A stretch of 64,000 nt of DNA. Source: Pseudomonadota bacterium. Lineage in GTDB: Bacteria; Pseudomonadota; Gammaproteobacteria; Ga0077536. Numbering within the stretch: position 1 is the first letter of the stretch; every line of letters begins with the position of its first letter. A program made the position numbers and the translations under genes. Below are positions 1-64,000 of this stretch, piece after piece. The DNA is taken from assembly GCA_018668255.1 (NCBI GenBank), contig JABISZ010000073.1, positions 35,185 through 99,184 on the forward strand, in the 5' to 3' direction. Under the pieces are notes generated by a model, which made no database searches, was not told the origin of the DNA, and saw nothing but the letters and a program-made list of their open reading frames with translations.

Positions 1-520
1 GAGTAGTTAACAGGACTACTCGGAGTTTGCCAGACACTAACATCATCACGGGCCGCTGTGAGCCTAGTCTGTCTGCCAGATATTGGGTATGACCAGAAAA
101 TCGAACCCCAGCCTGGTTAATGATTTCTTTACTGATGGGACCAGTCGTTATCGCGTCTAGCTTACAGAAGCTGCAGGCATCAATTGCTTGATCGAGGCAG
201 TCTAAGACATAACTAGAATTGTCGGGATTAGGCTCGCCAGGAACTACTTTTGCTTTTGACTGGACAGGAACGATCTGCATGGTACCGGGTTTATGCGGTT
301 GCGCAGACTCTACTCCTTCAAGCTCGACGATATTGAGATTGATATGAAGCAATTTAGCACGGTCCGCAATTATTTGAGGATCTGCATAAACAAGAGTTTT
401 TTCAGTTCTTTCAAGCTGGCTAATTGCTATCGCAATATCGGGACCTATGCCGCTTGGCTCACCTGGAGATAGCGCAATCTTCAGGTTTTGTCTTGGATCA
501 GTTGTTACGATGTTCGACAT
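1..520 (-). CDS. pdxA: 4-hydroxythreonine-4-phosphate dehydrogenase PdxA, N-terminal ~173 aa (gene runs off window start)
   Basis: Manual minus-strand translation from the ATG at 518-520 gives MSNIVTTDPRQNLKIALSPGEPSGIGPDIAIAISQ...PVMMLVSGKLRV, a PdxA N-terminus with the GEPxGIGPD motif. It is absent from the ORF track because it is truncated. It overlaps the surA stop by 23 bp, as in surA-pdxA operons. Confidence 0.8.
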   Translation of the reverse strand, partial: MSNIVTTDPRQNLKIALSPGEPSGIGPDIAIAISQLERTEKTLVYADPQIIADRAKLLHINLNIVELEGVESAQPHKPGTMQIVPVQSKAKVVPGEPNPDNSSYVLDCLDQAIDACSFCKLDAITTGPISKEIINQAGVRFSGHTQYLADRLGSQRPVMMLVSGKLRVVLLTT

Positions 521-1880
521 AGGCTTCATCTCGGAGCCGCCTGAGCCAATATTGTCGTCGCTCATCTAGTTTTTGCTGCCGAATCGCTCTCCGCCCTCTA
601 TCCCTTCGAATTGCCTCCGTACCATCAAAGTTTCTTGTTTCTGTAACTTGGAGAATGTGGAAGCCAAATTCTGATTCAAATGGTGGACTCACCATTCCGA
701 CGTCGATTGCGGTCATAATCTCTTCAAATTCAGGGACCATTTCTCCTTCACTTACCCAACCTAAATCACCCCCTTGCAGAGCCGAAGTCCTATCATCAGA
801 GTTTGTTCTGGCAATCTGCGCAAAATTGTCATCTCCCTCTAAGTCAAAACGTTTTTTTAAATTACTTATTCTATTAGCAACTTGTGCCATAGGCAGCAAT
901 TCATTGGGAGAAATAAGTATATGCCGAGTTTTATATTGCGGGATCATGAATTCTTCCAGATTACGTTTATCCGTAAGTTGAATGATATGAAATCCACTGG
1001 CATTAGTTATTATGCCGCTATTCTCGCCGACTTTTAATGCACTGATAGAGTCAGCGAAAAGCCCGGGCACTTGGCTTCCTTTTCTCCACCCGAGATCTCC
1101 TCCTTCCAGCGCTTGTTGTCCGTCAGAAACACTTATCGCAACTTCACCAAAGTCCTCGCCAGTCTCTATCAAACCTAGCGCTTCCTCTGTTTTTTCCCGA
1201 GCTTTTTGGATTTGTTTGTTGTCGGCTTCAGAGGGTACAGATATCAAAATATGTGAGATACGATATTCTTGAAGTTCCGCAGTATTCGACTCGTTACGGA
1301 GGTAGTTATCTATTTCGGTTTCTCGCACACGAACTTTATTATCTACTTCAGTTTTCCTGAGCTTTGATATAATGATTTCTTGACGTATTTGTTCTGCGAA
1401 TACATCAAACTCATAGTTTTCAGAGGCTAGCACTTCTTTGAACTGCTCTAGGTTGAGATTGTTTTGTTTGGCCATATCCATTATGGCCAGTTTTAAAACA
1501 TCGTCTCCGACCTCAATTTTTATTTGCTCGGCATATTGGAGCTGGATTTTTTCTAGGACTAATCTCTCCATAACTTGTCGCTCTAGGACGGCATTTGGAG
1601 GCATTCGAGTCGCCTGTTGCTGCATTTGAAATTTGACGCGATCAGTTTGCTCGTCTAGCTCGCTTTGCATCACAACATCCTGCTCTACTATAGCGACTAT
1701 TCGGTCAAGTTCTTCAGCGCAGATGCTGAAACTAGTCCATGGGAGGGCAACAAGAGCAAGAACCGCAAATAAAGATGAAAGCCCTGTGGGTTTCTTTTTA
1801 GTTGCTATAAGAGAAGAAATTAGTTTTGGCAACACAAACATACGGCTACTTTTTTTTGTCGATGAATAATTATACCGCAA
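498..1880 (-). CDS. surA: Periplasmic chaperone / peptidyl-prolyl isomerase SurA (two parvulin domains)
   Basis: 460-aa ORF with an N-terminal signal-like segment and two parvulin PPIase cores (GFHIIQL.., GFHILQV..). It sits in the conserved lptD-surA-pdxA order. The true start is probably the internal Met (MFVLPKLISS..., about 1841) that gives a signal peptide. Confidence 0.9.
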   Translation of the reverse strand: MRYNYSSTKKSSRMFVLPKLISSLIATKKKPTGLSSLFAVLALVALPWTSFSICAEELDRIVAIVEQDVVMQSELDEQTDRVKFQMQQQATRMPPNAVLERQVMERLVLEKIQLQYAEQIKIEVGDDVLKLAIMDMAKQNNLNLEQFKEVLASENYEFDVFAEQIRQEIIISKLRKTEVDNKVRVRETEIDNYLRNESNTAELQEYRISHILISVPSEADNKQIQKAREKTEEALGLIETGEDFGEVAISVSDGQQALEGGDLGWRKGSQVPGLFADSISALKVGENSGIITNASGFHIIQLTDKRNLEEFMIPQYKTRHILISPNELLPMAQVANRISNLKKRFDLEGDDNFAQIARTNSDDRTSALQGGDLGWVSEGEMVPEFEEIMTAIDVGMVSPPFESEFGFHILQVTETRNFDGTEAIRRDRGRRAIRQQKLDERRQYWLRRLRDEAYVEHRNN

Positions 1881-1934
1881 AACTATCAGTGTAAGGCAGT
1901 CGTTTTCTATCTTTTTCTTGGTAGGGTGAGGATT

Positions 1935-4316
1935 TTAATTAAATGGACTTCTAGATTCAGGAAGGTGTCTAGATATGATAGGGTCACGCCCTTTCCCGAG
2001 TCCCATCAGCCCTCTTAGTCTCAATTGGACAAACACACCAGTAATGAATTCAGGTTCAGAACTTATGTTGGTCCCATTCAAATATCTCTGTCCGACAATG
2101 CTGACACTCCAGCAACAACTGTCATACTCCACGCCGCCAAATGCCTCAAGAGTCGTCTTGTCGTGTATTGTATAGCTCCACATTCCAATCAGCGACATAT
2201 TCTTAAATGTAGGAACAGGTAATCGAAATGAAGTGTCCACCTGTTCTATATTCTGGCTCGAGCTATTAGGTGCCCTAGTGAATCGGTATGCGGCTTTTAA
2301 GATGGTGTTTTGATCTGGTTGGTAATTGAAAGAGATCGCTTTTCTTTCAGTTTTTTGGGATTCTGGCTCCCACACCAGAGAACCTGTTATTTTCGTTGTA
2401 GAAGACAGGTTTAGTTCTCCCTCAGCGAATAGGTTTGAGAGCGTATTGTTAGAGTATGTCTGCCCAGGGAGGGTGATTTCTCGTCTATCGAGGTGGAATA
2501 CTTGTCCAATGCTAATAGACATGATTTGTCGTCCAGTGTCCTTGTGGGATAGCCGCGATGATACTCCAAAGGTCACGCGGTTTGCATCGCCAACTCTGTC
2601 GCCACCAAACTGAGTATAACCTCCCGAAAACCGATGAGGCAGGTACATGGTATGAGTGTTTATATCCATTGCTCCCGTATCAAAAATAGGGAGGTTGTCT
2701 TGGTTCACTTTAGGGACATATAGATAGTAGACTCTTGGCTCTAGAGTTTGAAAGAGATTCTTTCCCCAGAGCGAGAAATTACGCTCCGCAAAGAGAGTCG
2801 CATCGATGCTTATAATAGGGACTGTTCGAGACTCGTCGTCATAGATATCATTGGGATCATCGTTAAAATACTCTGTGTGCGCGACCACAATTTTAGGAAT
2901 GATCTGCAGGTACGGTTTTCGGTAACTGTAAGCTAGAGATGGGGCTGCTGTGGCGCGAATACTGCTAAGGCTCTGAGATTTGTAGAAATAGCTAGCATCC
3001 GATTTAATTGCAGCTTCAAATCCATTGTCTGTTTTGAAAATATGTCCTAACTCGAGCCGCGGTAGTATTTTATAAGGTCTAGCCGCTGCGGGTAGATCAT
3101 CTACTAACGTCTGATAGTCTTGTGTCACAGCATAGAATCGGGTGCCTTCCTTTTCATAAGCGAACTCTAATTTTCGCTCCAGGAACGACTGTGATGAAGC
3201 CCCCATAGTGTTGCCAAAATCTTTGAAATACTCATTGTCAGATACGTTGTTAAACAAAAGGTTTAAGCGGCCTCGATTATCAAAAAACAATTGGTGGTGT
3301 TCAACCGAGAGATATGACCTGTCTTGATTGCCTCGGACATCGTCGCCAGACAAATACTCTCCATTTATAGTTCCAGAATAGGTAGGATTGAGATATCGAT
3401 ATTCTCCGTCAAGCATAATGCCACGATCTTGTATTATACGAGGAGAAATAGTGGCGTCTTGATTGGGAGCTATATTCCAGTAATAAGGCAGTTGTGTGTC
3501 GAACCCAGATTCGTTGCTGGTACCGAATACGGGCGCCAAAAATCCCGATTTTCTTTGCTTGGTAGTAGGAAAATTAACATAAGGCATATAAAAGACGGGT
3601 ACATCCATAAATCTTACTATAGCGTTACTTGCGGACGCACGCTCATTACTATGGTCTACCCTGAGCGCGCTTGCATGTAGTCGCCAAGCTTCAGAAGTCA
3701 CAGGGCAAGTGGTATACTCGACGTTCTTAAACACGCTGATGTCTTCTGCTGAGTTATGTACGATTTTAGAAGCAGTTCCCCTCCCTGGGCCTTCACCAAG
3801 CCAATATTTTCCGTCCGAGAGTAAAGCTGTTTCGTTTTGTGAGTCGAATTTGATAGCGTCTCCAGTCCAAACCATACCTTTGTCCCAGAGATGCGCGCGT
3901 CCCTCAGCGTTATAGATACCAGTATCCTTATCATAAGTGACTACTTCAGCTCTGATTGATTGAGAATTTTTGATTACCTCGACATTTCCTTGAAATTGAC
4001 TTGGGCCATCCTGCACAACCCTCGAGCTCTGCGCTCTGATTTCCGTGCTTCCAAATTCAATACTATCGGGATCGCTGTATAAGGGACGTTCAGGCTTAAA
4101 TTGTCCACTTGGGCAGAATTGCCAAGTCTTCTCTCCAAGTTCGTTCGCCGGTGAGCTTTGTGAATAGTAAATACAGATACAAATAACAGAGTAGATGATC
4201 TGTTTAACTGACAAGCCATGTCGTGTTTTCAATAGTGAGTTAACTGTTGTGTCCTCAATTAATCCAAGCCGGCGGGTAGGGTATGTAAAAGTGTCATAGA
4301 TTGACCAGCCATTCAA
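1935..4316 (-). CDS. lptD: LPS-assembly outer membrane protein LptD (OstA/Imp)
   Basis: 793-aa ORF with LptD-typical segments (GFLAPVFGTSNESGF..LPYYWNIAPNQDATISP; C-terminal EYDSCCWSVSIVGQRYLNG with the conserved Cys pair). It lies upstream of surA. The annotated N-terminus has no signal peptide. An in-frame TTG at 4212-4214 would give MSVKQIIYSVICICIYYSQSSPA, a plausible signal peptide. Confidence 0.9.
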   Translation of the reverse strand: MNGWSIYDTFTYPTRRLGLIEDTTVNSLLKTRHGLSVKQIIYSVICICIYYSQSSPANELGEKTWQFCPSGQFKPERPLYSDPDSIEFGSTEIRAQSSRVVQDGPSQFQGNVEVIKNSQSIRAEVVTYDKDTGIYNAEGRAHLWDKGMVWTGDAIKFDSQNETALLSDGKYWLGEGPGRGTASKIVHNSAEDISVFKNVEYTTCPVTSEAWRLHASALRVDHSNERASASNAIVRFMDVPVFYMPYVNFPTTKQRKSGFLAPVFGTSNESGFDTQLPYYWNIAPNQDATISPRIIQDRGIMLDGEYRYLNPTYSGTINGEYLSGDDVRGNQDRSYLSVEHHQLFFDNRGRLNLLFNNVSDNEYFKDFGNTMGASSQSFLERKLEFAYEKEGTRFYAVTQDYQTLVDDLPAAARPYKILPRLELGHIFKTDNGFEAAIKSDASYFYKSQSLSSIRATAAPSLAYSYRKPYLQIIPKIVVAHTEYFNDDPNDIYDDESRTVPIISIDATLFAERNFSLWGKNLFQTLEPRVYYLYVPKVNQDNLPIFDTGAMDINTHTMYLPHRFSGGYTQFGGDRVGDANRVTFGVSSRLSHKDTGRQIMSISIGQVFHLDRREITLPGQTYSNNTLSNLFAEGELNLSSTTKITGSLVWEPESQKTERKAISFNYQPDQNTILKAAYRFTRAPNSSSQNIEQVDTSFRLPVPTFKNMSLIGMWSYTIHDKTTLEAFGGVEYDSCCWSVSIVGQRYLNGTNISSEPEFITGVFVQLRLRGLMGLGKGRDPIISRHLPESRSPFN

Positions 4317-4372
4317 TAGGCCGTTATTGGTTTATTCATGTTGCACAATTATATTAAGCCGCTTTGAGTTTT

Positions 4373-4975
4373 TTAATAGTCGGAGTTGCGGTGCTTAATG
4401 AGTTTTTCTACTTTATCAAGTTTTAGCTGGGCATTGCTTTCAGCTAGAATTGCTAATTTGTCTTGGTTGGTGGGTTCCAAAAACTCAGCAAGGCGATAAG
4501 CAACCCAGCTGGCCTCTCCAAGTATTGGTGGTGCTAGTGTGTCGGGTTCTCGATGATTCATTAAAATCTTTTTTAGTAAGCTTACTGGCTTTGAACGTGA
4601 ATCTAATATCTTTTCATTATGAGTCAGATGAGGCTGGGTTCGACCTACTGTTAGTCCATTACTTTCAAGGCTATAACTATTTACTTGGAAGGGCTCGGTG
4701 CCTTGAACTGTGATGTGGAGCAAGCCGTCAGGCCCTTGATCAAACGATACTATTTTTGCGAGCGTCCCTATTTCTTCGATATCTAGATTAATAGTGTTTT
4801 CTGAACTTGCTTTAATTAGGACGACTCCAAACTCTTGTTGCTTCTTCAGGCAATCCTTAATCATGTCTAGATATCGTATTTCAAAAATCTTTAGCTCTAA
4901 CAACCCTTTTGGAAATAAAACGACGTTCAGCGGAAATAAAGGGATCGTGTCTGGGTATTGTATAGGCGTCTTCAT
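4373..4975 (-). CDS. Lon protease N-terminal (substrate-binding) domain-only protein
   Basis: 200 aa beginning PLFPLNVVLFPKGLLELKIFEIRYLDMI, the LON N-domain signature. There is no ATPase or protease domain. Confidence 0.7.
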   Translation of the reverse strand: MKTPIQYPDTIPLFPLNVVLFPKGLLELKIFEIRYLDMIKDCLKKQQEFGVVLIKASSENTINLDIEEIGTLAKIVSFDQGPDGLLHITVQGTEPFQVNSYSLESNGLTVGRTQPHLTHNEKILDSRSKPVSLLKKILMNHREPDTLAPPILGEASWVAYRLAEFLEPTNQDKLAILAESNAQLKLDKVEKLIKHRNSDY

Positions 4976-6330
4976 GGGGTTTTTATCTTTTGCGCTAATG
5001 TGGTCGGAATCATCGCAGCCGAGCTGTTACTCATCGACAAGACAGTGTCGCCATGCCTTATTCTTTTTAGAACACCTTGAATCAACTCACTGGGAGAGTG
5101 GTGGAACTCAAGCATACGCGCGTCTGCGAGCAGCCCTTGGACATCCCATTGGCAATCTTCCGGAAGTAGGATAAAAACTTCGTCGGCATTCTCGAGAGCA
5201 TTGGCAAGTTGGTTCTTGTTGGCACCCATTATTAGGCTATTCGACCGAAATTCGACAATGGCGAGTAATCTACGTTCATCAGATAGACTTTTTACGGCGT
5301 TGATAGCGGCTTTGATGGCGGTAGGGTGATGGGCGAAGTCATCAAAAATATACACTCCGCCATACTCGCCGCAAAACTCTAATCGTCGGCGGACATTTTT
5401 GAATTTCACCATTGCGGAGAGTCCGCTTTCTATGTTTTCTGCCAACGAATCTACGGCACACATCGCCGCGACCATATTTTCTGTATTATGCTTACCAAAT
5501 ATCGAGCATTCAGTTTTTAATTCCTTTCCATCCGGACCTATGACGGTGATTTCTTTGCCTGCGTCGTTTTCTTTACTTGTCTTCCATTCACAATCGCCGT
5601 CATTCCCAAAAGTCCGTACTTCGGACCAGCAGCCCATTTTTACCGTGTCTTTTACTGTTTGGGCATGCTCAGAGTGAATTATGGTCGCTTCCGCAGGCAT
5701 GGTTCGTATTAAGTGATGAAATTGCTTTTTTATGGCTTCTAGATCTTTAAAAATATCCGCATGATCAAATTCTAAATTATTAATAACTAAAGTTCTTGGT
5801 CGGTAGTGGATAAATTTCGAGCGCTTGTCGAAAAATGCGGTGTCATACTCGTCAGCCTCGATCACGAAGTATTTGGATTCTCCCAGTCTTGCAGAGACCT
5901 TAAAATTCCCCGGGACACCTCCGATGAGGAAGCCAGGAGAGAGGCCAGAATTCTCGAGAATCCAGGCAATCATGCTCGTCACCGTGGTTTTTCCATGTGT
6001 CCCAGACACCGCAATTACATGGCGTCCCGATAGCACTTCTTTTTTGAGCCACTCGGGGCCTGACATGTAAGGTATATCATTGGTTAACACAAACTCCACG
6101 CATTCATTGCCGCGGGTAAGTGCGTTACCGATCAAAACCAAATCAGGCTTCTCACAGAAGTTATTGGCCGAGTAAGAATCAAAGACTTTTATATCCATTC
6201 CGGCAAGTATATCGCTCATGGGCGGGTAAATGGACAGGTCTGCGCCCGAGACAACATGCCCTTTTTCCCTCGCAAGAGAGGCTAACCCTGCCATGAATGT
6301 TCCGGCAATCCCTAGGATATGAATATGCAT
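4972..6330 (-). CDS. mpl: UDP-N-acetylmuramate:L-alanyl-gamma-D-glutamyl-meso-DAP ligase (murein peptide ligase)
   Basis: 452 aa. The N-terminus MHIHILGIAGTFMAGLA..GHVVSGAD and GTHGKTT P-loop mark a Mur-ligase fold of the Mpl type. It overlaps the upstream gene by 4 bp. Confidence 0.85.
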   Translation of the reverse strand: MHIHILGIAGTFMAGLASLAREKGHVVSGADLSIYPPMSDILAGMDIKVFDSYSANNFCEKPDLVLIGNALTRGNECVEFVLTNDIPYMSGPEWLKKEVLSGRHVIAVSGTHGKTTVTSMIAWILENSGLSPGFLIGGVPGNFKVSARLGESKYFVIEADEYDTAFFDKRSKFIHYRPRTLVINNLEFDHADIFKDLEAIKKQFHHLIRTMPAEATIIHSEHAQTVKDTVKMGCWSEVRTFGNDGDCEWKTSKENDAGKEITVIGPDGKELKTECSIFGKHNTENMVAAMCAVDSLAENIESGLSAMVKFKNVRRRLEFCGEYGGVYIFDDFAHHPTAIKAAINAVKSLSDERRLLAIVEFRSNSLIMGANKNQLANALENADEVFILLPEDCQWDVQGLLADARMLEFHHSPSELIQGVLKRIRHGDTVLSMSNSSAAMIPTTLAQKIKTP

Positions 6331-6420
6331 AATAGATCTGTCGTTATATTGTCAGCCTCAGGCCGGAGCATCAATAGTTACCAGCGCAATTCTATTCATG
6401 AAAAGTGATATTTTATGCGA

Positions 6421-7644
6421 TTAAGAGTAATGGGACACCACATACTGTTCTAGTAGTTGCTTAAACTCATTAGCAATGTTTTCTCCTCGAAGAGTTACAT
6501 GCTTCTCACCATCTACAAACACTGGAGCCGCTAACCCTTCTCCCGTCCCGGGAAGGCTTATCCCTATGTTAGCGTGCTTGCTTTCTCCGGGACCGTTCAC
6601 TACGCATCCCATTACCGCGAGACTCATATCTTCTACCCCAGGATGAATGTCTTTCCATTTCGGCATTTGGGTTCTGACATACGCTTGTATATCTTGAGCT
6701 AGCTCTTGGAATACCGTACTGGTGGTTCTGCCGCATCCGGGGCAAGCGATTACCAAGGGCGTAAAAGATCGTAGACCCATGACTTGTAAAAGTTCTTGTG
6801 CGACTACGACCTCTTGTGTTCGATCCCCGTCAGGCTCGGGTGTTAAGGATATCCGGACGGTGTCTCCAATCCCTTCTTGCATGAGTATGCTCATGGCTGC
6901 AGAGGACGCGACAATTCCTTTTGACCCCATCCCTGCTTCAGTGAGCCCTAGATGCAAAGGGTAGCTGCACTGTTTTCCAAGTCTTCTATATACATTGATA
7001 AGATCTTGTACATCACTACATTTACAAGAAAGGATAATTTTCGACTTCTCAAGTCCAATTTCTTCAGCCTGACGAGCGCTGTTAAGCGCTGAGAAAATAA
7101 GAGCGTCATAGGCGACTTCTTTCGCTGATTTTGGCACCTTTAGTTCATTATTTTTATCCATCATTTTCGCAACTAGAGAGGGATCTAGGCTGCCATAATT
7201 CACGCCGATCCGAACTGGCTTATTTTGCGCGATGGCAACCTCGATTATGGTTGCAAATTGGTCATCTCGTTTCCTACCAAACCCAACATTGCCGGGGTTT
7301 ATCCTATATTTGGCGAGTGCTTCCGCACACTCTGGATATTTAGTAAGTAGAATATGTCCGTTGTAGTGAAAATCACCAACAAGTGGGACCGCACAGCCCG
7401 TAGAGTCGAGTAGCTCGCGAATTTTACTCACCTTCTGCGCAGCTTCTTCGGTGTCGACCGTTATTCGGACAAGCTCTGACCCAGCGGCTGCCAAAGCTTT
7501 AACCTGTTTGACAGTGCTAATTGCGTCCGATGTGTCTGTATTAGTCATTGATTGAACGACAATCGGCGCGCCACCACCTACTGGTACACCACCTACCAGG
7601 GTTTGTAAGGACCGCCTGCGTTCATATAAATTAGGATTACTCAA
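6421..7644 (-). CDS. ispG: 4-hydroxy-3-methylbut-2-en-1-yl diphosphate synthase IspG/GcpE (MEP pathway)
   Basis: 407 aa with [30 protein letters not shown] near the N-terminus and the C-terminal CPGCGRT 4Fe-4S cluster motif. Confidence 0.95.
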
Positions 7645-7851
7645 TTTTTTTCTCGTAGATTTTTAAGGCTTTCAAGGACATGAGTATATTATACACTAGC
7701 CGACACGCTTGGAGCCTATTGGTTTAAGGAGCGCCTTCTAAATACGCTTATGTTCAGGGTTCAGAGATAGGGTACTATCTTGACTTGCTGCTTTACAACA
7801 GCTTGCCACATTCATTAGATCAACAGGTTTTGAAAAGTCGAGGACAGAAGT

Positions 7852-8247
7852 ATGAAAAAAGTAAGCAAGACAAACGATGAGTGGCGAGTAGCGCTTACCC
7901 CGGCTGCCTATACTGTGTGCAGGGAGCATGGTACCGAGCCACCATTTTCCGGAGAGTATGACGGATGCAAAAAGAAAGGAGTATATGAGTGTGTTTGTTG
8001 TCAGGCTAGTTTGTTTCGCTCTGAAGACAAGTATGATTCTGGTTCAGGTTGGCCTAGTTTTTGGCAAGCGCTCGATGACATGAGTGTCGTGCTTAAGGAA
8101 GACCATAGTCTTGGCATGATGCGTATCGAAGTCATATGTGCGGTTTGTGATTCTCATTTAGGCCATGTTTTTCCGGATGGGCCTAAGCCGACAGGCTCGC
8201 GTTACTGCATTAATTCTGTGGCGTTACTTCTCAAAGAGGCAGAGTAG
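7852..8247 (+). CDS. msrB: Peptide methionine-(R)-sulfoxide reductase MsrB
   Basis: 131 aa with two CxxC zinc pairs, GWPSF and the catalytic RYCINS motif. Confidence 0.95.
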
Positions 8248-8286
8248 AGTTATCACTAGATTTCAGGACTTAGTGCGAAGAATATA

Positions 8287-8853
8287 TTAAGTCTTCGGCA
8301 AGGTGACTCCTATTTGCCCTTGATATTTACCCTGTCTATCCGCGTAGGATGTTTCACAAGGATCGTCTGATTGGAGAAAGATAAGCTGAGCTACTCCTTC
8401 GTTGGCATAAATTTTTGCAGGTAAAGAGGTGGTGTTTGAAAATTCTAGAGTGATATGACCCTCCCACTCAGGTTCCAATGGAGTGACATTTACAATTATG
8501 CCACATCTTGCATAGGTGGATTTACCCAAACATATAGTTAGAATATCTCGTGGGATTTTGAAATATTCGATTGTGCGAGCTAAAGCAAAAGAGTTTGGAG
8601 GAATGACGCAAACGTCTTTTTGAACATCGACAAAGTTACCTGAGTCGAAATTCTTGGGGTCGACAGTCGTTGAGTTCAGGTTGGTAAATACTTTGAATTC
8701 ATTAGCACACCTGACATCGTACCCATAGCTTGATGTTCCAAAAGAAATAATTCGCTCTCCTTCAAGTGTTTTAACTTGATAGGGTGCGAAAGGGTTAATA
8801 AGGTCATGGCTTTGTGCCATGTTTCTTATCCATTTGTCTGACTTTATTGGCAA
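8287..8853 (-). CDS. dcd: dCTP deaminase
   Basis: 188 aa beginning [10 protein letters not shown], the typical Dcd N-terminus and length. Confidence 0.9.
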
Positions 8854-8873
8854 TTTATTGCGTCTCCATAGGT

Positions 8874-9959
8874 TTAAGTATTCTGGATCACTATTTTGGG
8901 GAACTTAGAAGAGAAGTCACGAGCCTTTAGTGCTAGCCGAGCAGCTATTTTTCTTGCTATCTCTCGGTAGCTTTTCGCTATTTCTGAATCAGGTTCAATC
9001 GCCGCAGTAGGCCTACCATTGTCGACTCCTTCGCGAATTTTAATATCTAGTGGAAGCGACCCCAGCATCTCTATTTCGTATTGTTTTGCCATTGACTCCC
9101 CCCCTCCCGAGCCAAAAATATGTTCTGAGTGCCCACATTCACTGCATATATGGACGCTCATGTTCTCGATAACTCCAAGGACCGGTACGTTAACCTTTTC
9201 GAACATCTTAAGTCCTTTTCTCGCGTCGAGTAATGCAATGTCTTGCGGAGTGGTGACGATTACCGCTCCGCTCACTGGGATTTTTTGACACAAGGTAAGC
9301 TGTATGTCTCCGGTGCCCGGTGGGAGATCTATTATCAAGTAATCTAGATCATGCCAGTTAGTATCGTTGATCAGCTGCTCTAAAGCCCCTGTTGCCATCG
9401 GTCCACGCCAAATCATAGGAGTGTCTTCTTCTACTAGATTGCCGATAGACATCGTCTGTAATTGGTAGCTAACTTTGGGCTCCATAGATTTTCCGTCCTT
9501 ACTGTCAGGGCGGCCTTGGGTACCAAGCATTCGAGTCTGACTGGGTCCGTATATGTCCGCATCCAGAACTCCTACTTTGCCACCTTCTTGTTGTAACGCT
9601 ATGGCTAAATTCGCAGCTGTTGTCGATTTCCCTACCCCACCTTTTCCGGAGGCAATAGCAATAACATTTTTAACTTGGCTGAGAGGTTTTGTGCCTTTTT
9701 GGACTTCTCTGGCAAGTATTTTTGAGGTAACTTGAAATTCAATGTTGCCAACATTTAGCCCAGAACATAGGGATTCTAGTCTTCGGACTAGGATTTCTCG
9801 GTAATTATCAACAGGGAATCCGAGTTGAATCTCTACTGTAGTCCCTTGATCGTGCGTATGGATGTTTTTAAGAGCTCCTGAACTTATCAGATCTTTGCCA
9901 AGATACGGATCTATTTGATTTTCAAGTAGCTCTTTGATTTCATTTTCTGTGGTGTTCAT
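8874..9959 (-). CDS. apbC: Fe-S cluster carrier ATPase ApbC/Mrp
   Basis: 361 aa with the deviant Walker [16 protein letters not shown] and a CxxC pair. It sits next to metG, divergently, as in many gammaproteobacteria. Confidence 0.9.
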
Positions 9960-10073
9960 TTCGGGATTCCGAGGACGAAAAAGATTTATTTTACACTAAT
10001 AGCTGTATTTGCGGTTGCTTACTATAATGTGTCATGTATTTTTATTAATAAATGGTTGTGATGTCGGACGATT

Positions 10074-12095
10074 ATGGAAGAACCCAAGAGAAAAATCTTA
10101 GTAACGAGTGCGCTACCATACGCAAACGGACCAATTCATATAGGTCATATGGTGGAGTACATCCAGACAGATGTATGGGTCCGATTTCAGAAAATGAGAG
10201 GTCACGAGTGTTATTTTGTTTGCGCAGATGATGCCCATGGAACTCCAATTATGCTTAAGGCTGAAGCTGAGCAGGTGTCACCAGAAGTGTTGGTTGAGCG
10301 AATTAGCCGAGAACATCAGCGAGACTTCAGTGCTTTTGGCATTGGGTTTGACAATTATCACTCAACGCATTCAGACGAAAACCGAAACATATCTGAGTTT
10401 ATATACGGACAGTTAAGGAAAGATGACTTGATTGTAGCCCGCACGATAGAGCAGGCGTACGATCCAGTTAAGAGAATGTTTCTTCCAGACCGATTCGTTC
10501 GAGGAACGTGCCCAAGGTGTGGTGCGGTCGATCAATACGGGGACAGCTGTGAGGCTTGCGGCGCAACATATTTGCCTACAGATTTAATTGACCCACTTTC
10601 TGTAGTGTCTGGCGTTACGCCAGAGTTGAAAAAATCGGAACATCTTTTCTTTACTCTTGCTAAATTCCAGAATGTCTTACGTGACTGGATAGCGAACACT
10701 GACTTGCATCCTGGTGTGGTAAAAAAACTGGAAGATTGGTTTGAAACAGGGCTGAAAGATTGGGATATTTCGCGAGATGCACCTTATTTTGGTTTTGAAA
10801 TACCTGACAATCCTGGAAAGTTCTTCTACGTATGGTTGGATGCTCCCGTCGGTTATCTTGCTAGTTTTAAAAATCTCTGTGAGTCTGAAAAAATAGATTT
10901 CGAATCATATCTTCGGCCTGAAAGTGATGCTGAGCTTTATCATTTTATTGGTAAAGATATCATGTATTTCCACACTCTTTTTTGGCCAGCGATGCTTAAA
11001 GGTGCTGGGTATCGGTTGCCTACGAATGTTTTTGTGCATGGGTTTCTCACTATAGATGGCAAGAAAATGTCTAAATCAAGAGGGAGTTTTATTAAGGCTG
11101 AAACTTACCTTTCTTTCCTTAGCCCAGATTATCTGCGGTATTACTTTTCTGCGAAATTATCGTCAGGGATTGAGGATATTGACCTGAATTGGGATGATTT
11201 TGAAGCTCGAGTTAATAGCGATCTTGTGGGTAAGTTCGTGAATATTGGAAGCCGTTGTGCAGGTTTCATAACGAAACGCTTCGATAGTAAGCTTGCTGAT
11301 GAGATTGCAAATACAGAATTAATGCGATCGTTTTCATCTGCATCTGCTGATATTGCTGGCTTTTATGAAGAGCGAGAATATGGGAGGGCGATACGGGAAA
11401 TTATGGGGCTTGCTGACCAGGCAAATCGCTATATTGATAATGAGAAGCCTTGGGTTCTAGCAAAACAAGAGGGCGCCGATAGACATCTCCATCTCGTTGT
11501 TACGATGGGGATTTTGCTATTTCGTATGTTAGCGATATATCTAAAGCCTGTTATTCCTGAACTCATTCTGGAAATTGAAAAATTTTTAGGCGAGCCTTCC
11601 TTATTCTGGTCTGATATTCATGCCGTTCCCCTAGGGAATACTATTAACAAATTTATCCCGCTAATTGAACGGGTAGAATCAGGGAAAATCGTGAAAATGA
11701 TAGACGAAGTAAAAAGAGATGTAGACAAAGAAAAGGCAATAGTCAAACAGGAGCCTGAGAAGCAAGGGCATCAAATTTCTATTGAGGACTTCTTGAAAAT
11801 CGACTTACGGGTGGCGAAGATAGTTACGGCTTCTAGTGTGATTGGTGCTGATAAGCTTTTGAAACTGGAGCTAGATGTTGGCGGTGAGCAGCGGCAAGTA
11901 TTTGCAGGGATAAAGCAAGCCTATGATCCAGAGGGATTAGTGGGGAAGATGGTGGTAGTTGTTGCTAATTTAGCGCCCCGAAAAATGCGGTTTGGCGTCT
12001 CTGAAGGGATGATATTAGCTGCCGGCCCAGGTGGTAGCGAAGTGTTTTTGCTGGAACCTTCCGACGGATCCGAGTCTGGTATGAAAATTAAATAA
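10074..12095 (+). CDS. metG: Methionyl-tRNA synthetase
   Basis: 673 aa with class I HIGH ([11 protein letters not shown]), KMSKS and zinc knuckles, plus the C-terminal tRNA-binding/EMAP domain. Confidence 0.97.
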
Positions 12096-12106
12096 TATAG
12101 CTACAC

Positions 12107-12733
12107 TTGATGCGTGGTGGTGTTTCTTTGAAAAAAATGAACAGAAAAGAACTGCTGCATAGTCTGCTTCCGCAAACACAGTGCAGACGTTGTGGGTTTG
12201 CTGATTGCGAGTCCTATGCCGACTCTATGAATAGCGGCATTTCCTCACCAAACTTATGCCCTCCTGGCGGAGAGGCTACCCGCGAAGAACTTTTCAGTGC
12301 TTTAGGAATGCCGGTCGATCCCATAGGGCCTATCCATGAAGACGAGGAGATATTGACTGCGCTAATCTATGAAGATGAATGCATCGGATGTACGAAATGC
12401 ATCCAGCAGTGCCCCACTGATTCCATAATTGGCGCACAATCATTTATTCATACTGTGGTTGAACAGTGGTGTACGGGTTGTTCTTTATGCGTTAGCGTTT
12501 GCCCAACAGACTGCATAACGCTTGTTCCTATCTCTGACCCTGAGTTGCGGATTTCGGTTAACGAGAGTGGTGTCCGCTATGTTCAAATGAAAGAACGCTT
12601 AGCCATCCATGGCCATCTTGACGAGCAAAGAGAGTATCTCGATGTTGAAGACCATGAGCCAGGATCTCTAAAAGATATTGTGGCTGCTGCATTAGAGCGT
12701 AAGAGGCAGGCTCTTGAAGAACAGGGAGATTAG
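12107..12733 (+). CDS. RnfB-like 4Fe-4S ferredoxin (no membrane anchor)
   Basis: 208 aa. The N-terminal Cx2CGx3Cx..YA RnfB-type cluster domain is followed by two CxxCxxCxxxCP ferredoxin motifs. It sits immediately upstream of nth, the usual position of the rnf operon in pseudomonads. Confidence 0.65.
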   Translation: MMRGGVSLKKMNRKELLHSLLPQTQCRRCGFADCESYADSMNSGISSPNLCPPGGEATREELFSALGMPVDPIGPIHEDEEILTALIYEDECIGCTKCIQQCPTDSIIGAQSFIHTVVEQWCTGCSLCVSVCPTDCITLVPISDPELRISVNESGVRYVQMKERLAIHGHLDEQREYLDVEDHEPGSLKDIVAAALERKRQALEEQGD

Positions 12734-12756
12734 ATTTTGAGAAGGATTTATGTCTA

Positions 12757-13401
12757 GTGAATGCCGATATGAGGTTTCAATTTTTTGAGCGTTTAAGAAA
12801 TGTAACTCCTATCCCAAAAACTGAGCTTAATTATCAATCTAACTTCCAGCTATTGATTGCTGTCATGCTATCTGCACAAGCTACTGATGTAAGCGTTAAT
12901 AAGGCAACGAAGGCATTGTTCGCCGTGGCTCCTGATGCTAAAAAAATGGTTGCGCTCGAAGAAAAAAATCTCAAAGAATATATTAAAACTATTGGCCTTT
13001 TTAATACCAAAGCGTCTAATGTGTTCAAAACTTGCCGAATACTTTGTGAAGAATATAGTGGAGCAGTCCCGAGGACTCGCAGCGAGTTGGAGGCTCTGCC
13101 TGGGGTGGGTAGGAAAACAGCCAATGTTGTTTTAAATACGGCATTTGGCGAGCCAACTATCGCAGTCGATACTCATATATTTCGTGTGTCTAATCGAACT
13201 AAATTGGCTCCAGGTAAAACGCCACTGCAAGTCGAGAAGAACTTAATGAAGCGTATACCTGCTGGTTTCCACCGTTATGCACATCATTGGTTGATCCTAC
13301 ATGGTCGGTATACGTGTCTGGCGCGCGCGCCAAAATGTGGAGAATGTTTGGTTTCGGACTGCTGTTCTTGGAATAATAAAGGAAAACATAGTGTTATTTA
13401 G
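12757..13401 (+). CDS. nth: Endonuclease III
   Basis: 214 aa with the HhH-GPD motif LPGVGRKTANVVL and the C-terminal Cx6Cx2Cx5C iron-sulfur loop. Confidence 0.95.
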   Translation: MNADMRFQFFERLRNVTPIPKTELNYQSNFQLLIAVMLSAQATDVSVNKATKALFAVAPDAKKMVALEEKNLKEYIKTIGLFNTKASNVFKTCRILCEEYSGAVPRTRSELEALPGVGRKTANVVLNTAFGEPTIAVDTHIFRVSNRTKLAPGKTPLQVEKNLMKRIPAGFHRYAHHWLILHGRYTCLARAPKCGECLVSDCCSWNNKGKHSVI

Positions 13402-13430
13402 CGGAACTTGTGTAACTTTGATAAAAGAAA

Positions 13431-13871
13431 ATGGGATGCATTATGTTTGTTGAAGACAAGAACGATGCTAGGCAATTTTTTTTTCAAGTCTGGGATAAAA
13501 TGTCCCAGCAAGTAAGGCTTGAACCTCTGGAGTTAGTGATTTCCGACATAATAAAAGCGCATCCAGAGTATCACGAGGTGCTTCGATCGAAAGACTTAGA
13601 GTTCTCAGTAGGTTCCAACGATGATGACGGGGCAAGAAATCCGTTTCTTCATATGGGATTGCATATTGCCCTTGTTGAGCAGCTCCAAACGGATCGCCCA
13701 TCTGGAATCCGAGGTGTATTCCAGGAGCTTGTCTCTAAATATGGCAAGGACGTGCATCGAGCTGAACATTCGGCGATGTCATGCTTGGCGGAAGTTCTCC
13801 GAGTAGCTACAGCTGACGGCCATGCGCCTGATGAGCAAGAATATTTGAAGAGTATAAGAAAATTAATTTAA
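13431..13871 (+). CDS. Conserved hypothetical protein (DUF1841-like)
   Basis: 146-aa ORF with no recognisable catalytic motifs. It resembles the small conserved protein often found downstream of nth in gammaproteobacteria; this family call is from memory. Confidence 0.4.
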   Translation: MGCIMFVEDKNDARQFFFQVWDKMSQQVRLEPLELVISDIIKAHPEYHEVLRSKDLEFSVGSNDDDGARNPFLHMGLHIALVEQLQTDRPSGIRGVFQELVSKYGKDVHRAEHSAMSCLAEVLRVATADGHAPDEQEYLKSIRKLI

Positions 13872-14051
13872 CGTTTAGAAGATATGTTTTTTTATGAAAT
13901 TGATGTATTAAGAAAAAATCTCATAACTAGACCCAGAAGGATAAAAACACGAGATTTTCAGCTGAGAAGAGACCTTTAAACACTAGCTTTCTTTTACATA
14001 GTTCACAATGTCGCTTGCAGAAATTAAACTCAGATTTGTTGTTACAAGAGT

Positions 14052-14375
14052 CTATCTCTCTAGTAAAGAAAGTTTCCCTTCTTTCCCCGCCCATTCTTCA
14101 GCGTCAGGAAGAGGGTCAGACATTTCTGTTATAACTGGCCAAGATTTAGCTAGTTCTGCATTTAACTCAATGAATTGTTGTTCATCATCCGTGAGGTCAT
14201 CTTCGGATTTTATTGCTTCTACTGGGCATTCTGGCTCACAGAGGGTGCAATCAATACATTCGTCCGGATCTATTACAAGGAAATTAGGACCTTCATGAAA
14301 ACAGTCAACGGGACACACTTCGACACAATCCGTATGCTTACACTTAATACAATCTTCAAGAACTACAAATGTCAT
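14052..14375 (-). CDS. fdxA: 7Fe ferredoxin (Azotobacter-type FdxA)
   Basis: 107 aa beginning [52 protein letters not shown]. It is adjacent to mutS, as in Pseudomonas. Confidence 0.9.
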
Positions 14376-14442
14376 TGGTAAAATCTCGTATTCGATAAAG
14401 TAACTATTATAACCTTGTCAGCACAAACAGCCCAATGGTTTT

Positions 14443-16983
14443 TTATTTACTGATTTTTCTTTTCATCTCCGCAAGCAAAGCAAGGGCTTGTATTGGGGTG
14501 GTATTATTTACGTCTAGCTTCTGGATACTTGATCTGAAGTCTTGGAATTCGTCTGGTGAAGACTCAGTTGAGGGTGGAACTCTGGTGATACTCTGAGGCT
14601 CCAGTGTTGCCAAAATTTGTTTTGCACGAGTGAGCGTTGCCGCTGGCACTCCTGCACGTTTTGCAACGACTAACCCGAAGCTTTCGCTGGCAGAACCTTC
14701 GCGTACTTTGTGGGTAAACATAACGTCGTCGTTGAAAGAAATAGCTTCAACCTTAACGTTAGATATTGCTTCTTCTAATATTTCTAGCTTAGTGAGCTCG
14801 AAAAAATGCGTCGCGAATAAAGTATAGCCTTTAGTATGGTTTGCAAGGTGTTCGGCTGCCGACCATGCGAGGGCTAACCCATCATAAGTACTGGTTCCTC
14901 TTCCGACTTCATCTATCAGAACAAGACTTTTTTGACTACAATTGTTGAGAACATCAGCCAGCTCACTCATTTCGACCATAAATGTGCTCTGGCCACCAGA
15001 TAGATTGTCTGAAGCTCCGATTCGGGTATAGATTGCATCTATAGGCCCAATACTGGCTTCATCAGCGGGGACAAAGCTTCCGACATAGGCAAGAAGAACG
15101 ATAATAGCTGTTTGCCGCATATAGGTAGACTTCCCTCCCATATTGGGCCCTGTAATGAGGAGTAGCCTTCGATCTTCGTTAAAATGAACATCATTTTTCA
15201 CAAATACTTTTTTCTGCTGATGCTCGACTATAGGGTGTCTACCCCCTTCTATAAGGATGCCGTCCTCTGAGTTTAATCTTGGTCGAGTCCATTTGAGTGA
15301 GTCCGCCCGTTCGGCAAAAGTTGATAGCACGTCGATTTCAGCAATGGCACGAGCCATCTGCAACAGACTGGCCACATTTACTGAAATCGTATTTATGAGG
15401 TCAGAGTAAAGCTCTTTTTCCTTGTTTAACGCTTTCTCTTTGGCAGTGAGTATTCGTGACTCAAAGCTTCGTAATTCTAGAGTGACATATCTTTCGGAGG
15501 CTTTAAGCGTCTGTCTTCTCTGGTAGTCCTTAGGAGCCTTGGAGGCATACGCTTTTCCTATCTCTAAATAATATCCATGTACTCGGTTGTAACCAATTTT
15601 CAACCCCCCGATACCGCTTCTTTGTTGCTCTCTTTTTTCAATAGACAACAAGTCTTGGTTTGCTGTTAGATATATTTTTCTGAGTTCGTCTAACTCCGTA
15701 TCATAGCCCTCAGCAATCACGGCGTGCTCTTTTATTATCTGGGGTGGTTCATCTACCAAAGCATTGGCTAATATTTCTTTCAGAGAGGCATGTTCGTTCA
15801 TGCGACCAGTTATTTCTTTGAGCAGATCAGTGTTTTTTTCTGCAAGCTCTTTTTTTACCCGAGGTATTCTTACGAGCGTGGCTCTGAGCGCCGCCAATTC
15901 TTTCGGCTTTACTGTCCCCAGAGAACAACGTGATGCTATTCTTCCTATGTCACGGACGCCGGACAACGTCTTTCTGAGGCAGTCTAAAGAGCCGTTTGAC
16001 AGGAGCTCTGAGACGCTATCTTGTCTCTCAGTTAGTTCTTCATGGTTTGTTATGGGTTCATTTATCCAGCGTTTCAATAAACGGCTTCCCATAGGCGTTT
16101 TTGTTGTATTCATTAAGTTATACAGAGACGGTGTTGAATCTTTTAACCGAGTATTTGCCAGCTCGAGATTGCCTCTCGTTTTGTTATCAAGGCGTAATAG
16201 CCGCCCCGGATGTTCGACAATAATCCTACTGATGTGGGTTAGAGGAGCGCCTTGCATCTTTTCACAATACTCCAACAGCGAGCCACCGGCACTTATTGCT
16301 CCCTCTAAGTCTTGGCAACCGAAGCCGTGTAAATTGTCGACTTCAAAATGGTCGCATAGGCTTTTAAAGCAATTCGTGAGGCTGAAATGCCAAGAAGGCA
16401 AGCGTTTTGTTACACGTTCCCATCCATTTCCGAGAGTAGGCATGTCTTCTGACAATATTATTTCTGAGGCCCCAAGCCTTGATAACTGTTCATATACTTC
16501 TTGTAGATTGTTTAGTTGCATCAGACTAAATCGAGCTTCACTTATTTCTAATACCGCTAGGCCGTAATAACTTTTATCATTAACTAAAGAGATTATTAAG
16601 CTTTCATGTTGCTCCCCCAACAAGTTCTCATCGGACAGTGTCCCGGGAGTGAGAGTTCGACTGACTTTTCTTTCGACAGGCTCTTTGGAGTCGCTAACCC
16701 CACTGACTTGTTCGCAGATTGTCACAGTTTCTCCGAGCTTCAATAGTCGCTGCAGATAGTTATCTGCAGCATGAGCTGGGACTCCTGCCATAGGTATTGG
16801 GCTTCCATTACTTTTTCCCCGAGAGGTTAGGGTGATATTTAACAACTCGGATGCTCGTTTTGCATCCTCGTAGAAAAGCTCGTAAAAATCGCCCATACGA
16901 TAAAACAAGAGGTTGTCAGGGTGGTCGGCTTTAATTCTTAGGTATTGGGCCATTCCTGGTGTATGTTTTGTTGACTTATTCAT
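14443..16983 (-). CDS. mutS: DNA mismatch repair protein MutS
   Basis: The ORF track gives 14443..17064 (873 aa). The conserved MutS N-terminus ([22 protein letters not shown]) begins at an internal Met, so the start is probably near 16983. The Walker [10 protein letters not shown] is present. Confidence 0.93.
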
Positions 16984-17219
16984 AACTGTGTTTAGTTTAG
17001 CATTAGAAAATAAGATTGATCGTTTCTTTCTGGTTGCCAGCGTAAGCAGGAGTATTTTTTTCAAGACTAAAACTTGTATAATCAGCTACGGAAGGCCCAG
17101 CATACGAAAATCATAAGAAAATGGCTTCATTTACCTGCCAAGAAAGTTCGCGGCGAGTTGATAGTCACCTAAATAATAAGAAAGCACTAACTGCATTCAC
17201 AAGCTAATAAAGGATTCAC

Positions 17220-19097
17220 ATGGCAACGGAAACACAAAAAGAAGAACGCGGATTTGAGTCGGAAGTACAACAGCTCCTCGACCTAGTCATAAACTCTTTG
17301 TACAGCAATAAGGAAATATTTTTACGCGAGCTTGTGTCAAATTCTTCTGACGCTATTGATAAATTACGCTTTTTATCCTTATCTGACGCTGGTCTTCTAG
17401 AAGGAGACGCCGAGCTTGAGATCACAATTGATTTTAATGAAAAAAAGAAAACAGTCACGATTAAAGATAACGGTGTCGGGATGACCAAAGAAGAAGTTAT
17501 TTCAAATTTGGGTACGATTGCTAAATCTGGAACAAAAGAGTTTTTTGGCGCACTTAGTGGAGATCAAACAAAAGACTCACAACTGATTGGACAATTTGGT
17601 GTTGGTTTTTATGCCGCTTTTATTGTCGCAGATCGTGTAGTGGTGACGACCAGAAAAGCGGGAATTTCTGGAGATGAAGGCGTTCGTTGGGAGTCTGAGG
17701 GCAAAGGGGCGTACACCGTAGAGACGGTCAGTTCGGAGCAACGAGGCACTGAAATTGTTTTACATCTTAAGAAAGAAGCTAAAGAATTCGCAGCTAACCA
17801 CAGACTGAGGAATATCTGCAAAAAATATTCAGATCATATCTCTGTGCCTATAAGAATGCCTTCGGTTGGTGATGAAGAAGGCTACGAAGTTGTCAACGAA
17901 GCTACTGCTATGTGGCAAAAGTCAAAAAGCGAATTAAAAGACGAAGATTACCAGACGTTCTACAAACTCATCTCTCATGATTTCATGGATCCTTTGAAAT
18001 GGATCCATTCAAAAGTAGAAGGCAAGATAGAATACACAACACTATTTTATATTCCTCAAACCGCCCCTTTTGACTTATGGGACAGAGAGGCAAAACACGG
18101 CGTGAAACTATATGTGCAGCGTGTTTTTATTATGGACGATGCGGAAGAATTGTTGCCGCGATATTTGAGATTCGTGAGAGGGGTCATAGACACTAATGAA
18201 CTGCCTCTGAATGTGTCACGAGAAATACTGCAAAAAGATAAGTCGTTAGACAAAATTCGGACTGCTTCTATAAAGAAGATACTGGGGTTAATCGAGCGGC
18301 TAGCAAAAGGTGAATCTTATGTGAAATTCTGGAGCGCATTTGGCAAAGTTCTTAAGGAAGGGATCATTGAGGACACAGTTAATCGGGAGCGGATAGCAAA
18401 GCTTCTGCGGTTTTCCTCGACAATAGATGATAATGAAAACCCAACGGTTTCCTTAAGTGACTATGTTGCTCGAATGGGAGAAGAACAGACCAATATTTAC
18501 TACATTACAACTGAGAGCTTCTCTACCGCTAAGAACAGTCCGCATATTGAATATTTTCGTGGGCAAGGCACTGAGGTGTTGTTGCTGCATGATCAAATCG
18601 ATGAATGGTTGGTTTCTCACTTAACTGAATTTGAAGGTAAAACCCTAAAATCTATTGTGCATGCGGATTTAGAGGGGAAAAATGAAGAGGGAAAAGCAGA
18701 CGAGAATGACGAGGCTAAAGAAATTAGTGAGCACGATGAGTTTTTCGCGAAAATAAAAGAAGCTTTGTCAGAAGAAGTGGAAGATGTTCGTTCGAGTAAG
18801 CGGTTAACAACGTCACCTGCATGCTTGGTTTCTAGCGCAGAGCAACCAAGTGCGAATCTCGAGAGATTATTGCAAGCGGCCGGTCAAGAGGTGCCGAAGA
18901 CCAAGCGGATTCTCGAGCTTAATATGGAGCATCCGGTTATTGCGTTGGCCCAAGAAAACCAAGATTCTGCTGATCTAAAGGACTGGTCTGAAATGTTATA
19001 TGAGCAGTCTATCCTCGCAGAAGGAGGAAAACTAGAAGACCCTTCAGGTTTTATTAAACGAATGAATGAAATGATGTTGAAGCTGTCCGGTGCGTAA
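17220..19097 (+). CDS. htpG: Chaperone HtpG (Hsp90)
   Basis: 625 aa with the GHKL ATPase motifs (ELVSNSSDA.., GQFGVGFYAAF) and full-length Hsp90 architecture. Confidence 0.97.
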   Translation: MATETQKEERGFESEVQQLLDLVINSLYSNKEIFLRELVSNSSDAIDKLRFLSLSDAGLLEGDAELEITIDFNEKKKTVTIKDNGVGMTKEEVISNLGTIAKSGTKEFFGALSGDQTKDSQLIGQFGVGFYAAFIVADRVVVTTRKAGISGDEGVRWESEGKGAYTVETVSSEQRGTEIVLHLKKEAKEFAANHRLRNICKKYSDHISVPIRMPSVGDEEGYEVVNEATAMWQKSKSELKDEDYQTFYKLISHDFMDPLKWIHSKVEGKIEYTTLFYIPQTAPFDLWDREAKHGVKLYVQRVFIMDDAEELLPRYLRFVRGVIDTNELPLNVSREILQKDKSLDKIRTASIKKILGLIERLAKGESYVKFWSAFGKVLKEGIIEDTVNRERIAKLLRFSSTIDDNENPTVSLSDYVARMGEEQTNIYYITTESFSTAKNSPHIEYFRGQGTEVLLLHDQIDEWLVSHLTEFEGKTLKSIVHADLEGKNEEGKADENDEAKEISEHDEFFAKIKEALSEEVEDVRSSKRLTTSPACLVSSAEQPSANLERLLQAAGQEVPKTKRILELNMEHPVIALAQENQDSADLKDWSEMLYEQSILAEGGKLEDPSGFIKRMNEMMLKLSGA

Positions 19098-19099
19098 AA

Positions 19100-19984
19100 T
19101 TGAATGTTTTCGATGTTGTCGCGATGGGAGCCGAACGCTTAGAAGAGGCTGATGTTTACTTTGGGCATGGTACTGATAATGCTAGTGATGAAGCGCTTTT
19201 TTTATCACTCCATGCGCTTGGCTACTCATACGATATGTCAGAAGACCTCCTTAGTGCGGAGCTCAGCGCGGATCAAGTTCTCAAAGTCAGCCAATGGATA
19301 GATAAACGAATCTCTACGCGTAAGCCAGCTGCATACCTCACCGGTTATACTTGGTTTTGTGGGTATAAATTTTTAACTGACGAGAACACATTGGTTCCTC
19401 GGTCGCCATTCGCTGAATTAGTACTCAATTTTTTTGAACCTTGGTGTGTCCCCGATAATATAAAACACGTTTTAGAAGTTGGAACTGGAGGTGGTTGTAT
19501 CGCTATCGCAATAGCGAAGCAATTCAATAACGCCCTTGTTGATGCCAGTGATATCAGCGAGTTGGCATTAGTTGTTGCAAAAAATAATGCTGATTATCAT
19601 AAAGTGGCCAATCAAGTAGAGTTTTATTGTGCTGACTTGTTCCCTGATACGGGAAAAAAGTATGACGTGATTGTTAGCAATCCGCCTTATGTACCGAGAG
19701 ATGTCTACGATGAGCTTCCTGCGGAATACCATGCGGAACCTAAACAAGCTCTATTAGCAGGGCAAGACGGCTTAGATTGTGTGACGCGTATTCTCGACCA
19801 TGCTTACGAGTTTTTATCTGATAAAGGTATGCTTTTCCTCGAAGTAGGGGAGATTTGGCGTGAATTAGAGGTCGCGTACCCTTCGGTTCCATTTACATGG
19901 ATAGAGTTCGCTCGGGGAGGAGAAGGCGTCTTCGTGCTCAGTAAGGAACAACTTATAAGCCTTCGCTCACCTGAGAAAGGTTAG
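19100..19984 (+). CDS. prmB: Ribosomal protein L3 glutamine N5-methyltransferase PrmB
   Basis: 294 aa with GTGGGCIAIAIA SAM-binding and NPPY motifs. The conserved prmB-aroC adjacency is preserved. Confidence 0.8.
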   Translation: MNVFDVVAMGAERLEEADVYFGHGTDNASDEALFLSLHALGYSYDMSEDLLSAELSADQVLKVSQWIDKRISTRKPAAYLTGYTWFCGYKFLTDENTLVPRSPFAELVLNFFEPWCVPDNIKHVLEVGTGGGCIAIAIAKQFNNALVDASDISELALVVAKNNADYHKVANQVEFYCADLFPDTGKKYDVIVSNPPYVPRDVYDELPAEYHAEPKQALLAGQDGLDCVTRILDHAYEFLSDKGMLFLEVGEIWRELEVAYPSVPFTWIEFARGGEGVFVLSKEQLISLRSPEKG

Positions 19985-20032
19985 AATACTTTTATTGGTT
20001 AAATATTTAATTACGCTGGTACAATAAAGGCT

Positions 20033-21103
20033 ATGTCTGGAAATACAAATGGAAAGTTGCTTACGCTAACCACAGCAGGCGAAAGTCATGGTTTGGGGTA
20101 TCTTGGAATCCTGGATGGTTGTCCGCCGGGGCTGCACCTTAGTGAGTCTGATTTACAAGCAGATTTAGATAGACGGAAGCCAGGTGGTTCTAGACACACT
20201 ACTCAGCGCAGGGAAGATGATCGTATCGCTATCATTTCTGGAGTATATGAGGGAGTTACCACAGGCACACCAATTGGTTTGCTAATAAATAATACCGATC
20301 AAAAGTCGAAAGATTATTCTGCGATCGAAGATAAATTTAGACCTGGCCACGCGGATTATACTTACTGGAAAAAGTATGGTGTTCGTGATCCTCGTGGCGG
20401 AGGTAGAGCTTCCGCGCGTGAAACATGCATGCGAGTAGCAGCCGGAGCAGTCGCTAAAAAGTTCCTGAGCAGTAATTATGGCGTCTCTATTTTAGGATAC
20501 TTAGCTCAGTTAGGACCTATTAAACTTAATTTAGACGATAAGAATGCGATCAACAGTAATGATTTCTTTTGCGGACAGCCAGATAAGATCAGTGAGCTAG
20601 AAACGTTTATGGATTCTTTGCGAAAAGAAGGAGAATCTATCGGGGCCAGAGTAGATGTTTTAGCCACGGGTGTTCCTGTAGGGTGGGGTGAGCCTGTTTT
20701 CGATCGATTGGATGCTGATATCGCAAAAGCGATGATGGGGATTAACGCCGTTAAAGGTGTGGAAATTGGTGATGGCTTCGCGGTCATTGAACAAAAAGGA
20801 ACTGGTCATAGGGACGAAATAGATGATCAAGGGTTTAGAAGCAACCATGCAGGTGGAGTTTTAGGAGGCATTTCAAGCGGCCAAGATATTCTGGTTAGCG
20901 TGGCACTCAAGCCAACATCGAGTATCCGGATAGAAGGCGACACTATAGATAAAAAAGGCAACCCTGCAACTATAAAAACGCTAGGACGGCACGACCCTTG
21001 CGTTGGGATACGTGCAGTACCTATTGCTGAGGCCATGCTTGCGCTTGTTCTAATGGACCACTGTTTACGGGATCGCGGTCAGAATCCCGAAAATAGCGTG
21101 TAG
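20033..21103 (+). CDS. aroC: Chorismate synthase
   Basis: 356 aa with typical AroC motifs (GESHG, GGRSSARET-like GGRASARE). Confidence 0.95.
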
Positions 21104-21171
21104 GCCGTGAATCGAATCAACCTAGTAGTTATGAGGCAATGGTACTCTTCCTTTTCTCTTTCTGAGCTCTT

Positions 21172-22248
21172 ATGAGTCTTCCAGCATCACTTTCTCGGAT
21201 TATAGAGCAAATACTAACCGCCCAAGCTAATAAAAAACCTTTGCGTATCGTAGGTGGAGACACGAAAAAATTCCTTCGCAAGGGAGCTGTTTCCGATAGC
21301 CTGTCGACGCTGGAACACTCTGGAATTGTATCTTATCAACCCTCTGAATTAGTGATTACCGCCAAATCAGGAACAAAGCTATCTGATATTGAATTGGAAT
21401 TAGACAAGAGCGACCAGATGCTTGCTTTTGAACCTCCTAGGTTAGGTTCTCTGACTACGATTGGGGGGGTCGTATCCTCTGGCCTTTCTGGCCCATCCAT
21501 GCCTTACCGTGGGAGCGTCAGGGATCATGTTTTAGGAGTGAAACTCATTACTACCGAAGGTGCTGAACTGCGTTTTGGCGGCGAAGTAATGAAAAACGTA
21601 GCGGGCTATGATATTTCAAGATTAGTGAGCGGGGCATTCGGGAGTTTGGGAGTGATAAGTGAGGTGTCGTTGCGTGCCATACCGAAAGCTACTTCAGAGC
21701 TAAGTCTCGAATGGACTAGTCTATCTTACCCTGAAGCGTGGTCAATGATGTTAGCCTTGGCTAAAAAGCCTTGGCCTATTACGGGTATGGCCTGGACCGA
21801 AGATGTTCTGAGAGTTAGGGTGTCGGGTAGTCTTGAGGCGTTAAATGACGCGAAGAGACGTCTTTCCCCAAGTGAAGTGACAACCGATTTACAATACTGG
21901 AAAAACCTGCGCGATTATTCGTTGCCAGCAATGCGTCCGAGAGAAAATCTTTCACTTTGGCGAATCGCACTAGCTCGTGCAAGTGATGGACCTGATGAAA
22001 AAATAGCATGGTCTGATTGGGGTGGATCCCAGCGTTGGGTTTGGGCTGAGGCCGGGGGGGGCGATGCTATGCGCGACTTCTGCGCAGAAAATGGCGGACA
22101 TGCAACATGTTTTTATAGAGGAGCGAACGAATCTTCCTCAGTTTTCACGGGGCCTTTGCCTTTAGTCAAAAATTTAATGATAAGGCTGAAAAATGGATTT
22201 GATGATCGACAAATATTCAACCCAAGAGAATATTTTGATTGGATGTGA
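21172..22248 (+). CDS. glcE: Glycolate oxidase FAD-binding subunit GlcE
   Basis: 358 aa with a PCMH-type FAD-binding domain. It is followed directly by the GlcF Fe-S subunit. Confidence 0.75.
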   Translation: MSLPASLSRIIEQILTAQANKKPLRIVGGDTKKFLRKGAVSDSLSTLEHSGIVSYQPSELVITAKSGTKLSDIELELDKSDQMLAFEPPRLGSLTTIGGVVSSGLSGPSMPYRGSVRDHVLGVKLITTEGAELRFGGEVMKNVAGYDISRLVSGAFGSLGVISEVSLRAIPKATSELSLEWTSLSYPEAWSMMLALAKKPWPITGMAWTEDVLRVRVSGSLEALNDAKRRLSPSEVTTDLQYWKNLRDYSLPAMRPRENLSLWRIALARASDGPDEKIAWSDWGGSQRWVWAEAGGGDAMRDFCAENGGHATCFYRGANESSSVFTGPLPLVKNLMIRLKNGFDDRQIFNPREYFDWM

Positions 22249-22257
22249 GGAGAAGAT

Positions 22258-23475
22258 ATGCGTGCCGGATTAGCCGAATCTAACAGCTCAAAGTCTTTCG
22301 CTCTTGCTGCGACAGAAATTATACGTTCATGTGTTCACTGTGGCATGTGTAATGCTTCCTGTCCGACGTACCAGTTGACGGGTGATGAACTGGAGGGCCC
22401 TCGTGGGCGTATTTATCTCATTAAAGGGATACTTGAGACTGGTGAGACGTCAGATGTCGCACAAACGCATCTTGACCAATGCTTAGTTTGTAGGAGTTGT
22501 GAAGCCTCATGCCCTTCTGGCGTAAAGTATGGAGAGTTACTAGAGCTGACTAAACCGCACATAGAGTCTTCCAATCCCAGTCCACTTGGGCTAAGGATAA
22601 AACGGTATTTGATCGTTCAAATAGTTCCCAGCAAAGTATTGTTTTCAATATTTTTCGCGGTGGGACGGATTTTAAAGCCACTGCTCTCTTCTAATTTAAA
22701 GACACTTATTCCTGAGCGAGTATCGTTGCGAGTATTGAGTAGAGTCCACCATAAAAGGAAAGCACTCTTGCTTTCGACGTGTGCACAATCAGTAGTGAGG
22801 CCGAGCATAGATACTGCGGCTATCAGAATTTTCGATCGTCTTGGGATTACCCTAATACCGGTTGCAGGTGCAGGTTGTTGTGGAGCATTAGCCTTGCACT
22901 GTGGGTATGAAGACAAGGCTATTGTTCAAGCGAAAGCAAATATTGACGCTTGGTGGCCTTATATCGAGTTAGGAGCTGAATCTATCATTGCCACCTCTTC
23001 AGGTTGCGGCTTGCAACTTAAAGGGTATGAAAGGTTATTGAAAGAATTTCCAGACTACAGCGCGAAATCGAAACATCTAGCGGGCTTGATTAGAGATCCC
23101 ATAGAGTTAATAGACGATCAAAAATTATCAGCAGTTATTAAAGACTCAGACCGTTGTAGTGTCGTTTTTCAGTCGCCTTGTTCGCTACAACATGGTCTTA
23201 AGATTAATGGACGCGTTGAAGCTGTGCTCGAGAGGTTAGGTTGGAATTTAACTAAGGTGAAGGATCCACACTTATGTTGCGGATCAGCAGGAAGCTACTC
23301 AATTCTCTATCCAGAAACCTCGGCTGCATTAAGAGAAGAAAAACTCAATGCCTTATGCCAAGGTAGCCCAGAGTTGATAGTCACTGCAAATATCGGATGC
23401 CAGCTTCATTTAGCGGCTAAGAGTGCAGTACCGGTTATCCACTGGCTCGAGCTAATCGAAAGAGAATTGAATTAA
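22258..23475 (+). CDS. glcF: Glycolate oxidase iron-sulfur subunit GlcF
   Basis: 405 aa with two CxxCxxCxxxCP clusters (CVHCGMCNASCP, CLVCRSCEASCP) and C-terminal CCG domains. Confidence 0.85.
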   Translation: MRAGLAESNSSKSFALAATEIIRSCVHCGMCNASCPTYQLTGDELEGPRGRIYLIKGILETGETSDVAQTHLDQCLVCRSCEASCPSGVKYGELLELTKPHIESSNPSPLGLRIKRYLIVQIVPSKVLFSIFFAVGRILKPLLSSNLKTLIPERVSLRVLSRVHHKRKALLLSTCAQSVVRPSIDTAAIRIFDRLGITLIPVAGAGCCGALALHCGYEDKAIVQAKANIDAWWPYIELGAESIIATSSGCGLQLKGYERLLKEFPDYSAKSKHLAGLIRDPIELIDDQKLSAVIKDSDRCSVVFQSPCSLQHGLKINGRVEAVLERLGWNLTKVKDPHLCCGSAGSYSILYPETSAALREEKLNALCQGSPELIVTANIGCQLHLAAKSAVPVIHWLELIERELN

Positions 23476-23504
23476 TAAAGATTTTATCTTGCGAGCTCTA
23501 ATAA

Positions 23505-24296
23505 TCAGTATATTCTCAGTATAGCGGCATCGCCTTCGCCATCGATGAAATCATCGAATCCGTCACCAGGAGGGTTACCATCGTATAGAGAGTACTCTCT
23601 CTGCTGGCGCCAAGCCTCTCTCACGAAGGCATAAGGATCCAGCGCAGCTTGATCTCTTAATCGGCTGGCTTCGAGCAGATTCGCACGTGAATTAATTGCA
23701 CGTACAACTCCGGCTGGAACTGTTACCACTGCAGCTAAATAAGTTAAGGGATTGGTGAAAACACTCATTACCGGCGCGGAAACGTCTCTGTAGGAGCTTG
23801 GTCCCATAAAAGGAAGAGTCAGATAAGCTCCTTCGTCCGCGCCCCATTTTCCGAGTGTTTGCCCGAGATCTTCTTTACGCAAAGGCATTCCTAGCGCAGT
23901 CGCTGGATCAAATAGTCCTCCGATTCCTAGAGTACTATTTACTATAAATCTTCCTGTATCTTTAAAGAAATCCTTAGGTTTTCCTTGCAATATATCGTTT
24001 GTGATCGTGTTCAGATAGCTTGCATTATCGAAGAAATTTGTCACACCTTTTCGTACTACTACAGGTGTCACAGCTACGTATTTTTCAGCGACAGGCTCTA
24101 TAAATTTTTTGTCCAACGTATCATTAAAGGCGTAAATTTTTCTATTCATAGACTCGTGAGGATCATTGTTGGATGTTTTCGATGTCGAGGCACAGCCGGT
24201 AAACAGTACGATGCACAAAGTACTTAATAGACATTTCAGCTGTATGTGATTCTTTAACATGTAGTTTAGTCTCCTCTCGTGTCCTTGATTTCCCAT
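23505..24296 (-). CDS. mlaA: MlaA/VacJ-family outer-membrane lipoprotein
   Basis: 263 aa. A lipoprotein signal (..LFTGCAS) is followed by the MlaA core. It is adjacent to an MlaC-like (HpnM-like) gene. Confidence 0.75.
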   Translation of the reverse strand: MGNQGHERRLNYMLKNHIQLKCLLSTLCIVLFTGCASTSKTSNNDPHESMNRKIYAFNDTLDKKFIEPVAEKYVAVTPVVVRKGVTNFFDNASYLNTITNDILQGKPKDFFKDTGRFIVNSTLGIGGLFDPATALGMPLRKEDLGQTLGKWGADEGAYLTLPFMGPSSYRDVSAPVMSVFTNPLTYLAAVVTVPAGVVRAINSRANLLEASRLRDQAALDPYAFVREAWRQQREYSLYDGNPPGDGFDDFIDGEGDAAILRIY

Positions 24297-24335
24297 ATTA
24301 CCTTAATCGCACGTGCGGGCACCATATTTTTCTTT

Positions 24336-24953
24336 CTAACCTAATTCTTTCAGGGCCTCGATCTTCATTGTTAATTGTCGAAGGAGGCTTTTAATGCCAT
24401 CTTTTTCCATTATGTAAGAATATTCAGCTTTCTTTAGGGCTAGGTCTGAGACTCCCTCCGAAATTACATTTACGATAAGCCAGCCTTCTGTGTTTTTCCT
24501 CAAGAGGTATTTCAGTGATGTCCTGTCCCCGTTGTCCGACAGTAGGCTTGTACTTAAGGAAAGGGAGTTATTTCTTGATTTTCGCTCAACAATTATAAAT
24601 TTCTGACCGGAGTAGTTTGAAAAGTGGTGCGCATAGGTTGATATGCTGAGCGATCGCATGACGCTCACGAACTCCTGTTTATCCTCGTGGGACAGTACTT
24701 CCCATTTTTCCCCGAGGACTACTTTACTGATTAGTGGAAAGTTAAAACTTTGACTCACAACGTTTCTGATTATGTCTATTCGGCCGGCATGGCCCAAGCT
24801 TTTTTCAGATTTCATTGCTGTTAGCAGCACTTCGTGCAAATTGAGAACTATTTCCTCGCCGCCGAGCGAGCGATCTCCTCCCCAACCAGGAGTACTAAAT
24901 AGGCACAGAATAGAAAAAATTATGACGATTCGATAGAAATTGGCCTTACCCAT
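24336..24953 (-). CDS. Periplasmic MlaC/Ttg2D-family lipid-binding protein, HpnM-like by context
   Basis: 205 aa with a signal peptide and the MlaC-like conservation pattern (..VLGEKW..Q..F, EGVSDLALKKAEY..GIKSLLRQL). It lies immediately downstream of the hpnI/B-like and hpnH genes. Confidence 0.5.
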   Translation of the reverse strand: MGKANFYRIVIIFSILCLFSTPGWGGDRSLGGEEIVLNLHEVLLTAMKSEKSLGHAGRIDIIRNVVSQSFNFPLISKVVLGEKWEVLSHEDKQEFVSVMRSLSISTYAHHFSNYSGQKFIIVERKSRNNSLSLSTSLLSDNGDRTSLKYLLRKNTEGWLIVNVISEGVSDLALKKAEYSYIMEKDGIKSLLRQLTMKIEALKELG

Positions 24954-24977
24954 ATGACATCCTGATTAGAATATTTA

Positions 24978-26093
24978 TTAACTCATTTTACGGTATATTC
25001 TATTTTTCCAACGTGTCCGTTCGCCGCGCCAGTAGCGAATGGCCGAAGTCCATGTCATAGCTAAGAACAGCGAACTAGCAAATGGTAAAGAGAAAACCCA
25101 GAAAGATGAGCACCGGTAATGTTTTATAGTGGGCAAGTATGCAATACACATCGCTATTAGACTTATTGCGGACAATAGTCGAACATTGCTATTGCCGGAT
25201 AGAATTCCAGCCAACGGCGCTAGAAAAGTGATCACCAAGAGTGCAGAGCAGAGTAGAAGCAAAGGCAGTGAATATTTTAGTTGAGTGAATGCAGTTCTCG
25301 CGACCATGTTCCATATGTTGGACAAAGTGCCATAAGGGCGAATAGCCTCAACATCATGGCTGAGGCCGATCCACGTAAGGCCCCCTGCTTTTTTAACCAG
25401 TTTTGCAAGTGTGCAATCATCAATGATCGCATCGTGTAGTGCGGTAAAACCTCCTATATCGTCCAACTTTGACGCCTTAATTAAGATGCAGCCACCGGCT
25501 GCCCCCGCAATCTTGGAGTTTGGATCATTACTTAATGCGAAAGGATAGATAAGTTTGAAAAAAAAGATAAAAGCGGGAAGCAAAAGCTTTTCCCATAGAT
25601 TCGTTATAGGTAACAGAGCCATTATCGACACAAGGTCTAAGTTCTTTTTTTGTTGAAGCCGGAAGAGGTCTGTTAGAGCTTGGGGAGCGAGCCTTATATC
25701 AGCATCCAGCAAAAGCAAATAAGGTGTTGAGATCTTCTTCCTACCTTGCTCTAAGGCCCAGAGCTTTCCTGTCCACCCTGGAGGGGGAGGTTGCCCTTCT
25801 ACCAAATAAAGATTTTTTATGTTGAGATTTTTAACAGTGCTCGCTGTCTCATCCGTACTTTGATCATCTATCACAACGATGCCGCCCAGAGAGCCTTGCG
25901 ACGCTACAGCCAAAATAGTTTCTGTTATGCATTCTGCTTCATCTCTCGCAGGTATTAACGCAGTAATGTGGGAGAGGGAAGGAGTGCTTTGCTCAACTCT
26001 TTCTAGTTTCTCGCTTGCAGACCATGGGCGCCAAGGCAAGCACAGTAGCGTTAGCCAGAGTATTACCGAAATTGAGGAAAGAGCTATTAGCAT
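24978..26093 (-). CDS. Membrane family-2 glycosyltransferase, hopanoid-associated HpnI/HpnB-like
   Basis: 371 aa with an N-terminal TM segment, a GT-A core (IPARDEA, DDQSTDET, LLDADI) and C-terminal TM helices. It is the operon neighbour of hpnH. Confidence 0.55.
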   Translation of the reverse strand: MLIALSSISVILWLTLLCLPWRPWSASEKLERVEQSTPSLSHITALIPARDEAECITETILAVASQGSLGGIVVIDDQSTDETASTVKNLNIKNLYLVEGQPPPPGWTGKLWALEQGRKKISTPYLLLLDADIRLAPQALTDLFRLQQKKNLDLVSIMALLPITNLWEKLLLPAFIFFFKLIYPFALSNDPNSKIAGAAGGCILIKASKLDDIGGFTALHDAIIDDCTLAKLVKKAGGLTWIGLSHDVEAIRPYGTLSNIWNMVARTAFTQLKYSLPLLLLCSALLVITFLAPLAGILSGNSNVRLLSAISLIAMCIAYLPTIKHYRCSSFWVFSLPFASSLFLAMTWTSAIRYWRGERTRWKNRIYRKMS

Positions 26094-26144
26094 AGGGGCC
26101 TATACCTCCGGGTGTCGCGGCAGCATCTAGAACGTTAGCTTTTG

Positions 26145-27281
26145 TTAAGCGACTTCTCTTTTTTCCGTACCAGCTTTTTCTATGATATTTCCCATTGGGA
26201 TAATAGTCTGAGACTCAGCTTCAGGCTCTTCTTCATAGTAGAACGGAACCTCTGGTGCAAGATCCCCTTGGGTCTTTGGACCAGCTAAAAATACTTTCAG
26301 TGCCTTAAGCGGGTTATTAAACGTATCGTCAACCGCAGTAGCTTCATATCCGCAATGAACCATACAGTCAGCGCACTTCGGATTAACACCAGTACCATAT
26401 TTATCCCATGCGGTATCGTTTATTAATTCATCGAAGGTTGACGCGTAACCTTCTCCCACAAGCAGGTAACACGGTTTCTGCCAACCAAAAACATTTCGAG
26501 TGGGATTCCCCCAAGGCGTACAGTGATAGGTCTGGTTTCCGGCCAAAAAATCTAAATATAACGTAGATTGATTAAAGCGCCATTTTTTCCCCTTGCCCGC
26601 TTTAAATATATCTCTAAACAGATTTTTACTTGCTGATTTTTTAAGAAATACGTCTTGCTTTGGGGCTCTTTCATAGGAATAGCCGGGAGATATGGTGACG
26701 CCTTCTACACCAAGAGCCATCATTTCGTCCATAAAGTCACTTACTTCATCTGGTGTTTCCCCTTGGAACAGCGTGCAGTTCACAGTGACGCGAAAGCCTC
26801 GTTGAAGAGCCTTTTTAATGACACTTACGCATTTGTCATATACGCCCTTCCGGCATACAGACGCATCATGTCGTTCTCGACCTCCATCCAAATGTATGGA
26901 AAATGTAAGATACTTTGACGGCTCATACGAATCCATGTGCTTATCAAGAAGGATGGCATTAGTGCACAAATAAACAAACTTTTTACGATCGAGATACCCT
27001 TGCACTATCTGCCGCATTTCTTTGTGTATGAGGGGTTCTCCACCTGCAATCGAGACCATTGGTGCTCCGCACTCATCGATGGCTTCCATACATTTTTCAT
27101 AGCTCAGGCGCTTGTTAAGTATGTCAGACGGGTAGTCTATTTTTCCGCAACCAGAGCAAGCTAGATTACAACGGAATAATGGCTCCAGCATTAAGACGAG
27201 TGGATACCGCTTAACTCGTTTTAGTTTTTGGCTGAGAATATATCGACCTACTCGATATTGCTGGACTAGTGGAACACCCAT
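26145..27281 (-). CDS. hpnH: Radical SAM adenosylhopane synthase HpnH
   Basis: 378 aa with CNLACSGCGKI (Cx3Cx2C) about 35 residues from the N-terminus. The length and the MGVPLVQQ..YILSQKLKRVKRYPLVLMLEPLF start fit the HpnH family. Confidence 0.75.
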   Translation of the reverse strand: MGVPLVQQYRVGRYILSQKLKRVKRYPLVLMLEPLFRCNLACSGCGKIDYPSDILNKRLSYEKCMEAIDECGAPMVSIAGGEPLIHKEMRQIVQGYLDRKKFVYLCTNAILLDKHMDSYEPSKYLTFSIHLDGGRERHDASVCRKGVYDKCVSVIKKALQRGFRVTVNCTLFQGETPDEVSDFMDEMMALGVEGVTISPGYSYERAPKQDVFLKKSASKNLFRDIFKAGKGKKWRFNQSTLYLDFLAGNQTYHCTPWGNPTRNVFGWQKPCYLLVGEGYASTFDELINDTAWDKYGTGVNPKCADCMVHCGYEATAVDDTFNNPLKALKVFLAGPKTQGDLAPEVPFYYEEEPEAESQTIIPMGNIIEKAGTEKREVA

Positions 27282-27436
27282 GCGATTTTCCTATTTTAAG
27301 GACAGATTGTATATGATTATTATATATTTACGACGTCTTTTATACCTATTACTAACAGTACCGCAATAGAGGGTAAAAGTACAGCTTTGTTGTCGTATAA
27401 AAGTGTTAAAATTCTTTCAAAGAAAACAACGCCAGC

Positions 27437-27465
27437 TTGCAACCAAGCGTGCTGCTCTCCATAAT
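27437..27465 (+). promoter_or_regulatory. Putative sigma70 promoter for dxs (TTGCAA-17-CATAAT)
   Basis: The -35 TTGCAA at 27437-27442 and the -10 CATAAT at 27460-27465 are 17 bp apart, about 45 bp upstream of the dxs ATG. This is a motif match only. Confidence 0.3.
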
Positions 27466-27511
27466 TCACACCCTAAGGTAATTGCTGGCAAATTGTGAGA
27501 AAAATAATAAT

Positions 27512-29368
27512 ATGACGAATGGAAAGAAATACTCGCTACTCGACGAAATTGATAGCCCAAAGAGTATGAGAAAGTTACCGGAGGATCAGTTAATTGATTT
27601 GGCCTCCGAAGTTAGAGAGTTCCTCTTGGAGAGCATTAGCCAGGTCGGTGGTCACTTTGCTTCAGGTTTAGGAACTGTAGAACTTACTATCGCACTTCAT
27701 TATTTATTTAATACACCAGAAGACCGTATAGTCTGGGATGTAGGACATCAAGCTTATCCGCACAAAATTTTGACAGGGCGAAAAGATCGACTGCACACCA
27801 TCCGTCAGCACGAAGGTCTTGCACCATTTCCGAAGAGAGATGAGAGTCCATACGATACCTTTGGAGTTGGCCACTCCAGTACTTCTATAAGTGCTGCACT
27901 AGGGATGGCTATAGCTGCGGAGCATGACGGTACTGGTCGGCGTGCGGTAGCTGTTATCGGGGATGGAGCGATGACAGCCGGAGTAGCTTTTGAGGCAATG
28001 AATCATGCTGGAGATCTTGGTACTGATTTACTTGTTATTTTGAACGACAACAACATGTCTATTTCTCCAAATGTGGGAGCGCTTTCTAACAGGTTTGCGC
28101 AAATACTATCTGGGAAACTTTATACCAGTGTGCGAGAAGGAAGTAAGAAGATGTTGTCTCAGATGCCGTCCGTCTGGGAGTTAGCTAGACGAGCTGAGGA
28201 GCATGTCAAAGGCTTGATTGTCCCTGGAACACTATTTGAAGAGTTTGGTTTTAATTATATCGGTCCCATAGATGGACACGATTTGCCGACCTTACTCTCT
28301 ACTCTGAAAAACATTAAAAAGCTTTCTGGGCCTCAATTGCTACATGTAATAACAAAGAAAGGTAAAGGTTATGGCCCTGCTGAGTCTGACCCGATTAAAT
28401 ATCATGGTGTCTCCCCATTTGATCCAGAGGTAGGGATAAAGAAATCCCCCGTTAAAAAAGCTCCAAATTATAGCGATGTCTTTGGCGATTGGATCTGTGA
28501 TATGGCTGATCAAGATAGAAGGCTCGTAGCTATTACTCCTGCGATGAGAGAAGGCTCAGGTCTAGTCCGTTTTGAAACAGAATTTCCAAAGAGATACTTC
28601 GATGTAGCGATAGCAGAACAGCACAGTATAAATGTAGCCGCAGGTATGGCCTGTGATGGTGTTAAACCCGTAGTGGCAATTTACTCAACCTTTTTGCAGA
28701 GAGGTTACGACCAGGTAGTGCATGATGTTTGTAATCAGAACCTTCCTGTTCTTTTTGCCCTAGACCGTGCCGGCTTAGTTGGTGCAGATGGGCCAACGCA
28801 TAATGGGTGTTATGATTTATCTATTTTGCGGTGCTTGCCAAATATGACCATTATGGCGCCGTCCGACGAGAATGAGTGCAGGCAAATGTTGTACACGGGG
28901 TTCATGATGGATAGTCCAGTGGCTGTTCGCTATCCCCGAGGAACTGGTCCCGGCGCAGAGATAGAGCAACAGATGACAGCAATACCCCTAGGTAAAGCCA
29001 GCTTAAAGCGCAGAGGGGCTAAAGTTGCTTTGTTAAGTTTTGGCACGACGTTGCAGATCGCGCTGAATGTGGGCGAACGTTTAGACGCTACAGTCGTTAA
29101 CATGCGTTATGTTAAGCCGCTCGACACGGACATGATCTTGGAAATGGCTGGTTCTCATGACACCCTCATAACAATAGAAGAAAACATGGTTGCTGGTGGC
29201 GCCGGTAGTGCCGTTAATGAAGTTTTAGCGTTACATGGTAGACACTTGAAGATTTTAAACTATGGATTACCCGACAGGCTTATTCAGCATGGATCGCGTG
29301 ATGACATGCTCGTGGATGCGGGCTTGACCGAGGAAGGTTTTGAGGAGTTTGTAAAAGCCCAGTTGTGA
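27512..29368 (+). CDS. dxs: 1-deoxy-D-xylulose-5-phosphate synthase (MEP pathway entry)
   Basis: TPP-binding GDGAMTAG, conserved GHxSTS and transketolase-like domains. The ORF track starts at a TTG at 27482; the first ATG ([13 protein letters not shown]) is at 27512 and aligns with Dxs N-termini. Confidence 0.95.
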
Positions 29369-29382
29369 AATTACTGAGGAGA

Positions 29383-30456
29383 CTATCTTAGAGTTTTAGT
29401 TAAAGCTTCCAAGAGTCTGTTCATATCATTCTCAGAGATTGCACCCATCAGAGATAATCTGAAAACCTTAGTTGAAAAGTGTCCTTGGCCTGCGTAGATA
29501 ATGAATCCAAGCGACTTGAGTTCATCGTGTAAATGCTGATACACCTTACCTAATGGCAGTTGGAACGTGTTGAGAACGCAGGAAGATTCAGATAGCTCTA
29601 TTAGTGGTTTTATCCCGAAAGAGAGCAACTTTTTCTGCACTTTTGACATTCTGCTAGAAAACAACTGATGTCGAGCTTGCCAGCCCCCTTCCTCTAAAAA
29701 CTCGTTCATCGCCTCATCAAAGGCGTAAAAGCATTGCACTGATTGTGTGAAAGGCGTTTCACCTAGATCTTGCTTAACAAGGTACTGGGCTAGGTCCAGG
29801 TAAACTGATTTTGCGGGGTGGGTTGTTTGAAAAAGTACTCGTCGGGCAACAACGAAAGCTGTTCCTGGTACACCATGTAGGCACTTGTTCGCTGTCGCGG
29901 CACAGGCATCAAGCTCCCACTTTTCGAAGTCTATACTTTCCCCCCCAAAACTACTTACACCATCCATTAACACGCGTGCCCCATGCTTCCGGCACACCTC
30001 AGAAATAGCTGCAATATCATTTAGGCGTCCAGTGGTAGTTTCGTGATGGACTATCGCTACATGTGAGTATCGAGATCCATCAAGCGCTTTATCTAGCTTT
30101 TTCAGTGAGATTACTTGATCCCATCCTGTACTGAGCTTTTCATGATCTATATTATGCGCAATCGCAATTTTGGTCATACGTTCACCATAAACGCCATTTT
30201 CTACGATCAGGATCTTTCCACTCGGAGGAACGCAACTTACAAGCATGGCTTCTACGGCCGCGGTCCCTGACCCAGTCAATAAAATACTTGCCCAAGTTTT
30301 GTTATCGAGCGCATATGCCGCAAGAATTTTTTGCCTAATTTTTCTCTGCAGGTTAGAGAATTCGATTTCCCTGTGACAAAGATCTTGGCCTTGCAGAGCG
30401 TCTCGCACTCGTTGGCTAAGTGTTACTGGTCCAGGATTTAAAAGAATCTGTTTCAC
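29383..30456 (-). CDS. phnW: 2-aminoethylphosphonate:pyruvate aminotransferase (PhnW/AepZ, class V)
   Basis: 357 aa. NPGPV, HREIEF, HHETTTG, SSFGG and ANKC..GVPG all match PhnW. Confidence 0.75.
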   Translation of the reverse strand: MKQILLNPGPVTLSQRVRDALQGQDLCHREIEFSNLQRKIRQKILAAYALDNKTWASILLTGSGTAAVEAMLVSCVPPSGKILIVENGVYGERMTKIAIAHNIDHEKLSTGWDQVISLKKLDKALDGSRYSHVAIVHHETTTGRLNDIAAISEVCRKHGARVLMDGVSSFGGESIDFEKWELDACAATANKCLHGVPGTAFVVARRVLFQTTHPAKSVYLDLAQYLVKQDLGETPFTQSVQCFYAFDEAMNEFLEEGGWQARHQLFSSRMSKVQKKLLSFGIKPLIELSESSCVLNTFQLPLGKVYQHLHDELKSLGFIIYAGQGHFSTKVFRLSLMGAISENDMNRLLEALTKTLR

Positions 30457-30492
30457 TATGTCTCTTATCCTTATAAGTGGTGAGTTATTGTT

Positions 30493-31632
30493 CTATCCAA
30501 TATGGCTTTTGAGACGGACTAAAACATCTGATGGAGCTATTGTAGGCCGAGGTAGACCTTTTGGCACTCCAGTTTGGATTTTCATATGCATGAACCGAGC
30601 GCCTCTATGGCTAGGCTCAGTTAGGAAGTCATGCAAAACTTCTAATTTATTGCTGCGCCAGACATTAGAGTAACCGCAGGCAACAGCTATTCCATCAAAC
30701 TGGGTGTCTTTAGAAACAGTCGCTTGACCACCAGTAGAGTCATGCGCTTCGTTGTCTAGTAACAAATGAGAAAAGTTAGGTGGATTACATGCCCCTATGG
30801 TTGCAAGATTGCCTAGTCGCATTAGTGCGGCCCCATCGCCGTCTATGACTAGTACTTTTAAATCAGGCCGACTAAGCGCTAATCCTAGACCGAGTGACGA
30901 AGCGCACCCCATGGATCCAACCATATAGAAATAATTCGGGAGATCGGCGATAGAGTAAAGCTCGCGACCGGTATATCCGGTAGTGGCTATGACGACGGTA
31001 TTAGTTTGTTGAGTCGTCTTTACTATCGATTGCAGAACTTGGTTTCTCGTTAGTGTAGTAACGTCAATATTTTCATCACCGTGATAAAAAGTATTTTGTT
31101 TCTTGTTTGGGAGTTGATTGGATAGATTAAAGTTCGCCACCGATCCTTTTTGCATAATCAAAGAGTAGGATTCATGTTTTTCTTCTATGCTTTGCGAGAT
31201 GTTGGCTAGGGTTGAATTAATTTCCTTAGTTGCTCGTGGGAAACTCTCATAGCTTATGCCAATACAATCGAATAACTCTTTTGTAATATTGCCCATCAGT
31301 TCATGTTGTGGTTCGTCCTGTAGTCCAGGTTCACCTCGATGAGTACAGATTACCAAGACGGGGATCTTAAAAGTATGTATGAGAGAAGTGAGCGGGCTAA
31401 TAGCATTACCGAGCCCTGAGTTTTGCATTAAGGCAACACTTTTTTTCCCACCTATAGAAGCACCTGCTGCTATAGCTATTGCATCGCCTTCATTCGCGGC
31501 TGAAACATAATTGAGCGAACTTGCGCTGATTACGTAGTTTATTAGTGGGGTTAAAAAAGAGCATGGTACTCCTGCGTACCAATCATACCCTTGATTTTTT
31601 AGCGGCAATATAAACTCTTCTGCTCGTATCAC
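30493..31632 (-). CDS. ppd: Phosphonopyruvate decarboxylase (TPP-dependent)
   Basis: 379 aa with a TPP-binding GDGAALM..N motif. Its length and the N-terminus MIRAEEFI..YDWYAGVPCS are typical of AepY/Ppd. It lies directly downstream of the PEP mutase. Confidence 0.75.
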   Translation of the reverse strand: MIRAEEFILPLKNQGYDWYAGVPCSFLTPLINYVISASSLNYVSAANEGDAIAIAAGASIGGKKSVALMQNSGLGNAISPLTSLIHTFKIPVLVICTHRGEPGLQDEPQHELMGNITKELFDCIGISYESFPRATKEINSTLANISQSIEEKHESYSLIMQKGSVANFNLSNQLPNKKQNTFYHGDENIDVTTLTRNQVLQSIVKTTQQTNTVVIATTGYTGRELYSIADLPNYFYMVGSMGCASSLGLGLALSRPDLKVLVIDGDGAALMRLGNLATIGACNPPNFSHLLLDNEAHDSTGGQATVSKDTQFDGIAVACGYSNVWRSNKLEVLHDFLTEPSHRGARFMHMKIQTGVPKGLPRPTIAPSDVLVRLKSHIG

Positions 31633-31643
31633 GTATTAGCGCC

Positions 31644-33290
31644 TTATTTTGCGTGGTTTGCGGCAAATTCGCTAGCACGCTCGAGGTCATGCAAGGAATT
31701 CACATTTATCCAGTGGCCATGAATGTATATCACACGAATAGGACGACCATTTAATACAAGCTTGTTTAACAAATCTTTCATATCAAACGAAGGAAATTTT
31801 TTGCTTTCGGACAGCTGATCTAAAGCTTCTTCTATCCATTTTCTGCCTTCTCCATGGACTCGCATCATGCCGATCCAGCGTCCATCGGAGCTCGAATTCT
31901 CTCTACAAGACTGCTCGCTGATCTGCTGGAGAAGAATGTCTTGGCCCCATAAAGACCGGTCATCTGGTCCGCTACAATAGGCATAATCTGGAGTCTCATT
32001 TGTAGATGATTCCAGCATTTGGGAATCTACAATGATAGTTATTTCACGATCAGACTCTAAAAGGCTTCTGAGCACATACCCTCGGAATAAGACATCGCCA
32101 TACATAAGCACCATATCATCGGAGAAACTCTTTTTTGCGCATAATAGAGATGTCAACTCTCCAGTTGTCGCGTGCAAATCATTGACAATCAGTTCTATTT
32201 TTTTAGAAGGGATAGTTTCATGTTTGTAGCCACCCACTACAGCAAGATTGTCTATCCCATGTTTCTTGAATTGATCTATAAGTCTGCCGAGTAAAGGCTT
32301 GCCGTTAACGGGCAACATTACTTTGGGTCGGTCTGCAGTCAGATTTTCCAAACCAGATCCTTGTGCGGCAGCGAGTAGGATGGCTTTTAAGTCTCTTTTT
32401 GTGCCTAAGAAATACTGTTTTTCTGCTGCTTGCAACTCCTCGGCCCCTTGCAAGCGAAAAATTTCTTTGACAGTCGCGATGTCGTCTTCTACCTCAACTA
32501 AATTTTCTTTCAACTGAATTTTTCTTGCAGTATCTTGCATTGCGGTTACTGAGCTTCTAATTAAATGGTTGGCCCAAATCACAAGGTTTATCTTCGCGTC
32601 TCGAAAGACTTTCGTGGGGGTGCTGTAGTACTTTGTAGGGACTATTACAAGCGGAGCTCTGCCGGCCCATTCGTGGGCAAATTCGATGATTTGATCCGCT
32701 TCGGAGTGAGCGCTATGAATTAATATTGCATCTGCTCCTGCCTTTCTATAGGCCTCTGCTCTTCGCAGTGCTTCTGCTGTATTCCAACCGGCAATATAGG
32801 CCTCGACGCGGGCTACAATACAAAAATCATCATCTGTTTGAGAGTCTTTTCCTGCGGCAATTTTCCCACAAAATTCATCTATATTTGCTAGCTCTTGTTT
32901 CTCTCCCGAAATAAAGCTATTTGTCTTAGGGAATAATTTATCTTCTATGCATACCCCAGATACTCCACGTTGTTCCAGCTTTCGAACCAGACGACGCATA
33001 TTGTTGAAATTTCCATACCCGGTATCGCCATCCAAAAGAATTGGGATATTGCAGGCGTCGACCATAAATTCGACCATATCGACCACCTGTGTCCAACTGG
33101 CTTCGTTGTTATCTCTAACGCCATATTGAGCCGATAAGGCAAGGCCACTAGCCCATATTCCACTAAAGCCTGCTTCTTCAGCGATTCGTGCGCTTATTCC
33201 ATTGTGCGCTTCTAAAATGAACTCGAGGTTGTCCGAGAGCAGGAGAGCTTTCAGCTTTGAGGTATTTGTTTTTTTTTGATTAAGTAACAT
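31644..33290 (-). CDS. ppm: Bifunctional phosphoenolpyruvate phosphomutase / phosphonate cytidylyltransferase (Ppm-PntC-type fusion)
   Basis: 548 aa. The N-terminal ~290 aa carry the PEP mutase signature ([33 protein letters not shown]). The C-terminal ~250 aa is a nucleotidyltransferase fold ([25 protein letters not shown]). Fusions of this kind are reported for phosphonate-activating cytidylyltransferases. Confidence 0.8.
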
Positions 33291-34023
33291 TTATTTTAGG
33301 CAATATTTCTTGTGAAGCTCGCTCAATATCCTCAGGGTAATCTATTTCTATCCAAGGGAGTCCGGTTATGTCCTCCACTCCTATATTATAGCCTGCATTG
33401 ATCGCAAGTTCTCGCAGCGCTTCTTCATGCGGTTGAGACTCCATACCAGCTTCAATAAATTCAGCGATAATTTCTTTCAGTCTTGCCGCAGTACTTGCGC
33501 AAAATTTGAAGAAACCGACTGACTCGCCTATTTGGTCATATATCAGGCTAGGGTCTATTTTTTTTCTGAATTCCACAATTCGCTCATTCTCTATGCATAT
33601 TTTTACGGGCTCATCTCCGTCTATGTAATGCCGGTCAATTAAGAAACAATCTTTAGAAGGGCTATGGATTAGCCGAGATAATATCTCAGGATGATATAAG
33701 ACATCAGCATCCATAACTAGAACATCACTGGTACCATCACACAAAACATCTCGCATACTCCAAAGGCTAACAATTGAACCCAAATCATATAAAGGGTTGT
33801 GCTCATGAGATATATCCGTCAACCCTTTTTGCTCAAGCCTTTTGAGTACGTTGAGTGCCTCATGTCCAAGGCAGAGATTGATGTCAGTTACTCCTAGTTT
33901 CCTAAGTGTGCGAATGTGTCTTTCAAGAAGAGAGGTACCGTCAAATTCTAAGAGGCACTTTGCAGTCACATGCGCAGAGCTAATACGATTCCCCACTCCT
34001 GCGGCCAGTATTATAGCCTTCAT
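33280..34023 (-). CDS. Nucleotidyltransferase (LicC/sugar-phosphate NTP-transferase family)
   Basis: 247 aa beginning [14 protein letters not shown], a G-x-G-x-R nucleotidyltransferase motif. It overlaps ppm by 11 bp and the upstream gene by 4 bp. Confidence 0.65.
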
Positions 34024-34808
34024 TGTGGCTTCTTAAGCAGGCGCGCCAGAGTTTTGCCAACGCCGAAATATGCGAATGCGTCTTTCAGCTGTCCGTAGAA
34101 ATATCCAAAGTTTGAAATACCCTTATCCGTAAGGTACTCAAGCGTCAATACGGTTCGCTTGTCTCGCGGTTTGGCCGGTGTAACTCGATGTCGAATGTTG
34201 TCTCCATTAAAAAAAACAAGAGAACCGGGTGAAATTTTCGTGCTACACATTATAGTTTCCTTACGATCATCTTTGCTAAACAGCTCGTATTCGAGCGCAC
34301 AGCAAGAGTCGTCTACGAGGCCTATCAGACAGGTATATCGAGAACCTCTATAATATGATTTGTCGTAATGAAATCCGATGTGGTCTCCTTCTCGGTCGTA
34401 GGAATACACGGCATAGGCATGAGGATCGCTCTCAGGGCAGTATAGGAGTGATTTACCGACTACAGAACTTAAGAAGCTCCTGAGTGAAGCTGAAGTGTAG
34501 ATAGAGCTGAATATTGGAGCGTTCAGGTCCAAATCAAATCTCGAGATGCTACCCCCTTTTTTGTGTTTAGGTATAAAACTTCTGTGAATATATGGTTCGA
34601 GTTGAGGTAGACTCTCTTGCATAGAGCACAGAAGAGAGTGGGGTAAAAAATCGTCTATTTGTATAAACTCGTCGTTTGTTCGAAATTCAGTCTGTGAGCT
34701 GTTGGCTTGTATGCTACTCAATCGATTTAAAGGGTCGATTTCAGCAGCTGATTTGTAACTAGCGATGGTCATGTGACGGTAAACAACCTTTTTTTCACTG
34801 ACGCTCAT
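34020..34808 (-). CDS. 2OG-Fe(II) oxygenase-like protein (putative hydroxylase)
   Basis: 262 aa. An HxD..H arrangement (GDHIGFHYD ... NGDNIRHRV) with a downstream R fits the double-stranded beta-helix fold. The family assignment is tentative. Confidence 0.4.
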   Translation of the reverse strand: MSVSEKKVVYRHMTIASYKSAAEIDPLNRLSSIQANSSQTEFRTNDEFIQIDDFLPHSLLCSMQESLPQLEPYIHRSFIPKHKKGGSISRFDLDLNAPIFSSIYTSASLRSFLSSVVGKSLLYCPESDPHAYAVYSYDREGDHIGFHYDKSYYRGSRYTCLIGLVDDSCCALEYELFSKDDRKETIMCSTKISPGSLVFFNGDNIRHRVTPAKPRDKRTVLTLEYLTDKGISNFGYFYGQLKDAFAYFGVGKTLARLLKKPQ

Positions 34809-34911
34809 CTTTGGAAAGGATTCCCCCAGACAAAGAGGGCCTGTTTTTCATAGTGTAATTTGCTGAGCGTCCGGTGATTATGCCATAGTCCGACAATGCG
34901 TAACCATAAAA

Positions 34912-35934
34912 TTGGCTAATAAAATGTCAAAAATCATCAAGTTTCTATTTTTATTATTCGGTATCGGGTTGCTGGTAGCGGTTACTTACCAGACTGACTT
35001 GACCCAATTAGCGAGGCACATTTCTGCTATTGGTCTTTTCGGGGTTGCTTTAATTCTTACCGTTTATATTCTGTACTTCGGAGCTGATGTCCTGAGTTGG
35101 CAAATCACTATGGTGAAGATTCCTGTGACATTTCTTTGGTTCGGTCGTCTTTACGTGGTGCGGATGATTGGCGAAGCTTATAACAACCTTACGCCGACAG
35201 CATCCTTAGGGGGGGAGCCCATTAAGGCGTGGTTGTTAAAATCGAATTGGGCGATCCCACTTAGAGATTCAGCATCCTCGTTGGTTATTGCAAAAACAGC
35301 AAGCATGTTCTCCTTATCCCTTTTCGGTAGTGTAGGTGTCCTCTTTCTTTTTCAGAGTTCTGCATTTGCGGGGGAGCAGAAAAGTATTGCGCTAGGCGGA
35401 TTGATTTTTATAGTGTTTTCTTCCGTGATCTTTTTTATGATGCAATATTTCCGCTTTTCATCCTATCTGGTGGGTAAAATTTCAAGCAATCGATTTGCTG
35501 GATTGTTAAAAAAAGCTTTTAGCACAATAGAAGATATAGACAAGAGGTTTGATGTCTTCTATCGGGAGCATAGTCTGCGTTTCGGATTCGCTTGCTTAGC
35601 GGCTATGGCTAATTGGTTAATCGGCGTTGTTGAGGTTTTTGTGATCTTGTATCTCATTGGTTATCCATTGTCTCTTGCGGAGGTGTTTATTATAGAAAGC
35701 CTTGTCCAACTGGTCCGTACAATCACATTTTTTGTTCCGGCAGGGCTGGGCACTCAAGAAGGGGCATTTTTTATTGTCGTCGGTGCCCTTACTGGGGTGT
35801 CTTCTGCAGGCTTGGCAGTGGCTCTCATCAGGCGATTTAGAGAGTTAATTTGGTTGGCAGTAAGTTTTTTGTTAGCGATATTTTACTCAGTAAGGCCCAG
35901 AACGATTTCAAAATTAGATTTTAAGGAGCTTTAG
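34912..35934 (+). CDS. UPF0104 flippase-like/LPG-synthase-TM family membrane protein, HpnL-like
   Basis: 340 aa with about 8 predicted TM segments and charged loops typical of the lysyl-PG-synthase TM (flippase-like) family. It is embedded in the hpn/phosphonate block. Confidence 0.5.
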   Translation: MANKMSKIIKFLFLLFGIGLLVAVTYQTDLTQLARHISAIGLFGVALILTVYILYFGADVLSWQITMVKIPVTFLWFGRLYVVRMIGEAYNNLTPTASLGGEPIKAWLLKSNWAIPLRDSASSLVIAKTASMFSLSLFGSVGVLFLFQSSAFAGEQKSIALGGLIFIVFSSVIFFMMQYFRFSSYLVGKISSNRFAGLLKKAFSTIEDIDKRFDVFYREHSLRFGFACLAAMANWLIGVVEVFVILYLIGYPLSLAEVFIIESLVQLVRTITFFVPAGLGTQEGAFFIVVGALTGVSSAGLAVALIRRFRELIWLAVSFLLAIFYSVRPRTISKLDFKEL

Positions 35935-35943
35935 TTCTTTCAT

Positions 35944-36936
35944 TCAACCTATCATTTTCATTTTACGGAACCACTCCAATGAGTCATGAATGGCTATTTT
36001 TGCGGGGCGCGCACTATAGCCAAGTTCTTTAGAGGCTCGTGCCGATGAAAAGAACATTTTATGTGCAGCCATCCTTAACCCATCAACTGTGGCTTGCGGT
36101 TCCGCCCCATTAATTAGGCCTGCCCACACTTCAGAGGCAAATGCAATTGGGTAGACAATCGCTCTGGGAATTCTTATGCGAGGTGGAGGATGGTTACAGT
36201 AAGCGGCAACAATGTCGAGGATCTCTTTTAGAGTTTGGTTCTCGCCGCCAAGAATATATCTTCGTCCAACTTGACCTTTGTCATAAGCCAGCAAATGTCC
36301 TGTTGCTACATCGTCTACATGAGCGACATTCAGTCCGGTATCAATGTATGCAGGCATGCGACGATTGGCGGCATCTCTTATGATTCTTCCTGTAGGGGTC
36401 GGTTTAGGATCACGCGGTCCGATCGGTGTAGACGGGTTTACAATGACAGCGGGCAGATTTTCCTCCGCTACAAGACGATCGACAACTTTTTCAGCTAAAA
36501 ATTTTGAACGTTTGTAGTGACCAATCATGTCCTTAAGATTTGAAGGCGTATCTTCGCAAGATGAAGTTCCATCATTCATTAAGCCGATAGTAGCGACACT
36601 GCTGGTATAAATTATTTTACTAACCCCTGCTCGCATTGCGGCACGCATAATGTTTTCTGTTCCTGCTACGTTATTAGCATACAATTCATCAGGGTTTTTA
36701 ACCCATAATCTATAGTCGGCCGCAACGTGATAGAGAGTGTCACATCCTTTTAACGCACGTTCCAACGAGCCACCATCTTGGAGGTCTCCGTTAACAACTG
36801 GAACATCTAGATCAGAAATGGTTCGGGTATCACTCGATACCCGCTTGAGTATCTTTAAAGGGACCCCTTTACTCAGGAGCGCTCTCGCTACAGCATTTCC
36901 AAGGAAGCCGGTTGCACCTGTTACAAGAGTCGTCAT
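35944..36936 (-). CDS. hpnA: NAD-dependent epimerase/dehydratase, hopanoid-associated HpnA-like
   Basis: 330 aa with the Rossmann motif VTGATGFLGNAV and a YxxxK-type SDR core. It is coupled by a 4-bp overlap to the CDP-alcohol phosphatidyltransferase, in the same operon as hpnN and hpnG. Confidence 0.6.
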   Translation of the reverse strand: MTTLVTGATGFLGNAVARALLSKGVPLKILKRVSSDTRTISDLDVPVVNGDLQDGGSLERALKGCDTLYHVAADYRLWVKNPDELYANNVAGTENIMRAAMRAGVSKIIYTSSVATIGLMNDGTSSCEDTPSNLKDMIGHYKRSKFLAEKVVDRLVAEENLPAVIVNPSTPIGPRDPKPTPTGRIIRDAANRRMPAYIDTGLNVAHVDDVATGHLLAYDKGQVGRRYILGGENQTLKEILDIVAAYCNHPPPRIRIPRAIVYPIAFASEVWAGLINGAEPQATVDGLRMAAHKMFFSSARASKELGYSARPAKIAIHDSLEWFRKMKMIG

Positions 36937-37541
36937 TTTTCTTCAACCATGATTTTGCCGTACTGGAAAACGACAAATGCAGCAGCTAAAGGAGCGCCAA
37001 GGCTAGCTAGGTATAAAAAATAATTTAAACCCTCTAAGAGGGTGACAATTGGAATTAAATACAGAATATCTTCTGCCTCGAACCCCCCCCAAAAAGCCTG
37101 ATCAATTTTCGACTTTCCATGCTTTTCTTCTATTAAATAGCGTAAGTGGAAGATAAGTGCTACTGATACTCCTGAAATTACGCCGGCTTCTAAGGCGTAA
37201 TTAGTTTCTGGGGAGAGAGCAACACCAACGCCTATTCCCACAAACATTAATACGGTCACTAAGGCATCAGATGCTAGATCAAAAATATGTCCAAATCTAC
37301 TTTGTTTATCTGCAAGTCGAGCTAACTCTCCATCCATATGATCAATAAAGTTAGATGAGATGATGAGTACTGCAGCTGTATTGAGATAAGTTCCCTTGGC
37401 AAAGAGCCACGCGCCTGCAAGCCCTACAACTAGTCTTAGTAGAGTGAAGTGATTAGGATGGATTGTGTTGGAGTCTTTAAAAGGCGCTATCAGCCAAGCC
37501 GCAGCTTTCGCATCCCAAGGTTTATGTCGCAATTTCCGCAC
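36933..37541 (-). CDS. CDP-alcohol phosphatidyltransferase family protein
   Basis: 202 aa with about 5 TM segments and a DHMDGELARLADKQSRFGHIFDLASDAL motif, i.e. D-G-x2-A-R...G-x3-D-x3-D. It overlaps hpnN by 20 bp and hpnA by 4 bp. Confidence 0.8.
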   Translation of the reverse strand: MRKLRHKPWDAKAAAWLIAPFKDSNTIHPNHFTLLRLVVGLAGAWLFAKGTYLNTAAVLIISSNFIDHMDGELARLADKQSRFGHIFDLASDALVTVLMFVGIGVGVALSPETNYALEAGVISGVSVALIFHLRYLIEEKHGKSKIDQAFWGGFEAEDILYLIPIVTLLEGLNYFLYLASLGAPLAAAFVVFQYGKIMVEEK

Positions 37542-40155
37542 CCCTTTTTACATATCTGCGAAGTAGTAGTGGAAGACATCCCAGCGTACTAATTAAAGTT
37601 ACTGAAAGGCCTAAGCTGAGTAAAAGACCCATACTTCCTGTACCCGCATGAGGTGAAATAGCCAAGTTGCCAAAGCTAGCCATGGTAGTCAGTGTGCTTA
37701 GAAACACTCCTCGTGCGGTACTGGTTTGCATGAAATTTATAGATAGGCCGTCCTGGTTAATATGACGATGAATAATATGAAGCGTGCTATCAACGCCAAT
37801 GCCGACGATCAAGGGGAGAGCAATGATGTTGGCAAAATTAAACGGCAAGCCGACTAAAACCATGATGGAAGTTGTTGCTACACACGCTAAGAGCATAGGT
37901 ACGAGAGCGATTACTACATGGGAAGATTTTCTCAAAGACACCCACAGCACTCCAATGATAACGAGACAGGCGGTCGCAAATGCTTGAGCGAACGAACTAA
38001 GTACTGAACGACTCGCTTCCAGGCTGACAATAGGGGTGCCAGTAGCACTAGGGCCGGTAACTTTCCTCACCTCTGCTATAAAGTCAGAGATTTTATCATT
38101 CGAATCTAATGGTTCCTGCGGATTAATTTGCAGTCTGATACGCCCTTCTTCGGTTACCCATCGACTTTTAAGGACGGCGGGTAAATTCTCAAATGTAACT
38201 AAGTTTGGAGACAGGCCCTCATTTAGTTTTTTTATCAATGGAGAGAAGTGACGCATAGTCACTGCCTCCAAATCCTGTGCATATTTAAAGTTTTGGTCGC
38301 GATCGGCGGTACTCACTCGATTTAATATTTTTTGTAGTTGAACATTATAAAGGAGTGATGCTTTTGAAGGCTCGGAATGCTGTTTTATCGTTTCAATATT
38401 GCGAATTAAACTAGTTTTGAGGGCTCCAAGATCAAGGTTCGGTACGTCGATATCTTCGGCAAGTTGAAATTCTCCTCCTATCACTAGCCCTAACTCATCG
38501 ATGACAGTTAGTTTTGAGGCTTGCTTTTGCGGGATGAAAGACGACACCAAAGTAACGTCACCAACCTCTGAGACTTCAGATAGCCGTTTCTTTATTTGTA
38601 GGGCATTAGCCATATCGCTTGCAATAAATGAAATCTCGTCTAATGGACTCTCTTTGTCTAGAGATATTTCATATAAAGTTTTTACAGACTCAGCATCTTG
38701 GTTATTTAGATGGAGTGGGTTGATATCGAAAGAGATATCTTTTGAGATATATATGCCTACGGACACAAAAACAACTAGCAGAGTTATGAAGTATTTTGAC
38801 GATGTTTCGGTGGTCCCGTGATGAGAGAGCTCTTTTCTATCACCCGAAGGTCTTTTATTTTTTTGTGCCGGTAGTACTGACAGGCAGGCAGGAAGAACAG
38901 TGAAGCTCATGAGAAAGCTTACAAGCATACCCACGCCGGCTATCATTCCTAGCTCTCCTACTCCTTTGTAGTCAGTTGGGATGAATGCGAGAAAGCCTAC
39001 TGCACTAGTTAGCGCACATAATCCGAGCGGCACTACTCCATGGCGAGCCGCAGCAGTTATGGCCTCAAGCTTAGAGCGAAAGAGACTTTCTTCTTGGAAT
39101 CGCAAGCAGTAGTGAATGGTAAAGTCAGCGCCTAGGCCCACATATAAGATAGCAAAAGCTATCGAAATCATATTTAGTGTGCCTATAGCAACCGTCGCGA
39201 ATGCGGCTGTTAAGGCTAATCCTGCGAGCAAGGTGAAAAGAGTTGCTGCCAGCAAAGAAACGGATCTTAAGCCTACCAGAAGTACGACAATAATTAAGAT
39301 GAACGAGAGCGCTGCGGCTTGCTTTGCTCCTTCTATGACGCTTAGCAATTCCTCGTGGCCAAGTGCGGCAGGACCAGTGAGTCTTATGGTAATCTCCGGC
39401 CAAAGTTCTGAGTCGAAGATATTTATTACAGATCGCAGGTCAGATATGACCTTATCAGCAGGTAAAATCTGGTTGAAGTCCAACTGAGGTGTGAGAACGA
39501 TTATGCGCCTGTGCGTTTTCCCCGATGCGCGGTCGTCTTCTAAGAAACTCTGCCAAGACGTAGGGATGGAGTTTGTTCCTGAGCGTTCTAACTCTGTGGC
39601 CAGCGTCATTATGAAGCTTTCTGACTCAGGATCGTCCGTGTTTTTTGCCCGTTTATTTATCTCATTAGTGAGTGCGAGCAGCCCATTCAAACTCGGATCG
39701 GCAGCTAACCTTCCAAGCATTGCTTGAGCATTTGTGAGTTTTTTCGCTAATATTTCTACTTCTTGAAGAGAGAGATATAGAAGCTTGTTTTCTCGAAAAA
39801 AAACACTGTTTTGAGGGTAAAAAACTTGTTGTGGACTAAAACCTAACTCAGAGAGCTGAGATATGAAGAGTTCAGCGGCTTCATCAGTTAAGTCGGGAGT
39901 TGGCCCTTCAATCACTATCGCGATCGTGTCAGAGAAAAAAGGGAAAGCCTGCTTGAAGTCTGTTTGTGCGACTCTCCATGGTACCTCGGACGAGATCATA
40001 TCTTCGGTGTTGGTGTTGATTTTTGCATGCAATATGGTTACCCAGGTACATACACTAGCGGCTAGAAAAGCCATACATAGAACCCAATATTTGTGTTTTA
40101 CGCTGGACCGAGTAATGGCTGCCATGGCCTTTAAGGAGATGTTCTTTAGAGACAT
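37522..40155 (-). CDS. hpnN: RND/MMPL-family hopanoid transporter HpnN-like
   Basis: 877 aa with two six-TM bundles separated by large periplasmic domains. The size and architecture are typical of HpnN/MMPL exporters. It overlaps hpnG by 10 bp. Confidence 0.7.
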   Translation of the reverse strand: MSLKNISLKAMAAITRSSVKHKYWVLCMAFLAASVCTWVTILHAKINTNTEDMISSEVPWRVAQTDFKQAFPFFSDTIAIVIEGPTPDLTDEAAELFISQLSELGFSPQQVFYPQNSVFFRENKLLYLSLQEVEILAKKLTNAQAMLGRLAADPSLNGLLALTNEINKRAKNTDDPESESFIMTLATELERSGTNSIPTSWQSFLEDDRASGKTHRRIIVLTPQLDFNQILPADKVISDLRSVINIFDSELWPEITIRLTGPAALGHEELLSVIEGAKQAAALSFILIIVVLLVGLRSVSLLAATLFTLLAGLALTAAFATVAIGTLNMISIAFAILYVGLGADFTIHYCLRFQEESLFRSKLEAITAAARHGVVPLGLCALTSAVGFLAFIPTDYKGVGELGMIAGVGMLVSFLMSFTVLPACLSVLPAQKNKRPSGDRKELSHHGTTETSSKYFITLLVVFVSVGIYISKDISFDINPLHLNNQDAESVKTLYEISLDKESPLDEISFIASDMANALQIKKRLSEVSEVGDVTLVSSFIPQKQASKLTVIDELGLVIGGEFQLAEDIDVPNLDLGALKTSLIRNIETIKQHSEPSKASLLYNVQLQKILNRVSTADRDQNFKYAQDLEAVTMRHFSPLIKKLNEGLSPNLVTFENLPAVLKSRWVTEEGRIRLQINPQEPLDSNDKISDFIAEVRKVTGPSATGTPIVSLEASRSVLSSFAQAFATACLVIIGVLWVSLRKSSHVVIALVPMLLACVATTSIMVLVGLPFNFANIIALPLIVGIGVDSTLHIIHRHINQDGLSINFMQTSTARGVFLSTLTTMASFGNLAISPHAGTGSMGLLLSLGLSVTLISTLGCLPLLLRRYVKRGAEIAT

Positions 40156-40829
40156 CGTTGTAGTAGAGCAGCTGCTTTTTTGAGTTGGCGAAGCGCTGAA
40201 TAGTAATTCAAGCCTAGCCGCATTAGCGAAAACAGTTGCAATGGGTTCTGTGTCAGTTCTTTAATGAGTTGGAAAACATTAACCTCTCCATTGTTTTTAA
40301 ATGAGCTAGTCGCGGCCACGGGAAGGTCATAGTCTGAGCGGTCAACTATGCACCGAACAGCAATAAAGTTTATTTTCGCATCACATGCTACTTTTGCAAT
40401 CGCAGCGCTTTCCATATCTACACTTTCAGCGCGGAATTTTTCGCGCAGCTCTTGCTTTTCTATCGCTAAGGGCACTGGTTTTTCAGCGCTGTAGAGTAAC
40501 CCACCTACTTTGGGATCTAAAGATCTGAACGTTTCTACCAGTGACTTAAGATCATCGGAATCAAATTTAAAGGATTCACTTCGATCATTTATAACGGCAC
40601 TGGTTACTATAAGATCCCCCACGGTAAGTTGTGGGTCTAATGCTCCAGCCACTCCCCAACTGATGAGACAGTCGCATCCTTGTTCCAGAAGACTTTTCGC
40701 CGACAACCTCGCATTTGTTTGTCCGGCGGACCCAGTGGCAAAATGCCAGCTGTTTTGTTCTGAGTAGCCTGAATCGCTATTAAATGTTTTAGCCTCCGCA
40801 GGCATGGCGGTAATGACTCCAAAGCGCAC
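40146..40829 (-). CDS. hpnG: PNP/MTA-nucleosidase-family protein, hopanoid-associated HpnG-like (adenosylhopane nucleosidase)
   Basis: 227 aa with a GVITAMPAEA start and a GVAGALDP..VGDLIV core of the PNP_UDP_1 fold. It is the operon partner of hpnN and is preceded by the squalene-synthase-like gene. Confidence 0.6.
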   Translation of the reverse strand: MRFGVITAMPAEAKTFNSDSGYSEQNSWHFATGSAGQTNARLSAKSLLEQGCDCLISWGVAGALDPQLTVGDLIVTSAVINDRSESFKFDSDDLKSLVETFRSLDPKVGGLLYSAEKPVPLAIEKQELREKFRAESVDMESAAIAKVACDAKINFIAVRCIVDRSDYDLPVAATSSFKNNGEVNVFQLIKELTQNPLQLFSLMRLGLNYYSALRQLKKAAALLQRCL

Positions 40830-40831
40830 GA

Positions 40832-41914
40832 TTAATTCTGTTTCTTAGGTATGGTTAAATCAGAAATGCTGTCTAAAGGGGTCTTGATTTCTTTTTTCTT
40901 CAAGCCTAGAGCGCTTGTTTTAAACAGTAATTTGAGCGCAGTATTGGACATGGCGAAAAAACTAGTGGCGAGAGCAGTTATCTTCACACTCCTGCGTGAT
41001 ATTTTCACTTGAGAACCATGGGTGAAATTGGGGTTTTTCCAGATTTTTTTTATGGTCAATAATGACATTCCAAGCGCCCATAGGCAGAATCGCCTTATCC
41101 CTGTCTGGTTTCGGGGGAGCAGCAGAGTAAAGCTGAGGGCATTACTCAAATGCCCGGATGCAGTCGCAAGCATTTCAAGCATAAAGCTGCGGAAAGGCTC
41201 GCCACCATTTTCTGGGGCGAGTGTCTTGAACAACACTCCGTGTTTTTGTAACGTTGTGCCAGGGAGCCAACATGCGCCCCGTTCTCGATCGGTCCAAACG
41301 TCTTTTAGGATGTTGGTCATTTGTAGCGCCTGGCCAAATGAGACAGAGAGTTGAAGGAGTAGCTCTTTTTTTGGCTCTAGCTCGGGGCAGTAGTCACAAA
41401 ACAACTCAGCGAGCATTTCTCCAACGACGCCAGCAACATAATAGCAATACCGATCCATTTCATTCTGATCTGCTAAGCCGTCTAGTGTTTCTTTTTCTTG
41501 ATAATACATCATACCCTTGGTCATTGTCAGAACGCATCTGGTTATGGCCAATTTTTGTGTGGTACGTAAATCGCGTGTTATTCGCAGTACTCTTCCCGAG
41601 GACTCTATAAGTTCTTTTTCTGCGATAGGGGTGTCTGCCGCTAGACAAGCCGAGAGATCGTTTTCAAAAGGTATATGATCCTCGGCTCCCTGGAGGAGAG
41701 ATACGAACCAATCTGAAAATCTTACTTTTTGATCTTTAGACATTTCTGGATCATCTTCTATTGTGTCTGCGATCCGACATAATAAGTAAGCATTCCCAAC
41801 AGCTCGCCTAAGTACACCAGGCAGTTGAGGGATCGTTAATGCAAAGGTGCGAGACACACCAATGAGGATGTCCGCCTGGAACTGTTCATCTTCTATAGTA
41901 GGTGCTGTATCCAT
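40832..41914 (-). CDS. Squalene/phytoene synthase family enzyme (squalene synthase-like; HpnC/HpnD/Sqs family)
   Basis: 360 aa with both Asp-rich motifs (YLLCRIADTIEDD; YCYYVAGVVGEM..; NILKDVWTDRERGACWLP). There are no carotenoid genes nearby. It heads the hpnG-hpnN operon. Confidence 0.7.
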   Translation of the reverse strand: MDTAPTIEDEQFQADILIGVSRTFALTIPQLPGVLRRAVGNAYLLCRIADTIEDDPEMSKDQKVRFSDWFVSLLQGAEDHIPFENDLSACLAADTPIAEKELIESSGRVLRITRDLRTTQKLAITRCVLTMTKGMMYYQEKETLDGLADQNEMDRYCYYVAGVVGEMLAELFCDYCPELEPKKELLLQLSVSFGQALQMTNILKDVWTDRERGACWLPGTTLQKHGVLFKTLAPENGGEPFRSFMLEMLATASGHLSNALSFTLLLPRNQTGIRRFCLWALGMSLLTIKKIWKNPNFTHGSQVKISRRSVKITALATSFFAMSNTALKLLFKTSALGLKKKEIKTPLDSISDLTIPKKQN

Positions 41915-42218
41915 TTTCTATTACTTTTTTCAGTTGTTTCATCAGGTTTTAGTTTGGCTGCTGTCGCGCGTAGCGTTAGTTAAAAGTTTACTGCGCCGCT
42001 AATCGTTTTCGACGTATAATAGACTGCAACTGCATATTGATACGATTGGGCACATTTCAAGGTAATAATATCATGAGACTGAAACTCAGACGTGGTGCTT
42101 ATAGATTTATATGCTGCAGTGCAATATAATCGCTAATACCTAATGCTTTTCTTTTTTAGCAAAACATTACCTTCGGTATTCCTTTTCCACCCACAGAATT
42201 TAATTACGTTGTAATCAT

Positions 42219-44162
42219 ATGCCTTTATTTGATGAAGTTGTCCCCGTGCTCCGAGAAGCGTTAATTCGAAGAGAATACACCCACTTGACCCCCGTGCAGA
42301 ACTCTGTACTGGAGCCAGAACTAAAAGACAGAGATCTTTTGGTGTCGGCACAAACGGGGTCAGGTAAGACCGTTGCTTTTGGACTTGCAATGGCCTCTAC
42401 TTTGTTAGGAGAGAAAGAAAAATTTAGCTCCAGCCCTTCACCGGTCGCTTTAGTTATAGCTCCTACCCGAGAACTCGCCTTGCAGGTAAAGGCCGAATTA
42501 ATGTGGCTTTACAAAGGGACAGATGCGGCCATCTCTTCCTGCGTGGGCGGAATGGATATGCGGACTGAAAGGATGGCGTTATCTAGAAGCATCCACATCG
42601 TTGTTGGCACCCCCGGAAGACTTAAAGATCACCTTGAACGGGGATCTCTTAAATTACAAAATATCAAAACCGTCGTTCTAGATGAAGCCGACGAGATGTT
42701 GGACATGGGCTTTCGTGATGATTTGGAGTTTATACTGCAAACAATGCCTAAAAGCCGCCGTACTCTTATGTTTTCAGCTACTGTACCAAAACCTATTGTC
42801 ACTTTAGCCAAGAATTATCAGAACAAAGCTGTTCGGGTAAGTACTAAAGAGGAAGACAAACAACACGTTGATATTGACTACAAAGCCTACAATGTATCCG
42901 CAAAAAACCGTGAAGATGCTATTGCCAATGTTTTACGTTACTACGATGCGAAAAATGCGTTGATTTTTTGTGGGACGAGACGTGCAGTAAATGAGATGAC
43001 TAGTAAATTCGGCAATAAGGGCTTCTCTGTTGTCGCATTGTCGGGTGAGCTGAGTCAAAAAGAACGGACTTATGCGCTTAATTCGCTACGCAGCGGTAGT
43101 GCGAAGGTTTGTGTTGCGACTGATGTGGCGGCACGTGGTTTGGATCTGCCGAACTTAGAGTTAGTCATTCATGCTGATATTCCCAAAAACAGTCAAAATC
43201 TATTACATCGCAGCGGAAGGACAGGTCGAGCTGGTAGAAAAGGGACAACCGTACTTATGGTCCCGGGCAATGCTCGCCGTAGAACTGAAATTCTTTTTAA
43301 ACATGCAAATGTCAACGCAACGTGGGGTGCGCCTCCATCTGTGTCGGAGATTTTAAAGCGTGACGACCAAAAGATAGTGGAAGCACCTGAATTTCTAGAA
43401 CCTCTTGCGGAGAATGAGATTGAGCTAGTTAAACAGCTCATTGACTGTCATGGAGAAGAGAAAATCGCCGCTGCTTTTGTGCGCCTGTTTCGTGGTGGTC
43501 GACTGGCATCTATGGCGTTAAAAGATGTTCCAAGCGCAGACTCATCCAACGATAGGGAAAAAAGATCTGGATCGAATCATGCTTTTACACAAGGCGTTTG
43601 GTTTGCACTTTCTGCCGGTCGGAAAGACCACATTGAGGCACGTTGGTTGCTTCCTATGCTGTGTAAGGTAGGACGGCTCCAGCACGGAGACGTGGGGAAA
43701 ATTGTCATTAATGAAAAGGATACTCACGTTGAGTTCTCAAAAAAAGCTGCGGATCTTTTTTTAAAGGCCATCTCTCCCGAATTACTGCTCGAACAAGATA
43801 TCTCTGTCAAAAAATTACCTGATAGCTTCAAACCTCGTGATAATCGAGAAAGACGCTCTCGAGGGAATAGTTCTTCTGATAAGAAAGGATATAGCAGTAA
43901 AAGAAATCGAGGAGAGGTTTCCTCTGACATAAAGAAAAAACGCACTGCTAGTGATCATAAGGACCGAAAAAGAGCTAAGTTGGTGAGTGGCGAAGGGGAA
44001 AAGATTGTTAAATTATCTTCCTATCAGCCTTCCCAGAACAAAAAATTGGAGCACAAACAGTCTGAGCCTAGAGGGAAAGCAACGAAACCATTAAGAGGAC
44101 GGGCTGAGAGTAAGACAACTTCAACTTTTGAGAAACGTAAGCGAAGCGTCAAGAAAAAATGA
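42219..44162 (+). CDS. deaD: ATP-dependent DEAD-box RNA helicase with DbpA-type RNA-binding domain and basic tail (DeaD/CsdA-like)
   Basis: 647 aa with a Q-motif, AQTGSGKT, DEAD (VLDEADEMLDMGF), SAT and HRSGRTGRAGRKG. The C-terminal Lys/Arg-rich tail and the roughly 300-bp leader resemble deaD. Confidence 0.85.
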   Translation: MPLFDEVVPVLREALIRREYTHLTPVQNSVLEPELKDRDLLVSAQTGSGKTVAFGLAMASTLLGEKEKFSSSPSPVALVIAPTRELALQVKAELMWLYKGTDAAISSCVGGMDMRTERMALSRSIHIVVGTPGRLKDHLERGSLKLQNIKTVVLDEADEMLDMGFRDDLEFILQTMPKSRRTLMFSATVPKPIVTLAKNYQNKAVRVSTKEEDKQHVDIDYKAYNVSAKNREDAIANVLRYYDAKNALIFCGTRRAVNEMTSKFGNKGFSVVALSGELSQKERTYALNSLRSGSAKVCVATDVAARGLDLPNLELVIHADIPKNSQNLLHRSGRTGRAGRKGTTVLMVPGNARRRTEILFKHANVNATWGAPPSVSEILKRDDQKIVEAPEFLEPLAENEIELVKQLIDCHGEEKIAAAFVRLFRGGRLASMALKDVPSADSSNDREKRSGSNHAFTQGVWFALSAGRKDHIEARWLLPMLCKVGRLQHGDVGKIVINEKDTHVEFSKKAADLFLKAISPELLLEQDISVKKLPDSFKPRDNRERRSRGNSSSDKKGYSSKRNRGEVSSDIKKKRTASDHKDRKRAKLVSGEGEKIVKLSSYQPSQNKKLEHKQSEPRGKATKPLRGRAESKTTSTFEKRKRSVKKK

Positions 44163-44232
44163 ACTTGTACTTGCACTTGCACTAGATCTTTTTATCGATT
44201 GAGCCTTATAAGATGTATGTTCGTATAAATCT

Positions 44233-44703
44233 GTGAATAAAATTTATGAGGCCACTATGAAAACTCTGCGCTACTTTGCAATTACACTTTTAATGTTTCC
44301 ACTACAGTTACTCGCCGGAACTTGCGAGGTGACTCTAAGCGGGTCAGACTCCATGAAGTACGATGTGAATGAGATAAAAGTCGATGCCTCATGTGGTGAG
44401 TTCAAACTTGTGTTGAACCATAGTGGAAAGCTTCCAGCAAATATTATGGGTCACAATGTAGTCGTCGTTAAAGAGAGTGACTTTCAAATCGTTGTAGGGT
44501 CTATTAATATGGCTCATGGTGCCGATAGCGGATATCTACCCTCGGATGCTCCAGTGTTACTGAAAACTGGCTTGATTGGTGGTGGTGAGACAACTGAAGT
44601 CACTGTCAATGCTAGCGCATTCAAGACAGGTGAGTCGTATACGTTCTTTTGTAGCTTCCCCGGTCATTATGCAATGATGAAGGGCGCTTTCTCCCTCAAC
44701 TAG
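44233..44703 (+). CDS. azu: Azurin (type 1 blue copper protein)
   Basis: 156 aa with a signal peptide. Cu ligands sit in a conserved context (MGHNVVV; FFCSFPGHYAMMKG, i.e. His, Cys, His, Met), and the Cys pair (ASCGEF) forms the disulfide. Confidence 0.92.
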   Translation: MNKIYEATMKTLRYFAITLLMFPLQLLAGTCEVTLSGSDSMKYDVNEIKVDASCGEFKLVLNHSGKLPANIMGHNVVVVKESDFQIVVGSINMAHGADSGYLPSDAPVLLKTGLIGGGETTEVTVNASAFKTGESYTFFCSFPGHYAMMKGAFSLN

Positions 44704-44906
44704 CTCTGCGTTTCACCTGACATATCGTTGCATGAGACGGCCTTAAATTTGTGCCTTAGACAATATGAATTGTATTACCTCAGCCAAGAAGTCAGGCTCT
44801 GAGGGTCTATTCTATTGGACTCTATGTAGTGTGCGTAATATAGTGAGATGTGTTTTCGACCAGTCCGCTGTTTTGCGCAGTATAACTAGACATCCAGGGT
44901 GACAAT

Positions 44907-45812
44907 ATGAAACTTAAACTAGCACTAATTACTCTAATCCTATTGCTTCTATGCCTCGCAAATGTGGGTGCTGAGACAGAGACTACCTGTACTAGAAATG
45001 CCGGGGGAGCCATAATAGCCGGAGTGGGTGGCGTAGTTGTGACTGATACAGATGGGAATACGGGGTCCGCGTGTAAAGAGTTACCAGATAATTATAAAAT
45101 AAATATTTTCCGTTTTGGGTTGTGCACAGCTGACCCTTATAACGCTACTAGCGATCTGGAAAGCTGCTCCTTTTTGGTCAAGAGCGATACCGGTGTGCCG
45201 CATGAGATCGCATATCCTGCAAAAGCTGATATGGCTACCAATAGTCAAATAGAACTTGGTACTTATAGTCATATGGTCTTGGTGTTAGAAAATAAGCTAG
45301 GCGTCAAGCATACTGAGGAATATAGCACGACTCTTTACGGGGCGACGGGCTCTGGAACATCATGTTGGACTATTGATAGCACTACAGCTTATGCCGGACA
45401 GCGTTCTGGGACGGTAGAGGCAAATCCCGAGAACCCTGCTATGGATTGCGGAGATACTCCAGCGCCCGCCTATACTTATGAGGTCTACGACTCTATGGGT
45501 GACGGTGGTGACGATGCTGTTTTTAGAGGGGAAGGTGAAGGTGGTTTTGAGATGCCAGCTGGTACCATGCGAGCCAAATTATTAAAAGCCGATCTGACAC
45601 CTGCTACAAATTTTGAAAATGCCGAGCGGATTTTAGTCGGTATCGCATTAACGACCGCGAAGACCATTGATACGAGTACTGCTGGGTTTGAAATACGTTT
45701 CAAGATGACCGATTCAGTAAGTGTTGATCTGGCTTATGTGGAAGATACCGACCGTATATACGCTATCAAGGTTGGTGCCGATCCATTTCAAATAGATCTC
45801 ATCGTTAAGTAA
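44907..45812 (+). CDS. Hypothetical secreted protein (Thr/Gly/Asp-rich, signal peptide)
   Basis: 301 aa with a clear signal peptide (MKLKLALITLILLLLCLANVGA/ETETT) and several Cys residues. I recognise no family. Confidence 0.5.
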   Translation: MKLKLALITLILLLLCLANVGAETETTCTRNAGGAIIAGVGGVVVTDTDGNTGSACKELPDNYKINIFRFGLCTADPYNATSDLESCSFLVKSDTGVPHEIAYPAKADMATNSQIELGTYSHMVLVLENKLGVKHTEEYSTTLYGATGSGTSCWTIDSTTAYAGQRSGTVEANPENPAMDCGDTPAPAYTYEVYDSMGDGGDDAVFRGEGEGGFEMPAGTMRAKLLKADLTPATNFENAERILVGIALTTAKTIDTSTAGFEIRFKMTDSVSVDLAYVEDTDRIYAIKVGADPFQIDLIVK

Positions 45813-45839
45813 AGCGTCTAAAAAGGCATTCATTCGTAG

Positions 45840-46907
45840 TTGGCGTTGATGAAACTAGAGACGCTCTTACCTTTAGGAAAAGTTGACCCGGGTCTGCGAG
45901 AACCAGTGGCCCCGTTTGATCTTCAGACTATCGGTCGAGAGTCTCATAAAGCGGAAGAGCTTGGTTACGACAGTATTATGTTTGAGGAGACGAAGTTCGA
46001 TCCTTACGTGGTGATGGCCTTGGCCGCTAACGCCACGAGAAACGTCGGTATCGGTACAGCGGTTGCGATCGCTTTTCCACGAAGTCCTGCGGTGACGGCC
46101 ATGAGTGCTTGGACTTTACAAAGCCTCTCAGGCGGACGCTTCATACTAGGATTGGGGACGCAAGTTCGAGCTCATATCGAACGTCGCTATGGTTTAAAAT
46201 GGTCCCCTGCGGGACCTTGGATGCGCGAGTATGTCCTTGCCGTCAAAGAGATCTGGCGAGCATGGCAAAGTTCTGAACAACCTGATTTCAGTGGACAGCA
46301 TTACAACATAAACCTCGCAGTGCCTCTGTTCGATCCAGGTCCCATTGACACCCCTGATATTCCAATCCATTTGGCCGCAGTCAACTCATACATGTGTGAA
46401 GTTGCCGGCGAGGTTTCCGAGGGGTTGAGGCCACATCCTGTTTGTACTGCAGAATATATTAAAAATGTTATGTGGCCTGCCGTTCATCGTGGCGCAGGGA
46501 ACTCGTCTCGCTCAATAAAAGATTTTTCCATGAGTATTAAACCTCTTATCGCGACCGCCCCTGATGAAGAGAGCCTTCAGGCCAAAATAAGAGATATACG
46601 AGCTCGAGTTGCGTTCTATGCTTCTACCCCAGCATATAGGGCAGCTTTTGAAGCACATGGGCTAGAGAGCTTGGCAGATGAGCTTAAGCTGCTGTCTCGC
46701 GCCCAGCGATGGGAGGAAATGCCTTCACGAATCTCAGATGACGTTCTAAATCAATACGCATGCGTTGGTACCTACGATAATATTGTTGCTATTCTCAAAG
46801 ATAGGTACGCTGATATTGTTACAAACGTTGAATTTAGTATTCCCGTCAATACTCCAGAAGATGGAGATATTTTGAGAGGAATGATTAGTGAGTTACGTTC
46901 GACTTAG
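45840..46907 (+). CDS. Luciferase-like monooxygenase (LLM) family flavin/F420-dependent oxidoreductase
   Basis: 355 aa with a TIM-barrel LLM pattern (GYDSIMFEE..., GRFILGLGTQV) and sequence resemblance to the F420-dependent LLM subclass. Confidence 0.6.
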   Translation: MALMKLETLLPLGKVDPGLREPVAPFDLQTIGRESHKAEELGYDSIMFEETKFDPYVVMALAANATRNVGIGTAVAIAFPRSPAVTAMSAWTLQSLSGGRFILGLGTQVRAHIERRYGLKWSPAGPWMREYVLAVKEIWRAWQSSEQPDFSGQHYNINLAVPLFDPGPIDTPDIPIHLAAVNSYMCEVAGEVSEGLRPHPVCTAEYIKNVMWPAVHRGAGNSSRSIKDFSMSIKPLIATAPDEESLQAKIRDIRARVAFYASTPAYRAAFEAHGLESLADELKLLSRAQRWEEMPSRISDDVLNQYACVGTYDNIVAILKDRYADIVTNVEFSIPVNTPEDGDILRGMISELRST

Positions 46908-47156
46908 TACAGGGCTAGCCGCAATGAGCCTCAGTTTTTCTGCTCGAGAGAGCTTTTTGATGCTCGATTCTCGTTTTTGAGCCGCGCTACGATCAATGGC
47001 GGTTTCTGAATAGACGTGTTCGAGAGGTCCGCGACCTTTGGTATATTTTGCCCCATGCCCACTAGTATGGGCGATAAGGCGCTTTTTTATGTTGTTGGTG
47101 ATACCTGTATATAACGAACCGTCGCCACATTTTAATATATAGATGTTCCAGACCAT
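46893..47156 (-). CDS. GIY-YIG nuclease family protein (UPF0213/YhbQ-like)
   Basis: 87 aa beginning WNIYILKCGDGSLYTGITNNIKKRLIAH, a GIY..YIG motif. Confidence 0.75.
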   Translation of the reverse strand: MVWNIYILKCGDGSLYTGITNNIKKRLIAHTSGHGAKYTKGRGPLEHVYSETAIDRSAAQKRESSIKKLSRAEKLRLIAASPVLSRT

Positions 47157-47168
47157 TTCAGTTTTGCG

Positions 47169-48122
47169 TTAGAAATCGCGCGTGAAAGAAAATTGTGCTA
47201 GGTCCTCCAGCGCTTCTTTATATGGACTTGGAGGCACGTCTTTAATCGAAGCAAGCGCGCTTTTAGCCTCTTCTTCTGCTAAATTCTTGGTATAAGAAAT
47301 GGCACTTGTAGACTCTATAGCGGTAGTTATAACTGAAAGCTGATCCAAGCCTCCTGTTTTAATTGCCTCGCGAATAGTGTCCGCCTGTCCCGCAGTTCCA
47401 TGCCACATAGCGTATAACAAAGGGAGAGTTGGCTTGCCTTCTGAAAGATCGTCACCAATATTTTTTCCTAGCTTCTCTGGAGACGAACTATAATCAAGAG
47501 CATCATCAGCTAATTGGAATGCTGTGCCGAGATGCATTCCATATGCGTTCATGGCTGTGGTAGTCTTGTCACTTCCTCCAGACAGAATAGCCCCTAAGCC
47601 CGATGCGGCCTCAAAAAGTTTTGCTGTTTTATTCCTAATTGTGTCTAAATATCTAAGTTCCGTAATATCTGGGTCATGACAATTAACCAACTGCATTACT
47701 TCGCCTTCCGCGATGACGTTGGTAGCGTCAGCTAAAACACCCAAGATTTTATTATTGTTTAAAGTCACCATCATTTGGAAGGCCCGCGAATATAGGAAAT
47801 CCCCTACTAGTACACTTGCTTCGGTCCCCCAGAGATCGTTTGCCGTTTGCCGCCCCCTTCGGAGCTTGCTGCTGTCGACAACATCATCGTGTAGCAGTGT
47901 TGCGGTGTGAACGAGCTCTAAAATAGCGGCGATATCGATGTGCTGTTGCCCTGAATATCCCAGTGATTTGGCGCTTAAAAGAGCGATTAGAGGACGTATT
48001 CTTTTGCCTCCTCCCTGAATGATATATGCGCCAAGTTGGTTGATAAGCTGGATCTCAGACGTTAAATTAGCCATTAGCAGAGCATCTACTTTGTCTGCTT
48101 CTTCTGAAACAAGGGCTCTCAT
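47169..48122 (-). CDS. ispB: Octaprenyl diphosphate synthase (polyprenyl synthetase)
   Basis: 317 aa with LLHDDVVD and DDALD Asp-rich motifs. It is divergent from rplU, as in E. coli. Confidence 0.9.
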   Translation of the reverse strand: MRALVSEEADKVDALLMANLTSEIQLINQLGAYIIQGGGKRIRPLIALLSAKSLGYSGQQHIDIAAILELVHTATLLHDDVVDSSKLRRGRQTANDLWGTEASVLVGDFLYSRAFQMMVTLNNNKILGVLADATNVIAEGEVMQLVNCHDPDITELRYLDTIRNKTAKLFEAASGLGAILSGGSDKTTTAMNAYGMHLGTAFQLADDALDYSSSPEKLGKNIGDDLSEGKPTLPLLYAMWHGTAGQADTIREAIKTGGLDQLSVITTAIESTSAISYTKNLAEEEAKSALASIKDVPPSPYKEALEDLAQFSFTRDF

Positions 48123-48330
48123 TTCTTCAATATTTTTTTTGATAACTTCACTCTCTATAATTAAGCATTTTGAAATTTCTTAGGGGCTGTAGCTAAGCCT
48201 TTGCCATGTCACTGCAAAGAAACCCATTGTATTATGCTAATTCTTCTTGTTTCCAGTTGTCTATTTACGTAGAATCGCCCCCCACGTAAAAGTATTTCGC
48301 TATATATTGATATTAGCATTGGTAAAAATT

Positions 48331-48645
48331 ATGCATGCAGTTATAAAGACCGGGGGTAAACAGTACCGAGTTAGCCCTGGTGACAAGTTGAACGTAGAGA
48401 CTTTATTGAGTGACGCTGGTAGCGACTTCCATTTCAACGAAGTTTTAATGATTTCGGACGGGGATGACATTTCTGTTGGCGCTCCTATGTTAGAGGGTGC
48501 GAGTGTTATCGCAAAAGTCATCGAGCATGGGCGCGGTGACAAAATAAGAATCGTGAAGTTTAAAAGGCGTAAACACTACCGTCGGCAGATGGGACATCGT
48601 CAGAACTATACTAGAGTAGAAATAGTCAGCGTAGAGAGAGGCTAA
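48331..48645 (+). CDS. rplU: 50S ribosomal protein L21
   Basis: The conserved start [14 protein letters not shown] is internal to the listed ORF (48247..48645), so the likely start is 48331. Confidence 0.93.
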
Positions 48646-48649
48646 AGAT

Positions 48650-48907
48650 ATGGCACATAAAAAAGCAGGTGGTAGTACTCGAAACGGAAGAGATTCAGAG
48701 TCCAAACGACTGGGTGTAAAAAAGTATGGTGGGGAAGCTGTTGTTGCTGGTAACATTTTAGTTCGGCAACGAGGTACGCATTTTCACGCAGGAGTTAACG
48801 TAGGGATCGGGAGAGATCACACGTTGTTTGCTAAAAATGATGGTGAGGTTATTTTCCAAAGGAAAGGACCGCTAAATAGACGTTTTGTGAGTGTAATAAA
48901 CGGATAA
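48650..48907 (+). CDS. rpmA: 50S ribosomal protein L27
   Basis: 85 aa beginning [28 protein letters not shown]. Confidence 0.97.
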
Positions 48908-48930
48908 TTCAACTGTTTATGACAAGGCAC

Positions 48931-48962
48931 AAAAAACCCCGTTTTAACGGGGTTTTTTGTAT
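48931..48962 (+). terminator. Rho-independent terminator/attenuator between rpmA and obg
   Basis: The sequence is AAAAACCCCG-ttttaa-CGGGGTTTTTTGT: a GC stem with flanking A/T runs and a T-tract, 24 bp after the rpmA stop. Confidence 0.6.
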
Positions 48963-48988
48963 GTGTTTGATTTATTGACTATGTGTGA

Positions 48989-51171
<2,183 letters not shown>

Positions 51172-51203
51172 CTTAAAGCTTTCACCATTTCCTTCGTTAC
51201 AGT

Positions 51204-51467
51204 TCAAGACATTTGTTGAATTTTAGCACTAAGCCTAGATTTGTATCTTGCCGCCTTGTTCGCATGGATAATCTTGTTGCCAGACATCTTGTCTAATACA
51301 GGCGCTGCCAAAGCATACGCTTCGGCCGCTAAAGACTTATCTCCTGCATCAATTGCTTTGAGAACGTTCTTAAGTCGTGTGCGCAGGAACGACCGTCGGC
51401 TAGCGTTATGTTGACGTCTTTTTTCTGACTGACGTGCGCGTTTTTTTGCTTGGGCTGAGTTCGCCAA
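51204..51467 (-). CDS. rpsT: 30S ribosomal protein S20
   Basis: The ORF track gives 51204..51488. The conserved S20 N-terminus (ANSAQAKKRARQSEKRR) begins at an in-frame TTG, 7 codons inside the listed start. The classic rpsT start is a non-ATG codon. Confidence 0.85.
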   Translation of the reverse strand: MANSAQAKKRARQSEKRRQHNASRRSFLRTRLKNVLKAIDAGDKSLAAEAYALAAPVLDKMSGNKIIHANKAARYKSRLSAKIQQMS

Positions 51468-51616
51468 TTGGTTAATCTCCAAAATCACTGTTAGGAGGGG
51501 CGAAACTATGCTGTTTTACGACGTAATTGTCAATGGGAAAGAGGCGCGGGATTGAAAAAATACAATGTATAATGCTGTAATTGGTGCAATTCGCTGTTTA
51601 TATAAAGGAAAATTGC

Positions 51617-53161
51617 TTGTCTATTAGGTTGTTACGTTCTGTCGCAGTAATTGGTCAAATGACATTTATATCTAGAGTGCTAGGCTATATCCGCGATGTT
51701 TTGATTGCCATATTTTTTGGTGCAGGCTTAACTACGGATGCATTTTTCATAGCATTTAAAATTCCTAATTTCTTTAGGCGAATTTTTGCCGAAGGGGCTT
51801 TTTCTCAGGCATTTATTCCCGTGCTGTCGGAAACTCGCGCTAAAAATGGTGAAGCCGCGGTCCGTGAATTAGTCGCAGCAATCAGTGGGATATTGATGCT
51901 TTTTGTATGGTGTGTAGTTGCGGTTGGCGTGATAGCCGCGCCTATTTTTGTCATGGTTTTTGCGCCGGGTTTTGTCGGTTCACCAGATAAATATGGTTTG
52001 ACGGTTGATTTGCTGCGCATTACCTTCCCGTATCTTGGCTTTATATCAGTATCGGCGTTGGCATGGGGGATACTGAACACCTATGGTAGATTTGCTATTC
52101 CTTCGTTTAGCCCGATACTTTTAAATTTGTCGATGATCGGCTCTATTCTGTACTTATCTCCCCAATTTAATACTCCGATTTTAGCACTTGCTATTGGTGT
52201 TTTTTCGGGAGGTGTTTTTCAATTTCTGCTGTCTTTCCTGGGAGTTAAAAGACTAGGATTCTCTTTGTGGCCACGTTTAAATTTACGCCACCCAGGTGTA
52301 AAGAAGCTTTTAAAATTGATTGGCCCTGCCGTATTTGGCGCTTCTATTGTGCAGATTAATCTGATGTTAGATATGACTCTTGCATCATTTCTGAACTCGG
52401 GAAGTATTTCTTGGCTCTATATGTCAAACCGCATAGTTGAATTCCCCTTAGGTATTTTTGGAGTCGCTTTGGCAACTGTGGTGCTTCCGAATTTAGCAAG
52501 AAAGTATGCGCAAAATGATCACGAGGGCTATTCGCTCATGATTGACTGGGCTCTCCGGTGGATTGTTTTTATCGGAGCTCCCGCTGCCTTAGCCTTAGCT
52601 CTTATTGCTGGTCCGGTCATAGGGACGCTCTTTGGTTATGGCGAAATGGACCAGCAAGACGTTTCAATGTGTGCTGCTAGCTTGTCGGCATACTCCTTCG
52701 GGTTGTTAGGCTTTATGGCAATAAAAATTTGCGGGCCAGGATATTATGCAAGACAAGATATGCGAACTCCCGTAAAAATAGGACTGGTAGCTATTGGTAT
52801 TAATTTAGTATTTAACTTAATGTTAATTATACCTTTCGGGCATGTTGGTCTTGCCCTAGCTACAGCGCTCGCAGCTAATGCAAACGCTTATCTTTTATGG
52901 CGGGGTTTATTTAAGAATAAAATCTATATCCCATCTAGAGGATGGCTTGGATTTTCCTTGCGAATTCTAGTATCTATTACTGTTATGGCCGTAGCTTTGT
53001 TCTTTGCTATGTCTCCCATAGACGATTGGGGCTCTTGGACTATTTTTAAAAGAATTTATGAGCTGTTGTTTTTGATAACATTGGGCACCGTGGTCTACTG
53101 TGGAGTGTTATGGTGTTCTGGCTTGAGGAAAGCCGATCTTCAGATGGGAAAAGCTATATGA
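51617..53161 (+). CDS. murJ: Lipid II flippase MurJ (MviN)
   Basis: Multi-TM protein. The MurJ N-terminus (SIRLLRSVAVIGQMTFISRVLGYIRD) begins at a TTG at 51617, preceded by AAGGA. The listed ORF starts at 51581. It is divergent from rpsT, as in Pseudomonas. Confidence 0.9.
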   Translation: MSIRLLRSVAVIGQMTFISRVLGYIRDVLIAIFFGAGLTTDAFFIAFKIPNFFRRIFAEGAFSQAFIPVLSETRAKNGEAAVRELVAAISGILMLFVWCVVAVGVIAAPIFVMVFAPGFVGSPDKYGLTVDLLRITFPYLGFISVSALAWGILNTYGRFAIPSFSPILLNLSMIGSILYLSPQFNTPILALAIGVFSGGVFQFLLSFLGVKRLGFSLWPRLNLRHPGVKKLLKLIGPAVFGASIVQINLMLDMTLASFLNSGSISWLYMSNRIVEFPLGIFGVALATVVLPNLARKYAQNDHEGYSLMIDWALRWIVFIGAPAALALALIAGPVIGTLFGYGEMDQQDVSMCAASLSAYSFGLLGFMAIKICGPGYYARQDMRTPVKIGLVAIGINLVFNLMLIIPFGHVGLALATALAANANAYLLWRGLFKNKIYIPSRGWLGFSLRILVSITVMAVALFFAMSPIDDWGSWTIFKRIYELLFLITLGTVVYCGVLWCSGLRKADLQMGKAI

Positions 53162-53176
53162 TAGTGCTGTACTGAT

Positions 53177-54112
53177 ATGAAAATTATTCGCGGATTACAT
53201 AACCTAACATCACAACATTTTGGCTGCGTGGCGACCATTGGCAATTTTGATGGTGTGCATTTAGGCCATGTCGAAATTTTAAAGCGACTAATTATTAAAT
53301 CCGCCCACTATAAAGTTCCAAGTGTTGTGATTCTCTTTGAGCCACAGCCTGCCGAGTTTTTTCGTTATGGTCGGATACCAGCTAGACTGTCTCGTCTCAG
53401 CGAAAAAGCTCAGTTAATTTTTGCATGCGGTGTTGATAAAGTCCTAGTGCTTCGTTTTTCCCGCGATCTGGCGAGTTATTCTCCGCGGCAATTTGTCGAA
53501 GAGATTTTAGTGAAAAGAATGGGAATAAAGTCATTGATCATTGGAGATGATTTTCGATTTGGGACTGACAGAGGAGGCGATTTTAGTTTGCTAACCAGTC
53601 TTGCTATCAAACATCAATTCTCTCTCGACCAAACTCCTCCTTTTCTATTTATAGGAAAACGCATTTCTAGCACTTATGTCCGTTACCTTCTTAAGCATGG
53701 ACACATGCGCGAAGCGGAAAGAATGCTAGGACACCCTTATTGTATAGAAGGTCATGTCGTTCATGGCCATAAGCAGGGGAGAGAGTGGGGGTTTCCAACT
53801 GCCAACCTGAATTTATACCGATTAACTTGTCCTATCTCAGGTATTTTTGCTGCTCTAGTTCATGGGCTTGGACCTAAGCCTTTGATGGGCGTCGCGTATG
53901 CTGGCTCAAGACCAATCCTTGATGATCCGAAATATGTTTTAGAGGTCCATATTTTTGACTTTGATGAAGACTGCTATGGTAAGAAAATAAGAGTGCAGTT
54001 TTGCGACAGGATTAGAGACGATATGGAGTTTCACTCTTTCTCCGCTATGGCTGAACAGATAAAAAAAGATTCTGCTGCCGCAAGAGCGAAGTTGACCTTT
54101 GACTATCCTTAA
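53177..54112 (+). CDS. ribF: Bifunctional riboflavin kinase / FMN adenylyltransferase
   Basis: 311 aa with the N-terminal FAD-synthetase motifs (GNFDGVHLGH) and a C-terminal riboflavin kinase domain. Confidence 0.93.
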   Translation: MKIIRGLHNLTSQHFGCVATIGNFDGVHLGHVEILKRLIIKSAHYKVPSVVILFEPQPAEFFRYGRIPARLSRLSEKAQLIFACGVDKVLVLRFSRDLASYSPRQFVEEILVKRMGIKSLIIGDDFRFGTDRGGDFSLLTSLAIKHQFSLDQTPPFLFIGKRISSTYVRYLLKHGHMREAERMLGHPYCIEGHVVHGHKQGREWGFPTANLNLYRLTCPISGIFAALVHGLGPKPLMGVAYAGSRPILDDPKYVLEVHIFDFDEDCYGKKIRVQFCDRIRDDMEFHSFSAMAEQIKKDSAAARAKLTFDYP

Positions 54113-54584
54113 GCAAACGCTCTTAAAGTGGGCAGCTCTAATTTTTGTGATTGTTACCCTAGACCAAGTGACTAAGTCCCTTGCAACATTTCATTTAGGC
54201 TATGGTGCTCCAGTTGCTGTTTTTCAAGGCCTAAATTTTACGCTTTTACATAATACTGGCGCGGCTTTTAGCTTTCTGCACGACCAAAATGGTTGGCAGC
54301 GCTGGTTTTTATCAATAGTGACTTTACTGATTAGCGGAGGGCTAGTGATTTGGTTCTATTCATTACGAGGGTCTCAAATCTGGATGCGCTGCGCTATTTG
54401 TTTTGTTCTCGCAGGGGCAATAGGGAACCTGTTTGATAGATTAGTGTTTGGTTATGTTATTGATTTTATACAACTATACTGGGAAAATTGGTACTGGCCA
54501 GCATTTAACGTAGCCGATATAAGTATCTGTGTTGGCGCTGTTATGGTGATTTTTAGTAATTCTGAGAATAAAAATGTTGCTTGA
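54099..54584 (+). CDS. lspA: Lipoprotein signal peptidase II
   Basis: 161 aa with four TM segments and the conserved LspA boxes (NTGAAFSF, FNVADISI). It overlaps ribF by 14 bp. Confidence 0.92.
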   Translation: MTILKQTLLKWAALIFVIVTLDQVTKSLATFHLGYGAPVAVFQGLNFTLLHNTGAAFSFLHDQNGWQRWFLSIVTLLISGGLVIWFYSLRGSQIWMRCAICFVLAGAIGNLFDRLVFGYVIDFIQLYWENWYWPAFNVADISICVGAVMVIFSNSENKNVA

Positions 54585-54667
54585 TCTATTTATTGGCTTT
54601 GAGCATCACGTTCAGAATGGGGGTATAATTATCCAGTCACAATTAAATGAGTGGATAATTAAGGAAA

Positions 54668-55639
54668 ATGCAGATTCATCTTGCAAATCCGCGCGGATTT
54701 TGCGCTGGAGTAGATAGGGCTATTGGAATCGTTGAAAGAGCAATTGAACTCTTTGGCGCGCCAGTCTATGTCCGTCATGAGGTGGTACATAATAAATATG
54801 TAGTTGATGGTTTGCGGGATAAAGGCGCAGTATTTGTTGACGAGCTAGATGAAGTTCCTGATGATGCGACTGTAATTTTCAGTGCTCATGGTGTTGCCAA
54901 GTTAGTAAGAGAAGAGGCTGCGAGAAGAAAATTACGCGTTTTCGATGCTATCTGCCCTCTTGTGACTAAGGTTCACATGGAAGTTGGATTTTACCAAAAT
55001 TTAGATCAAGAGTGTATTTTAATAGGTCATGCCGGACATCCCGAGGTTGAAGGAACGCTTGGCCAATATGTAAAGAAAGCGGACGGACGAGGTGGTATGT
55101 ATTTGGTTGAGTCGGTATCTGACGTGGAGACGCTAGAAGTTAAAAACCCTGAATTTTTGGCATTCGTCACTCAAACAACCTTGTCTATGGACGATACTGC
55201 TGAGGTTATAAATGCACTGAGGAAAAGATTTCCGGCGATTTCCGGGCCAAAAAAAGAAGACATTTGCTATGCGACCCAGAATCGACAAGATGGGGTCAAA
55301 CGTATGGTCAGTTATTGTGATTTAATTTTAGTGGTAGGCTCACAATCGAGTTCTAACTCCATGAGATTAAAAGAAATTGCTGAAAAGCAAGGTATTTCCG
55401 CTTTTCTCATTGATAGTGCGGATGAAATCCTTCCACAATGGCTGGAAGGGAAAAAAAGTGTCGGAGTTACAGCCGGAGCCTCTGCACCAGAGATTCTTGT
55501 AGAGCAGGTTGTCCAAACTCTGAGAGATAGGGGAGGCTTTGATGTCCAAGAGGTTCCAGGCATAAAAGAGCAGGTAGTTTTCAGCCTGCCACGTGAACTT
55601 ATAAAGGCAGGAGAAATAAAGCGAGAAACGTCGGCATAA
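54668..55639 (+). CDS. ispH: 4-hydroxy-3-methylbut-2-enyl diphosphate reductase IspH/LytB
   Basis: 323 aa beginning [19 protein letters not shown], with the three conserved Cys residues. Confidence 0.95.
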
Positions 55640-55695
55640 TTGTTCTATATGGCCGATCGAATCGAGATTCAAGCCGTATAACTTAGGGTGGCAGT

Positions 55696-55724
55696 CTAGA
55701 CAGAGTCTAAATTGACGCTATACT
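55696..55724 (+). promoter_or_regulatory. Putative sigma70 promoter (TAGACA-17-TATACT) overlapping a GTCTAGAC palindrome and an AGTCTA direct repeat
   Basis: -35 at 55696-55701, -10 at 55719-55724, spacing 17. This would put the TSS about 2-3 nt before the Fur-family ATG, i.e. a near-leaderless transcript. The perfect 8-bp palindrome GTCTAGAC covers the -35 and is a possible operator. Confidence 0.3.
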
Positions 55725-55733
55725 CATTACCCT

Positions 55734-56165
55734 ATGAATATAAAAAAAATAATGACACCTCCTGTTCGTCGAGAAGACGTCCCTGCTGCACTGGCATCCC
55801 TGGGTATAGCAGTGACTGCTCAGCGTATCGAAATCGGTGCGATTCTTCTCGAGTCGATGCAGCATCTTTCTGCTGAACAGGTTCAGGCTCGACTAGAGGC
55901 GGATGGAGCCTCGGCTTCTAAAGCTACTGTTTATAACACGCTTGGCCTCTTTGCAAAAAAAGGCTTAGTTCGAGAGCTGGTTATAGATGGTGCGAGAGTG
56001 TTTTACGACTCTAATCCATCTGATCATTTTCACTTCTACAATGTGGATGACGGGACGCTTTTTGATTTTCCCTCTTCACCCGTTACCCTGACCAATCTAC
56101 CGACACCTCCTGAAGGGACGAAGTTAGACAAGGTCGATGTGATTGTTCGTGTGACGACTAAGTAG
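55734..56165 (+). CDS. Fur-family transcriptional regulator (no C-terminal Cys4 site)
   Basis: 143 aa with a winged-helix TxQRxxIL...ATVYNTLGLFAKKGLV motif and a metal-site-like DHFHFY. It lacks the CxxC pairs of Fur and Zur. Confidence 0.6.
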   Translation: MNIKKIMTPPVRREDVPAALASLGIAVTAQRIEIGAILLESMQHLSAEQVQARLEADGASASKATVYNTLGLFAKKGLVRELVIDGARVFYDSNPSDHFHFYNVDDGTLFDFPSSPVTLTNLPTPPEGTKLDKVDVIVRVTTK

Positions 56166-56260
56166 GAAAGTCTTTCGTTGTTTCTTGAGATGGTAGATGC
56201 TGCTCAGTCTGGCTGATTTAGCCCCGCTTAGATAATCAGCAACTGTTGTCGTGTTGATTG

Positions 56261-57376
56261 TTAAAGGCTGTGTAACTCAGCTATTTCATCGATTAGCTGT
56301 TTGTGAAATTGGTTTACTCTTTCATTTGGTTGTTGGGCGATCATAAGCTCGAGGCTTGGATCTGCGACTTCTGTCATTTCATCTGATAACTTTTCTACTA
56401 CAGCCTGGACACAAAAAGGAACATGAGATTCGGCATAGCCTCCCTCATGTACGATGACTAATTTGCCGGCCGATAATGTGCCAGCTAAATCCATTGCTTT
56501 CTGCGTCAGCGCTCGGTAGGACTCACTATGTAAGAGCATACGACCAAGAGGGTCAACTCCGCCAGCATCATACCCTGATGCTACTATAATCAGATCTGGC
56601 TCATAGCGAGCTATAGCAGGCATGGCGACTTTTTCCATCGCATATTGGTAAGTGTCATGGCCACTACCCGGAGCTAAGGGAACATTGATATTATAACCCG
56701 ACCCTTTTCCTGCCCCAATATCTGTAGCTCCGCTATACCCGGGAGGGAAACAGCCTTCTTGATGCAGTGAAATTGTTAAGACGTCACTTCGATCATAAAA
56801 TATAGATTGCGTGCCATTACCGTGATGGACATCCCAATCTAACACGGCAACTCGTTCTAAAGAGTATTTATGTTTGGCGGCTTCGATTGCGATTGCGATG
56901 TTGTTTAGCAGACAAAATCCCATAGCCGTATCAGAGGAACAATGATGGCCTGGAGGCCGAGACATGGAGTAAGCATTCCTATAATTGCCACATAGGACAG
57001 AGTCAACTGCATGCATCGCCAAACCTGCAGATTGCTTAGCTATCTCAAAGCTGCCAGGGCCAAATGGGGCGAAAATCCCCAACTCTCCACCGCCTTTTTC
57101 AGACAGAGAACTAAAGCTTTCTAGATAACTTTTCGGATGCACTCTTAAAAGATCGGTTTGATCGGCCATAGGGGCACTACGTAGGTCTATTTTGTCGGCA
57201 AGGCCAGAAACTTGGAGTAATGATACAGCTCGTCTTTTTGACTCTGGCGATTCAGCCAAACCTGCAGAAGCCGGTGGTTGTACCCATTCTCCAACTGGGA
57301 GAATTAAAGAAAATAATCCTTGAGTACTATGCCAAAGGCAACGTTCATCGTGAAAGAAACCGGTAGATAACGCCAT
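56261..57376 (-). CDS. Histone deacetylase-family amidohydrolase (AcuC/acetylpolyamine amidohydrolase-like)
   Basis: 371 aa with the arginase/deacetylase fold, HHGNGTQ and Asp/His zinc ligands. Confidence 0.75.
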   Translation of the reverse strand: MALSTGFFHDERCLWHSTQGLFSLILPVGEWVQPPASAGLAESPESKRRAVSLLQVSGLADKIDLRSAPMADQTDLLRVHPKSYLESFSSLSEKGGGELGIFAPFGPGSFEIAKQSAGLAMHAVDSVLCGNYRNAYSMSRPPGHHCSSDTAMGFCLLNNIAIAIEAAKHKYSLERVAVLDWDVHHGNGTQSIFYDRSDVLTISLHQEGCFPPGYSGATDIGAGKGSGYNINVPLAPGSGHDTYQYAMEKVAMPAIARYEPDLIIVASGYDAGGVDPLGRMLLHSESYRALTQKAMDLAGTLSAGKLVIVHEGGYAESHVPFCVQAVVEKLSDEMTEVADPSLELMIAQQPNERVNQFHKQLIDEIAELHSL

Positions 57377-57527
57377 TGCAATTCATTCCTAGAGTGAAAA
57401 CGTTGCGTCAGCTTAAGAATTCCTTCTAGCAAAAGCAAATACATTGCTTGAAGCGAGAATAATTACTTTTGATTAAAATAGATAAATAAAAAATATTCCG
57501 ATCTGCGGACGTTCTGAGAGATACTAA

Positions 57528-58223
57528 ATGCGTCGACTTTCAATCTTGGCTAGAAGGACTAATATTATGATTGATCAATCAACATTTCTAGAATGCCGTT
57601 GTGGTAAATGTCGTCTAACTGTATGCGACCCCTTGATGCGGTATCGGCTTGAATGCTTGTGTTTTGATTGCCGACAGAGGCAGTTGATATCTGCCAGCAA
57701 ACACTCTGACAATAGGTTGCCAATTGATGTAGCAAACTACAATAGAGGTGTAGACGAGTACTATTTTGCAAATGGATTTTTGGTAGAGCAGTCCTCCCGA
57801 GAGCAGCTGATATTTTCAAAGCTGCGTGATGATGCATTTAATACTACTGCCATGTCAGCGTGTTGCGGGACCTTGATGTGCGGGACTCATCCTGTGTACG
57901 AAGGTGCTTCAGTTTCTGTCAATGCGGACAGCTGCCATGTAGGAACTTCTTTCGTTATGCCTACCCAAGTTATTCTTTTCGGCTGTGATTTCCCTCAAGA
58001 TAAATATGTTGAGATAAAAAAACGAGCCCAAGCTCCACTTTCTTTTTCGGTGTACGATGAACTTAATTCAGATCCAATGATTGATTTTCTTAAAGCTGTA
58101 ACCGAGCCTCTAGCTAAAGTTTATAAGCATTCCGGCTATGTTACTTTCGAGACACTAAGCGAGCAGGCTGAAATTCAGATAGATAATGCTTATTTTGACG
58201 AGAGTCGGTCAGGAAAAGATTAG
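57528..58223 (+). CDS. Cys-rich protein, possible GFA/CENP-V-family zinc protein
   Basis: 231 aa. CRCGKCRL, CLCFDCRQ and CCGTLMCG resemble the CxCG / CHCxxC / FCxxCG zinc-binding spacing of the GFA family. The real start may be an internal Met (MIDQSTF). Confidence 0.35.
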   Translation: MRRLSILARRTNIMIDQSTFLECRCGKCRLTVCDPLMRYRLECLCFDCRQRQLISASKHSDNRLPIDVANYNRGVDEYYFANGFLVEQSSREQLIFSKLRDDAFNTTAMSACCGTLMCGTHPVYEGASVSVNADSCHVGTSFVMPTQVILFGCDFPQDKYVEIKKRAQAPLSFSVYDELNSDPMIDFLKAVTEPLAKVYKHSGYVTFETLSEQAEIQIDNAYFDESRSGKD

Positions 58224-58282
58224 AGCATAGGATTAAGAGAGGCTGAAATAATTATTTCCGAGTCTAAAAGAGGTACTAGTTT

Positions 58283-58717
58283 ATGAATGAAATTCGAAAA
58301 GCAAAGCTGTCAGATCTTGAAGATGTTGTCAGGTTATTGGAGAGCTTCCCGGAAGATATCGAACTACCTGATATTGATTGGCAGGATGCGCGTCGCGCAT
58401 TTCCAGAGCTTGTGGAGGGTAAAAGAGGATTAATCTTTCTCTCTTTAGAAGATGGAAATCTGGCCGCCCTTCTCGCGATTTCTTTTTCTTATGTGCTACG
58501 TTTTGGAGGCGAGTATGCCTTGATAGAGGATTTAATTGTTGATGAGCGGTATCGAGGAAAAGGTCTTGCGAGCCCTCTCTTACAGGTTGGGTTTGAAGCA
58601 GCACGTGAACGAGGTTGCAAAGAAATACAGGTTAACGGTGCGTCTGAAGAAGGCCTCCCAGTTTATCTGAAAAATGGAGCACACTTGGCAGGCAAGCATC
58701 TCAAGTGTTTTCTTTAG
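58283..58717 (+). CDS. GNAT family N-acetyltransferase
   Basis: 144 aa with acetyl-CoA-binding motif A (VDERYRGKGLASPLLQ). Confidence 0.8.
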   Translation: MNEIRKAKLSDLEDVVRLLESFPEDIELPDIDWQDARRAFPELVEGKRGLIFLSLEDGNLAALLAISFSYVLRFGGEYALIEDLIVDERYRGKGLASPLLQVGFEAARERGCKEIQVNGASEEGLPVYLKNGAHLAGKHLKCFL

Positions 58718-58797
58718 ACATTCTATGGACAAAAGCGATTCTCGAAAACCATACCAAACATGTGACTGTCTCAAAGATGACTATAACTTAGACGTCG

Positions 58798-58983
58798 CTA
58801 TTCATCCTGCGTTGAGCTGAAGAACTCAACGATTTCGTTTCGGTATGCTGTGTATTGAATTTCGATAGGTTGGCAGCAGACTTCGCAATCTTCGACATAT
58901 TTTTGCTTTTCGGTGGTGCAGTCGAGTAGTGCTGATATTGGCTCGCCGCAGTAGCAACATTGAAAAAAGTGTTCCGTTATCAT
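58798..58983 (-). CDS. CPXCG-motif cysteine-rich small protein
   Basis: 61 aa, MITEHFFQCCYCGE...EDCEVCCQPIEIQ. This matches the roughly 60-aa CPXCG zinc-ribbon family consensus (MIEEHF.TCPYCGE...EDCEVCC.P). Confidence 0.7.
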   Translation of the reverse strand: MITEHFFQCCYCGEPISALLDCTTEKQKYVEDCEVCCQPIEIQYTAYRNEIVEFFSSTQDE

Positions 58984-58996
58984 TTATGAGACCAAT

Positions 58997-60334
58997 TTGG
59001 ATACAAGGGAAGCGACATTGAATTATTCTTATTATCGGTATTTAGCCTGGATAGTAACTATATTCTTGCACATTCCGTTTGTTTTTTCATTTGATGATTA
59101 TCAACTGAATGACTGGACTCTTCGACCTGCAGTGGAGCTTCGTTTTGGCTTGCAATATAGCGAGGGTATCAACTTTGGCTATGGTGCAATCGATGATAAA
59201 GACGAAAAGAATCGCAGCAGCGCTTCGATATCTCTAGAGCCAGAGCTACCTTTCACAAAAAATCTTTTCTCGGGAGAAATGTATGGAAAACTCTCGTTCG
59301 TAGGAGCGACTAATTTCCTAGATGGAGAGATATCTGGTCAGTTCGCCACGAGTGGAGACTCGAGAGTTGATGTTGATGAGGCACACGTTGGTTGGAGAAA
59401 TAGTCGCTTCGATATTTCTGTTGGCGCACAAGTTTTAGTATTTGGGGACGGACTAGTTATAGGAGATGGAAATTTTGATATAGGTTCTGAGCAAGGACAG
59501 TTCTGGCTTGGTGCTTTTGATGCGTGGAAAAATTCAGCTGTTGTAAGCGTTTATACAGACGATGTCGATATCGATGCCTTTTGGTTAAGGAGCGATGGGG
59601 GATTCGGTGATTCTCGGTTGTTTGGCATAAACCTAGACAATAAAGAAAGCATGTTTGGGCGCTATGGAGCAATGTATCTCAATATTTATCAGGGCGACAC
59701 TGCATCTTACGATGGTATTCAAGCCGTAAATCTAAGGGCTTTGGATGTGCCGCTACCTGGGTTGGAAGCGCTGAAGTTTTATAGCGAAGTGGTCTTACAG
59801 CTTGGGCGGGACAAAGATAATCGTAATATTAAAAACAAAGCTCTAGGTTGGTATTTAGAGGCTGATTACAGCGCTAACTGGTTGAAGTGGCCAACCGTTT
59901 TCGCCTATAGATATTCACGTTTTTCGGGAGATGAAATAGACACATTTTCCAATGAGTCCTATAGATCTCTTTTTTATGGGTTTTATGCTCGGGAGTGGGA
60001 TACTTTCTACCAAGGAGAGATCGCAGGAGAATATCATCTTTTTAATTCCAATCAAGAAACTCAGTTTTTTAAGGTTAGAACATTTCCTACCCAACAGTTT
60101 GCGATTACTTTCTATTATTTTGAACACGACTTAGACGAGCCGCACTACTTTGGTACACCGACATCAACGGTGGACTGGGCTGATGAGATAAATATTGGTG
60201 TGGAATATTTTGTGGGAGATAAAGTATATATATACACGGGGTTTGCTTGGTCGACGCCTAATCAAGCGGCTCGTGAGGTATTTCACGGAGATAACTTTTC
60301 GGTGCTTCAGACTTGGATGTCTTTCAATTTTTAA
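58997..60334 (+). CDS. Putative outer-membrane beta-barrel protein (alginate-export/porin-like)
   Basis: 445 aa with a hydrophobic N-terminal segment, alternating amphipathic beta-strand-like stretches rich in Gly/aromatic residues, and a C-terminal ...MSFNF ending in Phe. The start is ambiguous: a TTG at about 59018 is preceded by AAGGGAAG. Confidence 0.45.
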   Translation: MDTREATLNYSYYRYLAWIVTIFLHIPFVFSFDDYQLNDWTLRPAVELRFGLQYSEGINFGYGAIDDKDEKNRSSASISLEPELPFTKNLFSGEMYGKLSFVGATNFLDGEISGQFATSGDSRVDVDEAHVGWRNSRFDISVGAQVLVFGDGLVIGDGNFDIGSEQGQFWLGAFDAWKNSAVVSVYTDDVDIDAFWLRSDGGFGDSRLFGINLDNKESMFGRYGAMYLNIYQGDTASYDGIQAVNLRALDVPLPGLEALKFYSEVVLQLGRDKDNRNIKNKALGWYLEADYSANWLKWPTVFAYRYSRFSGDEIDTFSNESYRSLFYGFYAREWDTFYQGEIAGEYHLFNSNQETQFFKVRTFPTQQFAITFYYFEHDLDEPHYFGTPTSTVDWADEINIGVEYFVGDKVYIYTGFAWSTPNQAAREVFHGDNFSVLQTWMSFNF

Positions 60335-60587
60335 AAGAGAAAGTTGCATCTGTGTTGGAACAAATCGAATATTTTCTTTTTCTGAGTTCGCGTTTGTAAC
60401 CTGTGAGCGTCACTCTTAGGATAAAAGACTATCAATTTTTACAGCTGAACCTTATACTCCGACGCTTATTTAGGCCTTTCACACTGTATATATTTAAGAA
60501 TTATGATTTTTTCAGTCACGCTAGCGGCTCATGCTTGCACGATAAAATTCCCTACAAATCTAAGAGTTCTCTAACGCAAGGAAAATT

Positions 60588-61886
60588 ATGCCGTTTACCA
60601 AGTTGGGCTTAGCCCCCGAATTACTTCGTGCGATTGAAGCGGAAGGCTACATGAAGCCTACACCTATACAAACAGGTGCTATCCCCGTTGTGTTAGCAAA
60701 AAAAGACCTTTTGGCTGGAGCTCAGACTGGTACTGGGAAAACAGCTGCATTTGCTTTGCCCGTGCTGCAGATTTTAAGTCGGAAAGCTAAGCAAGTAGGA
60801 CATTCTGTTCGGGTGCCGAGTGCGCTTGTTCTTGCGCCAACCAGAGAGTTAGCGGCTCAAGTTTGCGATAGTTTCGTTTCTTATGGGAAGCACCTTTCTT
60901 TGAATAGTGTGCCGATTTTTGGCGGAGTTAGCATTAACCCTCAGATCAAACAATTTCGTAAAGGCGTTGATATCGTTGTTGCGACTCCTGGACGTTTACT
61001 GGATCACCTAAACCAAGGAACAGTGAACCTAAAGCATATTGAAATACTGATATTAGATGAAGCTGATAGAATGTTGGATATGGGTTTTATCCGCGATATA
61101 CGGAAAATCATGTCACGTTTACCTAAAAAACGACAGAATCTCTTGTTCTCCGCAACGTACACTGACGACGTAAGGAAGCTCGCAGATGATATTTTGAACA
61201 AACCGTCGATTGTTGAGGTCGCTCGCCGGAGCACCGCTGCTGAGAGTGTGATGCAAAAGGTTTACTACTGTGACAAGACAGCAAAAAAAGAGCTGCTCGC
61301 TGACTTAATAGAAGAAGGAGAGTGGTATCAAGTTCTAGTATTCGCCAGAACTAAGCACGGCTCAGATAGATTAGCCAAACAGCTTAGAGGATTTGGTATC
61401 GAAGCTGACGCGATTCACGGCAATAAGTCTCAAGGGGCGAGAACAAGGACACTGGGCGCATTTAAGAGCGGGGACTTACGTGTTCTGGTTGCAACCGATA
61501 TCGCGGCTAGGGGGATCGATATTGAAAACCTACCCTATGTTCTTAATTATGAGTTACCAAATGTTGCCGAAGATTATGTTCATCGCATCGGAAGAACAGG
61601 GCGTGCGGGAGAGGAAGGTGTTGCCATTTCGTTAGTCGCACCTGAAGAACGTAAGTCTCTTAAAGGGATAGAGAAATTATTGCAAAAGTCGTTAGAGGTG
61701 GAACAAACTCCGGCACACTACAATAGAGAACCGGCAATTCCGGAGAAGAAAAAACAATCAACTTCCCGATCCAGACGAAACCACTATAGAGGTTCAGAGA
61801 ACGGGGGAAAGCAACGCAATGGTAATACTGGAGCGCCGTCGAAAAACGGATATCGCGGCGGGCCTAGGAAATCGGGAAACCGCTAG
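60588..61886 (+). CDS. rhlE: ATP-dependent DEAD-box RNA helicase RhlE-like
   Basis: 432 aa with [12 protein letters not shown] ([13 protein letters not shown]), SAT and [10 protein letters not shown], plus a C-terminal Arg/Gly/Asn-rich tail. Confidence 0.88.
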
Positions 61887-61948
61887 GAAAAGCCGGCATT
61901 TGGTCGGAAAACAGGGGCGAGGAGCCCGAGCCACGGAGGTGTTTAATT

Positions 61949-62278
61949 ATGCTTTTGACCATGATGAAAGCGAAGATTCATCGAGTTCCGGTAACAGAGT
62001 GTGACCTTAATTATAATGGATCGATATCAATTGATGCGGACTGGCTGGAGCAGTCGGACATTCTCCCTAATGAGCAGGTAGATGTTTTAAACATTAATAC
62101 AGGATCACGATTCACCACTTATGTTATTGAGTCAGCGGCGGGATCAAAAACTATTGGTATTAATGGTGCTGCGGCAAGATTAGCTCAACCAGGAGATCTC
62201 GTCATCATCGTAGCTTATGCACAGATGAGTGACGAAATCGCTCGCAGGCACCAACCGAAGGTTATTTCTCCAATCTAG
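61949..62278 (+). CDS. panD: Aspartate 1-decarboxylase (pyruvoyl-dependent)
   Basis: 109 aa beginning [34 protein letters not shown]. The self-cleavage site G-S (NYNGSISID) is conserved and the length is typical. Confidence 0.93.
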
Positions 62279-62284
62279 CGCTAT

Positions 62285-62437
62285 TTATATAATAAGAGAG
62301 CCGATTGCTACCTGTGTAAGCACAATTGCTGCTAACCCGGTTATACCTATAGCTAGAGTTGCTAAGGAACTAGCGTTCCCTGCTCTCTCGCAAGTAGTGG
62401 AAGAAGTCTCTGAGGCTGTTTCTTTATTTTTCATCAT
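62285..62437 (-). CDS. Unannotated small ORF: 50-aa putative tail-anchored membrane peptide
   Basis: It is below the 60-aa ORF-track cutoff. Minus-strand translation gives MMKNKETASETSSTTCERAGNASSLATLAIGITGLAAIVLTQVAIGSLII*. A GGAG Shine-Dalgarno sits 6 nt upstream of the ATG, and one C-terminal TM helix is predicted. Confidence 0.35.
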   Translation of the reverse strand: MMKNKETASETSSTTCERAGNASSLATLAIGITGLAAIVLTQVAIGSLII

Positions 62438-62513
62438 ATTTTACTCCATTTAGTTGTGTAGTCAGATTTTGTTGTTTGTGTTTATTATGTGGCAGTGCGA
62501 TATTTTAATGATG

Positions 62514-62849
62514 TCAGGACTCTTTTTCGATAGGTGTTTGCCTAGAGATATTAGAGTGTCTACCAACATAAAGTATTCTTTTCTTTACCTGTTGAGACCA
62601 GATTGTTTGGTTAGAGCGAGGTAGGTCAACATCTTGTGCTATCGAGATAAAGAAGAGATATAAGATAATGATAAATATATATTTTATTGATTTTTTATGG
62701 AATTCTTGGAGCAATTTCCCTTCTTCATATTTGACTAGGAAGCAGGCTGAACTAGTGCCTGAACTTGTACTTTCTTTGTTTATTCCTTGTCTCTCAATCA
62801 TTTTTCTGGTCTGGTTTTTTTCTGTGAAGGAGACTATATTGCACCGCAA
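62514..62849 (-). CDS. Hypothetical protein in an AT-rich stretch (possibly spurious)
   Basis: 111-aa ORF with one hydrophobic segment (IKYIFIIILYLFFISIA). The low-GC context and absence of any recognised domain argue for caution. Confidence 0.2.
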   Translation of the reverse strand: MRCNIVSFTEKNQTRKMIERQGINKESTSSGTSSACFLVKYEEGKLLQEFHKKSIKYIFIIILYLFFISIAQDVDLPRSNQTIWSQQVKKRILYVGRHSNISRQTPIEKES

Positions 62850-62960
62850 TATTTTTAGGTAGCCCTATAACTTGAAAAACACTTGTGAAAAAAATTCATT
62901 AACACTTCAGGTTTTGAAGTATAGTGGCCTGTTCGGTGGATTATGTAAGAGAGGTAGTCA

Positions 62961-63599
62961 ATGAAAGTGAACCAAGATGTGTTTGATGTGATGAGTACCA
63001 TGCGAGCTATGCGAGGACTCAAGCCCGACAAGATTCCTGAGGAGGTCATAAGAAAAATTCTCGAAGCGGGTACTTGGGCGCCTAACGGGCAAAACTTACA
63101 GCCCTATAGGTTTATTGTCGTCAACGACACTGAGAAAAAAAAGTTTTTTGGTTCGCATTACGCGGAGGCTATGCGTATCCGTTTTTCGAAAAATATGCCA
63201 GATGCTACTGATAATTCTGCTAATGCAAGGAACATAAGAGTCGCGATGAAATTTGGGGACAAGGTGCATGATGCACCGACGTTGATTGTCGTGTGCGGTT
63301 TAAGAGATTGGCCATTTTCTATTCCAGAGGATCAGCGGGTAGGGCTTGCCCCACCCTCGTATGCTTCTGTTTACCCATGTATCCAGAATATTTTGATTGC
63401 TTGTCGTGCGCAGGGGATTGGAGCAAGCTTAACCACCATGCACCAAGTCTTTGAGCAGGATTTGTGTAAATGCCTCAGTATTCCTCAATCCTATGGGATC
63501 GTAGCTGTCATCCCTATAGGCTATCCGAGTGGAAAGTTTGGGCCGGTGGGACGACGAGATGCGTCTGAATTAACTTATTATGATACATGGACTGAGTAA
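62961..63599 (+). CDS. Nitroreductase family protein
   Basis: 212 aa with the nitroreductase fold signature (RAMRGLKPDKIPEEVIRKILEAGTWAPNGQNLQPYRFIVV). Confidence 0.85.
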   Translation: MKVNQDVFDVMSTMRAMRGLKPDKIPEEVIRKILEAGTWAPNGQNLQPYRFIVVNDTEKKKFFGSHYAEAMRIRFSKNMPDATDNSANARNIRVAMKFGDKVHDAPTLIVVCGLRDWPFSIPEDQRVGLAPPSYASVYPCIQNILIACRAQGIGASLTTMHQVFEQDLCKCLSIPQSYGIVAVIPIGYPSGKFGPVGRRDASELTYYDTWTE

Positions 63600-64000
63600 T
63601 GGGGATGTTATACGAAGGGAAGTGGCGACCCGATGATGTATCGGCTTTTACCAGAGATGGCCAAAATGTGAGTTTCGCAAGCGGTTTCGATGGTTGGGTG
63701 ATGGAAGGCAGGGACGCAAAGCATCCGGTAGAGAAAAATCGTTACGCTCTCTACTGCAATCGCACTTGCCCTTGGTCTCACAGAGCACTTATTACTCGGC
63801 AGCTAAAAGGCTTGGCTGATGTTGTTAGCTTGGTTTTACTCGAGCCAGCTATGGGAGAGGAAGGATGGTGGTTCGGGGCGACTGGAGAGTACTCAGATCC
63901 AATATTAAACGCTAGTCATCTCCATGAGCTATATTCAGCTGCTGATCCGAACTATACCGGTAGAGTCTCGGTGCCTATTTTATGGGATAAAAATCTTCGT
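63599..64000 (+). CDS. yqjG: Glutathionyl-hydroquinone reductase (GST Xi class, YqjG-like), N-terminal part; runs off window end
   Basis: Manual translation gives MGMLYEGKWRPDD...EKNRYALYCNRTCPWSHRALITRQLKGLADVVSLVLLEPAMGEEGWWF...YTGRVSVPILWDK. This closely parallels E. coli YqjG ([27 protein letters not shown]..., RVTVPVLWDK). The ATG overlaps the nitroreductase stop (TAATG). Confidence 0.75.
   Translation, partial: MGMLYEGKWRPDDVSAFTRDGQNVSFASGFDGWVMEGRDAKHPVEKNRYALYCNRTCPWSHRALITRQLKGLADVVSLVLLEPAMGEEGWWFGATGEYSDPILNASHLHELYSAADPNYTGRVSVPILWDKNLR

Follow-up and report, generated by a model that had tools for sequence, protein, structure and literature searches.

The window, a 64,000-nucleotide stretch of DNA from a marine gammaproteobacterium, contains a block of 16 genes (23505-41914). 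Genes for the side chain and transport of hopanoids, the sterol-like lipids of bacteria, are interspersed there with those of a complete 2-aminoethylphosphonate (AEP) pathway and of a CDP-alcohol (CDP-OH) phosphotransferase. A sequence-only reading had proposed this pairing of hopanoid homologs with a complete AEP pathway within about 18 kb; all 16 open reading frames (ORFs) are present at the coordinates it gave, and searches against curated NCBIfam/TIGR and Pfam models, with the curated cut-offs applied, back nearly every assignment. One operon, hpnH-hpnB-hpnM-mlaA/hpnS, is headed by the gene for HpnH, the radical SAM adenosylhopane synthase (26145..27281, − strand; TIGR03470, 553 bits, cut-off 225). 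It continues with an HpnB-like hopene-associated GT2 glycosyltransferase (24978..26093, −), HpnM, a MlaC-like periplasmic lipid-binding protein (24336..24953, −; TIGR03481, 172.6 bits, cut-off 160.1), and an MlaA-family outer-membrane lipoprotein that is a candidate “HpnS” (23505..24296, −; PF04333, 236 bits). HpnM and HpnS, together with HpnN, have been proposed to form a hopanoid shuttle (Belin-lab preprint, 10.1101/2025.07.29.667474).

At the other end of the block is a second operon, in which a likely squalene synthase (SQS) of the squalene/phytoene-synthase family leads (40832..41914, −; PF00494, 189 bits; TIGR01559, 105 bits, below cut-off), followed by hpnG, hpnN, the CDP-OH transferase and hpnA. 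The SQS is 44-59% identical to those adjoining shc in three related loci (L074, L081 and L089). The HpnG-like nucleoside phosphorylase/nucleosidase, which would convert adenosylhopane to ribosylhopane (40146..40829, −; PF01048, 73 bits), occupies a conserved place between SQS and hpnN. The HpnN-family RND (MMPL) hopanoid transporter (37522..40155, −) passes TIGR03480 (799.8 bits, cut-off 751.85) but fails the stricter NF052374 (598 bits, cut-off 1100), and HpnA, a hopanoid-associated SDR/epimerase-family protein (35944..36936, −), scores 468.8 bits with TIGR03466 (cut-off 367.65). Between these two lies the CDP-OH transferase, a proposed (hydroxy)AEP-phosphonyl transferase (36933..37541, −; PF01066, 60 bits). 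The 20-bp and 4-bp overlaps described for this gene are right as ORF coordinates, the first being shared with hpnN (37522-37541) and the second with hpnA (36933-36936).

Canonical hpn clusters of the R. palustris, Burkholderia and Methylococcus type contain shc, hpnC-E or sqs, hpnH, hpnG, hpnA, hpnB, hpnN and hpnM. Like these, the window encodes HpnH, HpnN, HpnA and HpnM proteins that exceed hopanoid-specific cut-offs, along with HpnB, HpnG, the squalene-synthase-family gene, an MlaA/HpnS-like gene and dxs, which encodes the 1-deoxy-D-xylulose-5-phosphate synthase of isoprenoid precursor supply (27482..29368, +; TIGR00204, 908 bits, cut-off 466). The remaining hopanoid assignments of the sequence-only reading find their best match in the expected model but fall below its cut-off: HpnB with TIGR03469 (377.1 versus 379.25 bits), HpnG with TIGR03468 (157.5 versus 187.1) and the HpnL-like protein with TIGR03476, its sole NCBIfam match (145 versus 196). 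In contrast to canonical clusters, the locus has no shc, which was not found in the 64 kb window, in about 10 kb past its 3′ end or in about 5.6 kb past its 5′ end. It also differs from them in having a C-P head-group pathway instead of an hpnI/J/K or hpnO head-group pathway.

The phosphonate enzymes are encoded largely by an operon running from an oxygenase to an aminotransferase. PEP mutase (31644..33290, −; TIGR02320, 390 bits, cut-off 320), with a ten-residue motif at residue 116, is fused to a LicC/PntC-like nucleotidyltransferase domain (NTP_transf_3, PF12804, residues 303-413); phosphonopyruvate decarboxylase (Ppd; 30493..31632, −; TIGR03297, 424 bits, cut-off 312.5) and an AEP aminotransferase of the biosynthetic PhnW/AepZ type (AEPT; 29383..30456, −; TIGR03301, 390 bits, cut-off 361) likewise lie above their cut-offs, as the sequence-only reading would have it. 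Together, these three proteins would convert PEP to AEP. The fused domain, present in about a third of Ppm proteins (PMC6697681), matches LicC (1jyk) and PntC (6pd1) and is 23% identical to a stand-alone PntC/LicC-like cytidylyltransferase, NT2 (33280..34023, −; PF12804, 48 bits), whose top PDB match is the Treponema denticola PntC-AEPT (6pd1, E = 7e-9, full length). Cytidylyltransferases of this type activate AEP in the known PntC/LicC systems (Rice et al. 2019, PMC6697681; 6pd1); the window has two, one fused to Ppm. An Fe(II)/2-oxoglutarate (2OG) oxygenase of the BesD/HalD amino-acid-modifying family (34020..34808, −; PF23169, 43.8 bits, cut-off 26; nearest PDB entry 7u6h, HalD) is of the hydroxylase type and is a proposed AEP hydroxylase; in 72 homologues, H147-x-D149 and H207 show conservation of 97% or more, and D149 is aligned with the halogenase glycine.

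Divergent from this operon is the gene for an HpnL-like membrane protein with an MprF-flippase-type domain (34912..35934, +; PF03706, 95 bits). Its model (pLDDT 88) gives a meaningful TM-score only with the transmembrane domain of MprF (TMq 0.55-0.56), and a PDB sequence search with the protein gave no match. The Pfam domain is common to the MprF flippase (7duw, 7f47, 9j8q), but the window protein has no aminoacyl-synthase domain. Although the window copy scores only 145 bits with TIGR03476, the corresponding proteins of related modules reach 352 and 313 bits against the cut-off of 196, and on these profile scores the module's flippase-like protein is assigned to the hopanoid-associated family HpnL. 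Among Alphaproteobacteria, HpnL occurs only in genomes that also have hpnH (PMC12583986). Its correlation with SHC is r = 0.70-0.76, and it is present, too, in hpn clusters with no CDP-OH transferase at all (Commensalibacter and Cupriavidus rows of the supplementary tables of a 2025-26 preprint).

Far from being an ad hoc insertion, the complete phosphonate pathway of the window corresponds to a known seven-gene core (PMC8942020), and by gene content the AEP gene set is not new in itself. This core, comprising the CDP-OH transferase, 2OG oxygenase, HpnL-type membrane protein, PntC-like nucleotidyltransferase, Ppm-NT, Ppd and AEPT, is the “Group 1 phosphonolipid” cluster (Yu et al. 2013) or the “Burkholderiales_CDP-OH” gene cluster families (Li & Horsman 2022, PMC8942020). 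No other ppm neighbourhood family is as abundant in RefSeq, yet its members have never yielded a characterised phosphonolipid (PMC8942020); the same cluster has been drawn, with “hpnL”, for a lichen Nostoc and for Burkholderia (PMC5987646). Because the core includes an HpnL-type protein, the flippase that had been listed with the hopanoid genes belongs instead to the phosphonate module. All seven core genes occur in the window at 40-60% identity; unlike the core elsewhere, they do not form a single operon, the transferase being displaced to between hpnN and hpnA, the HpnL-like gene being inverted and divergent (22-30% identity to Burkholderiales HpnL), and the remainder being flanked by dxs and the hpn operons. 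The sole characterised bacterial lipid with the head group predicted for the core is the 1-hydroxy-2-aminoethylphosphonate sphingophosphonolipid of Bacteriovorax stolpii, whose gene cluster is an AEPT-encoding ppm neighbourhood, but that cluster falls in a distant family (GCF 761) and its lipid anchor is ceramide (PMC8942020).

The motif residues of the CDP-OH transferase (D66, D69, G70, A73, R74, G83, D87 and D91) are invariant among 23 homologues, and its AlphaFold model (pLDDT 91.6) matches AF2299, IPCT-DIPPS and PIPS with TMq of 0.72-0.78, which places it, as a minimal enzyme of six helices, in the DIPPS/PIPS structural class of CDP-alcohol phosphotransferases. The pairing of cytidylyltransferases with such an enzyme resembles the Kennedy-type CEPT/EPT route, but the window protein is of the 200-residue six-helix bacterial/archaeal type and resembles DIPPS and PIPS more than the ten-helix CEPT/CPT enzymes. 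A comparable pairing is found in IPCT-DIPPS (di-myo-inositol phosphate phosphate synthase; 4mnd, 4o6m), the best sequence and structure match for both NT2 and the transferase, although in the window the two are encoded by separate genes, identity is only about 20%, and the gene context suggests that the donor is a phosphonate and the product a membrane lipid.

These nearest solved relatives use soluble acceptors, and to our knowledge no CDP-alcohol phosphotransferase takes a triterpenoid polyol as acceptor. Conceivably, (hydroxy)AEP could be transferred to a non-lipid or non-hopanoid acceptor, such as a soluble polyol phosphate (giving a DIPPS-like, compatible-solute-type phosphonodiester), a polyprenol-linked glycan, lipid A or the LPS core, with the hopanoid neighbourhood reflecting only general envelope biology. 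IPCT-DIPPS/AF2299 and the PIP synthases act on soluble inositol phosphates, NT2 resembles the IPCT domain (69.5 bits), and glycan decoration is the presumed role of roughly half of ppm clusters (PMC6697681). We nevertheless consider such an acceptor unlikely: an MprF-flippase-like membrane protein is always part of the module, which is variably joined to the lipid-export parts HpnN, HpnM, MlaA-like protein or Omp85, whereas the conserved core has no glycan-assembly genes (Wzx/Wzy, LicD, polymerases) and the only glycosyltransferase is the hopanoid-associated HpnB.

What this analysis adds, from comparison with 80 related loci, is that linkage of the module to hopanoid genes takes several distinct forms. 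Thirty-one other loci share the window-type gene order although their CDP-OH transferases are only 50-88% identical, and so the arrangement is not due to chance. In 32 of the 80, hpnA adjoins the transferase, and dxs holds the same position in 36. Loci of the Steroidobacteraceae type (L081, L074) are co-directional throughout, with the order IDI-hpnH-ispA-SQS-shc-hpnG-hpnA-CDPOH-2OG-HpnL-NT2-PpmNT-Ppd-AEPT-Omp85. The module abuts a bona fide hpnN in Herbaspirillum (L049; NF052374, 1247 bits, cut-off 1100), a layout repeated with the addition of dxs in 16 Pandoraea loci, and is followed by an HpnM-like gene in Cupriavidus. In two sister genomes (L082 and L083), the same hopanoid operon ends at hpnA and lacks the module, which therefore behaves as an accessory tailoring cassette. 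The gene order of a metagenome-assembled genome (MAG) can be chimeric, and the module is also found alone, so that an accidental juxtaposition of hopanoid and phosphonate islands, or an assembly chimera, might be entertained. This is highly improbable, and conserved synteny effectively refutes it: independent assemblies and samples, among them a closed chromosome and contigs of 0.99 Mb and 4.7 Mb, show exactly the same interleaving, while GC content is uniform over the block (0.43-0.45) and ORF overlaps span the supposed junctions.

The best explanation of the block, judged from gene content and context, is a cluster that synthesises and exports hopanoids (bacteriohopanepolyols, BHPs), with an integrated AEP head-group tailoring cassette. 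Following AEP synthesis and perhaps hydroxylation by the oxygenase to 1-hydroxy-AEP, activation would yield CMP-(H)AEP, a phosphonate counterpart of CDP-ethanolamine, from which the membrane transferase would move the phosphonyl group to a lipid hydroxyl at the inner leaflet. Most probably, in our view, the acceptor is an extended hopanoid, assembled by HpnH, HpnG and a putative reductase, which would receive the group on its polyol side chain. The resulting zwitterionic phosphono-BHP would be flipped by HpnL and delivered to the outer membrane via HpnN, HpnM and the MlaA/HpnS-like lipoprotein. We favor this transfer to a BHP hydroxyl, with subsequent flipping and export, tentatively and with a little less than even confidence. 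In its favor is the position of the transferase within the hpnN-hpnA operon, where it is translationally coupled through ORF overlaps and where the order is shared by the 31 further loci. Also speaking for it are the recurrence of the linkage in independent architectures, the cassette-like pattern of the sister genomes, the hopanoid association of the HpnL family, the SHC correlation of PEP mutase, the frequency of CDP-OH transferases near shc, the lack of any characterised phosphonolipid from the core, and the tree of the transferase. Counting against it are the soluble acceptors of the nearest solved relatives, the want of a known CDP-alcohol phosphotransferase acting on a triterpenoid polyol, the lack of shc in the window and its immediate flanks, the sub-threshold HpnL-like and HpnG-like proteins, the presence of two nucleotidyltransferases in one module, and the occurrence of four-gene variants without ppm, ppd and aept. 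In addition, tabulated shc loci of Burkholderia proper have no nearby CDP-OH transferase or HpnL (2025-26 preprint).

The main rival, to which we give appreciable but minority weight, is that the product is an ordinary glycerophosphonolipid. This would be diacylglyceryl-(hydroxy)AEP, a C-P counterpart of phosphatidylethanolamine, sharing regulation or export with hopanoids. Clustering would then arise from joint use of the two lipids in outer-membrane remodelling, with no covalent hopanoid-phosphonate link, and might reflect shared regulation or a shared HpnL/HpnN/HpnM/HpnS trafficking route. Eukaryotic CDP-alcohol phosphotransferases (CEPT/EPT) convert CMP-AEP to AEP-diacylglycerol, and CEPT1 and CPT1 are among the structural and sequence matches of the window transferase. 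Yu et al. are said to have predicted a diacylglycerol phosphonolipid for the Group 1 clusters in 2013, and this is the published prediction for the core (PMC5987646; PMC8942020). The rival further accommodates the 31 of 80 related loci with no hpn gene within about 10 kb, the conserved Omp85-family neighbour of the module in Steroidobacteraceae-type loci, and the absence of any phosphorus-containing BHP from the searched literature despite surveys of the hopanoids of Burkholderia, Nostoc and Acetobacteraceae; the first and last of these also count against a phosphono-BHP. However, no glycerophosphonolipid has been found in Burkholderia despite the prevalence of the cluster and its detected expression (PMC8942020). 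Co-regulation alone also poorly explains why the transferase is translationally coupled within hpnN-hpnA, why a single operon runs from shc-hpnG-hpnA into the cassette, or why L089 retains just the transferase and HpnL pair beside SQS-shc-hpnG-hpnA when the AEP genes are all absent, and the confinement of alphaproteobacterial HpnL to hpnH-positive genomes likewise fits it poorly.

The interpretation given in the sequence-only reading is thus partly supported, the choice between a hopanoid and a diacylglycerol acceptor being the decisive point. Its functional tie between the phosphonate module and hopanoid biosynthesis and export is strengthened by comparative genomics, and deep branches of a neighbor-joining tree of the transferase are held by hpn-linked loci. 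Since the same pairing occurs in many distant bacteria, the core, which is the commonest phosphonate gene cluster of bacteria, may produce a hopanoid decorated with phosphonate. The statement that such a system had not been described holds for the chemistry only, as the linkage has been glimpsed in a Roseomonas shc-pepM hybrid cluster named “undiscovered terpene-phosphonate” (PMC8776678) and in preprint tables (2025-26) that show a correlation of PEP mutase with SHC across Gammaproteobacteria (r = 0.43, p = 3e-58). In the same tables, CDP-OH transferases are as common within 20 ORFs of shc (1409) as hpnG (1398) and hpnN (1333).

Sixteen closely packed genes occupy window positions 23505-41914 and are arranged in five transcription units. 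The first unit, on the minus strand from 41914 to 35944, contains genes for a squalene-synthase (SQS) family enzyme, an HpnG-like protein, HpnN, a CDP-alcohol phosphotransferase and HpnA, spaced in that order by a 2-base gap and then by overlaps of 10, 20 and 4 bp. The gene for an HpnL-like membrane protein stands alone on the plus strand (34912-35934), and a third unit, on the minus strand from 34808 to 29383, encodes a 2OG oxygenase, a stand-alone cytidylyltransferase (NT2), a PEP mutase fused to a nucleotidyltransferase domain (Ppm-NT), phosphonopyruvate decarboxylase (Ppd) and 2-aminoethylphosphonate (AEP) transaminase. These are followed by dxs (27482-29368, plus strand) and by hpnH, an hpnB-like gene, hpnM and an mlaA-like gene (27281 to 23505, minus strand). 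Base composition is uniform across the block, and neither an Rfam family nor a tRNA turned up in scans of the window. The sequence-only reading had described hopanoid side-chain and transport genes interleaved with a complete AEP pathway, and this gene block is borne out: curated profile models back the names, and the 20- and 4-bp overlaps tie the transferase gene to hpnN on one side and to hpnA on the other. HpnH, HpnN (TIGR03480), HpnA, HpnM, Dxs, PEP mutase, Ppd and the biosynthetic AEP aminotransferase all score above curated cut-offs; HpnB falls 2 bits under its cut-off, and the HpnG and HpnL models are the best matches to their proteins, with scores under their cut-offs.

The hopanoid genes are canonical. 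HpnH, the adenosylhopane synthase, reaches 553 bits with TIGR03470 (cut-off 225), and the best match of HpnG is TIGR03468, at 157.5 bits relative to a cut-off of 187.1. HpnN exceeds the TIGR03480 cut-off (799.8 versus 751.85) and scores 597.6 with the equivalog NF052374, below its cut-off of 1100. HpnM scores 172.6 with TIGR03481 (cut-off 160.1), and the adjoining gene encodes an MlaA domain (PF04333, 236 bits); these last two genes of the block match the HpnM and MlaA-like "HpnS" pair that is predicted to act alongside HpnN as a shuttle in the periplasm (preprint 10.1101/2025.07.29.667474). No function has been assigned to hpnL, hpnA or hpnB (PMC12583986; preprint 10.1101/2025.07.29.667474). 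The second-best family for HpnA (35944-36936) is SdmB, a component of the Methylococcus sterol demethylase (NF052578, 223 bits), because of which the substrate of HpnA may be a triterpenoid or polyol rather than a sugar nucleotide. A search for shc with NCBIfam models found none among all ORFs of at least 120 aa in the 64-kb window, nor in the ~10 kb and ~5.6 kb past its ends, and its presence in this organism is predicted solely from HpnH and the other hpn genes. Homologous clusters at three other loci (L074, L081 and L089) do contain SHC, the gene in L074 having been located by a motif scan and confirmed by Pfam.

The enzymes leading from PEP through phosphonopyruvate and phosphonoacetaldehyde to AEP are all encoded in the block. 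Ppm scores above its equivalog cut-off (TIGR02320, 390 versus 319.55) and carries the EDKxxxxxNS catalytic motif, a ten-residue element, at residue 116. Its C-terminal part is an NTP_transf_3 domain, which matches LicC and PntC and is 23% identical to NT2; the two are distant paralogues. For NT2, the closest PDB match is the characterized AEP cytidylyltransferase PntC (6pd1, E = 7e-9, full length). At 262 residues, the 2OG oxygenase is a member of the BesD/HalD family, a group of Fe/2OG enzymes whose substrates are free amino acids. In such enzymes an HxD/E...H triad was taken to denote a hydroxylase and HxG/A a halogenase. The triad of the window protein, H147-Y-D149 with H207, is at least 97% conserved among 72 homologues, and D149 aligns with the Gly of HalD. 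Because of this conserved HxD triad the protein is a predicted enzyme of the hydroxylase type, and a reading of it as a HalD-like halogenase was ruled out. A hydroxylase at this position fits the published idea that 1-hydroxy-AEP is formed.

The CDP-alcohol phosphotransferase (202 residues; PF01066, 60 bits versus a cut-off of 22) retains the complete family signature, D-x2-D-G-x2-A-R-x8-G-x3-D-x3-D, in helices 2-3, with D66, D69, G70, A73, R74, G83, D87 and D91 unchanged across 23 homologues. Its structural model has six transmembrane helices (pLDDT 91.6, pTM 0.87) and superposes on 4o6m, 4mnd, 6h59 and 5d92 with TMq of 0.72-0.78, its closest relatives being AF2299, IPCT-DIPPS and the PIP synthases. 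The gene neighborhood suggests that the donor is CMP-(hydroxy)AEP. The resemblance to DIPPS and PIPS is the sole hint that the acceptor might be something other than a lipid, and we consider such an acceptor unlikely.

The sole NCBIfam match of the HpnL-like protein is TIGR03476, which covers its full length at 145.3 bits, below the cut-off of 195.65; PF03706 matches at 95 bits. The corresponding membrane proteins in Pandoraea (L027, 352.5 bits) and in the Steroidobacteraceae-type locus L081 (313.2 bits) lie above the TIGR03476 cut-off and by profile are bona fide members of that family. A sequence search of the PDB with the window protein found nothing, and the fold search alone was informative: the sole fold onto which the model superposes is the membrane (flippase) domain of MprF (9j8q, 7f47 and 7duw; TMq 0.55-0.56), with a probability of 1.00 but E-values of 0.04-0.18. 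Among Alphaproteobacteria, HpnL has been reported only where hpnH is present (PMC12583986). Some hpn clusters that have HpnL lack a CDP-OH transferase altogether, as in rows for Commensalibacter and in one for Cupriavidus (preprint 10.1101/2025.07.29.667474). Between the HpnL-like gene and the operon running from the 2OG oxygenase to AEP transaminase lies a divergent spacer of 103 bp (34809-34911). It contains a sigma-70-like sequence on the minus strand (34930-34903; TTGACA, 16 nt, TATGGT) that matches at 10 of 12 positions, the one noteworthy match in a region where promoter and terminator scans returned fewer matches than shuffled controls.

The phosphonate module is already known as an orphan family. 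In RefSeq, 318 of 882 ppm neighborhoods (~36%) fall into the "Burkholderiales_CDP-OH" group. This largest of the bacterial ppm gene cluster families is present in B. pseudomallei and its relatives and matches the Group 1 phosphonolipids as defined by Yu et al. 2013; no phosphonolipid has been characterized from this family, and its product has never been found (Li & Horsman, PMC8942020). Its seven-gene core consists of Ppm-NT, Ppd, AEP transaminase, the Fe/2OG oxygenase, a second PntC, the CDP-OH transferase and a PF03706 membrane protein (PMC8942020). The same cluster has been drawn for lichen-associated Nostoc and for Burkholderia with the membrane protein labeled hpnL (PMC5987646). Since the published definition and drawings match, the phosphonate half of the block belongs to this family, and the HpnL-like gene is part of the module. 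All seven core genes lie within window positions 29383-37541 and are homologous to the cores of Pandoraea, Paraburkholderia and Cupriavidus. Unlike the family cluster, the window core is not one contiguous co-directional operon, as hpnA splits off the transferase and the HpnL-like gene lies on the opposite strand; the contiguous form is found in L027, L044 and L081. Four-gene versions comprising the CDP-OH transferase, 2OG oxygenase, HpnL and NT2, with no ppm, ppd or aept nearby, occur in Burkholderia and Paraburkholderia (L058, L077, L078 and L080) and in loci from metagenome-assembled genomes (L026, L061 and L073); in L078, the next gene encodes an MFS efflux-type transporter.

To follow the association more widely, loci encoding relatives of the transferase were collected from one genome per species, giving at least 574, and the best 80 were sorted. 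The transferase adjoins hpnA in 32 of these, with SQS, hpnG, hpnN, dxs and hpnH around it, and in another 17 (16 from Pandoraea and one from Herbaspirillum) an uninterrupted module neighbors an RND gene of the hpnN type; because the 80 are phylogenetically clustered, these counts are not independent events, and what carries weight is how many distinct architectures there are. The arrangement shared by the 32 is that of the window, so that its gene order proves to be conserved in relatives, down to ~50% transferase identity and on contigs of 0.99 and 4.7 Mb and one closed chromosome. The Pandoraea loci also contain dxs, and the Herbaspirillum RND gene is an equivalog HpnN (1247 bits versus 1100). 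In Cupriavidus, the module is followed by an HpnM-like gene. The Steroidobacteraceae-type loci L081 and L074 display a single co-directional run, IDI-hpnH-ispA-SQS-shc-hpnG-hpnA-transferase-2OG-HpnL-NT2-PpmNT-Ppd-AEPT-Omp85, and in L089 just a distant transferase (32% identical to that of the window) and an HpnL-like gene adjoin SQS-shc-hpnG-hpnA. The feature is thus real and conserved, and accidental juxtaposition of the two gene sets, being excluded by this conserved synteny, is extremely improbable. Two sister genomes of L081 (L082 and L083) have the same hopanoid operon, which ends at hpnA, and the module is absent; because they keep the operon without it, the module behaves as an accessory cassette plugged onto a hopanoid operon. 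In a neighbor-joining tree of the transferase, the hpn-linked loci form deep branches and the unlinked loci make up one derived clade.

Several details of these loci merit separate description. In the Steroidobacteraceae-type loci, an Omp85-superfamily outer-membrane protein is conserved 3′ of the AEP module, replacing the HpnN, HpnM and MlaA-like genes (L081:21050-21935; L044:17217-18602; L025:15723-17594; L026:13285-14757; L063:12814-14181). The region of L089 that holds the minimal pair (1846-8549) has no AEP biosynthesis genes, and immediately upstream of the pair is a PotABCD/PhnT2-like ABC importer. The importer matches the putative AEP-transporter ATPase model at 344 bits, below the cut-off of 458, with PhnT2 and PotA nearly equal and both under their cut-offs; the combination hints at possible head-group salvage. 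Steroidobacterales had been considered as hopanoid-free carriers of the module, which would count against a hopanoid acceptor, and SHC has been reported in none of six of their genomes (preprint 10.1101/2025.07.29.667474). This idea was dropped, since L081 has shc joined to the module; SHC homologues named from Steroidobacteraceae metagenome-assembled genomes are abundant.

Coupling between hopanoids and phosphonates has so far been noticed only in passing and never explained. A survey of Acetobacteraceae genomes observed that shc and pepM are linked in Roseomonas, and proposed an "undiscovered terpene-phosphonate" (PMC8776678). In Gammaproteobacteria, the domains whose occurrence correlates with SHC include Ppd (r = 0.38) and PEP mutase (r = 0.43, p = 3e-58), and TIGR03476 HpnL correlates with SHC at r = 0.70-0.76 (preprint 10.1101/2025.07.29.667474, Table S7 for the Gammaproteobacteria). 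Within 20 ORFs of shc, CDP-alcohol phosphotransferase genes are as common as hpnG or hpnN, with counts of 1409, 1398 and 1333, respectively (Table S8 of the same preprint); no discussion of the Table S7 and S8 figures was found in its main text.

What the transferase modifies is the central question, and functional statements that go past family membership are throughout ones that we infer. Alongside the AEP enzymes, the genes surveyed encode a 2OG enzyme of the hydroxylase type, a pair of PntC-like putative activating enzymes, a CDP-alcohol phosphotransferase, a protein resembling flippases and a hopanoid side-chain and export set. These would make CMP-(hydroxy)AEP and pass its phosphonyl group on to the hydroxyl of a lipid. 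The published prediction is a diacylglycerol phosphonolipid, which here would be co-regulated or co-exported with hopanoids. It is favored by the 31 of the 80 best loci that have no hpn gene within ~10 kb, and by the literature searched, in which no phosphorus-bearing bacteriohopanepolyol (BHP) is described. Moreover, we know of no enzyme of the CDP-alcohol phosphotransferase family that takes a triterpenoid polyol as acceptor. We regard this prediction as the main alternative and a serious possibility, if a somewhat doubtful one.

Tentatively, the most likely acceptor is instead a BHP, because the transferase is joined at the operon level to hpn genes in a number of independent architectures, stays with shc even where the AEP genes are absent and is accompanied by HpnL, a family found only in producers of extended hopanoids, and because the expected glycerophosphonolipid has never been seen. 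It seems possible, at a little short of an even chance, that the module of this genome and its counterparts in Burkholderiales, Steroidobacteraceae, lichen Nostoc and Roseomonas place (hydroxy)AEP on the polyol side chain of a BHP, yielding a zwitterionic phosphono-hopanoid, a class not found in the literature searched. The calculated [M+H]+ would be m/z 654.486 for BHT-AEP and 670.481 for the hydroxy-AEP form. In this scheme, HpnL would flip the lipid, and HpnN, HpnM and HpnS would carry it to the outer membrane.

Two puzzles meet in this locus, namely the product of the Burkholderiales_CDP-OH family and the roles of hpnL, hpnA and hpnB. Were the phosphono-hopanoid proposal true, the product of the most abundant bacterial ppm cluster family would be identified and HpnL given a function. 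A new class of hopanoids bearing phosphorus and nitrogen would matter for the biology of the outer membrane and for resistance to phospholipases and phosphatases, would represent a possible lipid source of marine phosphonates and would affect the interpretation of hopanoid and phosphonate biomarkers. If the product is a diacylglycerol phosphonolipid, a conserved link between it and the machinery of hopanoid export would even so be new for envelope lipid trafficking.

Other genes near the block may be recorded here. On the window's own contig, ~7-9 kb past the 3′ end (L085:16590-18880), adjacent genes encode a radical SAM protein with DUF3641, a GT2 glycosyltransferase and a DUF2064 protein, a trio that presumably resembles arsenosugar-biosynthesis gene sets. 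Window positions 44233-46907 contain an azurin gene (44233-44703), a 301-aa ORF (44907-45812) for which Pfam and NCBIfam gave no match and, by 46907, a gene for an F420-dependent LLM-class oxidoreductase (TIGR03617, 348 bits versus a cut-off of 278), an enzyme type unexpected in a gammaproteobacterium. The isoprenoid genes ispG (6421-7644), ispB (octaprenyl-diphosphate synthase-like; 47169-48122) and ispH (54668-55639) are scattered through the 64-kb window that also contains dxs and the hopanoid block.

What the first reader, a model, noticed from the sequence alone, without database searches (positions are those of the whole stretch)
31644..33290. PEP mutase fused to a nucleotidyltransferase domain (Ppm-PntC-type bifunctional enzyme)
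The 548-aa protein carries the full PEP phosphomutase signature ([20 protein letters not shown]) in its first ~290 residues and an LicC/PntC-like G-x-G-x-R nucleotidyltransferase domain in its last ~250 residues. Such fusions channel the thermodynamically unfavourable mutase product toward nucleotide-activated phosphonate (CMP-AEP or a CMP-phosphonate intermediate). This is a hallmark of phosphonate-tailoring of lipids and glycans rather than phosphonate catabolism.
Basis: partly seen in the sequence, partly recalled or inferred. Interest (0 to 1): 0.6.

Follow-up and report, generated by a model that had tools for sequence, protein, structure and literature searches.

The report
PEP mutase fused to variant nucleotidyltransferase
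The gene really does encode a carbon-phosphorus bond-forming enzyme fused to a nucleotide-transferase-like domain, which is the commonest known form of this enzyme; the two less ordinary points are that the fused domain lacks the standard catalytic motif (the neighbouring gene has it) and that the phosphonate operon sits inside a hopanoid lipid gene cluster.

Summary
Confirmed, on the minus strand. Window 31644-33290 is one uninterrupted 548-aa ORF. Residues 1-295 are a genuine PEP mutase (TIGR02320, 390 bits against a cut-off of 320; [10 protein letters not shown]; 1e-119 to the Mytilus enzyme). Residues 296-548 are a LicC/PntC-fold nucleotidyltransferase domain (PF12804; model pLDDT 92; best PDB fold match PntC 6PD2). 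It is not a frameshift: more than 120 full-length homologues and 80 genomic loci share the architecture.

The architecture is already known. About a third of all Ppm enzymes carry this fusion (Rice 2019). The gene set is the published seven-gene "Burkholderiales_CDP-OH / group 1 phosphonolipid" core.

Two corrections and additions:
1. It reads A-Q-G-S-G, and the family consensus is A-S-R-G-x-x. None of 80 loci has the motif there. The overlapping upstream stand-alone transferase (33280-34023) has the motif and the AEP-binding residues, so it is the better PntC orthologue.
2. The phosphonate genes are interleaved with hopanoid genes (HpnA, G, H, L, M, N and an HpnB-like gene, plus Dxs). About 24 gammaproteobacterial species-level genomes show the same gene order, and some Nostocales show a similar adjacency. 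The product is uncharacterised.

Verdict: an ordinary new member of a known kind, with a testable lead.

The parts
31644..33290 (-). Ppm-NT1 fusion gene: 548 aa plus stop codon
   Evidence: Single ORF. Two Pfam domains. 120 full-length homologues with the same architecture.
32406..33290 (-). PEP mutase domain, residues 1-295
   Evidence: PF13714 E 3.8e-60. TIGR02320 scores 390.2 against a cut-off of 319.55. Aligns with Mytilus Ppm 1M1B residues 4-291 with an offset of +2. D60, D87, D89, E116, K122, N124, S125, R161 and H192 are conserved.
32916..32945 (-). Ppm-specific motif [10 protein letters not shown], residues 116-125
   Evidence: Read directly. Rice 2019 use this motif to separate Ppm from other isocitrate-lyase-family members.
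31647..32405 (-). NT1: LicC/PntC-fold nucleotidyltransferase-like domain, residues 296-548
   Evidence: PF12804 at 43.9 bits. Model pLDDT 92. Best Foldseek match is PntC 6PD2, E 1.3e-16. 46 invariant residues among 42 sequences.
32322..32378 (-). Variant signature loop L305-K323 ([18 protein letters not shown]) in place of GXG(T/S)RX4-8PK
   Evidence: Gly313 aligns with Tde Arg15 and Lys323 with Lys25. None of 80 loci has the canonical Arg.
33280..34023 (-). NT2: stand-alone 247-aa nucleotidyltransferase with the canonical signature; the likely PntC orthologue
   Evidence: PF12804 at 47.8 bits. Best PDB hit is Tde-PntC 6PD1 over residues 2-244, E 7.4e-9. R13, K22, D105, D107, K154, E200 and W-I-E-I-D are kept. 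Its stop codon overlaps the start of the fusion gene by 11 nt.
34020..34808 (-). 2-oxoglutarate/Fe(II) oxygenase, 262 aa; predicted to hydroxylate AEP at C1
   Evidence: PF23169 HalD 2.5e-11 and a weak PF13640 hit. It has an H-Y-D facial triad plus a distal His, so it is a hydroxylase and not a halogenase. It belongs to the published seven-gene core.
30493..31632 (-). Phosphonopyruvate decarboxylase (Ppd)
   Evidence: TIGR03297 scores 424.4 against a cut-off of 312.5.
29383..30456 (-). 2-aminoethylphosphonate aminotransferase, biosynthetic type
   Evidence: TIGR03301 PhnW-AepZ scores 390.4 against 360.8. The catalytic-pathway model TIGR02326 (catabolic PhnW) scores 274.7, below its cut-off of 400.8.
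36933..37541 (-). CDP-alcohol phosphotransferase, 202 aa; predicted head-group transferase
   Evidence: PF01066 at 60.4 bits. The motif D-x2-D-G-x2-A-R-x8-G-x3-D-x3-D is intact. Homologues sit beside the phosphonate core in Nostocales.
34912..35934 (+). HpnL-like membrane protein (LPG_synthase_TM)
   Evidence: PF03706 at 95.4 bits. TIGR03476 HpnL scores 145 bits, below its cut-off of 196. Listed in the phosphonolipid cluster by PMC5987646.
35944..36936 (-). HpnA, hopanoid-associated sugar epimerase/dehydratase; lies between two phosphonate-system genes
   Evidence: TIGR03466 scores 468.8 against 367.65.
37522..40155 (-). HpnN, RND hopanoid transporter
   Evidence: TIGR03480 scores 799.8 against 751.85.
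40146..40829 (-). HpnG-like phosphorylase
   Evidence: TIGR03468 scores 157.5 bits, below its cut-off of 187.1.
40832..41914 (-). Squalene/phytoene-synthase-family protein
   Evidence: TIGR01559, TIGR03465 and TIGR03464 all hit, and all are below their cut-offs.
27482..29368 (+). Dxs, 1-deoxy-D-xylulose-5-phosphate synthase
   Evidence: TIGR00204 at 907.6 bits.
26145..27281 (-). HpnH, adenosyl-hopene transferase
   Evidence: TIGR03470 scores 553.4 against 225.
24978..26093 (-). HpnB-like hopene-associated glycosyltransferase
   Evidence: TIGR03469 scores 377.1 against a cut-off of 379.25, so it is marginally below.
23505..24953 (-). HpnM (MlaC-like, 24336-24953) and an MlaA lipoprotein (23505-24296)
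   Evidence: TIGR03481 scores 172.6 against 160.1. PF04333 MlaA scores 235.9 bits.

Best explanation
The gene encodes a two-domain protein of the widespread (1-hydroxy-)2-aminoethylphosphonate lipid head-group pathway.

Shown by sequence:
- The N-terminal domain is a complete PEP mutase, which would make phosphonopyruvate.
- The next two genes are phosphonopyruvate decarboxylase and a biosynthetic AEP transaminase. Together they give AEP, and the decarboxylation provides the thermodynamic pull.
- The operon also holds a 2OG/Fe(II) hydroxylase, a canonical PntC-like nucleotidyltransferase (NT2) and, nearby, an intact CDP-alcohol phosphotransferase and an HpnL-type membrane protein. This is the published seven-gene core.

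Inferred:
- NT2 makes CMP-AEP or CMP-hydroxy-AEP.
- The CDP-alcohol phosphotransferase moves the phosphonyl head group onto a membrane-lipid alcohol.

The fused C-terminal domain (NT1) is a paralogue of NT2 with the same fold. It belongs to a phosphonate-pathway-specific subfamily that has swapped the GXG(T/S)R loop for A-[S/T/A]-[R/Q]-G-x-x. It keeps the P-K lysine, gains a conserved basic residue in front of it, and keeps the Y-G-D aspartate and a C-terminal Asn. My best reading is that NT1 still binds CTP and acts as a second cytidylyltransferase with a different substrate, working on a pathway phosphonate other than the one NT2 uses. The alternative, treated as a rival below, is that it has become a nucleotide- or product-binding regulatory module for Ppm.
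For: - Domain identities.
- Fusion conserved in more than 120 proteins and in 80 genomic loci.
- All seven core genes are present and match the description in PMC8942020.
- NT2 keeps the residues that Rice 2019 showed to be needed (R15, K25, K153) and the AEP-binding acidic residues.
- NT1 is under purifying selection. It has 46 invariant residues across 42 sequences. Its median identity to the window is 49.8%, compared with 45.8% for NT2, 46.8% for the oxygenase and 49.7% for the CDP-alcohol transferase.
- NT1 keeps K323, D399 and N531, and [R/K]321 is conserved.
- An NT1-type variant domain is also found fused to an AEP transaminase (P0190), the same architecture as the experimentally active Tde1415.
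- Translational coupling of NT2 with the fusion gene through an 11-nt overlap.
Against: - No Ppm-fused PF12804 domain has been assayed in any paper I could find. The alignment in Rice 2019 contains none.
- R15A in Tde-PntC leaves less than 10% activity. NT1 has Gly at that position in this window, and the position varies in relatives.
- In this window's clade the family's substitute Arg is Gln, and W-x-D-V-N has become W-I-N-V-N.
- One canonical transferase plus one CDP-alcohol transferase would be enough on paper, so the need for a second cytidylyltransferase is unexplained.
- The substrate of NT1 cannot be deduced. Glu104 of PntC is Tyr in NT1, and the equivalents of K153 and E196 could not be aligned.
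Confidence: 0.5

Rival explanations
1. NT1 is a catalytically dead or much weakened pseudo-nucleotidyltransferase. It is retained as a ligand-binding module for CTP or CMP-phosphonate that regulates or scaffolds Ppm. GMPPA plays this role for GMPPB, and the nucleotidyltransferase-like domains of eIF2B gamma and epsilon are similar cases. NT2 would then do all the cytidylylation.
For: - The canonical Arg is absent in 80 of 80 loci. The two loop positions that are strictly T/S-R in active enzymes vary freely in NT1 (DG, EG, EE, QE, KE and others).
- The substitute Arg is replaced by Gln repeatedly, including in this window.
- E-I-D has become D/N-V-N.
- NT2 accompanies NT1 in 77 of 80 loci and always has the canonical signature.
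- In a Streptomyces locus NT1 stays attached to Ppm although no NT2 or CDP-alcohol transferase is nearby. This ties NT1 to Ppm itself rather than to head-group transfer.
Against: - The P-K lysine, the Y-G-D aspartate and an Asn at the second metal position are invariant. By my recollection GlmU uses Asn at that position.
- A conserved extra basic residue before P-K could replace the lost Arg.
- An NT1-type domain is fused to AEP transaminase exactly like the active Tde1415.
- There is no direct evidence of allostery in any Ppm.
Confidence: 0.25
2. NT1 is the pathway's PntC. It nucleotidylates AEP or an earlier intermediate such as phosphonopyruvate directly at the mutase, and so pulls the unfavourable PEP to phosphonopyruvate equilibrium by channelling.
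For: - Physical fusion to Ppm in about 33% of all Ppm enzymes.
- Best structural match is PntC.
- The literature labels the fused domain PntC.
- Fom1 is a precedent for a catalytically relevant cytidylyltransferase fused to Ppm.
Against: - The signature that defines PntC is not met, and Glu104 is Tyr.
- A better PntC candidate is encoded immediately upstream.
- Ppd, the known pull, is present and typical.
- The Fom1 domain belongs to a different family (PF01467), is N-terminal, and acts on hydroxyethylphosphonate, a late intermediate, not on the mutase product.
- Nothing tested here bears on channelling.
Confidence: 0.15
3. The fusion is an assembly or annotation artefact that joins two genes.
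For: None. The neighbouring genes do overlap, which is the kind of junction where a one-base error could fuse two genes.
Against: - There is one continuous frame with a conserved linker.
- The architecture is identical in more than 120 clusters drawn from independent sources (NCBI, JGI, ENA, Logan), including complete genomes.
- 80 independent genomic loci across Gammaproteobacteria, Cyanobacteria and Streptomyces show it.
- The fusion junction is inside the ORF, not at the overlap.
Confidence: 0.01

Closest known systems
Ppm fused to a PF12804 (MobA-like/LicC-like) NTP-transferase domain, as inventoried by Rice et al. 2019 (PMC6697681)
   Same: Same two Pfam domains in the same order. The EDKXXXXXNS motif is present. 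Found beside ppd and an AEP transaminase.
   Different: Nothing differs at the level of architecture; this is a new member. That paper did not examine the signature loop of the fused domain.
'Burkholderiales_CDP-OH' gene-cluster group, equal to the 'group 1 phosphonolipid' clusters of Yu et al. 2013 (Li & Horsman 2022, PMC8942020; Nostoc version in PMC5987646)
   Same: All seven core genes are present: Ppm-NTase fusion, Ppd, AEPT, 2OG/Fe(II) oxygenase, a second NTase, a CDP-alcohol phosphotransferase and an LPG_synthase_TM/HpnL-like protein. The predicted head group is 1-hydroxy-AEP.
   Different: Here the core is split and interleaved with hopanoid genes. HpnA lies between the CDP-alcohol transferase and HpnL. 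Dxs, HpnH, the HpnB-like gene, HpnM and MlaA lie on one side, and HpnN, HpnG and a squalene-synthase-like gene on the other. The host is an uncultured marine gammaproteobacterium. The product of the whole group is still uncharacterised.
Tde-PntC (Tde1415, PDB 6PD1/6PD2), a CTP:AEP cytidylyltransferase fused to AEP transaminase
   Same: Same fold: it is the best Foldseek match of NT1 and the best PDB sequence match of NT2. It also belongs to a phosphonate cluster.
   Different: Tde-PntC has G-L-G-S-R...P-K, Glu104 and E-I-D. NT1 has A-Q-G-S-G...R-P-K, Tyr397 and N-V-N, and is fused to Ppm instead of AEPT. NT2 matches the Tde-PntC residues.
Fom1 of fosfomycin biosynthesis (cytidylyltransferase-Ppm fusion)
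   Same: A Ppm physically fused to a nucleotidyltransferase that acts on a phosphonate of its own pathway.
   Different: The Fom1 transferase domain is PF01467, is N-terminal and acts on hydroxyethylphosphonate. No PDB sequence match to that family was found for NT1.
Nitrosococcus GCF 731 and Roseomonas shc-ppm clusters ('phosphonate-terpene' hybrids in antiSMASH surveys: PMC8942020, PMC7285500, PMC8776678)
   Same: A Ppm/AEP core physically linked to squalene and hopanoid genes. The product is unknown.
   Different: Those reports only note the adjacency. The present window, the roughly 24 syntenic gammaproteobacterial loci and the Nostoc C117 locus show interleaving with side-chain (HpnH, HpnG, HpnA) and transport (HpnN, HpnM, MlaA) genes. 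I did not compare the window directly with the Nitrosococcus sequence.

Membership tests
PEP mutase (TIGR02320; PF13714 subset) | Whole-protein score above the curated equivalog cut-off | tested here: met
   390.2 bits against 319.55. The rival families phosphonopyruvate hydrolase (251 against 374) and methylisocitrate lyase (139 against 354) fail.
PEP mutase (TIGR02320; PF13714 subset) | EDKXXXXXNS motif | tested here: met
   [10 protein letters not shown] at residues 116-125.
PEP mutase (TIGR02320; PF13714 subset) | Catalytic and Mg-binding residues of the Mytilus enzyme (D58, D85, D87, E114, K120, N122, S123, R159, H190). The residue list is from my own knowledge. | tested here: met
   All are identical in the phmmer alignment to 1M1B, at an offset of +2.
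PEP mutase (TIGR02320; PF13714 subset) | Interconversion of PEP and phosphonopyruvate | not testable with these tools
   Needs an enzyme assay.
PntC, phosphonate-specific cytidylyltransferase (Rice 2019); applied to the fused domain NT1 | PF12804 domain with the LicC/PntC fold | tested here: met
   43.9 bits against a cut-off of 27. Best Foldseek match is 6PD2, TM 0.78.
PntC, phosphonate-specific cytidylyltransferase (Rice 2019); applied to the fused domain NT1 | GXG(T/S)RX4-8PK consensus, with Arg15 and Lys25 needed for activity | tested here: not met
   The loop reads A309-Q-G-S-G313 ... R-P-K323. The Arg is replaced by Gly and the first Gly by Ala. The Lys is present. None of 80 loci is canonical.
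PntC, phosphonate-specific cytidylyltransferase (Rice 2019); applied to the fused domain NT1 | Acidic residues that bind the AEP amine (Tde Glu104, Glu196) and Lys153 | tested here: inconclusive
   The Glu104 position is an invariant Tyr397. The equivalents of Lys153 and Glu196 could not be aligned.
PntC, phosphonate-specific cytidylyltransferase (Rice 2019); applied to the fused domain NT1 | CTP + AEP gives CMP-AEP + PPi | not testable with these tools
   No assay of any Ppm-fused PF12804 domain was found.
PntC; applied to the neighbouring gene NT2 (33280-34023) | Signature loop, Lys, metal and AEP-binding residues | tested here: met
   G9-V-G-N-R13 ... A-K22, D105 (Asp, as in LicC), D107, K154, E200 and W-I-E-I-D are all aligned with Tde-PntC residues 4-238. 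The fourth residue is Asn rather than Thr/Ser.
Seven-gene 'Burkholderiales_CDP-OH / group 1 phosphonolipid' core | Ppm(-NTase), Ppd, AEPT, 2OG/Fe(II) oxygenase, second NTase, CDP-alcohol phosphotransferase and an LPG_synthase_TM-type protein | tested here: met
   All seven lie within 29383-37541. The definition is from PMC8942020 and PMC5987646.
Fom1-type cytidylyltransferase-Ppm fusion | N-terminal PF01467 cytidylyltransferase-like domain | tested here: not met
   No PF01467 hit. The extra domain is C-terminal PF12804.
Hopanoid biosynthesis gene cluster (context) | Hpn-family genes above their curated cut-offs | tested here: met
   HpnH 553 against 225, HpnN 800 against 752, HpnA 469 against 368, HpnM 173 against 160. 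HpnB (377 against 379), HpnG (158 against 187) and HpnL (145 against 196) fall just below.
Hopanoid biosynthesis gene cluster (context) | Squalene-hopene cyclase present | tested here: not met
   I scanned only some of the large ORFs in the 64-kb window, and none of those is a cyclase. The cyclase may lie elsewhere in the genome.

The most novel reading that the evidence does not exclude
The operon does not decorate diacylglycerol. Its CDP-alcohol phosphotransferase attaches (1-hydroxy-)2-aminoethylphosphonate from the CMP-activated donor to a side-chain hydroxyl of a bacteriohopanepolyol, or of its glycosylated form. This would give a phosphonate-headed hopanoid, a lipid class not described so far. 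HpnL, HpnN, HpnM and MlaA would export it. On this reading the long-unexplained 'hopanoid-associated' genes HpnL, and perhaps HpnA, belong to this head-group pathway. The Ppm-fused NT1 domain would be a distinct, non-canonical branch of phosphonate nucleotidyltransferases with its own role.
Probability: 0.2. Interest if true: 0.75.

Novelty: new member of a known kind. Interest (0 to 1): 0.35.

Why it matters
As a bare observation it matters little. The Ppm-NTase fusion is the commonest form of PEP mutase, and this cluster type is the most abundant phosphonate cluster in sequence databases.

It is useful for two reasons. First, the product of this very abundant cluster family has never been identified, and the role of having two nucleotidyltransferases has never been explained. 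The clean split found here gives a concrete hypothesis for enzymologists: the canonical signature is always in the stand-alone enzyme and never in the Ppm-fused domain.

Second, the phosphonate genes are tightly and anciently interleaved with hopanoid side-chain and transport genes in marine Gammaproteobacteria, and a similar adjacency occurs in Nostocales. This points to a possible phosphonate-bearing hopanoid, or at least to co-regulated membrane remodelling. Such a lipid would matter for marine phosphorus redox cycling, since phosphonates make up a large share of dissolved organic phosphorus. It would also matter for reading hopanoid biomarkers, and it could give a function to HpnL and HpnA.

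Tried and rejected
- Plus-strand reading of the given coordinates: full of stops. The gene is on the minus strand.
- Frameshift or assembly artefact: rejected.
- Other isocitrate-lyase-family identities for the N-terminal domain (phosphonopyruvate hydrolase, methylisocitrate lyase, carboxy-PEP mutase): all far below their cut-offs.
- Catabolic reading (PhnW/PhnX type): the transaminase passes the biosynthetic model and fails the catabolic one. Among the 16 genes of the 23.5-41.9 kb block that I scanned, none is a phosphonatase, PhnY*/PhnZ or C-P lyase gene.
- Fom1-like PF01467 domain: absent.
- Halogenase reading of the HalD-family oxygenase: it has H-x-D, not H-x-G/A.
- Finding a curated family for NT1, NT2 or their nearest canonical relatives: only sub-threshold hits to sugar-1-phosphate and inositol-phosphate nucleotidyltransferases.
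- Aligning the C-terminal half of NT1 to Tde-PntC to locate Lys153 and Glu196: hhalign aligns only the N-terminal half, and the MAFFT and BLASTP alignments disagree.
- Literature on a characterised product, on an assay of the fused domain, or on hopanoids carrying AEP: nothing found. Yu et al. 2013 is not held.
- Promoter and terminator scan: no more sites than in shuffled sequence. The only notable site is a 10-of-12 sigma-70-like match upstream of the oxygenase gene.
Full report
**Observation**

The coordinates 31644-33290 hold a single 548-codon ORF, but on the minus strand. The plus-strand translation is broken by many stops.

The first 295 residues are a complete PEP mutase.
- Pfam PEP_mutase covers residues 15-258 (E 3.8e-60).
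- The NCBIfam equivalog TIGR02320 scores 390.2 bits against a cut-off of 319.55.
- The sister families all fall far below their cut-offs: phosphonopyruvate hydrolase, methylisocitrate lyase and carboxy-PEP mutase.
- The domain aligns end to end with the Mytilus edulis enzyme (1M1B, E about 1e-120) at an offset of two residues.
- It keeps the [10 protein letters not shown] motif (residues 116-125), the D-G-D-T-G metal site and the other catalytic residues.

Residues 296-548 match Pfam NTP_transf_3 (PF12804, 43.9 bits against a cut-off of 27). An AlphaFold model built on 42 homologues is confident (pLDDT 92, pTM 0.90). Its best Foldseek match in the PDB is the phosphonate cytidylyltransferase PntC of Treponema denticola (6PD2, E 1.3e-16, TM 0.78). 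ST0452, UDP-glucose pyrophosphorylases, inositol-phosphate cytidylyltransferase and LicC follow closely.

**Not an artefact, and not new**

The 120 best database relatives are 529-594 aa long, 64-97% identical, and all carry the same two domains. A scan of one genome per species confirmed 586 matches by tblastn. The 80 loci kept all encode the fusion in one frame. They come from uncultured Gammaproteobacteria, many Nostocales and one Streptomyces. The window is about 92% identical in DNA to the marine MAG UBA4457 over 21.6 kb.

The architecture is well documented. Rice et al. [quoted passage not shown] PF12804 is the commonest partner, at 33% (PMC6697681). Li & Horsman 2022 describe a seven-gene core, 'Burkholderiales_CDP-OH', equal to the group 1 phosphonolipid clusters of Yu et al. 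2013. It consists of Ppm fused to a 'PntC', Ppd, AEP transaminase, a 2OG/Fe(II) oxygenase, a second PntC and two phospholipid-type genes. It is predicted to make a 1-hydroxy-AEP lipid that has never been isolated (PMC8942020). The same set was described in lichen Nostoc (PMC5987646).

All seven genes are present in the window.
- The oxygenase (34020-34808), NT2 (33280-34023), the Ppm-NT1 fusion, Ppd (30493-31632; TIGR03297, 424 bits) and the AEP transaminase (29383-30456) lie head to tail on the minus strand.
- The transaminase passes the biosynthetic model TIGR03301 and fails the catabolic PhnW model.
- The junctions are overlapping or nearly abutting.
- An HpnL-like LPG_synthase_TM protein (34912-35934, plus strand) and a CDP-alcohol phosphotransferase with an intact D-x2-D-G-x2-A-R-x8-G-x3-D-x3-D motif (36933-37541) lie next to them.

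Characterised PntC and LicC enzymes are defined by GXG(T/S)RX4-8PK. In Tde-PntC the substitutions R15A, K25A and K153A each leave less than 10% activity.

The fused domain (NT1) reads [18 protein letters not shown]. By MAFFT and by hhalign, Gly313 sits at the Arg15 position and Ala309 at the position of the first Gly. Only Lys323, matching Lys25, is kept. This is not a peculiarity of one sequence.
- Across the 120 close homologues and the 80 genomic loci the loop is A-[S/T/A]-[R/Q]-G-x-x-[L/F/M]. None has the canonical Arg.
- The two positions that are T/S-R in active enzymes vary freely.
- The residue aligned with the AEP-amine ligand Glu104 of PntC is an invariant Tyr.
- The C-terminal W-x-E-I-D metal motif is W-L-D-V-N in the family and W-I-N-V-N in this window.

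The stand-alone gene just upstream (NT2, 247 aa) is different. Its stop codon overlaps the fusion gene's ATG by 11 nt. It has G-V-G-N-R...A-K, M-D-A-D-V and W-I-E-I-D. It aligns with Tde-PntC over residues 2-244, matching Arg15, Lys25, Glu104 (as Asp, as in LicC), Asp106, Lys153 and Glu196. Tde-PntC is its best PDB hit. NT2 is found in 77 of the 80 loci, and 76 of those 77 have G-x-G-x-R. NT1 and NT2 are paralogues that align along their whole length, at 23% identity.

**Is NT1 decaying?**

No. NT1 has 46 invariant residues among 42 sequences that are 49-95% identical to it. Its median identity to the window across 78 loci is 49.8%. That is as high as NT2 (45.8%), the oxygenase (46.8%) and the CDP-alcohol transferase (49.7%), and close to Ppd and the transaminase. 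It keeps the P-K lysine, the Y-G-D aspartate and an invariant Asn at the second metal position. It also has a conserved Arg or Lys directly before P-K that canonical enzymes lack.

An exhaustive HMMER search of 1.84 billion representative proteins gave 103 sequences that include the signature region.
- 75 have the variant loop. Of these, 58 carry Ppm upstream, and at least five more are visibly truncated fusions.
- All 28 with a canonical loop lack Ppm.
- One variant-loop domain is fused to an AEP transaminase instead (P0190). That is the architecture of the active Tde1415.
- In the Streptomyces locus the Ppm-NT1 fusion sits with Ppd, AEPT, ATP-grasp, JmjC, AMP-binding and aminotransferase genes. 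There is no NT2 and no CDP-alcohol transferase.

NT1 is therefore a distinct nucleotidyltransferase subfamily specific to phosphonate pathways, with a rebuilt pyrophosphate loop. Rice 2019's alignment of cytidylyltransferases contains no Ppm-fused member. I found no assay of one.

**Mechanism**

Shown by sequence: Ppm, Ppd and AEPT make AEP; a hydroxylase-type oxygenase with an H-Y-D triad, a canonical PntC-like NT2 and an intact CDP-alcohol phosphotransferase are present.

Inferred: NT2 forms CMP-AEP or CMP-hydroxy-AEP, and the phosphotransferase moves the head group to a lipid alcohol. This parallels the Kennedy pathway and the archaeal IPCT-DIPPS pair, which is the best sub-threshold NCBIfam hit of NT2 and also a sub-threshold hit of the phosphotransferase.

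For NT1 I favour a still-active second cytidylyltransferase with a different substrate (overall explanation confidence about 0.5). Sequence alone cannot decide between them.

**Context**

The phosphonate genes are not merely next to hopanoid genes but interleaved with them. The order is:

squalene-synthase-like, HpnG-like, HpnN, CDP-alcohol transferase, HpnA, HpnL-like, oxygenase, NT2, Ppm-NT1, Ppd, AEPT, Dxs, HpnH, HpnB-like, HpnM, MlaA (23505-41914).

- Twenty-four species-level gammaproteobacterial loci carry the phosphonate genes with Dxs adjacent. Where the contig is long enough, they show this gene order almost unchanged.
- They do so although HpnN is only 36-42% identical and HpnG 29-35%.
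- In at least seven Nostocales loci, HpnH and HpnA homologues lie within a few kb of the core.
- In Nostoc sp. C117 the core abuts HpnH, HpnA, an RND transporter and an HpnG-like phosphorylase.

The literature notes similar adjacency in Nitrosococcus and Roseomonas only as a speculated 'terpene-phosphonate'. Recent hopanoid surveys list HpnA, HpnB and HpnL as of unknown function and do not mention phosphonates. No squalene-hopene cyclase was found among the large ORFs of the window that I scanned. Whether the acceptor lipid is diacylglycerol or a bacteriohopanepolyol is open.

**Verdict**

The finding is real and correctly read in outline, but it is a new member of a well-known kind. Two points are worth keeping. 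The first is the systematic signature split between the fused and the stand-alone transferase. The second is the conserved embedding in a hopanoid cluster. Both lead to direct experiments.

Noticed in passing
window 23505-41914: An 18-kb block in which the seven phosphonate-core genes are interleaved with hopanoid genes (HpnA, HpnG-like, HpnH, HpnL-like, HpnM, HpnN, an HpnB-like glycosyltransferase, an MlaA lipoprotein, Dxs and a squalene-synthase-like gene). Twenty-four species-level gammaproteobacterial loci carry the phosphonate genes with Dxs adjacent and, where the contig is long enough, the same gene order, despite only 30-42% identity in HpnG and HpnN.
   Followed up: partly
L049 (Nostoc sp. 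C117, NZ_CP170991) 9021-21328; also L033, L037, L059, L071, L073, L076: In Nostocales the NT2, Ppm-NT1, Ppd and AEPT core directly abuts HpnH, an HpnA-like gene, an RND transporter and an HpnG-like phosphorylase. The link between the phosphonate core and hopanoid side-chain genes therefore recurs in a second phylum.
   Followed up: partly
window 33280-34023 (-): The stand-alone nucleotidyltransferase upstream of the fusion gene is the one with the canonical G-x-G-x-R...K signature and a full-length match to Tde-PntC. Its stop codon overlaps the fusion gene's start codon by 11 nt.
   Followed up: yes
protein P0190 (611 aa): A nucleotidyltransferase domain with the variant signature (L-A-A-S-R-G-S-A-M) is fused N-terminally to an AEP transaminase (TIGR03301, 352 bits). 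The architecture is that of Tde1415, but with the NT1-type loop.
   Followed up: partly
L013 (Streptomyces sp. NPDC048191) 3700-20100: A Ppm-NT1 fusion 67% identical to the window's sits with Ppd and AEPT among ATP-grasp, JmjC, AMP-binding and class I/II aminotransferase genes. No second transferase or CDP-alcohol transferase was found within 10 kb. This looks like a small-molecule phosphonate cluster, and possibly a horizontal transfer.
   Followed up: partly
window 40832-41914 (-): The only squalene-synthesis candidate is a single 360-aa squalene/phytoene-synthase-family protein. It scores below the cut-offs of HpnC, HpnD and eukaryote-type squalene synthase alike. No squalene-hopene cyclase was found among the large ORFs of the 64-kb window that were scanned.
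   Followed up: partly
window 44233-44703 (+) and 45840-46907 (+): An azurin gene (TIGR02695, 141 bits) and a TIGR03617-family F420-dependent LLM oxidoreductase (348 bits, above its cut-off) lie just beyond the lipid block. An F420-type enzyme is somewhat unexpected in a gammaproteobacterium.
   Followed up: no
window 44907-45812 (+): A 301-aa ORF with no Pfam or NCBIfam match.
   Followed up: no
window 34903-34930 (-): The best sigma-70-like site in the region (TTGACA, 16 nt spacer, TATGGT; 10 of 12 matches) lies about 95 bp upstream of the oxygenase start, in the divergent gap shared with HpnL. The total number of promoter-like sites is no higher than in shuffled sequence.
   Followed up: no

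Follow-up and report, generated by a model that had tools for sequence, protein, structure and literature searches.

The transferase gene and its neighbourhood

The window, i.e., the whole stretch of 64,000 nucleotides analysed here, contains an open reading frame for a CDP-alcohol phosphotransferase at 36933..37541 on the minus strand. The gene lies in one operon with hpnN upstream and hpnA downstream, the products of both of which score above cutoff. Further hopanoid genes and a set of phosphonate genes were found in the surrounding sequence, and the features are as follows.

23505..24296, minus strand: MlaA-like lipoprotein (NF011672 MlaA, 126 bits, below cutoff)
24336..24953, minus strand: hpnM, MlaC-like periplasmic lipid carrier (TIGR03481, 172.6 bits, cutoff 160.1)
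24978..26093, minus strand: hpnB-like glycosyltransferase (TIGR03469, 377.1 bits, just under the cutoff of 379.25)
26145..27281, minus strand: hpnH, adenosylhopane synthase (TIGR03470, 553 bits, cutoff 225)
27482..29368, plus strand: dxs, isoprenoid precursor supply (TIGR00204, 908 bits)
29383..30456, minus strand: 2-aminoethylphosphonate (AEP) aminotransferase (TIGR03301, 390 bits, cutoff 360.8)
30493..31632, minus strand: phosphonopyruvate decarboxylase, Ppd (TIGR03297, 424 bits, cutoff 312.5)
31644..33290, minus strand: PEP mutase, Ppm, fused to a LicC/PntC-like nucleotidyltransferase (TIGR02320, 390 bits, cutoff 319.55)
33280..34023, minus strand: stand-alone PntC-like cytidylyltransferase (PF12804; best solved relative Tde1415 PntC)
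34020..34808, minus strand: 2OG/Fe(II) oxygenase (HalD-like), predicted phosphonate hydroxylase (PF23169, 43.8 bits; conserved cassette position)
34912..35934, plus strand: HpnL-like flippase-like membrane protein (PF03706, 95 bits; TIGR03476, 145 bits, under the cutoff of 195.65)
35944..36936, minus strand: hpnA, hopanoid-associated SDR (TIGR03466, 468.8 bits, cutoff 367.65)
36933..37541, minus strand: CDP-alcohol phosphotransferase (PF01066); 199 aa from TTG 37532 likelier than 202 aa from GTG
37266..37343, minus strand: catalytic signature D67-x2-D70-G71-x2-A74-R75-x8-G84-x3-D88-x3-D92 of the transferase, complete in the translation
37522..40155, minus strand: hpnN, RND/MMPL hopanoid transporter (TIGR03480, 799.8 bits, cutoff 751.85); its stop overlaps the transferase start
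40146..40829, minus strand: hpnG-like nucleosidase/phosphorylase (TIGR03468, 157.5 bits, under the cutoff of 187.1; PF01048)
40832..41914, minus strand: squalene/phytoene-synthase-family gene, the operon's first gene (PF00494; TIGR01559, 105 bits, below cutoff)

The MlaA-like lipoprotein corresponds to the "HpnS" of a 2025 preprint (PMC12324291).

A preliminary description of this DNA started the transferase gene at GTG 37541, which would give a 202 aa product and a 20-nt overlap with hpnN. A 99%-identical protein in a GenBank MAG is annotated from the start corresponding to TTG 37532 (199 aa), and inspection of the sequence found a Shine-Dalgarno-like element, AAGGGG, 8 nt upstream of this codon. 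We regard TTG 37532 as the more likely start, in which case the overlap with hpnN is 11 nt rather than 20 nt. The 4-nt overlap described at the other end of the gene is real, an ATGA sequence joining the transferase stop to the hpnA start. In related loci, the overlap between the upstream stop and the transferase start is mostly 4 nt (17 loci) or 11 nt, so that tight coupling is conserved, and membership of the hpnN/hpnA operon is kept in about 28 related loci, in agreement with the coupling to the hopanoid operon that had been described.

The gene had also been called an insertion into the hpnN-hpnA operon. Its location between the two genes is as described, but a better reading is that this lineage moved it there out of the phosphonate cassette. 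The GC content of the transferase gene is 0.42, that of its neighbours 0.42-0.46 and that of the whole window 0.438, a uniform composition that shows no sign of recent insertion; recent horizontal insertion was set aside as a candidate explanation, as composition gives no signal for it. In a rough neighbour-joining tree, whose internal branches are short, proteins of the operon type and those of the cassette type form separate groups, both of them old. A promoter and terminator scan of 23000..42400 returned fewer sites than shuffled sequence did and was uninformative on transcription units.

Family, catalytic motif, and fold of the transferase

Against the CDP-OH_P_transf family (PF01066), the transferase scores 60.4 bits with a gathering threshold of 22, which bears out its first identification as a CDP-alcohol phosphotransferase. 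The superfamily signature applied here, D(x2)DG(x2)AR(x7-8)G(x3)D(x3)D on helices 2-3, is present in full from D67 to D92, i.e., the motif is intact, as had been claimed. The motif residues are invariant in an alignment of 32 relatives except for D88, which is E in one row and F in another, and they are conserved too in a second alignment of 15 relatives from Gammaproteobacteria, Betaproteobacteria, and Cyanobacteria. The family-specific motifs KPWDA and GF(E/D)xEDxLYLxP are common to the transferase and the orthologues encoded in Burkholderiales cassettes.

The AF2 model of the transferase (pLDDT 89.8, seven helices) shows the fold of the superfamily, with an amphipathic N-terminal helix and six transmembrane helices arranged as in AF2299 and DIPPS, and a Foldseek search with the model retrieved AF2299 at a TM score of 0.76 and a probability of 1.00. 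IPCT-DIPPS and AF2299 of Archaeoglobus fulgidus (PDB 4MND and 4O6M) are the closest solved folds (TM 0.69-0.77) as well as the best sequence matches among structures. DIPPS receives a soluble CDP-alcohol from a partnered cytidylyltransferase, which parallels the logic of PntC and the window's transferase; however, identity to these proteins is about 20%, the window's transferase is without a fused cytosolic domain, and the acceptor of DIPPS is soluble inositol-1-phosphate, not a lipid. The eukaryotic choline/ethanolamine phosphotransferases CEPT1 and CHPT1 (PDB 8GYW and 8ERO) are similar in carrying out a Kennedy-type transfer, in which the hydroxyl of a lipid receives a phospho-head-group from a soluble CDP-alcohol, but they are distant relatives (E 1e-5; TM 0.63), larger, ten-helix proteins whose acceptor is diacylglycerol.

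Orthology to housekeeping enzymes of the PgsA or Pcs type, which the preliminary description had raised as an objection to its own reading, was not found. None of the NCBIfam equivalogs reaches its cutoff with the transferase (pgsA, 36 bits against 109.1; pssA, 26.3 against 107; PIPSynth, 36.5 against 170; archin_ph_syn, the archaetidylinositol-phosphate synthase, 52 against 180; ClsA, 34.7 against 240). PgsA and PssA are much weaker matches than DIPPS, AF2299, and CEPT1, by sequence and by fold, and they appear at E 0.3-0.9 in a profile search of PDB sequences. The top match to PDB sequences, the designer PPR protein 6EEN, was rejected as a repeat artefact that adds up eight stretches, each worth 3-4 bits. 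Gene fusions give no clue to the acceptor: P0239 (407 aa), the one long relative, consists of two tandem copies of the transferase. In one related locus (L084), a second CDP-OH transferase encoded 9 kb upstream is an unrelated paralogue, absent from the window.

The phosphonate cassette and its variant in the window

The phosphonate cassette, as defined in PMC8942020, consists of Ppm with a fused PntC, Ppd, the AEP transaminase (AEPT), a 2OG oxygenase, a second PntC, a CDP-OH transferase, and an LPG-synthase-TM protein, and it is reported there as the most abundant PEP-mutase neighbourhood family (318/882, or 36%). All seven core genes were found within 29383..37541 of the window. Those that had been described next door to the transferase are indeed there, namely the Ppm fusion, Ppd and the AEP transaminase (the latter two above their NCBIfam cutoffs), and the second nucleotidyltransferase. 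Ppm carries the [10 protein letters not shown] motif, and the C-terminal domain of the fusion matches LicC (1JYK) and 6PD1; the closest solved relative of the stand-alone PntC-like protein is the AEP cytidylyltransferase Tde1415 (PDB 6PD1; E 7.4e-9, full length). The cassette oxygenase has been predicted to yield 1-hydroxy-AEP (PMC8942020). The window's cytidylyltransferases are of the same family as those of Pnt/Lic activation (PntC Tde1415 and LicC; PMC6697681) and share the logic of activating first and transferring afterwards, but in those Lic and Pnt systems that have been characterised, the partner of the cytidylyltransferase is a glycan-modifying LicD-type transferase and not a CDP-alcohol phosphotransferase.

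Among the 68 species-representative loci whose downstream sequence extends for 6 kb or more, 66 have the orthologue of the transferase next to cassette genes, and because of this the earlier proposal of CMP-AEP as donor is well supported. The orthologues in the compared loci are 47-63% identical to the transferase, and full-length identity to the cassette-encoded proteins of Pandoraea, Cupriavidus, Paraburkholderia, Burkholderia, and Mycetohabitans is 47-55%. In Betaproteobacteria and Steroidobacteraceae, the operon order is CDP-OH phosphotransferase, oxygenase, HpnL, PntC, Ppm-PntC, Ppd, and AEPT, often with 4-nt overlaps; the transferase heads the operon there and frequently overlaps the oxygenase gene by 4 nt. 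In twelve loci, all that is kept is the transferase, the oxygenase, HpnL, and PntC, and this marks the four as a single module for installation. As judged by these sequence comparisons, the transferase is that of the known seven-gene phosphonate cassette, called "Group 1 phosphonolipid" or "Burkholderiales_CDP-OH" (Yu et al. 2013 as cited in Li & Horsman 2022, PMC8942020; for the Nostoc clusters, PMC5987646). A role in phosphonate transfer was already predicted for it, the cassette having been published as a predicted phosphonolipid cluster with an uncharacterised product (PMC8942020, PMC5987646).

The window is an architectural variant of this cassette. In contrast to the "Group 1" arrangement, its transferase gene has moved out of the cassette to a place between hpnN and hpnA, its flippase-like gene is inverted, divergent, and under the HpnL cutoff, and its cassette is interleaved with hpn genes. 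The window does not have all cassette genes in one operon of uniform direction with the transferase first; between the transferase and the rest lie hpnA and the inverted HpnL-like gene, and the latter is convergent with hpnA and divergent from the phosphonate operon.

Recurrent linkage of the cassette to hopanoid genes

Genes of the hpn set lie within 10 kb in 38-42 of 80 loci, in at least five different arrangements. The first, that of this gammaproteobacterial lineage, is SQS-hpnG-hpnN-transferase-hpnA. On plasmid pBRH01 of Mycetohabitans rhizoxinica, the cassette is followed by dxs, hpnN, ispH, hpnH, hpnA, hpnB, hpnG, and shc, and in Pandoraea eparura and Herbaspirillum the cassette stands beside an equivalog-scoring hpnN (1236 and 1247 bits). 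The MAG SZAS-87, from an uncultured lineage, has hpnH, FPPS, SQS, shc, hpnG, and hpnA and then the cassette, on one strand throughout. In the cyanobacterium Scytonema HK-05, hpnJ, hpnK, two copies of hpnI, and a radical-SAM gene precede the transferase and the cassette. A Chromatiales MAG keeps the hpnN-transferase-hpnA trio without phosphonate genes alongside. About half of the 80 loci are without a nearby hpn gene, and none was found within 20 kb on either side of the cassette in B. cenocepacia, B. multivorans, or Cupriavidus sp. P-10.

The flippase-like gene of the cassette itself encodes a bona fide HpnL in Pandoraea, Cupriavidus, Steroidobacteraceae, and Mycetohabitans (TIGR03476, 313-352 bits, cutoff 195.65). 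In Alphaproteobacteria, hpnL is confined to hpnH-positive genomes and lies mostly within hpn clusters, reportedly with no other candidate genes nearby (PMC12583986), which implies that HpnL needs no phosphonate partner. The recurring pairing of the transferase with hpn genes in distant bacteria suggests that the modified lipid may be a hopanoid. The transferase shares its genomic habitat, in or beside hpn clusters, with HpnI, HpnJ, HpnK, and HpnO, and it would share their C35 side-chain substrate class if the hopanoid reading is right; it is unrelated to them in family and chemistry, and hopanoid activity of the transferase family is putative. As for the B12 radical-SAM/DUF4070 neighbour of the cyanobacterial orthologues, no HpnP model was among its NCBIfam matches, and its database names are generic; per the literature, this architecture is common to HpnP and HpnP-like proteins.

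Proposed function and acceptor

With the family and fold, the intact catalytic motif, the operon position, and the conserved synteny with both gene sets all observed, we consider it probable that the enzyme encoded here carries out the installation step of a conserved AEP cassette, with CMP-(H)AEP as its donor. The fuller statement, in which the same enzyme uses this donor and an extended hopanoid as its acceptor, is tentative. We infer the donor, the acceptor, the order of hydroxylation, the flipping, and the export as follows. AEP would be made by Ppm, Ppd, and the AEP transaminase and turned into CMP-AEP by a PntC-type cytidylyltransferase, with the 2OG oxygenase hydroxylating C-1, before or after activation, to give the hydroxy form (HAEP). 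CMP-(H)AEP would then serve the CDP-alcohol phosphotransferase as a CDP-alcohol-like donor; a membrane-lipid hydroxyl would attack the phosphonate phosphorus, CMP would leave, and a phosphonate ester, lipid-O-P(O2)-CH2CH2NH3+, would be formed on the cytoplasmic face. Eukaryotic enzymes related to CEPT1 and CHPT1 make AEP lipids from CMP-AEP. The acceptor may be an extended (C35) hopanoid, e.g., a side-chain hydroxyl of bacteriohopanetetrol or a derivative, and HpnA, adjacent in three architectures, might provide the acceptor hydroxyl, e.g., by reduction of ribosylhopane to bacteriohopanetetrol. An HpnL-type flippase-like protein would move the product over the inner membrane, after which HpnN, HpnM, and the MlaA-like protein, all encoded alongside, would take it over.

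Extended to the family, this raises the possibility, which we put at somewhat short of even, that the "Group 1" cassette makes a zwitterionic phosphono-hopanoid, i.e., a (hydroxy)aminoethylphosphonate ester of bacteriohopanepolyol, and not a glycerophosphonolipid, with the transferase as the coupling enzyme, HpnL as the flippase, and HpnN, HpnM, and the MlaA-like protein for export. For bacteriohopanetetrol as acceptor, the calculated [M+H]+ values of such products are 654.4857 with AEP and 670.4806 with hydroxyAEP. Several points count against a hopanoid acceptor. To our knowledge, the known phosphonolipids are all glycero- or sphingolipids, and we know of no CDP-alcohol phosphotransferase with a triterpenoid acceptor. 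No phosphorus-containing hopanoid, whether phosphonate- or phosphate-bearing, was found in the searchable literature. The clustering could reflect co-regulation of two envelope-lipid pathways and not one shared pathway, and the window's HpnL-like protein is under the TIGR03476 cutoff.

Alternative explanations

The main alternative keeps CMP-(H)AEP as donor and makes the acceptor diacylglycerol, alkyl-acylglycerol, or a ceramide-like lipid, in a Kennedy-type reaction leading to a phosphono analogue of phosphatidylethanolamine, with the hpn neighbourhood reflecting envelope-lipid co-regulation only. This is the published prediction, both for the Group 1 phosphonolipids (PMC8942020) and in a pathway drawn with diacylglycerol or alkyl-acylglycerol (PMC5987646). 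It agrees with CEPT1 and CHPT1, which use a soluble CDP-alcohol and diacylglycerol, being detectable relatives, with many cassettes not adjoining hpn genes, and with the relation of HpnL to the flippase domain of MprF, which acts on a glycerophospholipid. However, it leaves unexplained the translationally coupled place of the transferase between hpnN and hpnA, the linkage to hpn genes in three distant taxa with different hpn partners, and a cassette flippase from a family otherwise tied to hpnH-positive genomes, and such a phosphonolipid was not found in these well-studied genera (PMC8942020). We hold this explanation to be only somewhat less likely than the preceding one; an extended hopanoid is the most likely acceptor, itself put forward with caution, and diacylglycerol ranks not far behind it.

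A non-lipid acceptor appears improbable; it would be a glycan, the core of LPS, or some other polymer of the envelope, decorated in the manner of LicD-type attachment of phosphocholine or AEP. In the view of PMC6697681, both glycans and lipids are decorated with most of the AEP made by bacteria, and an HpnB-like glycosyltransferase is encoded in the neighbourhood; nevertheless, glycans normally receive such groups from LicD-type transferases and not from CDP-alcohol phosphotransferases with six helices (PMC6697681), the cassette is not accompanied by conserved polysaccharide genes, and the flippase-like partner points to a lipid product.

About as improbable is a reversal of roles, in which CDP-diacylglycerol would be the donor, as for PgsA and PIP synthase, and the acceptor would be the hydroxyl of 1-hydroxy-AEP supplied by the neighbouring oxygenase, yielding phosphatidyl-hydroxy-AEP. 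The best NCBIfam and fold neighbours do include enzymes that use CDP-diacylglycerol or CDP-archaeol and transfer to a phosphorylated alcohol (AIP synthase, PIP synthase, and PgsA1), and in Betaproteobacteria there is translational coupling between the oxygenase gene and the transferase gene, but the two conserved PntC-type cytidylyltransferases would be left without a consumer for CMP-AEP, and cyanobacterial clusters, e.g., that of Dulcicalothrix, keep the transferase and PntC without an adjacent oxygenase. Lastly, an ordinary housekeeping phospholipid synthase (PgsA, PssA, Pcs, or PIP synthase) located here by chance, as the JGI automatic names of relatives might suggest ("phosphatidylglycerophosphate synthase" or "archaetidylinositol phosphate synthase"), is effectively refuted by equivalog scores that are all far under cutoff, by the poor PgsA and PssA matches among PDB sequences, and by a phosphonate-gene context conserved across phyla.

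Relation to the literature

In the hopanoid field, hpnL, hpnA, and hpnB are counted among the conserved genes that still await a function (PMC12583986, PMC12324291). In the cassette and hpn-gene papers that were checked for each other's terms, a link between cassette and hopanoids was absent, and no stated connection between HpnL and phosphonates was found in the literature searched. One published phosphonate-cluster figure labels a gene "hpnL", without mention of hopanoids.

Physical interleaving of the two gene sets is seen in the window and in the loci of Mycetohabitans, SZAS-87, and Scytonema, and the flippase-like gene of the cassette is an HpnL, bona fide by score in Burkholderiales; this joins two questions, i.e., the product of the cassette and the role of the hpn genes of unknown function. 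If the acceptor is a hopanoid, the product would be a new class of membrane lipid and, in soils, lichens, and the ocean, a sink for reduced phosphorus that had so far gone unrecognised, and hpnL, and perhaps hpnA, would gain functions that have been open since the genes were named. If the acceptor is instead diacylglycerol, the long-missing phosphonolipid synthase would be identified, co-expressed with hopanoid export.

The transferase gene and its position in the hpn operon

The gene discussed here lies between two hopanoid (hpn) genes:
36933..37541, minus strand, CDP-alcohol phosphotransferase ORF, 202 aa if started at GTG 37541

Its 5' neighbour scores 799.8 bits on the hpnN model TIGR03480 (cutoff 751.85) and its 3' neighbour 468.8 bits on the hpnA model TIGR03466 (cutoff 367.65), which bears out the position given in the preliminary description. 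Spacing along the SQS-like gene, the hpnG-like gene, hpnN, the transferase gene and hpnA is +2, -10, -20 and -4 nt. The 4-nt overlap with hpnA stands, while the 20-nt overlap reported with hpnN depends on the GTG start and becomes 11 nt with TTG 37532, the start used in GenBank MAG proteins 99% identical to the transferase (199 aa), which has an AAGGGG element 8 nt 5' of it. Relatives overlap similarly, by 4 nt between the preceding stop and the transferase start at 17 loci and by 11 nt at a few more, which makes the tight coupling a conserved trait. Base composition is even over the region (0.42-0.46 GC) and gives no mark of recent arrival. The earlier observation is confirmed and its interpretation supported, with two changes: TTG 37532 is the more likely start, and "relocated" is preferred to "inserted". 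Placement of the transferase gene inside the hpn operon, as in the window, is a new architectural variant.

The protein scores 60.4 bits on Pfam CDP-OH_P_transf (gathering score 22), and its translation holds the complete catalytic signature, D67-x2-D70-G71-x2-A74-R75-x8-G84-x3-D88-x3-D92, intact as first described. A confident AlphaFold2 model built from an alignment of 32 relatives (mean pLDDT 89.8, pTM 0.86) predicts six long helices after an N-terminal one, and Foldseek against the PDB assigns it to the CDP-alcohol phosphotransferase fold, with AF2299 (TM 0.76), IPCT-DIPPS and PIP synthases as best matches and PgsA and PssA far down the ranking. The family is highly conserved in sequence across the Proteobacteria and Nostocales compared, and alignment reveals invariant blocks specific to it: KPWDA close to the N-terminal end and the acidic loop GF(E/D)xED(I/V)LYLxP. 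The working unit of CDP-alcohol phosphotransferases is a dimer, and a 407-aa metagenomic relative (P0239), in which two transferase copies are fused in tandem in one polypeptide, is consistent with this.

No NCBIfam equivalog cutoff is reached by the transferase.

Scores of the transferase on NCBIfam models
archaetidylinositol-phosphate synthase: 52 bits, cutoff 180
PIP synthase: 36.5 bits, cutoff 170
pgsA: 36 bits, cutoff 109.1
ClsA: 34.7 bits, cutoff 240
pssA: 26.3 bits, cutoff 107

A family profile run against all PDB sequences likewise found DIPPS (1.7e-8), AF2299 (4.7e-8), CEPT1 (1.2e-5) and PI/PIP synthases, with PgsA at only 0.31 and PssA at only 0.85. Given these sub-cutoff scores and weak matches, the clear PgsA or Pcs orthology that had been named as the evidence to look for against a phosphonate role is not seen, and a housekeeping synthase is extremely unlikely.

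The phosphonate cassette

The second operon of the window begins downstream of a divergent 103-nt intergenic region and reads:
gene 1, HalD-like 2OG/Fe oxygenase
gene 2, stand-alone MobA-like nucleotidyltransferase
gene 3, PEP mutase (Ppm) with a fused second nucleotidyltransferase domain (TIGR02320, 390 bits; with a ten-residue motif)
gene 4, phosphonopyruvate decarboxylase (Ppd; 424 bits)
gene 5, 2-aminoethylphosphonate (AEP) aminotransferase (AEPT; 390 bits)

The closest solved relative of the stand-alone nucleotidyltransferase is 6PD1/6PD2, i.e., Tde1415, the AEP-specific cytidylyltransferase PntC crystallized with CMP-AEP (PMC6697681), and the Ppm-fused domain matches LicC and Tde1415 PntC. 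Judged by homology, the earlier proposal that CMP-AEP is made by the genes adjoining the hpn operon is well founded.

We scanned one genome per GTDB species, which gave 547 relatives, and analysed the best 80 loci (L-numbers below) with the window proteins. Cassette genes stand beside the transferase in 66 of the 68 loci among these 80 that have at least 6 kb of downstream sequence, and two architectures predominate among the 80. Uncultured, mostly marine Gammaproteobacteria share the window's order: SQS, hpnG, (hpnN), transferase, hpnA, an inverted HpnL-like gene, then the phosphonate genes (oxygenase, PntC, Ppm-PntC, Ppd, AEPT), dxs on the opposite strand, and hpnH. Betaproteobacteria and Steroidobacteraceae carry one co-directional operon of transferase, oxygenase, HpnL, PntC, Ppm-PntC, Ppd and AEPT, with frequent 4-nt overlaps; genera with this transferase-headed operon include Pandoraea, Paraburkholderia, Burkholderia, Cupriavidus, Trinickia, Pararobbsia, Mycetohabitans, Herbaspirillum and Janthinobacterium. 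In a large Nostocales clade (Nostoc, Scytonema, Calothrix, Chlorogloeopsis), transferase orthologues of about 50% identity also adjoin PntC, Ppm-PntC, Ppd and AEPT.

Twelve loci, mostly from Paraburkholderia (L019, L050, L056, L058, L063, L065, L067, L069, L074, L075, L077 and L080), retain just the transferase, oxygenase, HpnL and PntC genes and lack Ppm, Ppd and AEPT over 6-10 kb; the cassette thus separates into an installation module of four genes and a supply module of three. In L056 the adjoining genes encode a PhoX phosphatase, an ABC importer and an MFS transporter, a hint that imported AEP is used or that regulation is linked to phosphate.

The cassette has been described by genome mining. 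Li and Horsman (PMC8942020) placed 318 of 882 ppm neighbourhoods in a "Burkholderiales_CDP-OH" group of gene-cluster families, which they equate with the Yu et al. 2013 Group 1 phosphonolipids; its predicted product is a 1-hydroxy-AEP lipid, and by their account no phosphonolipid has been characterised from the group. For a lichen Nostoc, Gagunashvili and Andresson (PMC5987646) drew the same cluster and assigned the coupling step to the CDP-alcohol phosphatidyltransferase. The enzyme family and its predicted role are thus already known, and the preliminary description's "logical phosphono-alcohol transferase" agrees with this published prediction.

Linkage to hopanoid genes

The flippase-like gene of betaproteobacterial and Steroidobacteraceae cassettes is HpnL, scoring 352.5, 312.6, 352.3 and 329.8 bits on TIGR03476 (cutoff 195.65; L020 11435-12457, L037, L051 and L090 21427-22428). 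The window's HpnL-like protein, at 145 bits, is a divergent relative. The identity of the cassette gene, a "lysylphosphatidylglycerol-synthase-domain / flippase-like" gene, is masked by current GenBank names such as "flippase-like domain-containing protein". In the hopanoid literature, hpnL is a conserved hopanoid-associated gene of unassigned function (PMC12324291, PMC12583986), enriched close to shc (PMC12324291) and, among Alphaproteobacteria, present in 35 of 48 hpnH-positive genomes and in no hpnH-negative one (PMC12583986). The string "phosphon" is absent from these two papers, and "hopan" from the two cassette papers (PMC8942020, PMC5987646).

Among the best 80 of the 547 relatives, 38-42 loci have hpn genes within 10 kb, in differing arrangements. 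On pBRH01 of the cultured Mycetohabitans rhizoxinica HKI 454, the cassette is directly followed by dxs, two hypothetical genes, hpnN (NF052374, 1244 bits), an MlaC/HpnM-like gene, ispH, hpnH, hpnA, hpnB (545 bits), hpnG and shc. Pandoraea and Pararobbsia run from cassette to dxs to hpnN, and the cassette adjoins equivalog-level hpnN in Pandoraea eparura and a Herbaspirillum MAG (1236 and 1247 bits). MAG SZAS-87 has hpnH, FPP synthase, SQS, shc (829 bits), hpnG, hpnA (491 bits) and the cassette on one strand. In the cyanobacterium Scytonema sp. HK-05, hpnJ (753 bits), hpnK (280) and two hpnI (358, 370) precede a B12 radical-SAM gene, the transferase, a PhnY*-like hydroxylase, a second transferase paralogue and the AEP genes. 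In two Cupriavidus-type loci, those of Cupriavidus basilensis and a related strain, AEPT is immediately followed by an MlaC/HpnM-like gene (L051 17140-17847, L033 17463-18155; 84-88 bits on TIGR03481, below cutoff), 51-52% identical to the Mycetohabitans gene between hpnN and ispH. A cave Chromatiales MAG (L027 2889-7302) keeps hpnN-transferase-hpnA, and the adjoining 10 kb contain no phosphonate genes; its downstream genes are PfkB kinase, DUF255, Lgt, ThyA and DHFR, and the NJ tree places its transferase as an outlier. Against a linkage, no hpn gene lies near the cassette in B. cenocepacia, B. multivorans, Cupriavidus sp. P-10, most Paraburkholderia and many Steroidobacteraceae. Taken broadly, the "Group 1 phosphonolipid" cassette, HpnL included, recurs as a satellite of hopanoid clusters, a pattern we did not find in the searchable literature.

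Proposed reaction and acceptor

Because the transferase is the only cassette enzyme whose family chemistry can consume a CMP-activated phosph(on)o-alcohol, it quite probably takes CMP-AEP or CMP-1-hydroxy-AEP as donor and would move (hydroxy)AEP to a hydroxyl acceptor, with CMP leaving. The flippase-like partner, HpnL in proteobacteria and an MsbA-like ABC exporter in Nostocales (divergently transcribed, in HpnL's place, in the three Nostocales clusters with phosphonate genes, L087-L089), argues for a membrane lipid formed on the cytoplasmic face.

We tentatively favour an extended hopanoid as acceptor, since the gene sits between hpnN and hpnA, different hpn genes repeatedly adjoin the cassette in three distant taxa, the cassette partner is HpnL, and phosphono-PE is unreported in these well-studied genera. 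A glycerolipid or ceramide acceptor is only slightly less likely, diacylglycerol being the default by precedent. Shared regulation of two envelope-lipid pathways can also give such clustering. A non-lipid acceptor, set against the flippase-like partner, seems quite unlikely, and reversed roles, with CDP-DAG and hydroxy-AEP as substrates, very unlikely. Given the cassette-hpn linkage and the HpnL within the cassette, one experiment could test both the product of the commonest ppm cassette and the role of hpnL.

Additional features of the window and related loci

The window's hpn operon starts with a gene for a single SQS_PSY-family protein that reaches none of the squalene synthase, HpnC and HpnD cutoffs. 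Genes for hpnG-like, hpnN, hpnA, hpnH, hpnB-like and hpnM are all present; no squalene-hopene cyclase was noticed among the ORFs viewed, about half of those of at least 150 aa having been compared with the family library. Downstream of hpnH and hpnB, hpnM adjoins an MlaA-like lipoprotein gene (23505-24953), a pair that fits the periplasmic HpnM-HpnS hopanoid shuttle that a 2025 preprint (PMC12324291) put forward on the basis of predicted structures. Convergent stops lie 9 nt apart for the HpnL-like gene and hpnA (35934-35944) and 14 nt apart for dxs and the AEP transaminase (29368-29383), with no terminator-like hairpin between either pair.

In Scytonema, the PhnY*-like (PhyH) hydroxylase replaces the HalD-like oxygenase, and the second CDP-OH transferase is a divergent paralogue of 30% identity (both in L088 10782-12513). 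Directly upstream of the Nostocales transferase, or 5 kb upstream in Nostoc, lies a gene for a B12-binding radical-SAM protein of 546-551 aa with DUF4070, an architecture that the hopanoid C-2 methylase HpnP shares with HpnP-like proteins:
L059 8341-9996
L088 8352-9992
L089 8303-9949
L087 4898-6553

Some Steroidobacteraceae-type cassettes are flanked by genes for an MmpL3-like MMPL transporter (1152 aa, not HpnN) and Omp85-family proteins (L086 6444-9902, L078 8560-9897, L086 17569-18951), which are candidate alternative lipid-export partners. Lastly, one related genome encodes, 9 kb upstream of its hpn operon (L084 912-2440), another CDP-OH transferase (204 aa, weakly pgsA-like) together with an NAD-binding epimerase-like protein, a pair without counterpart in the window.
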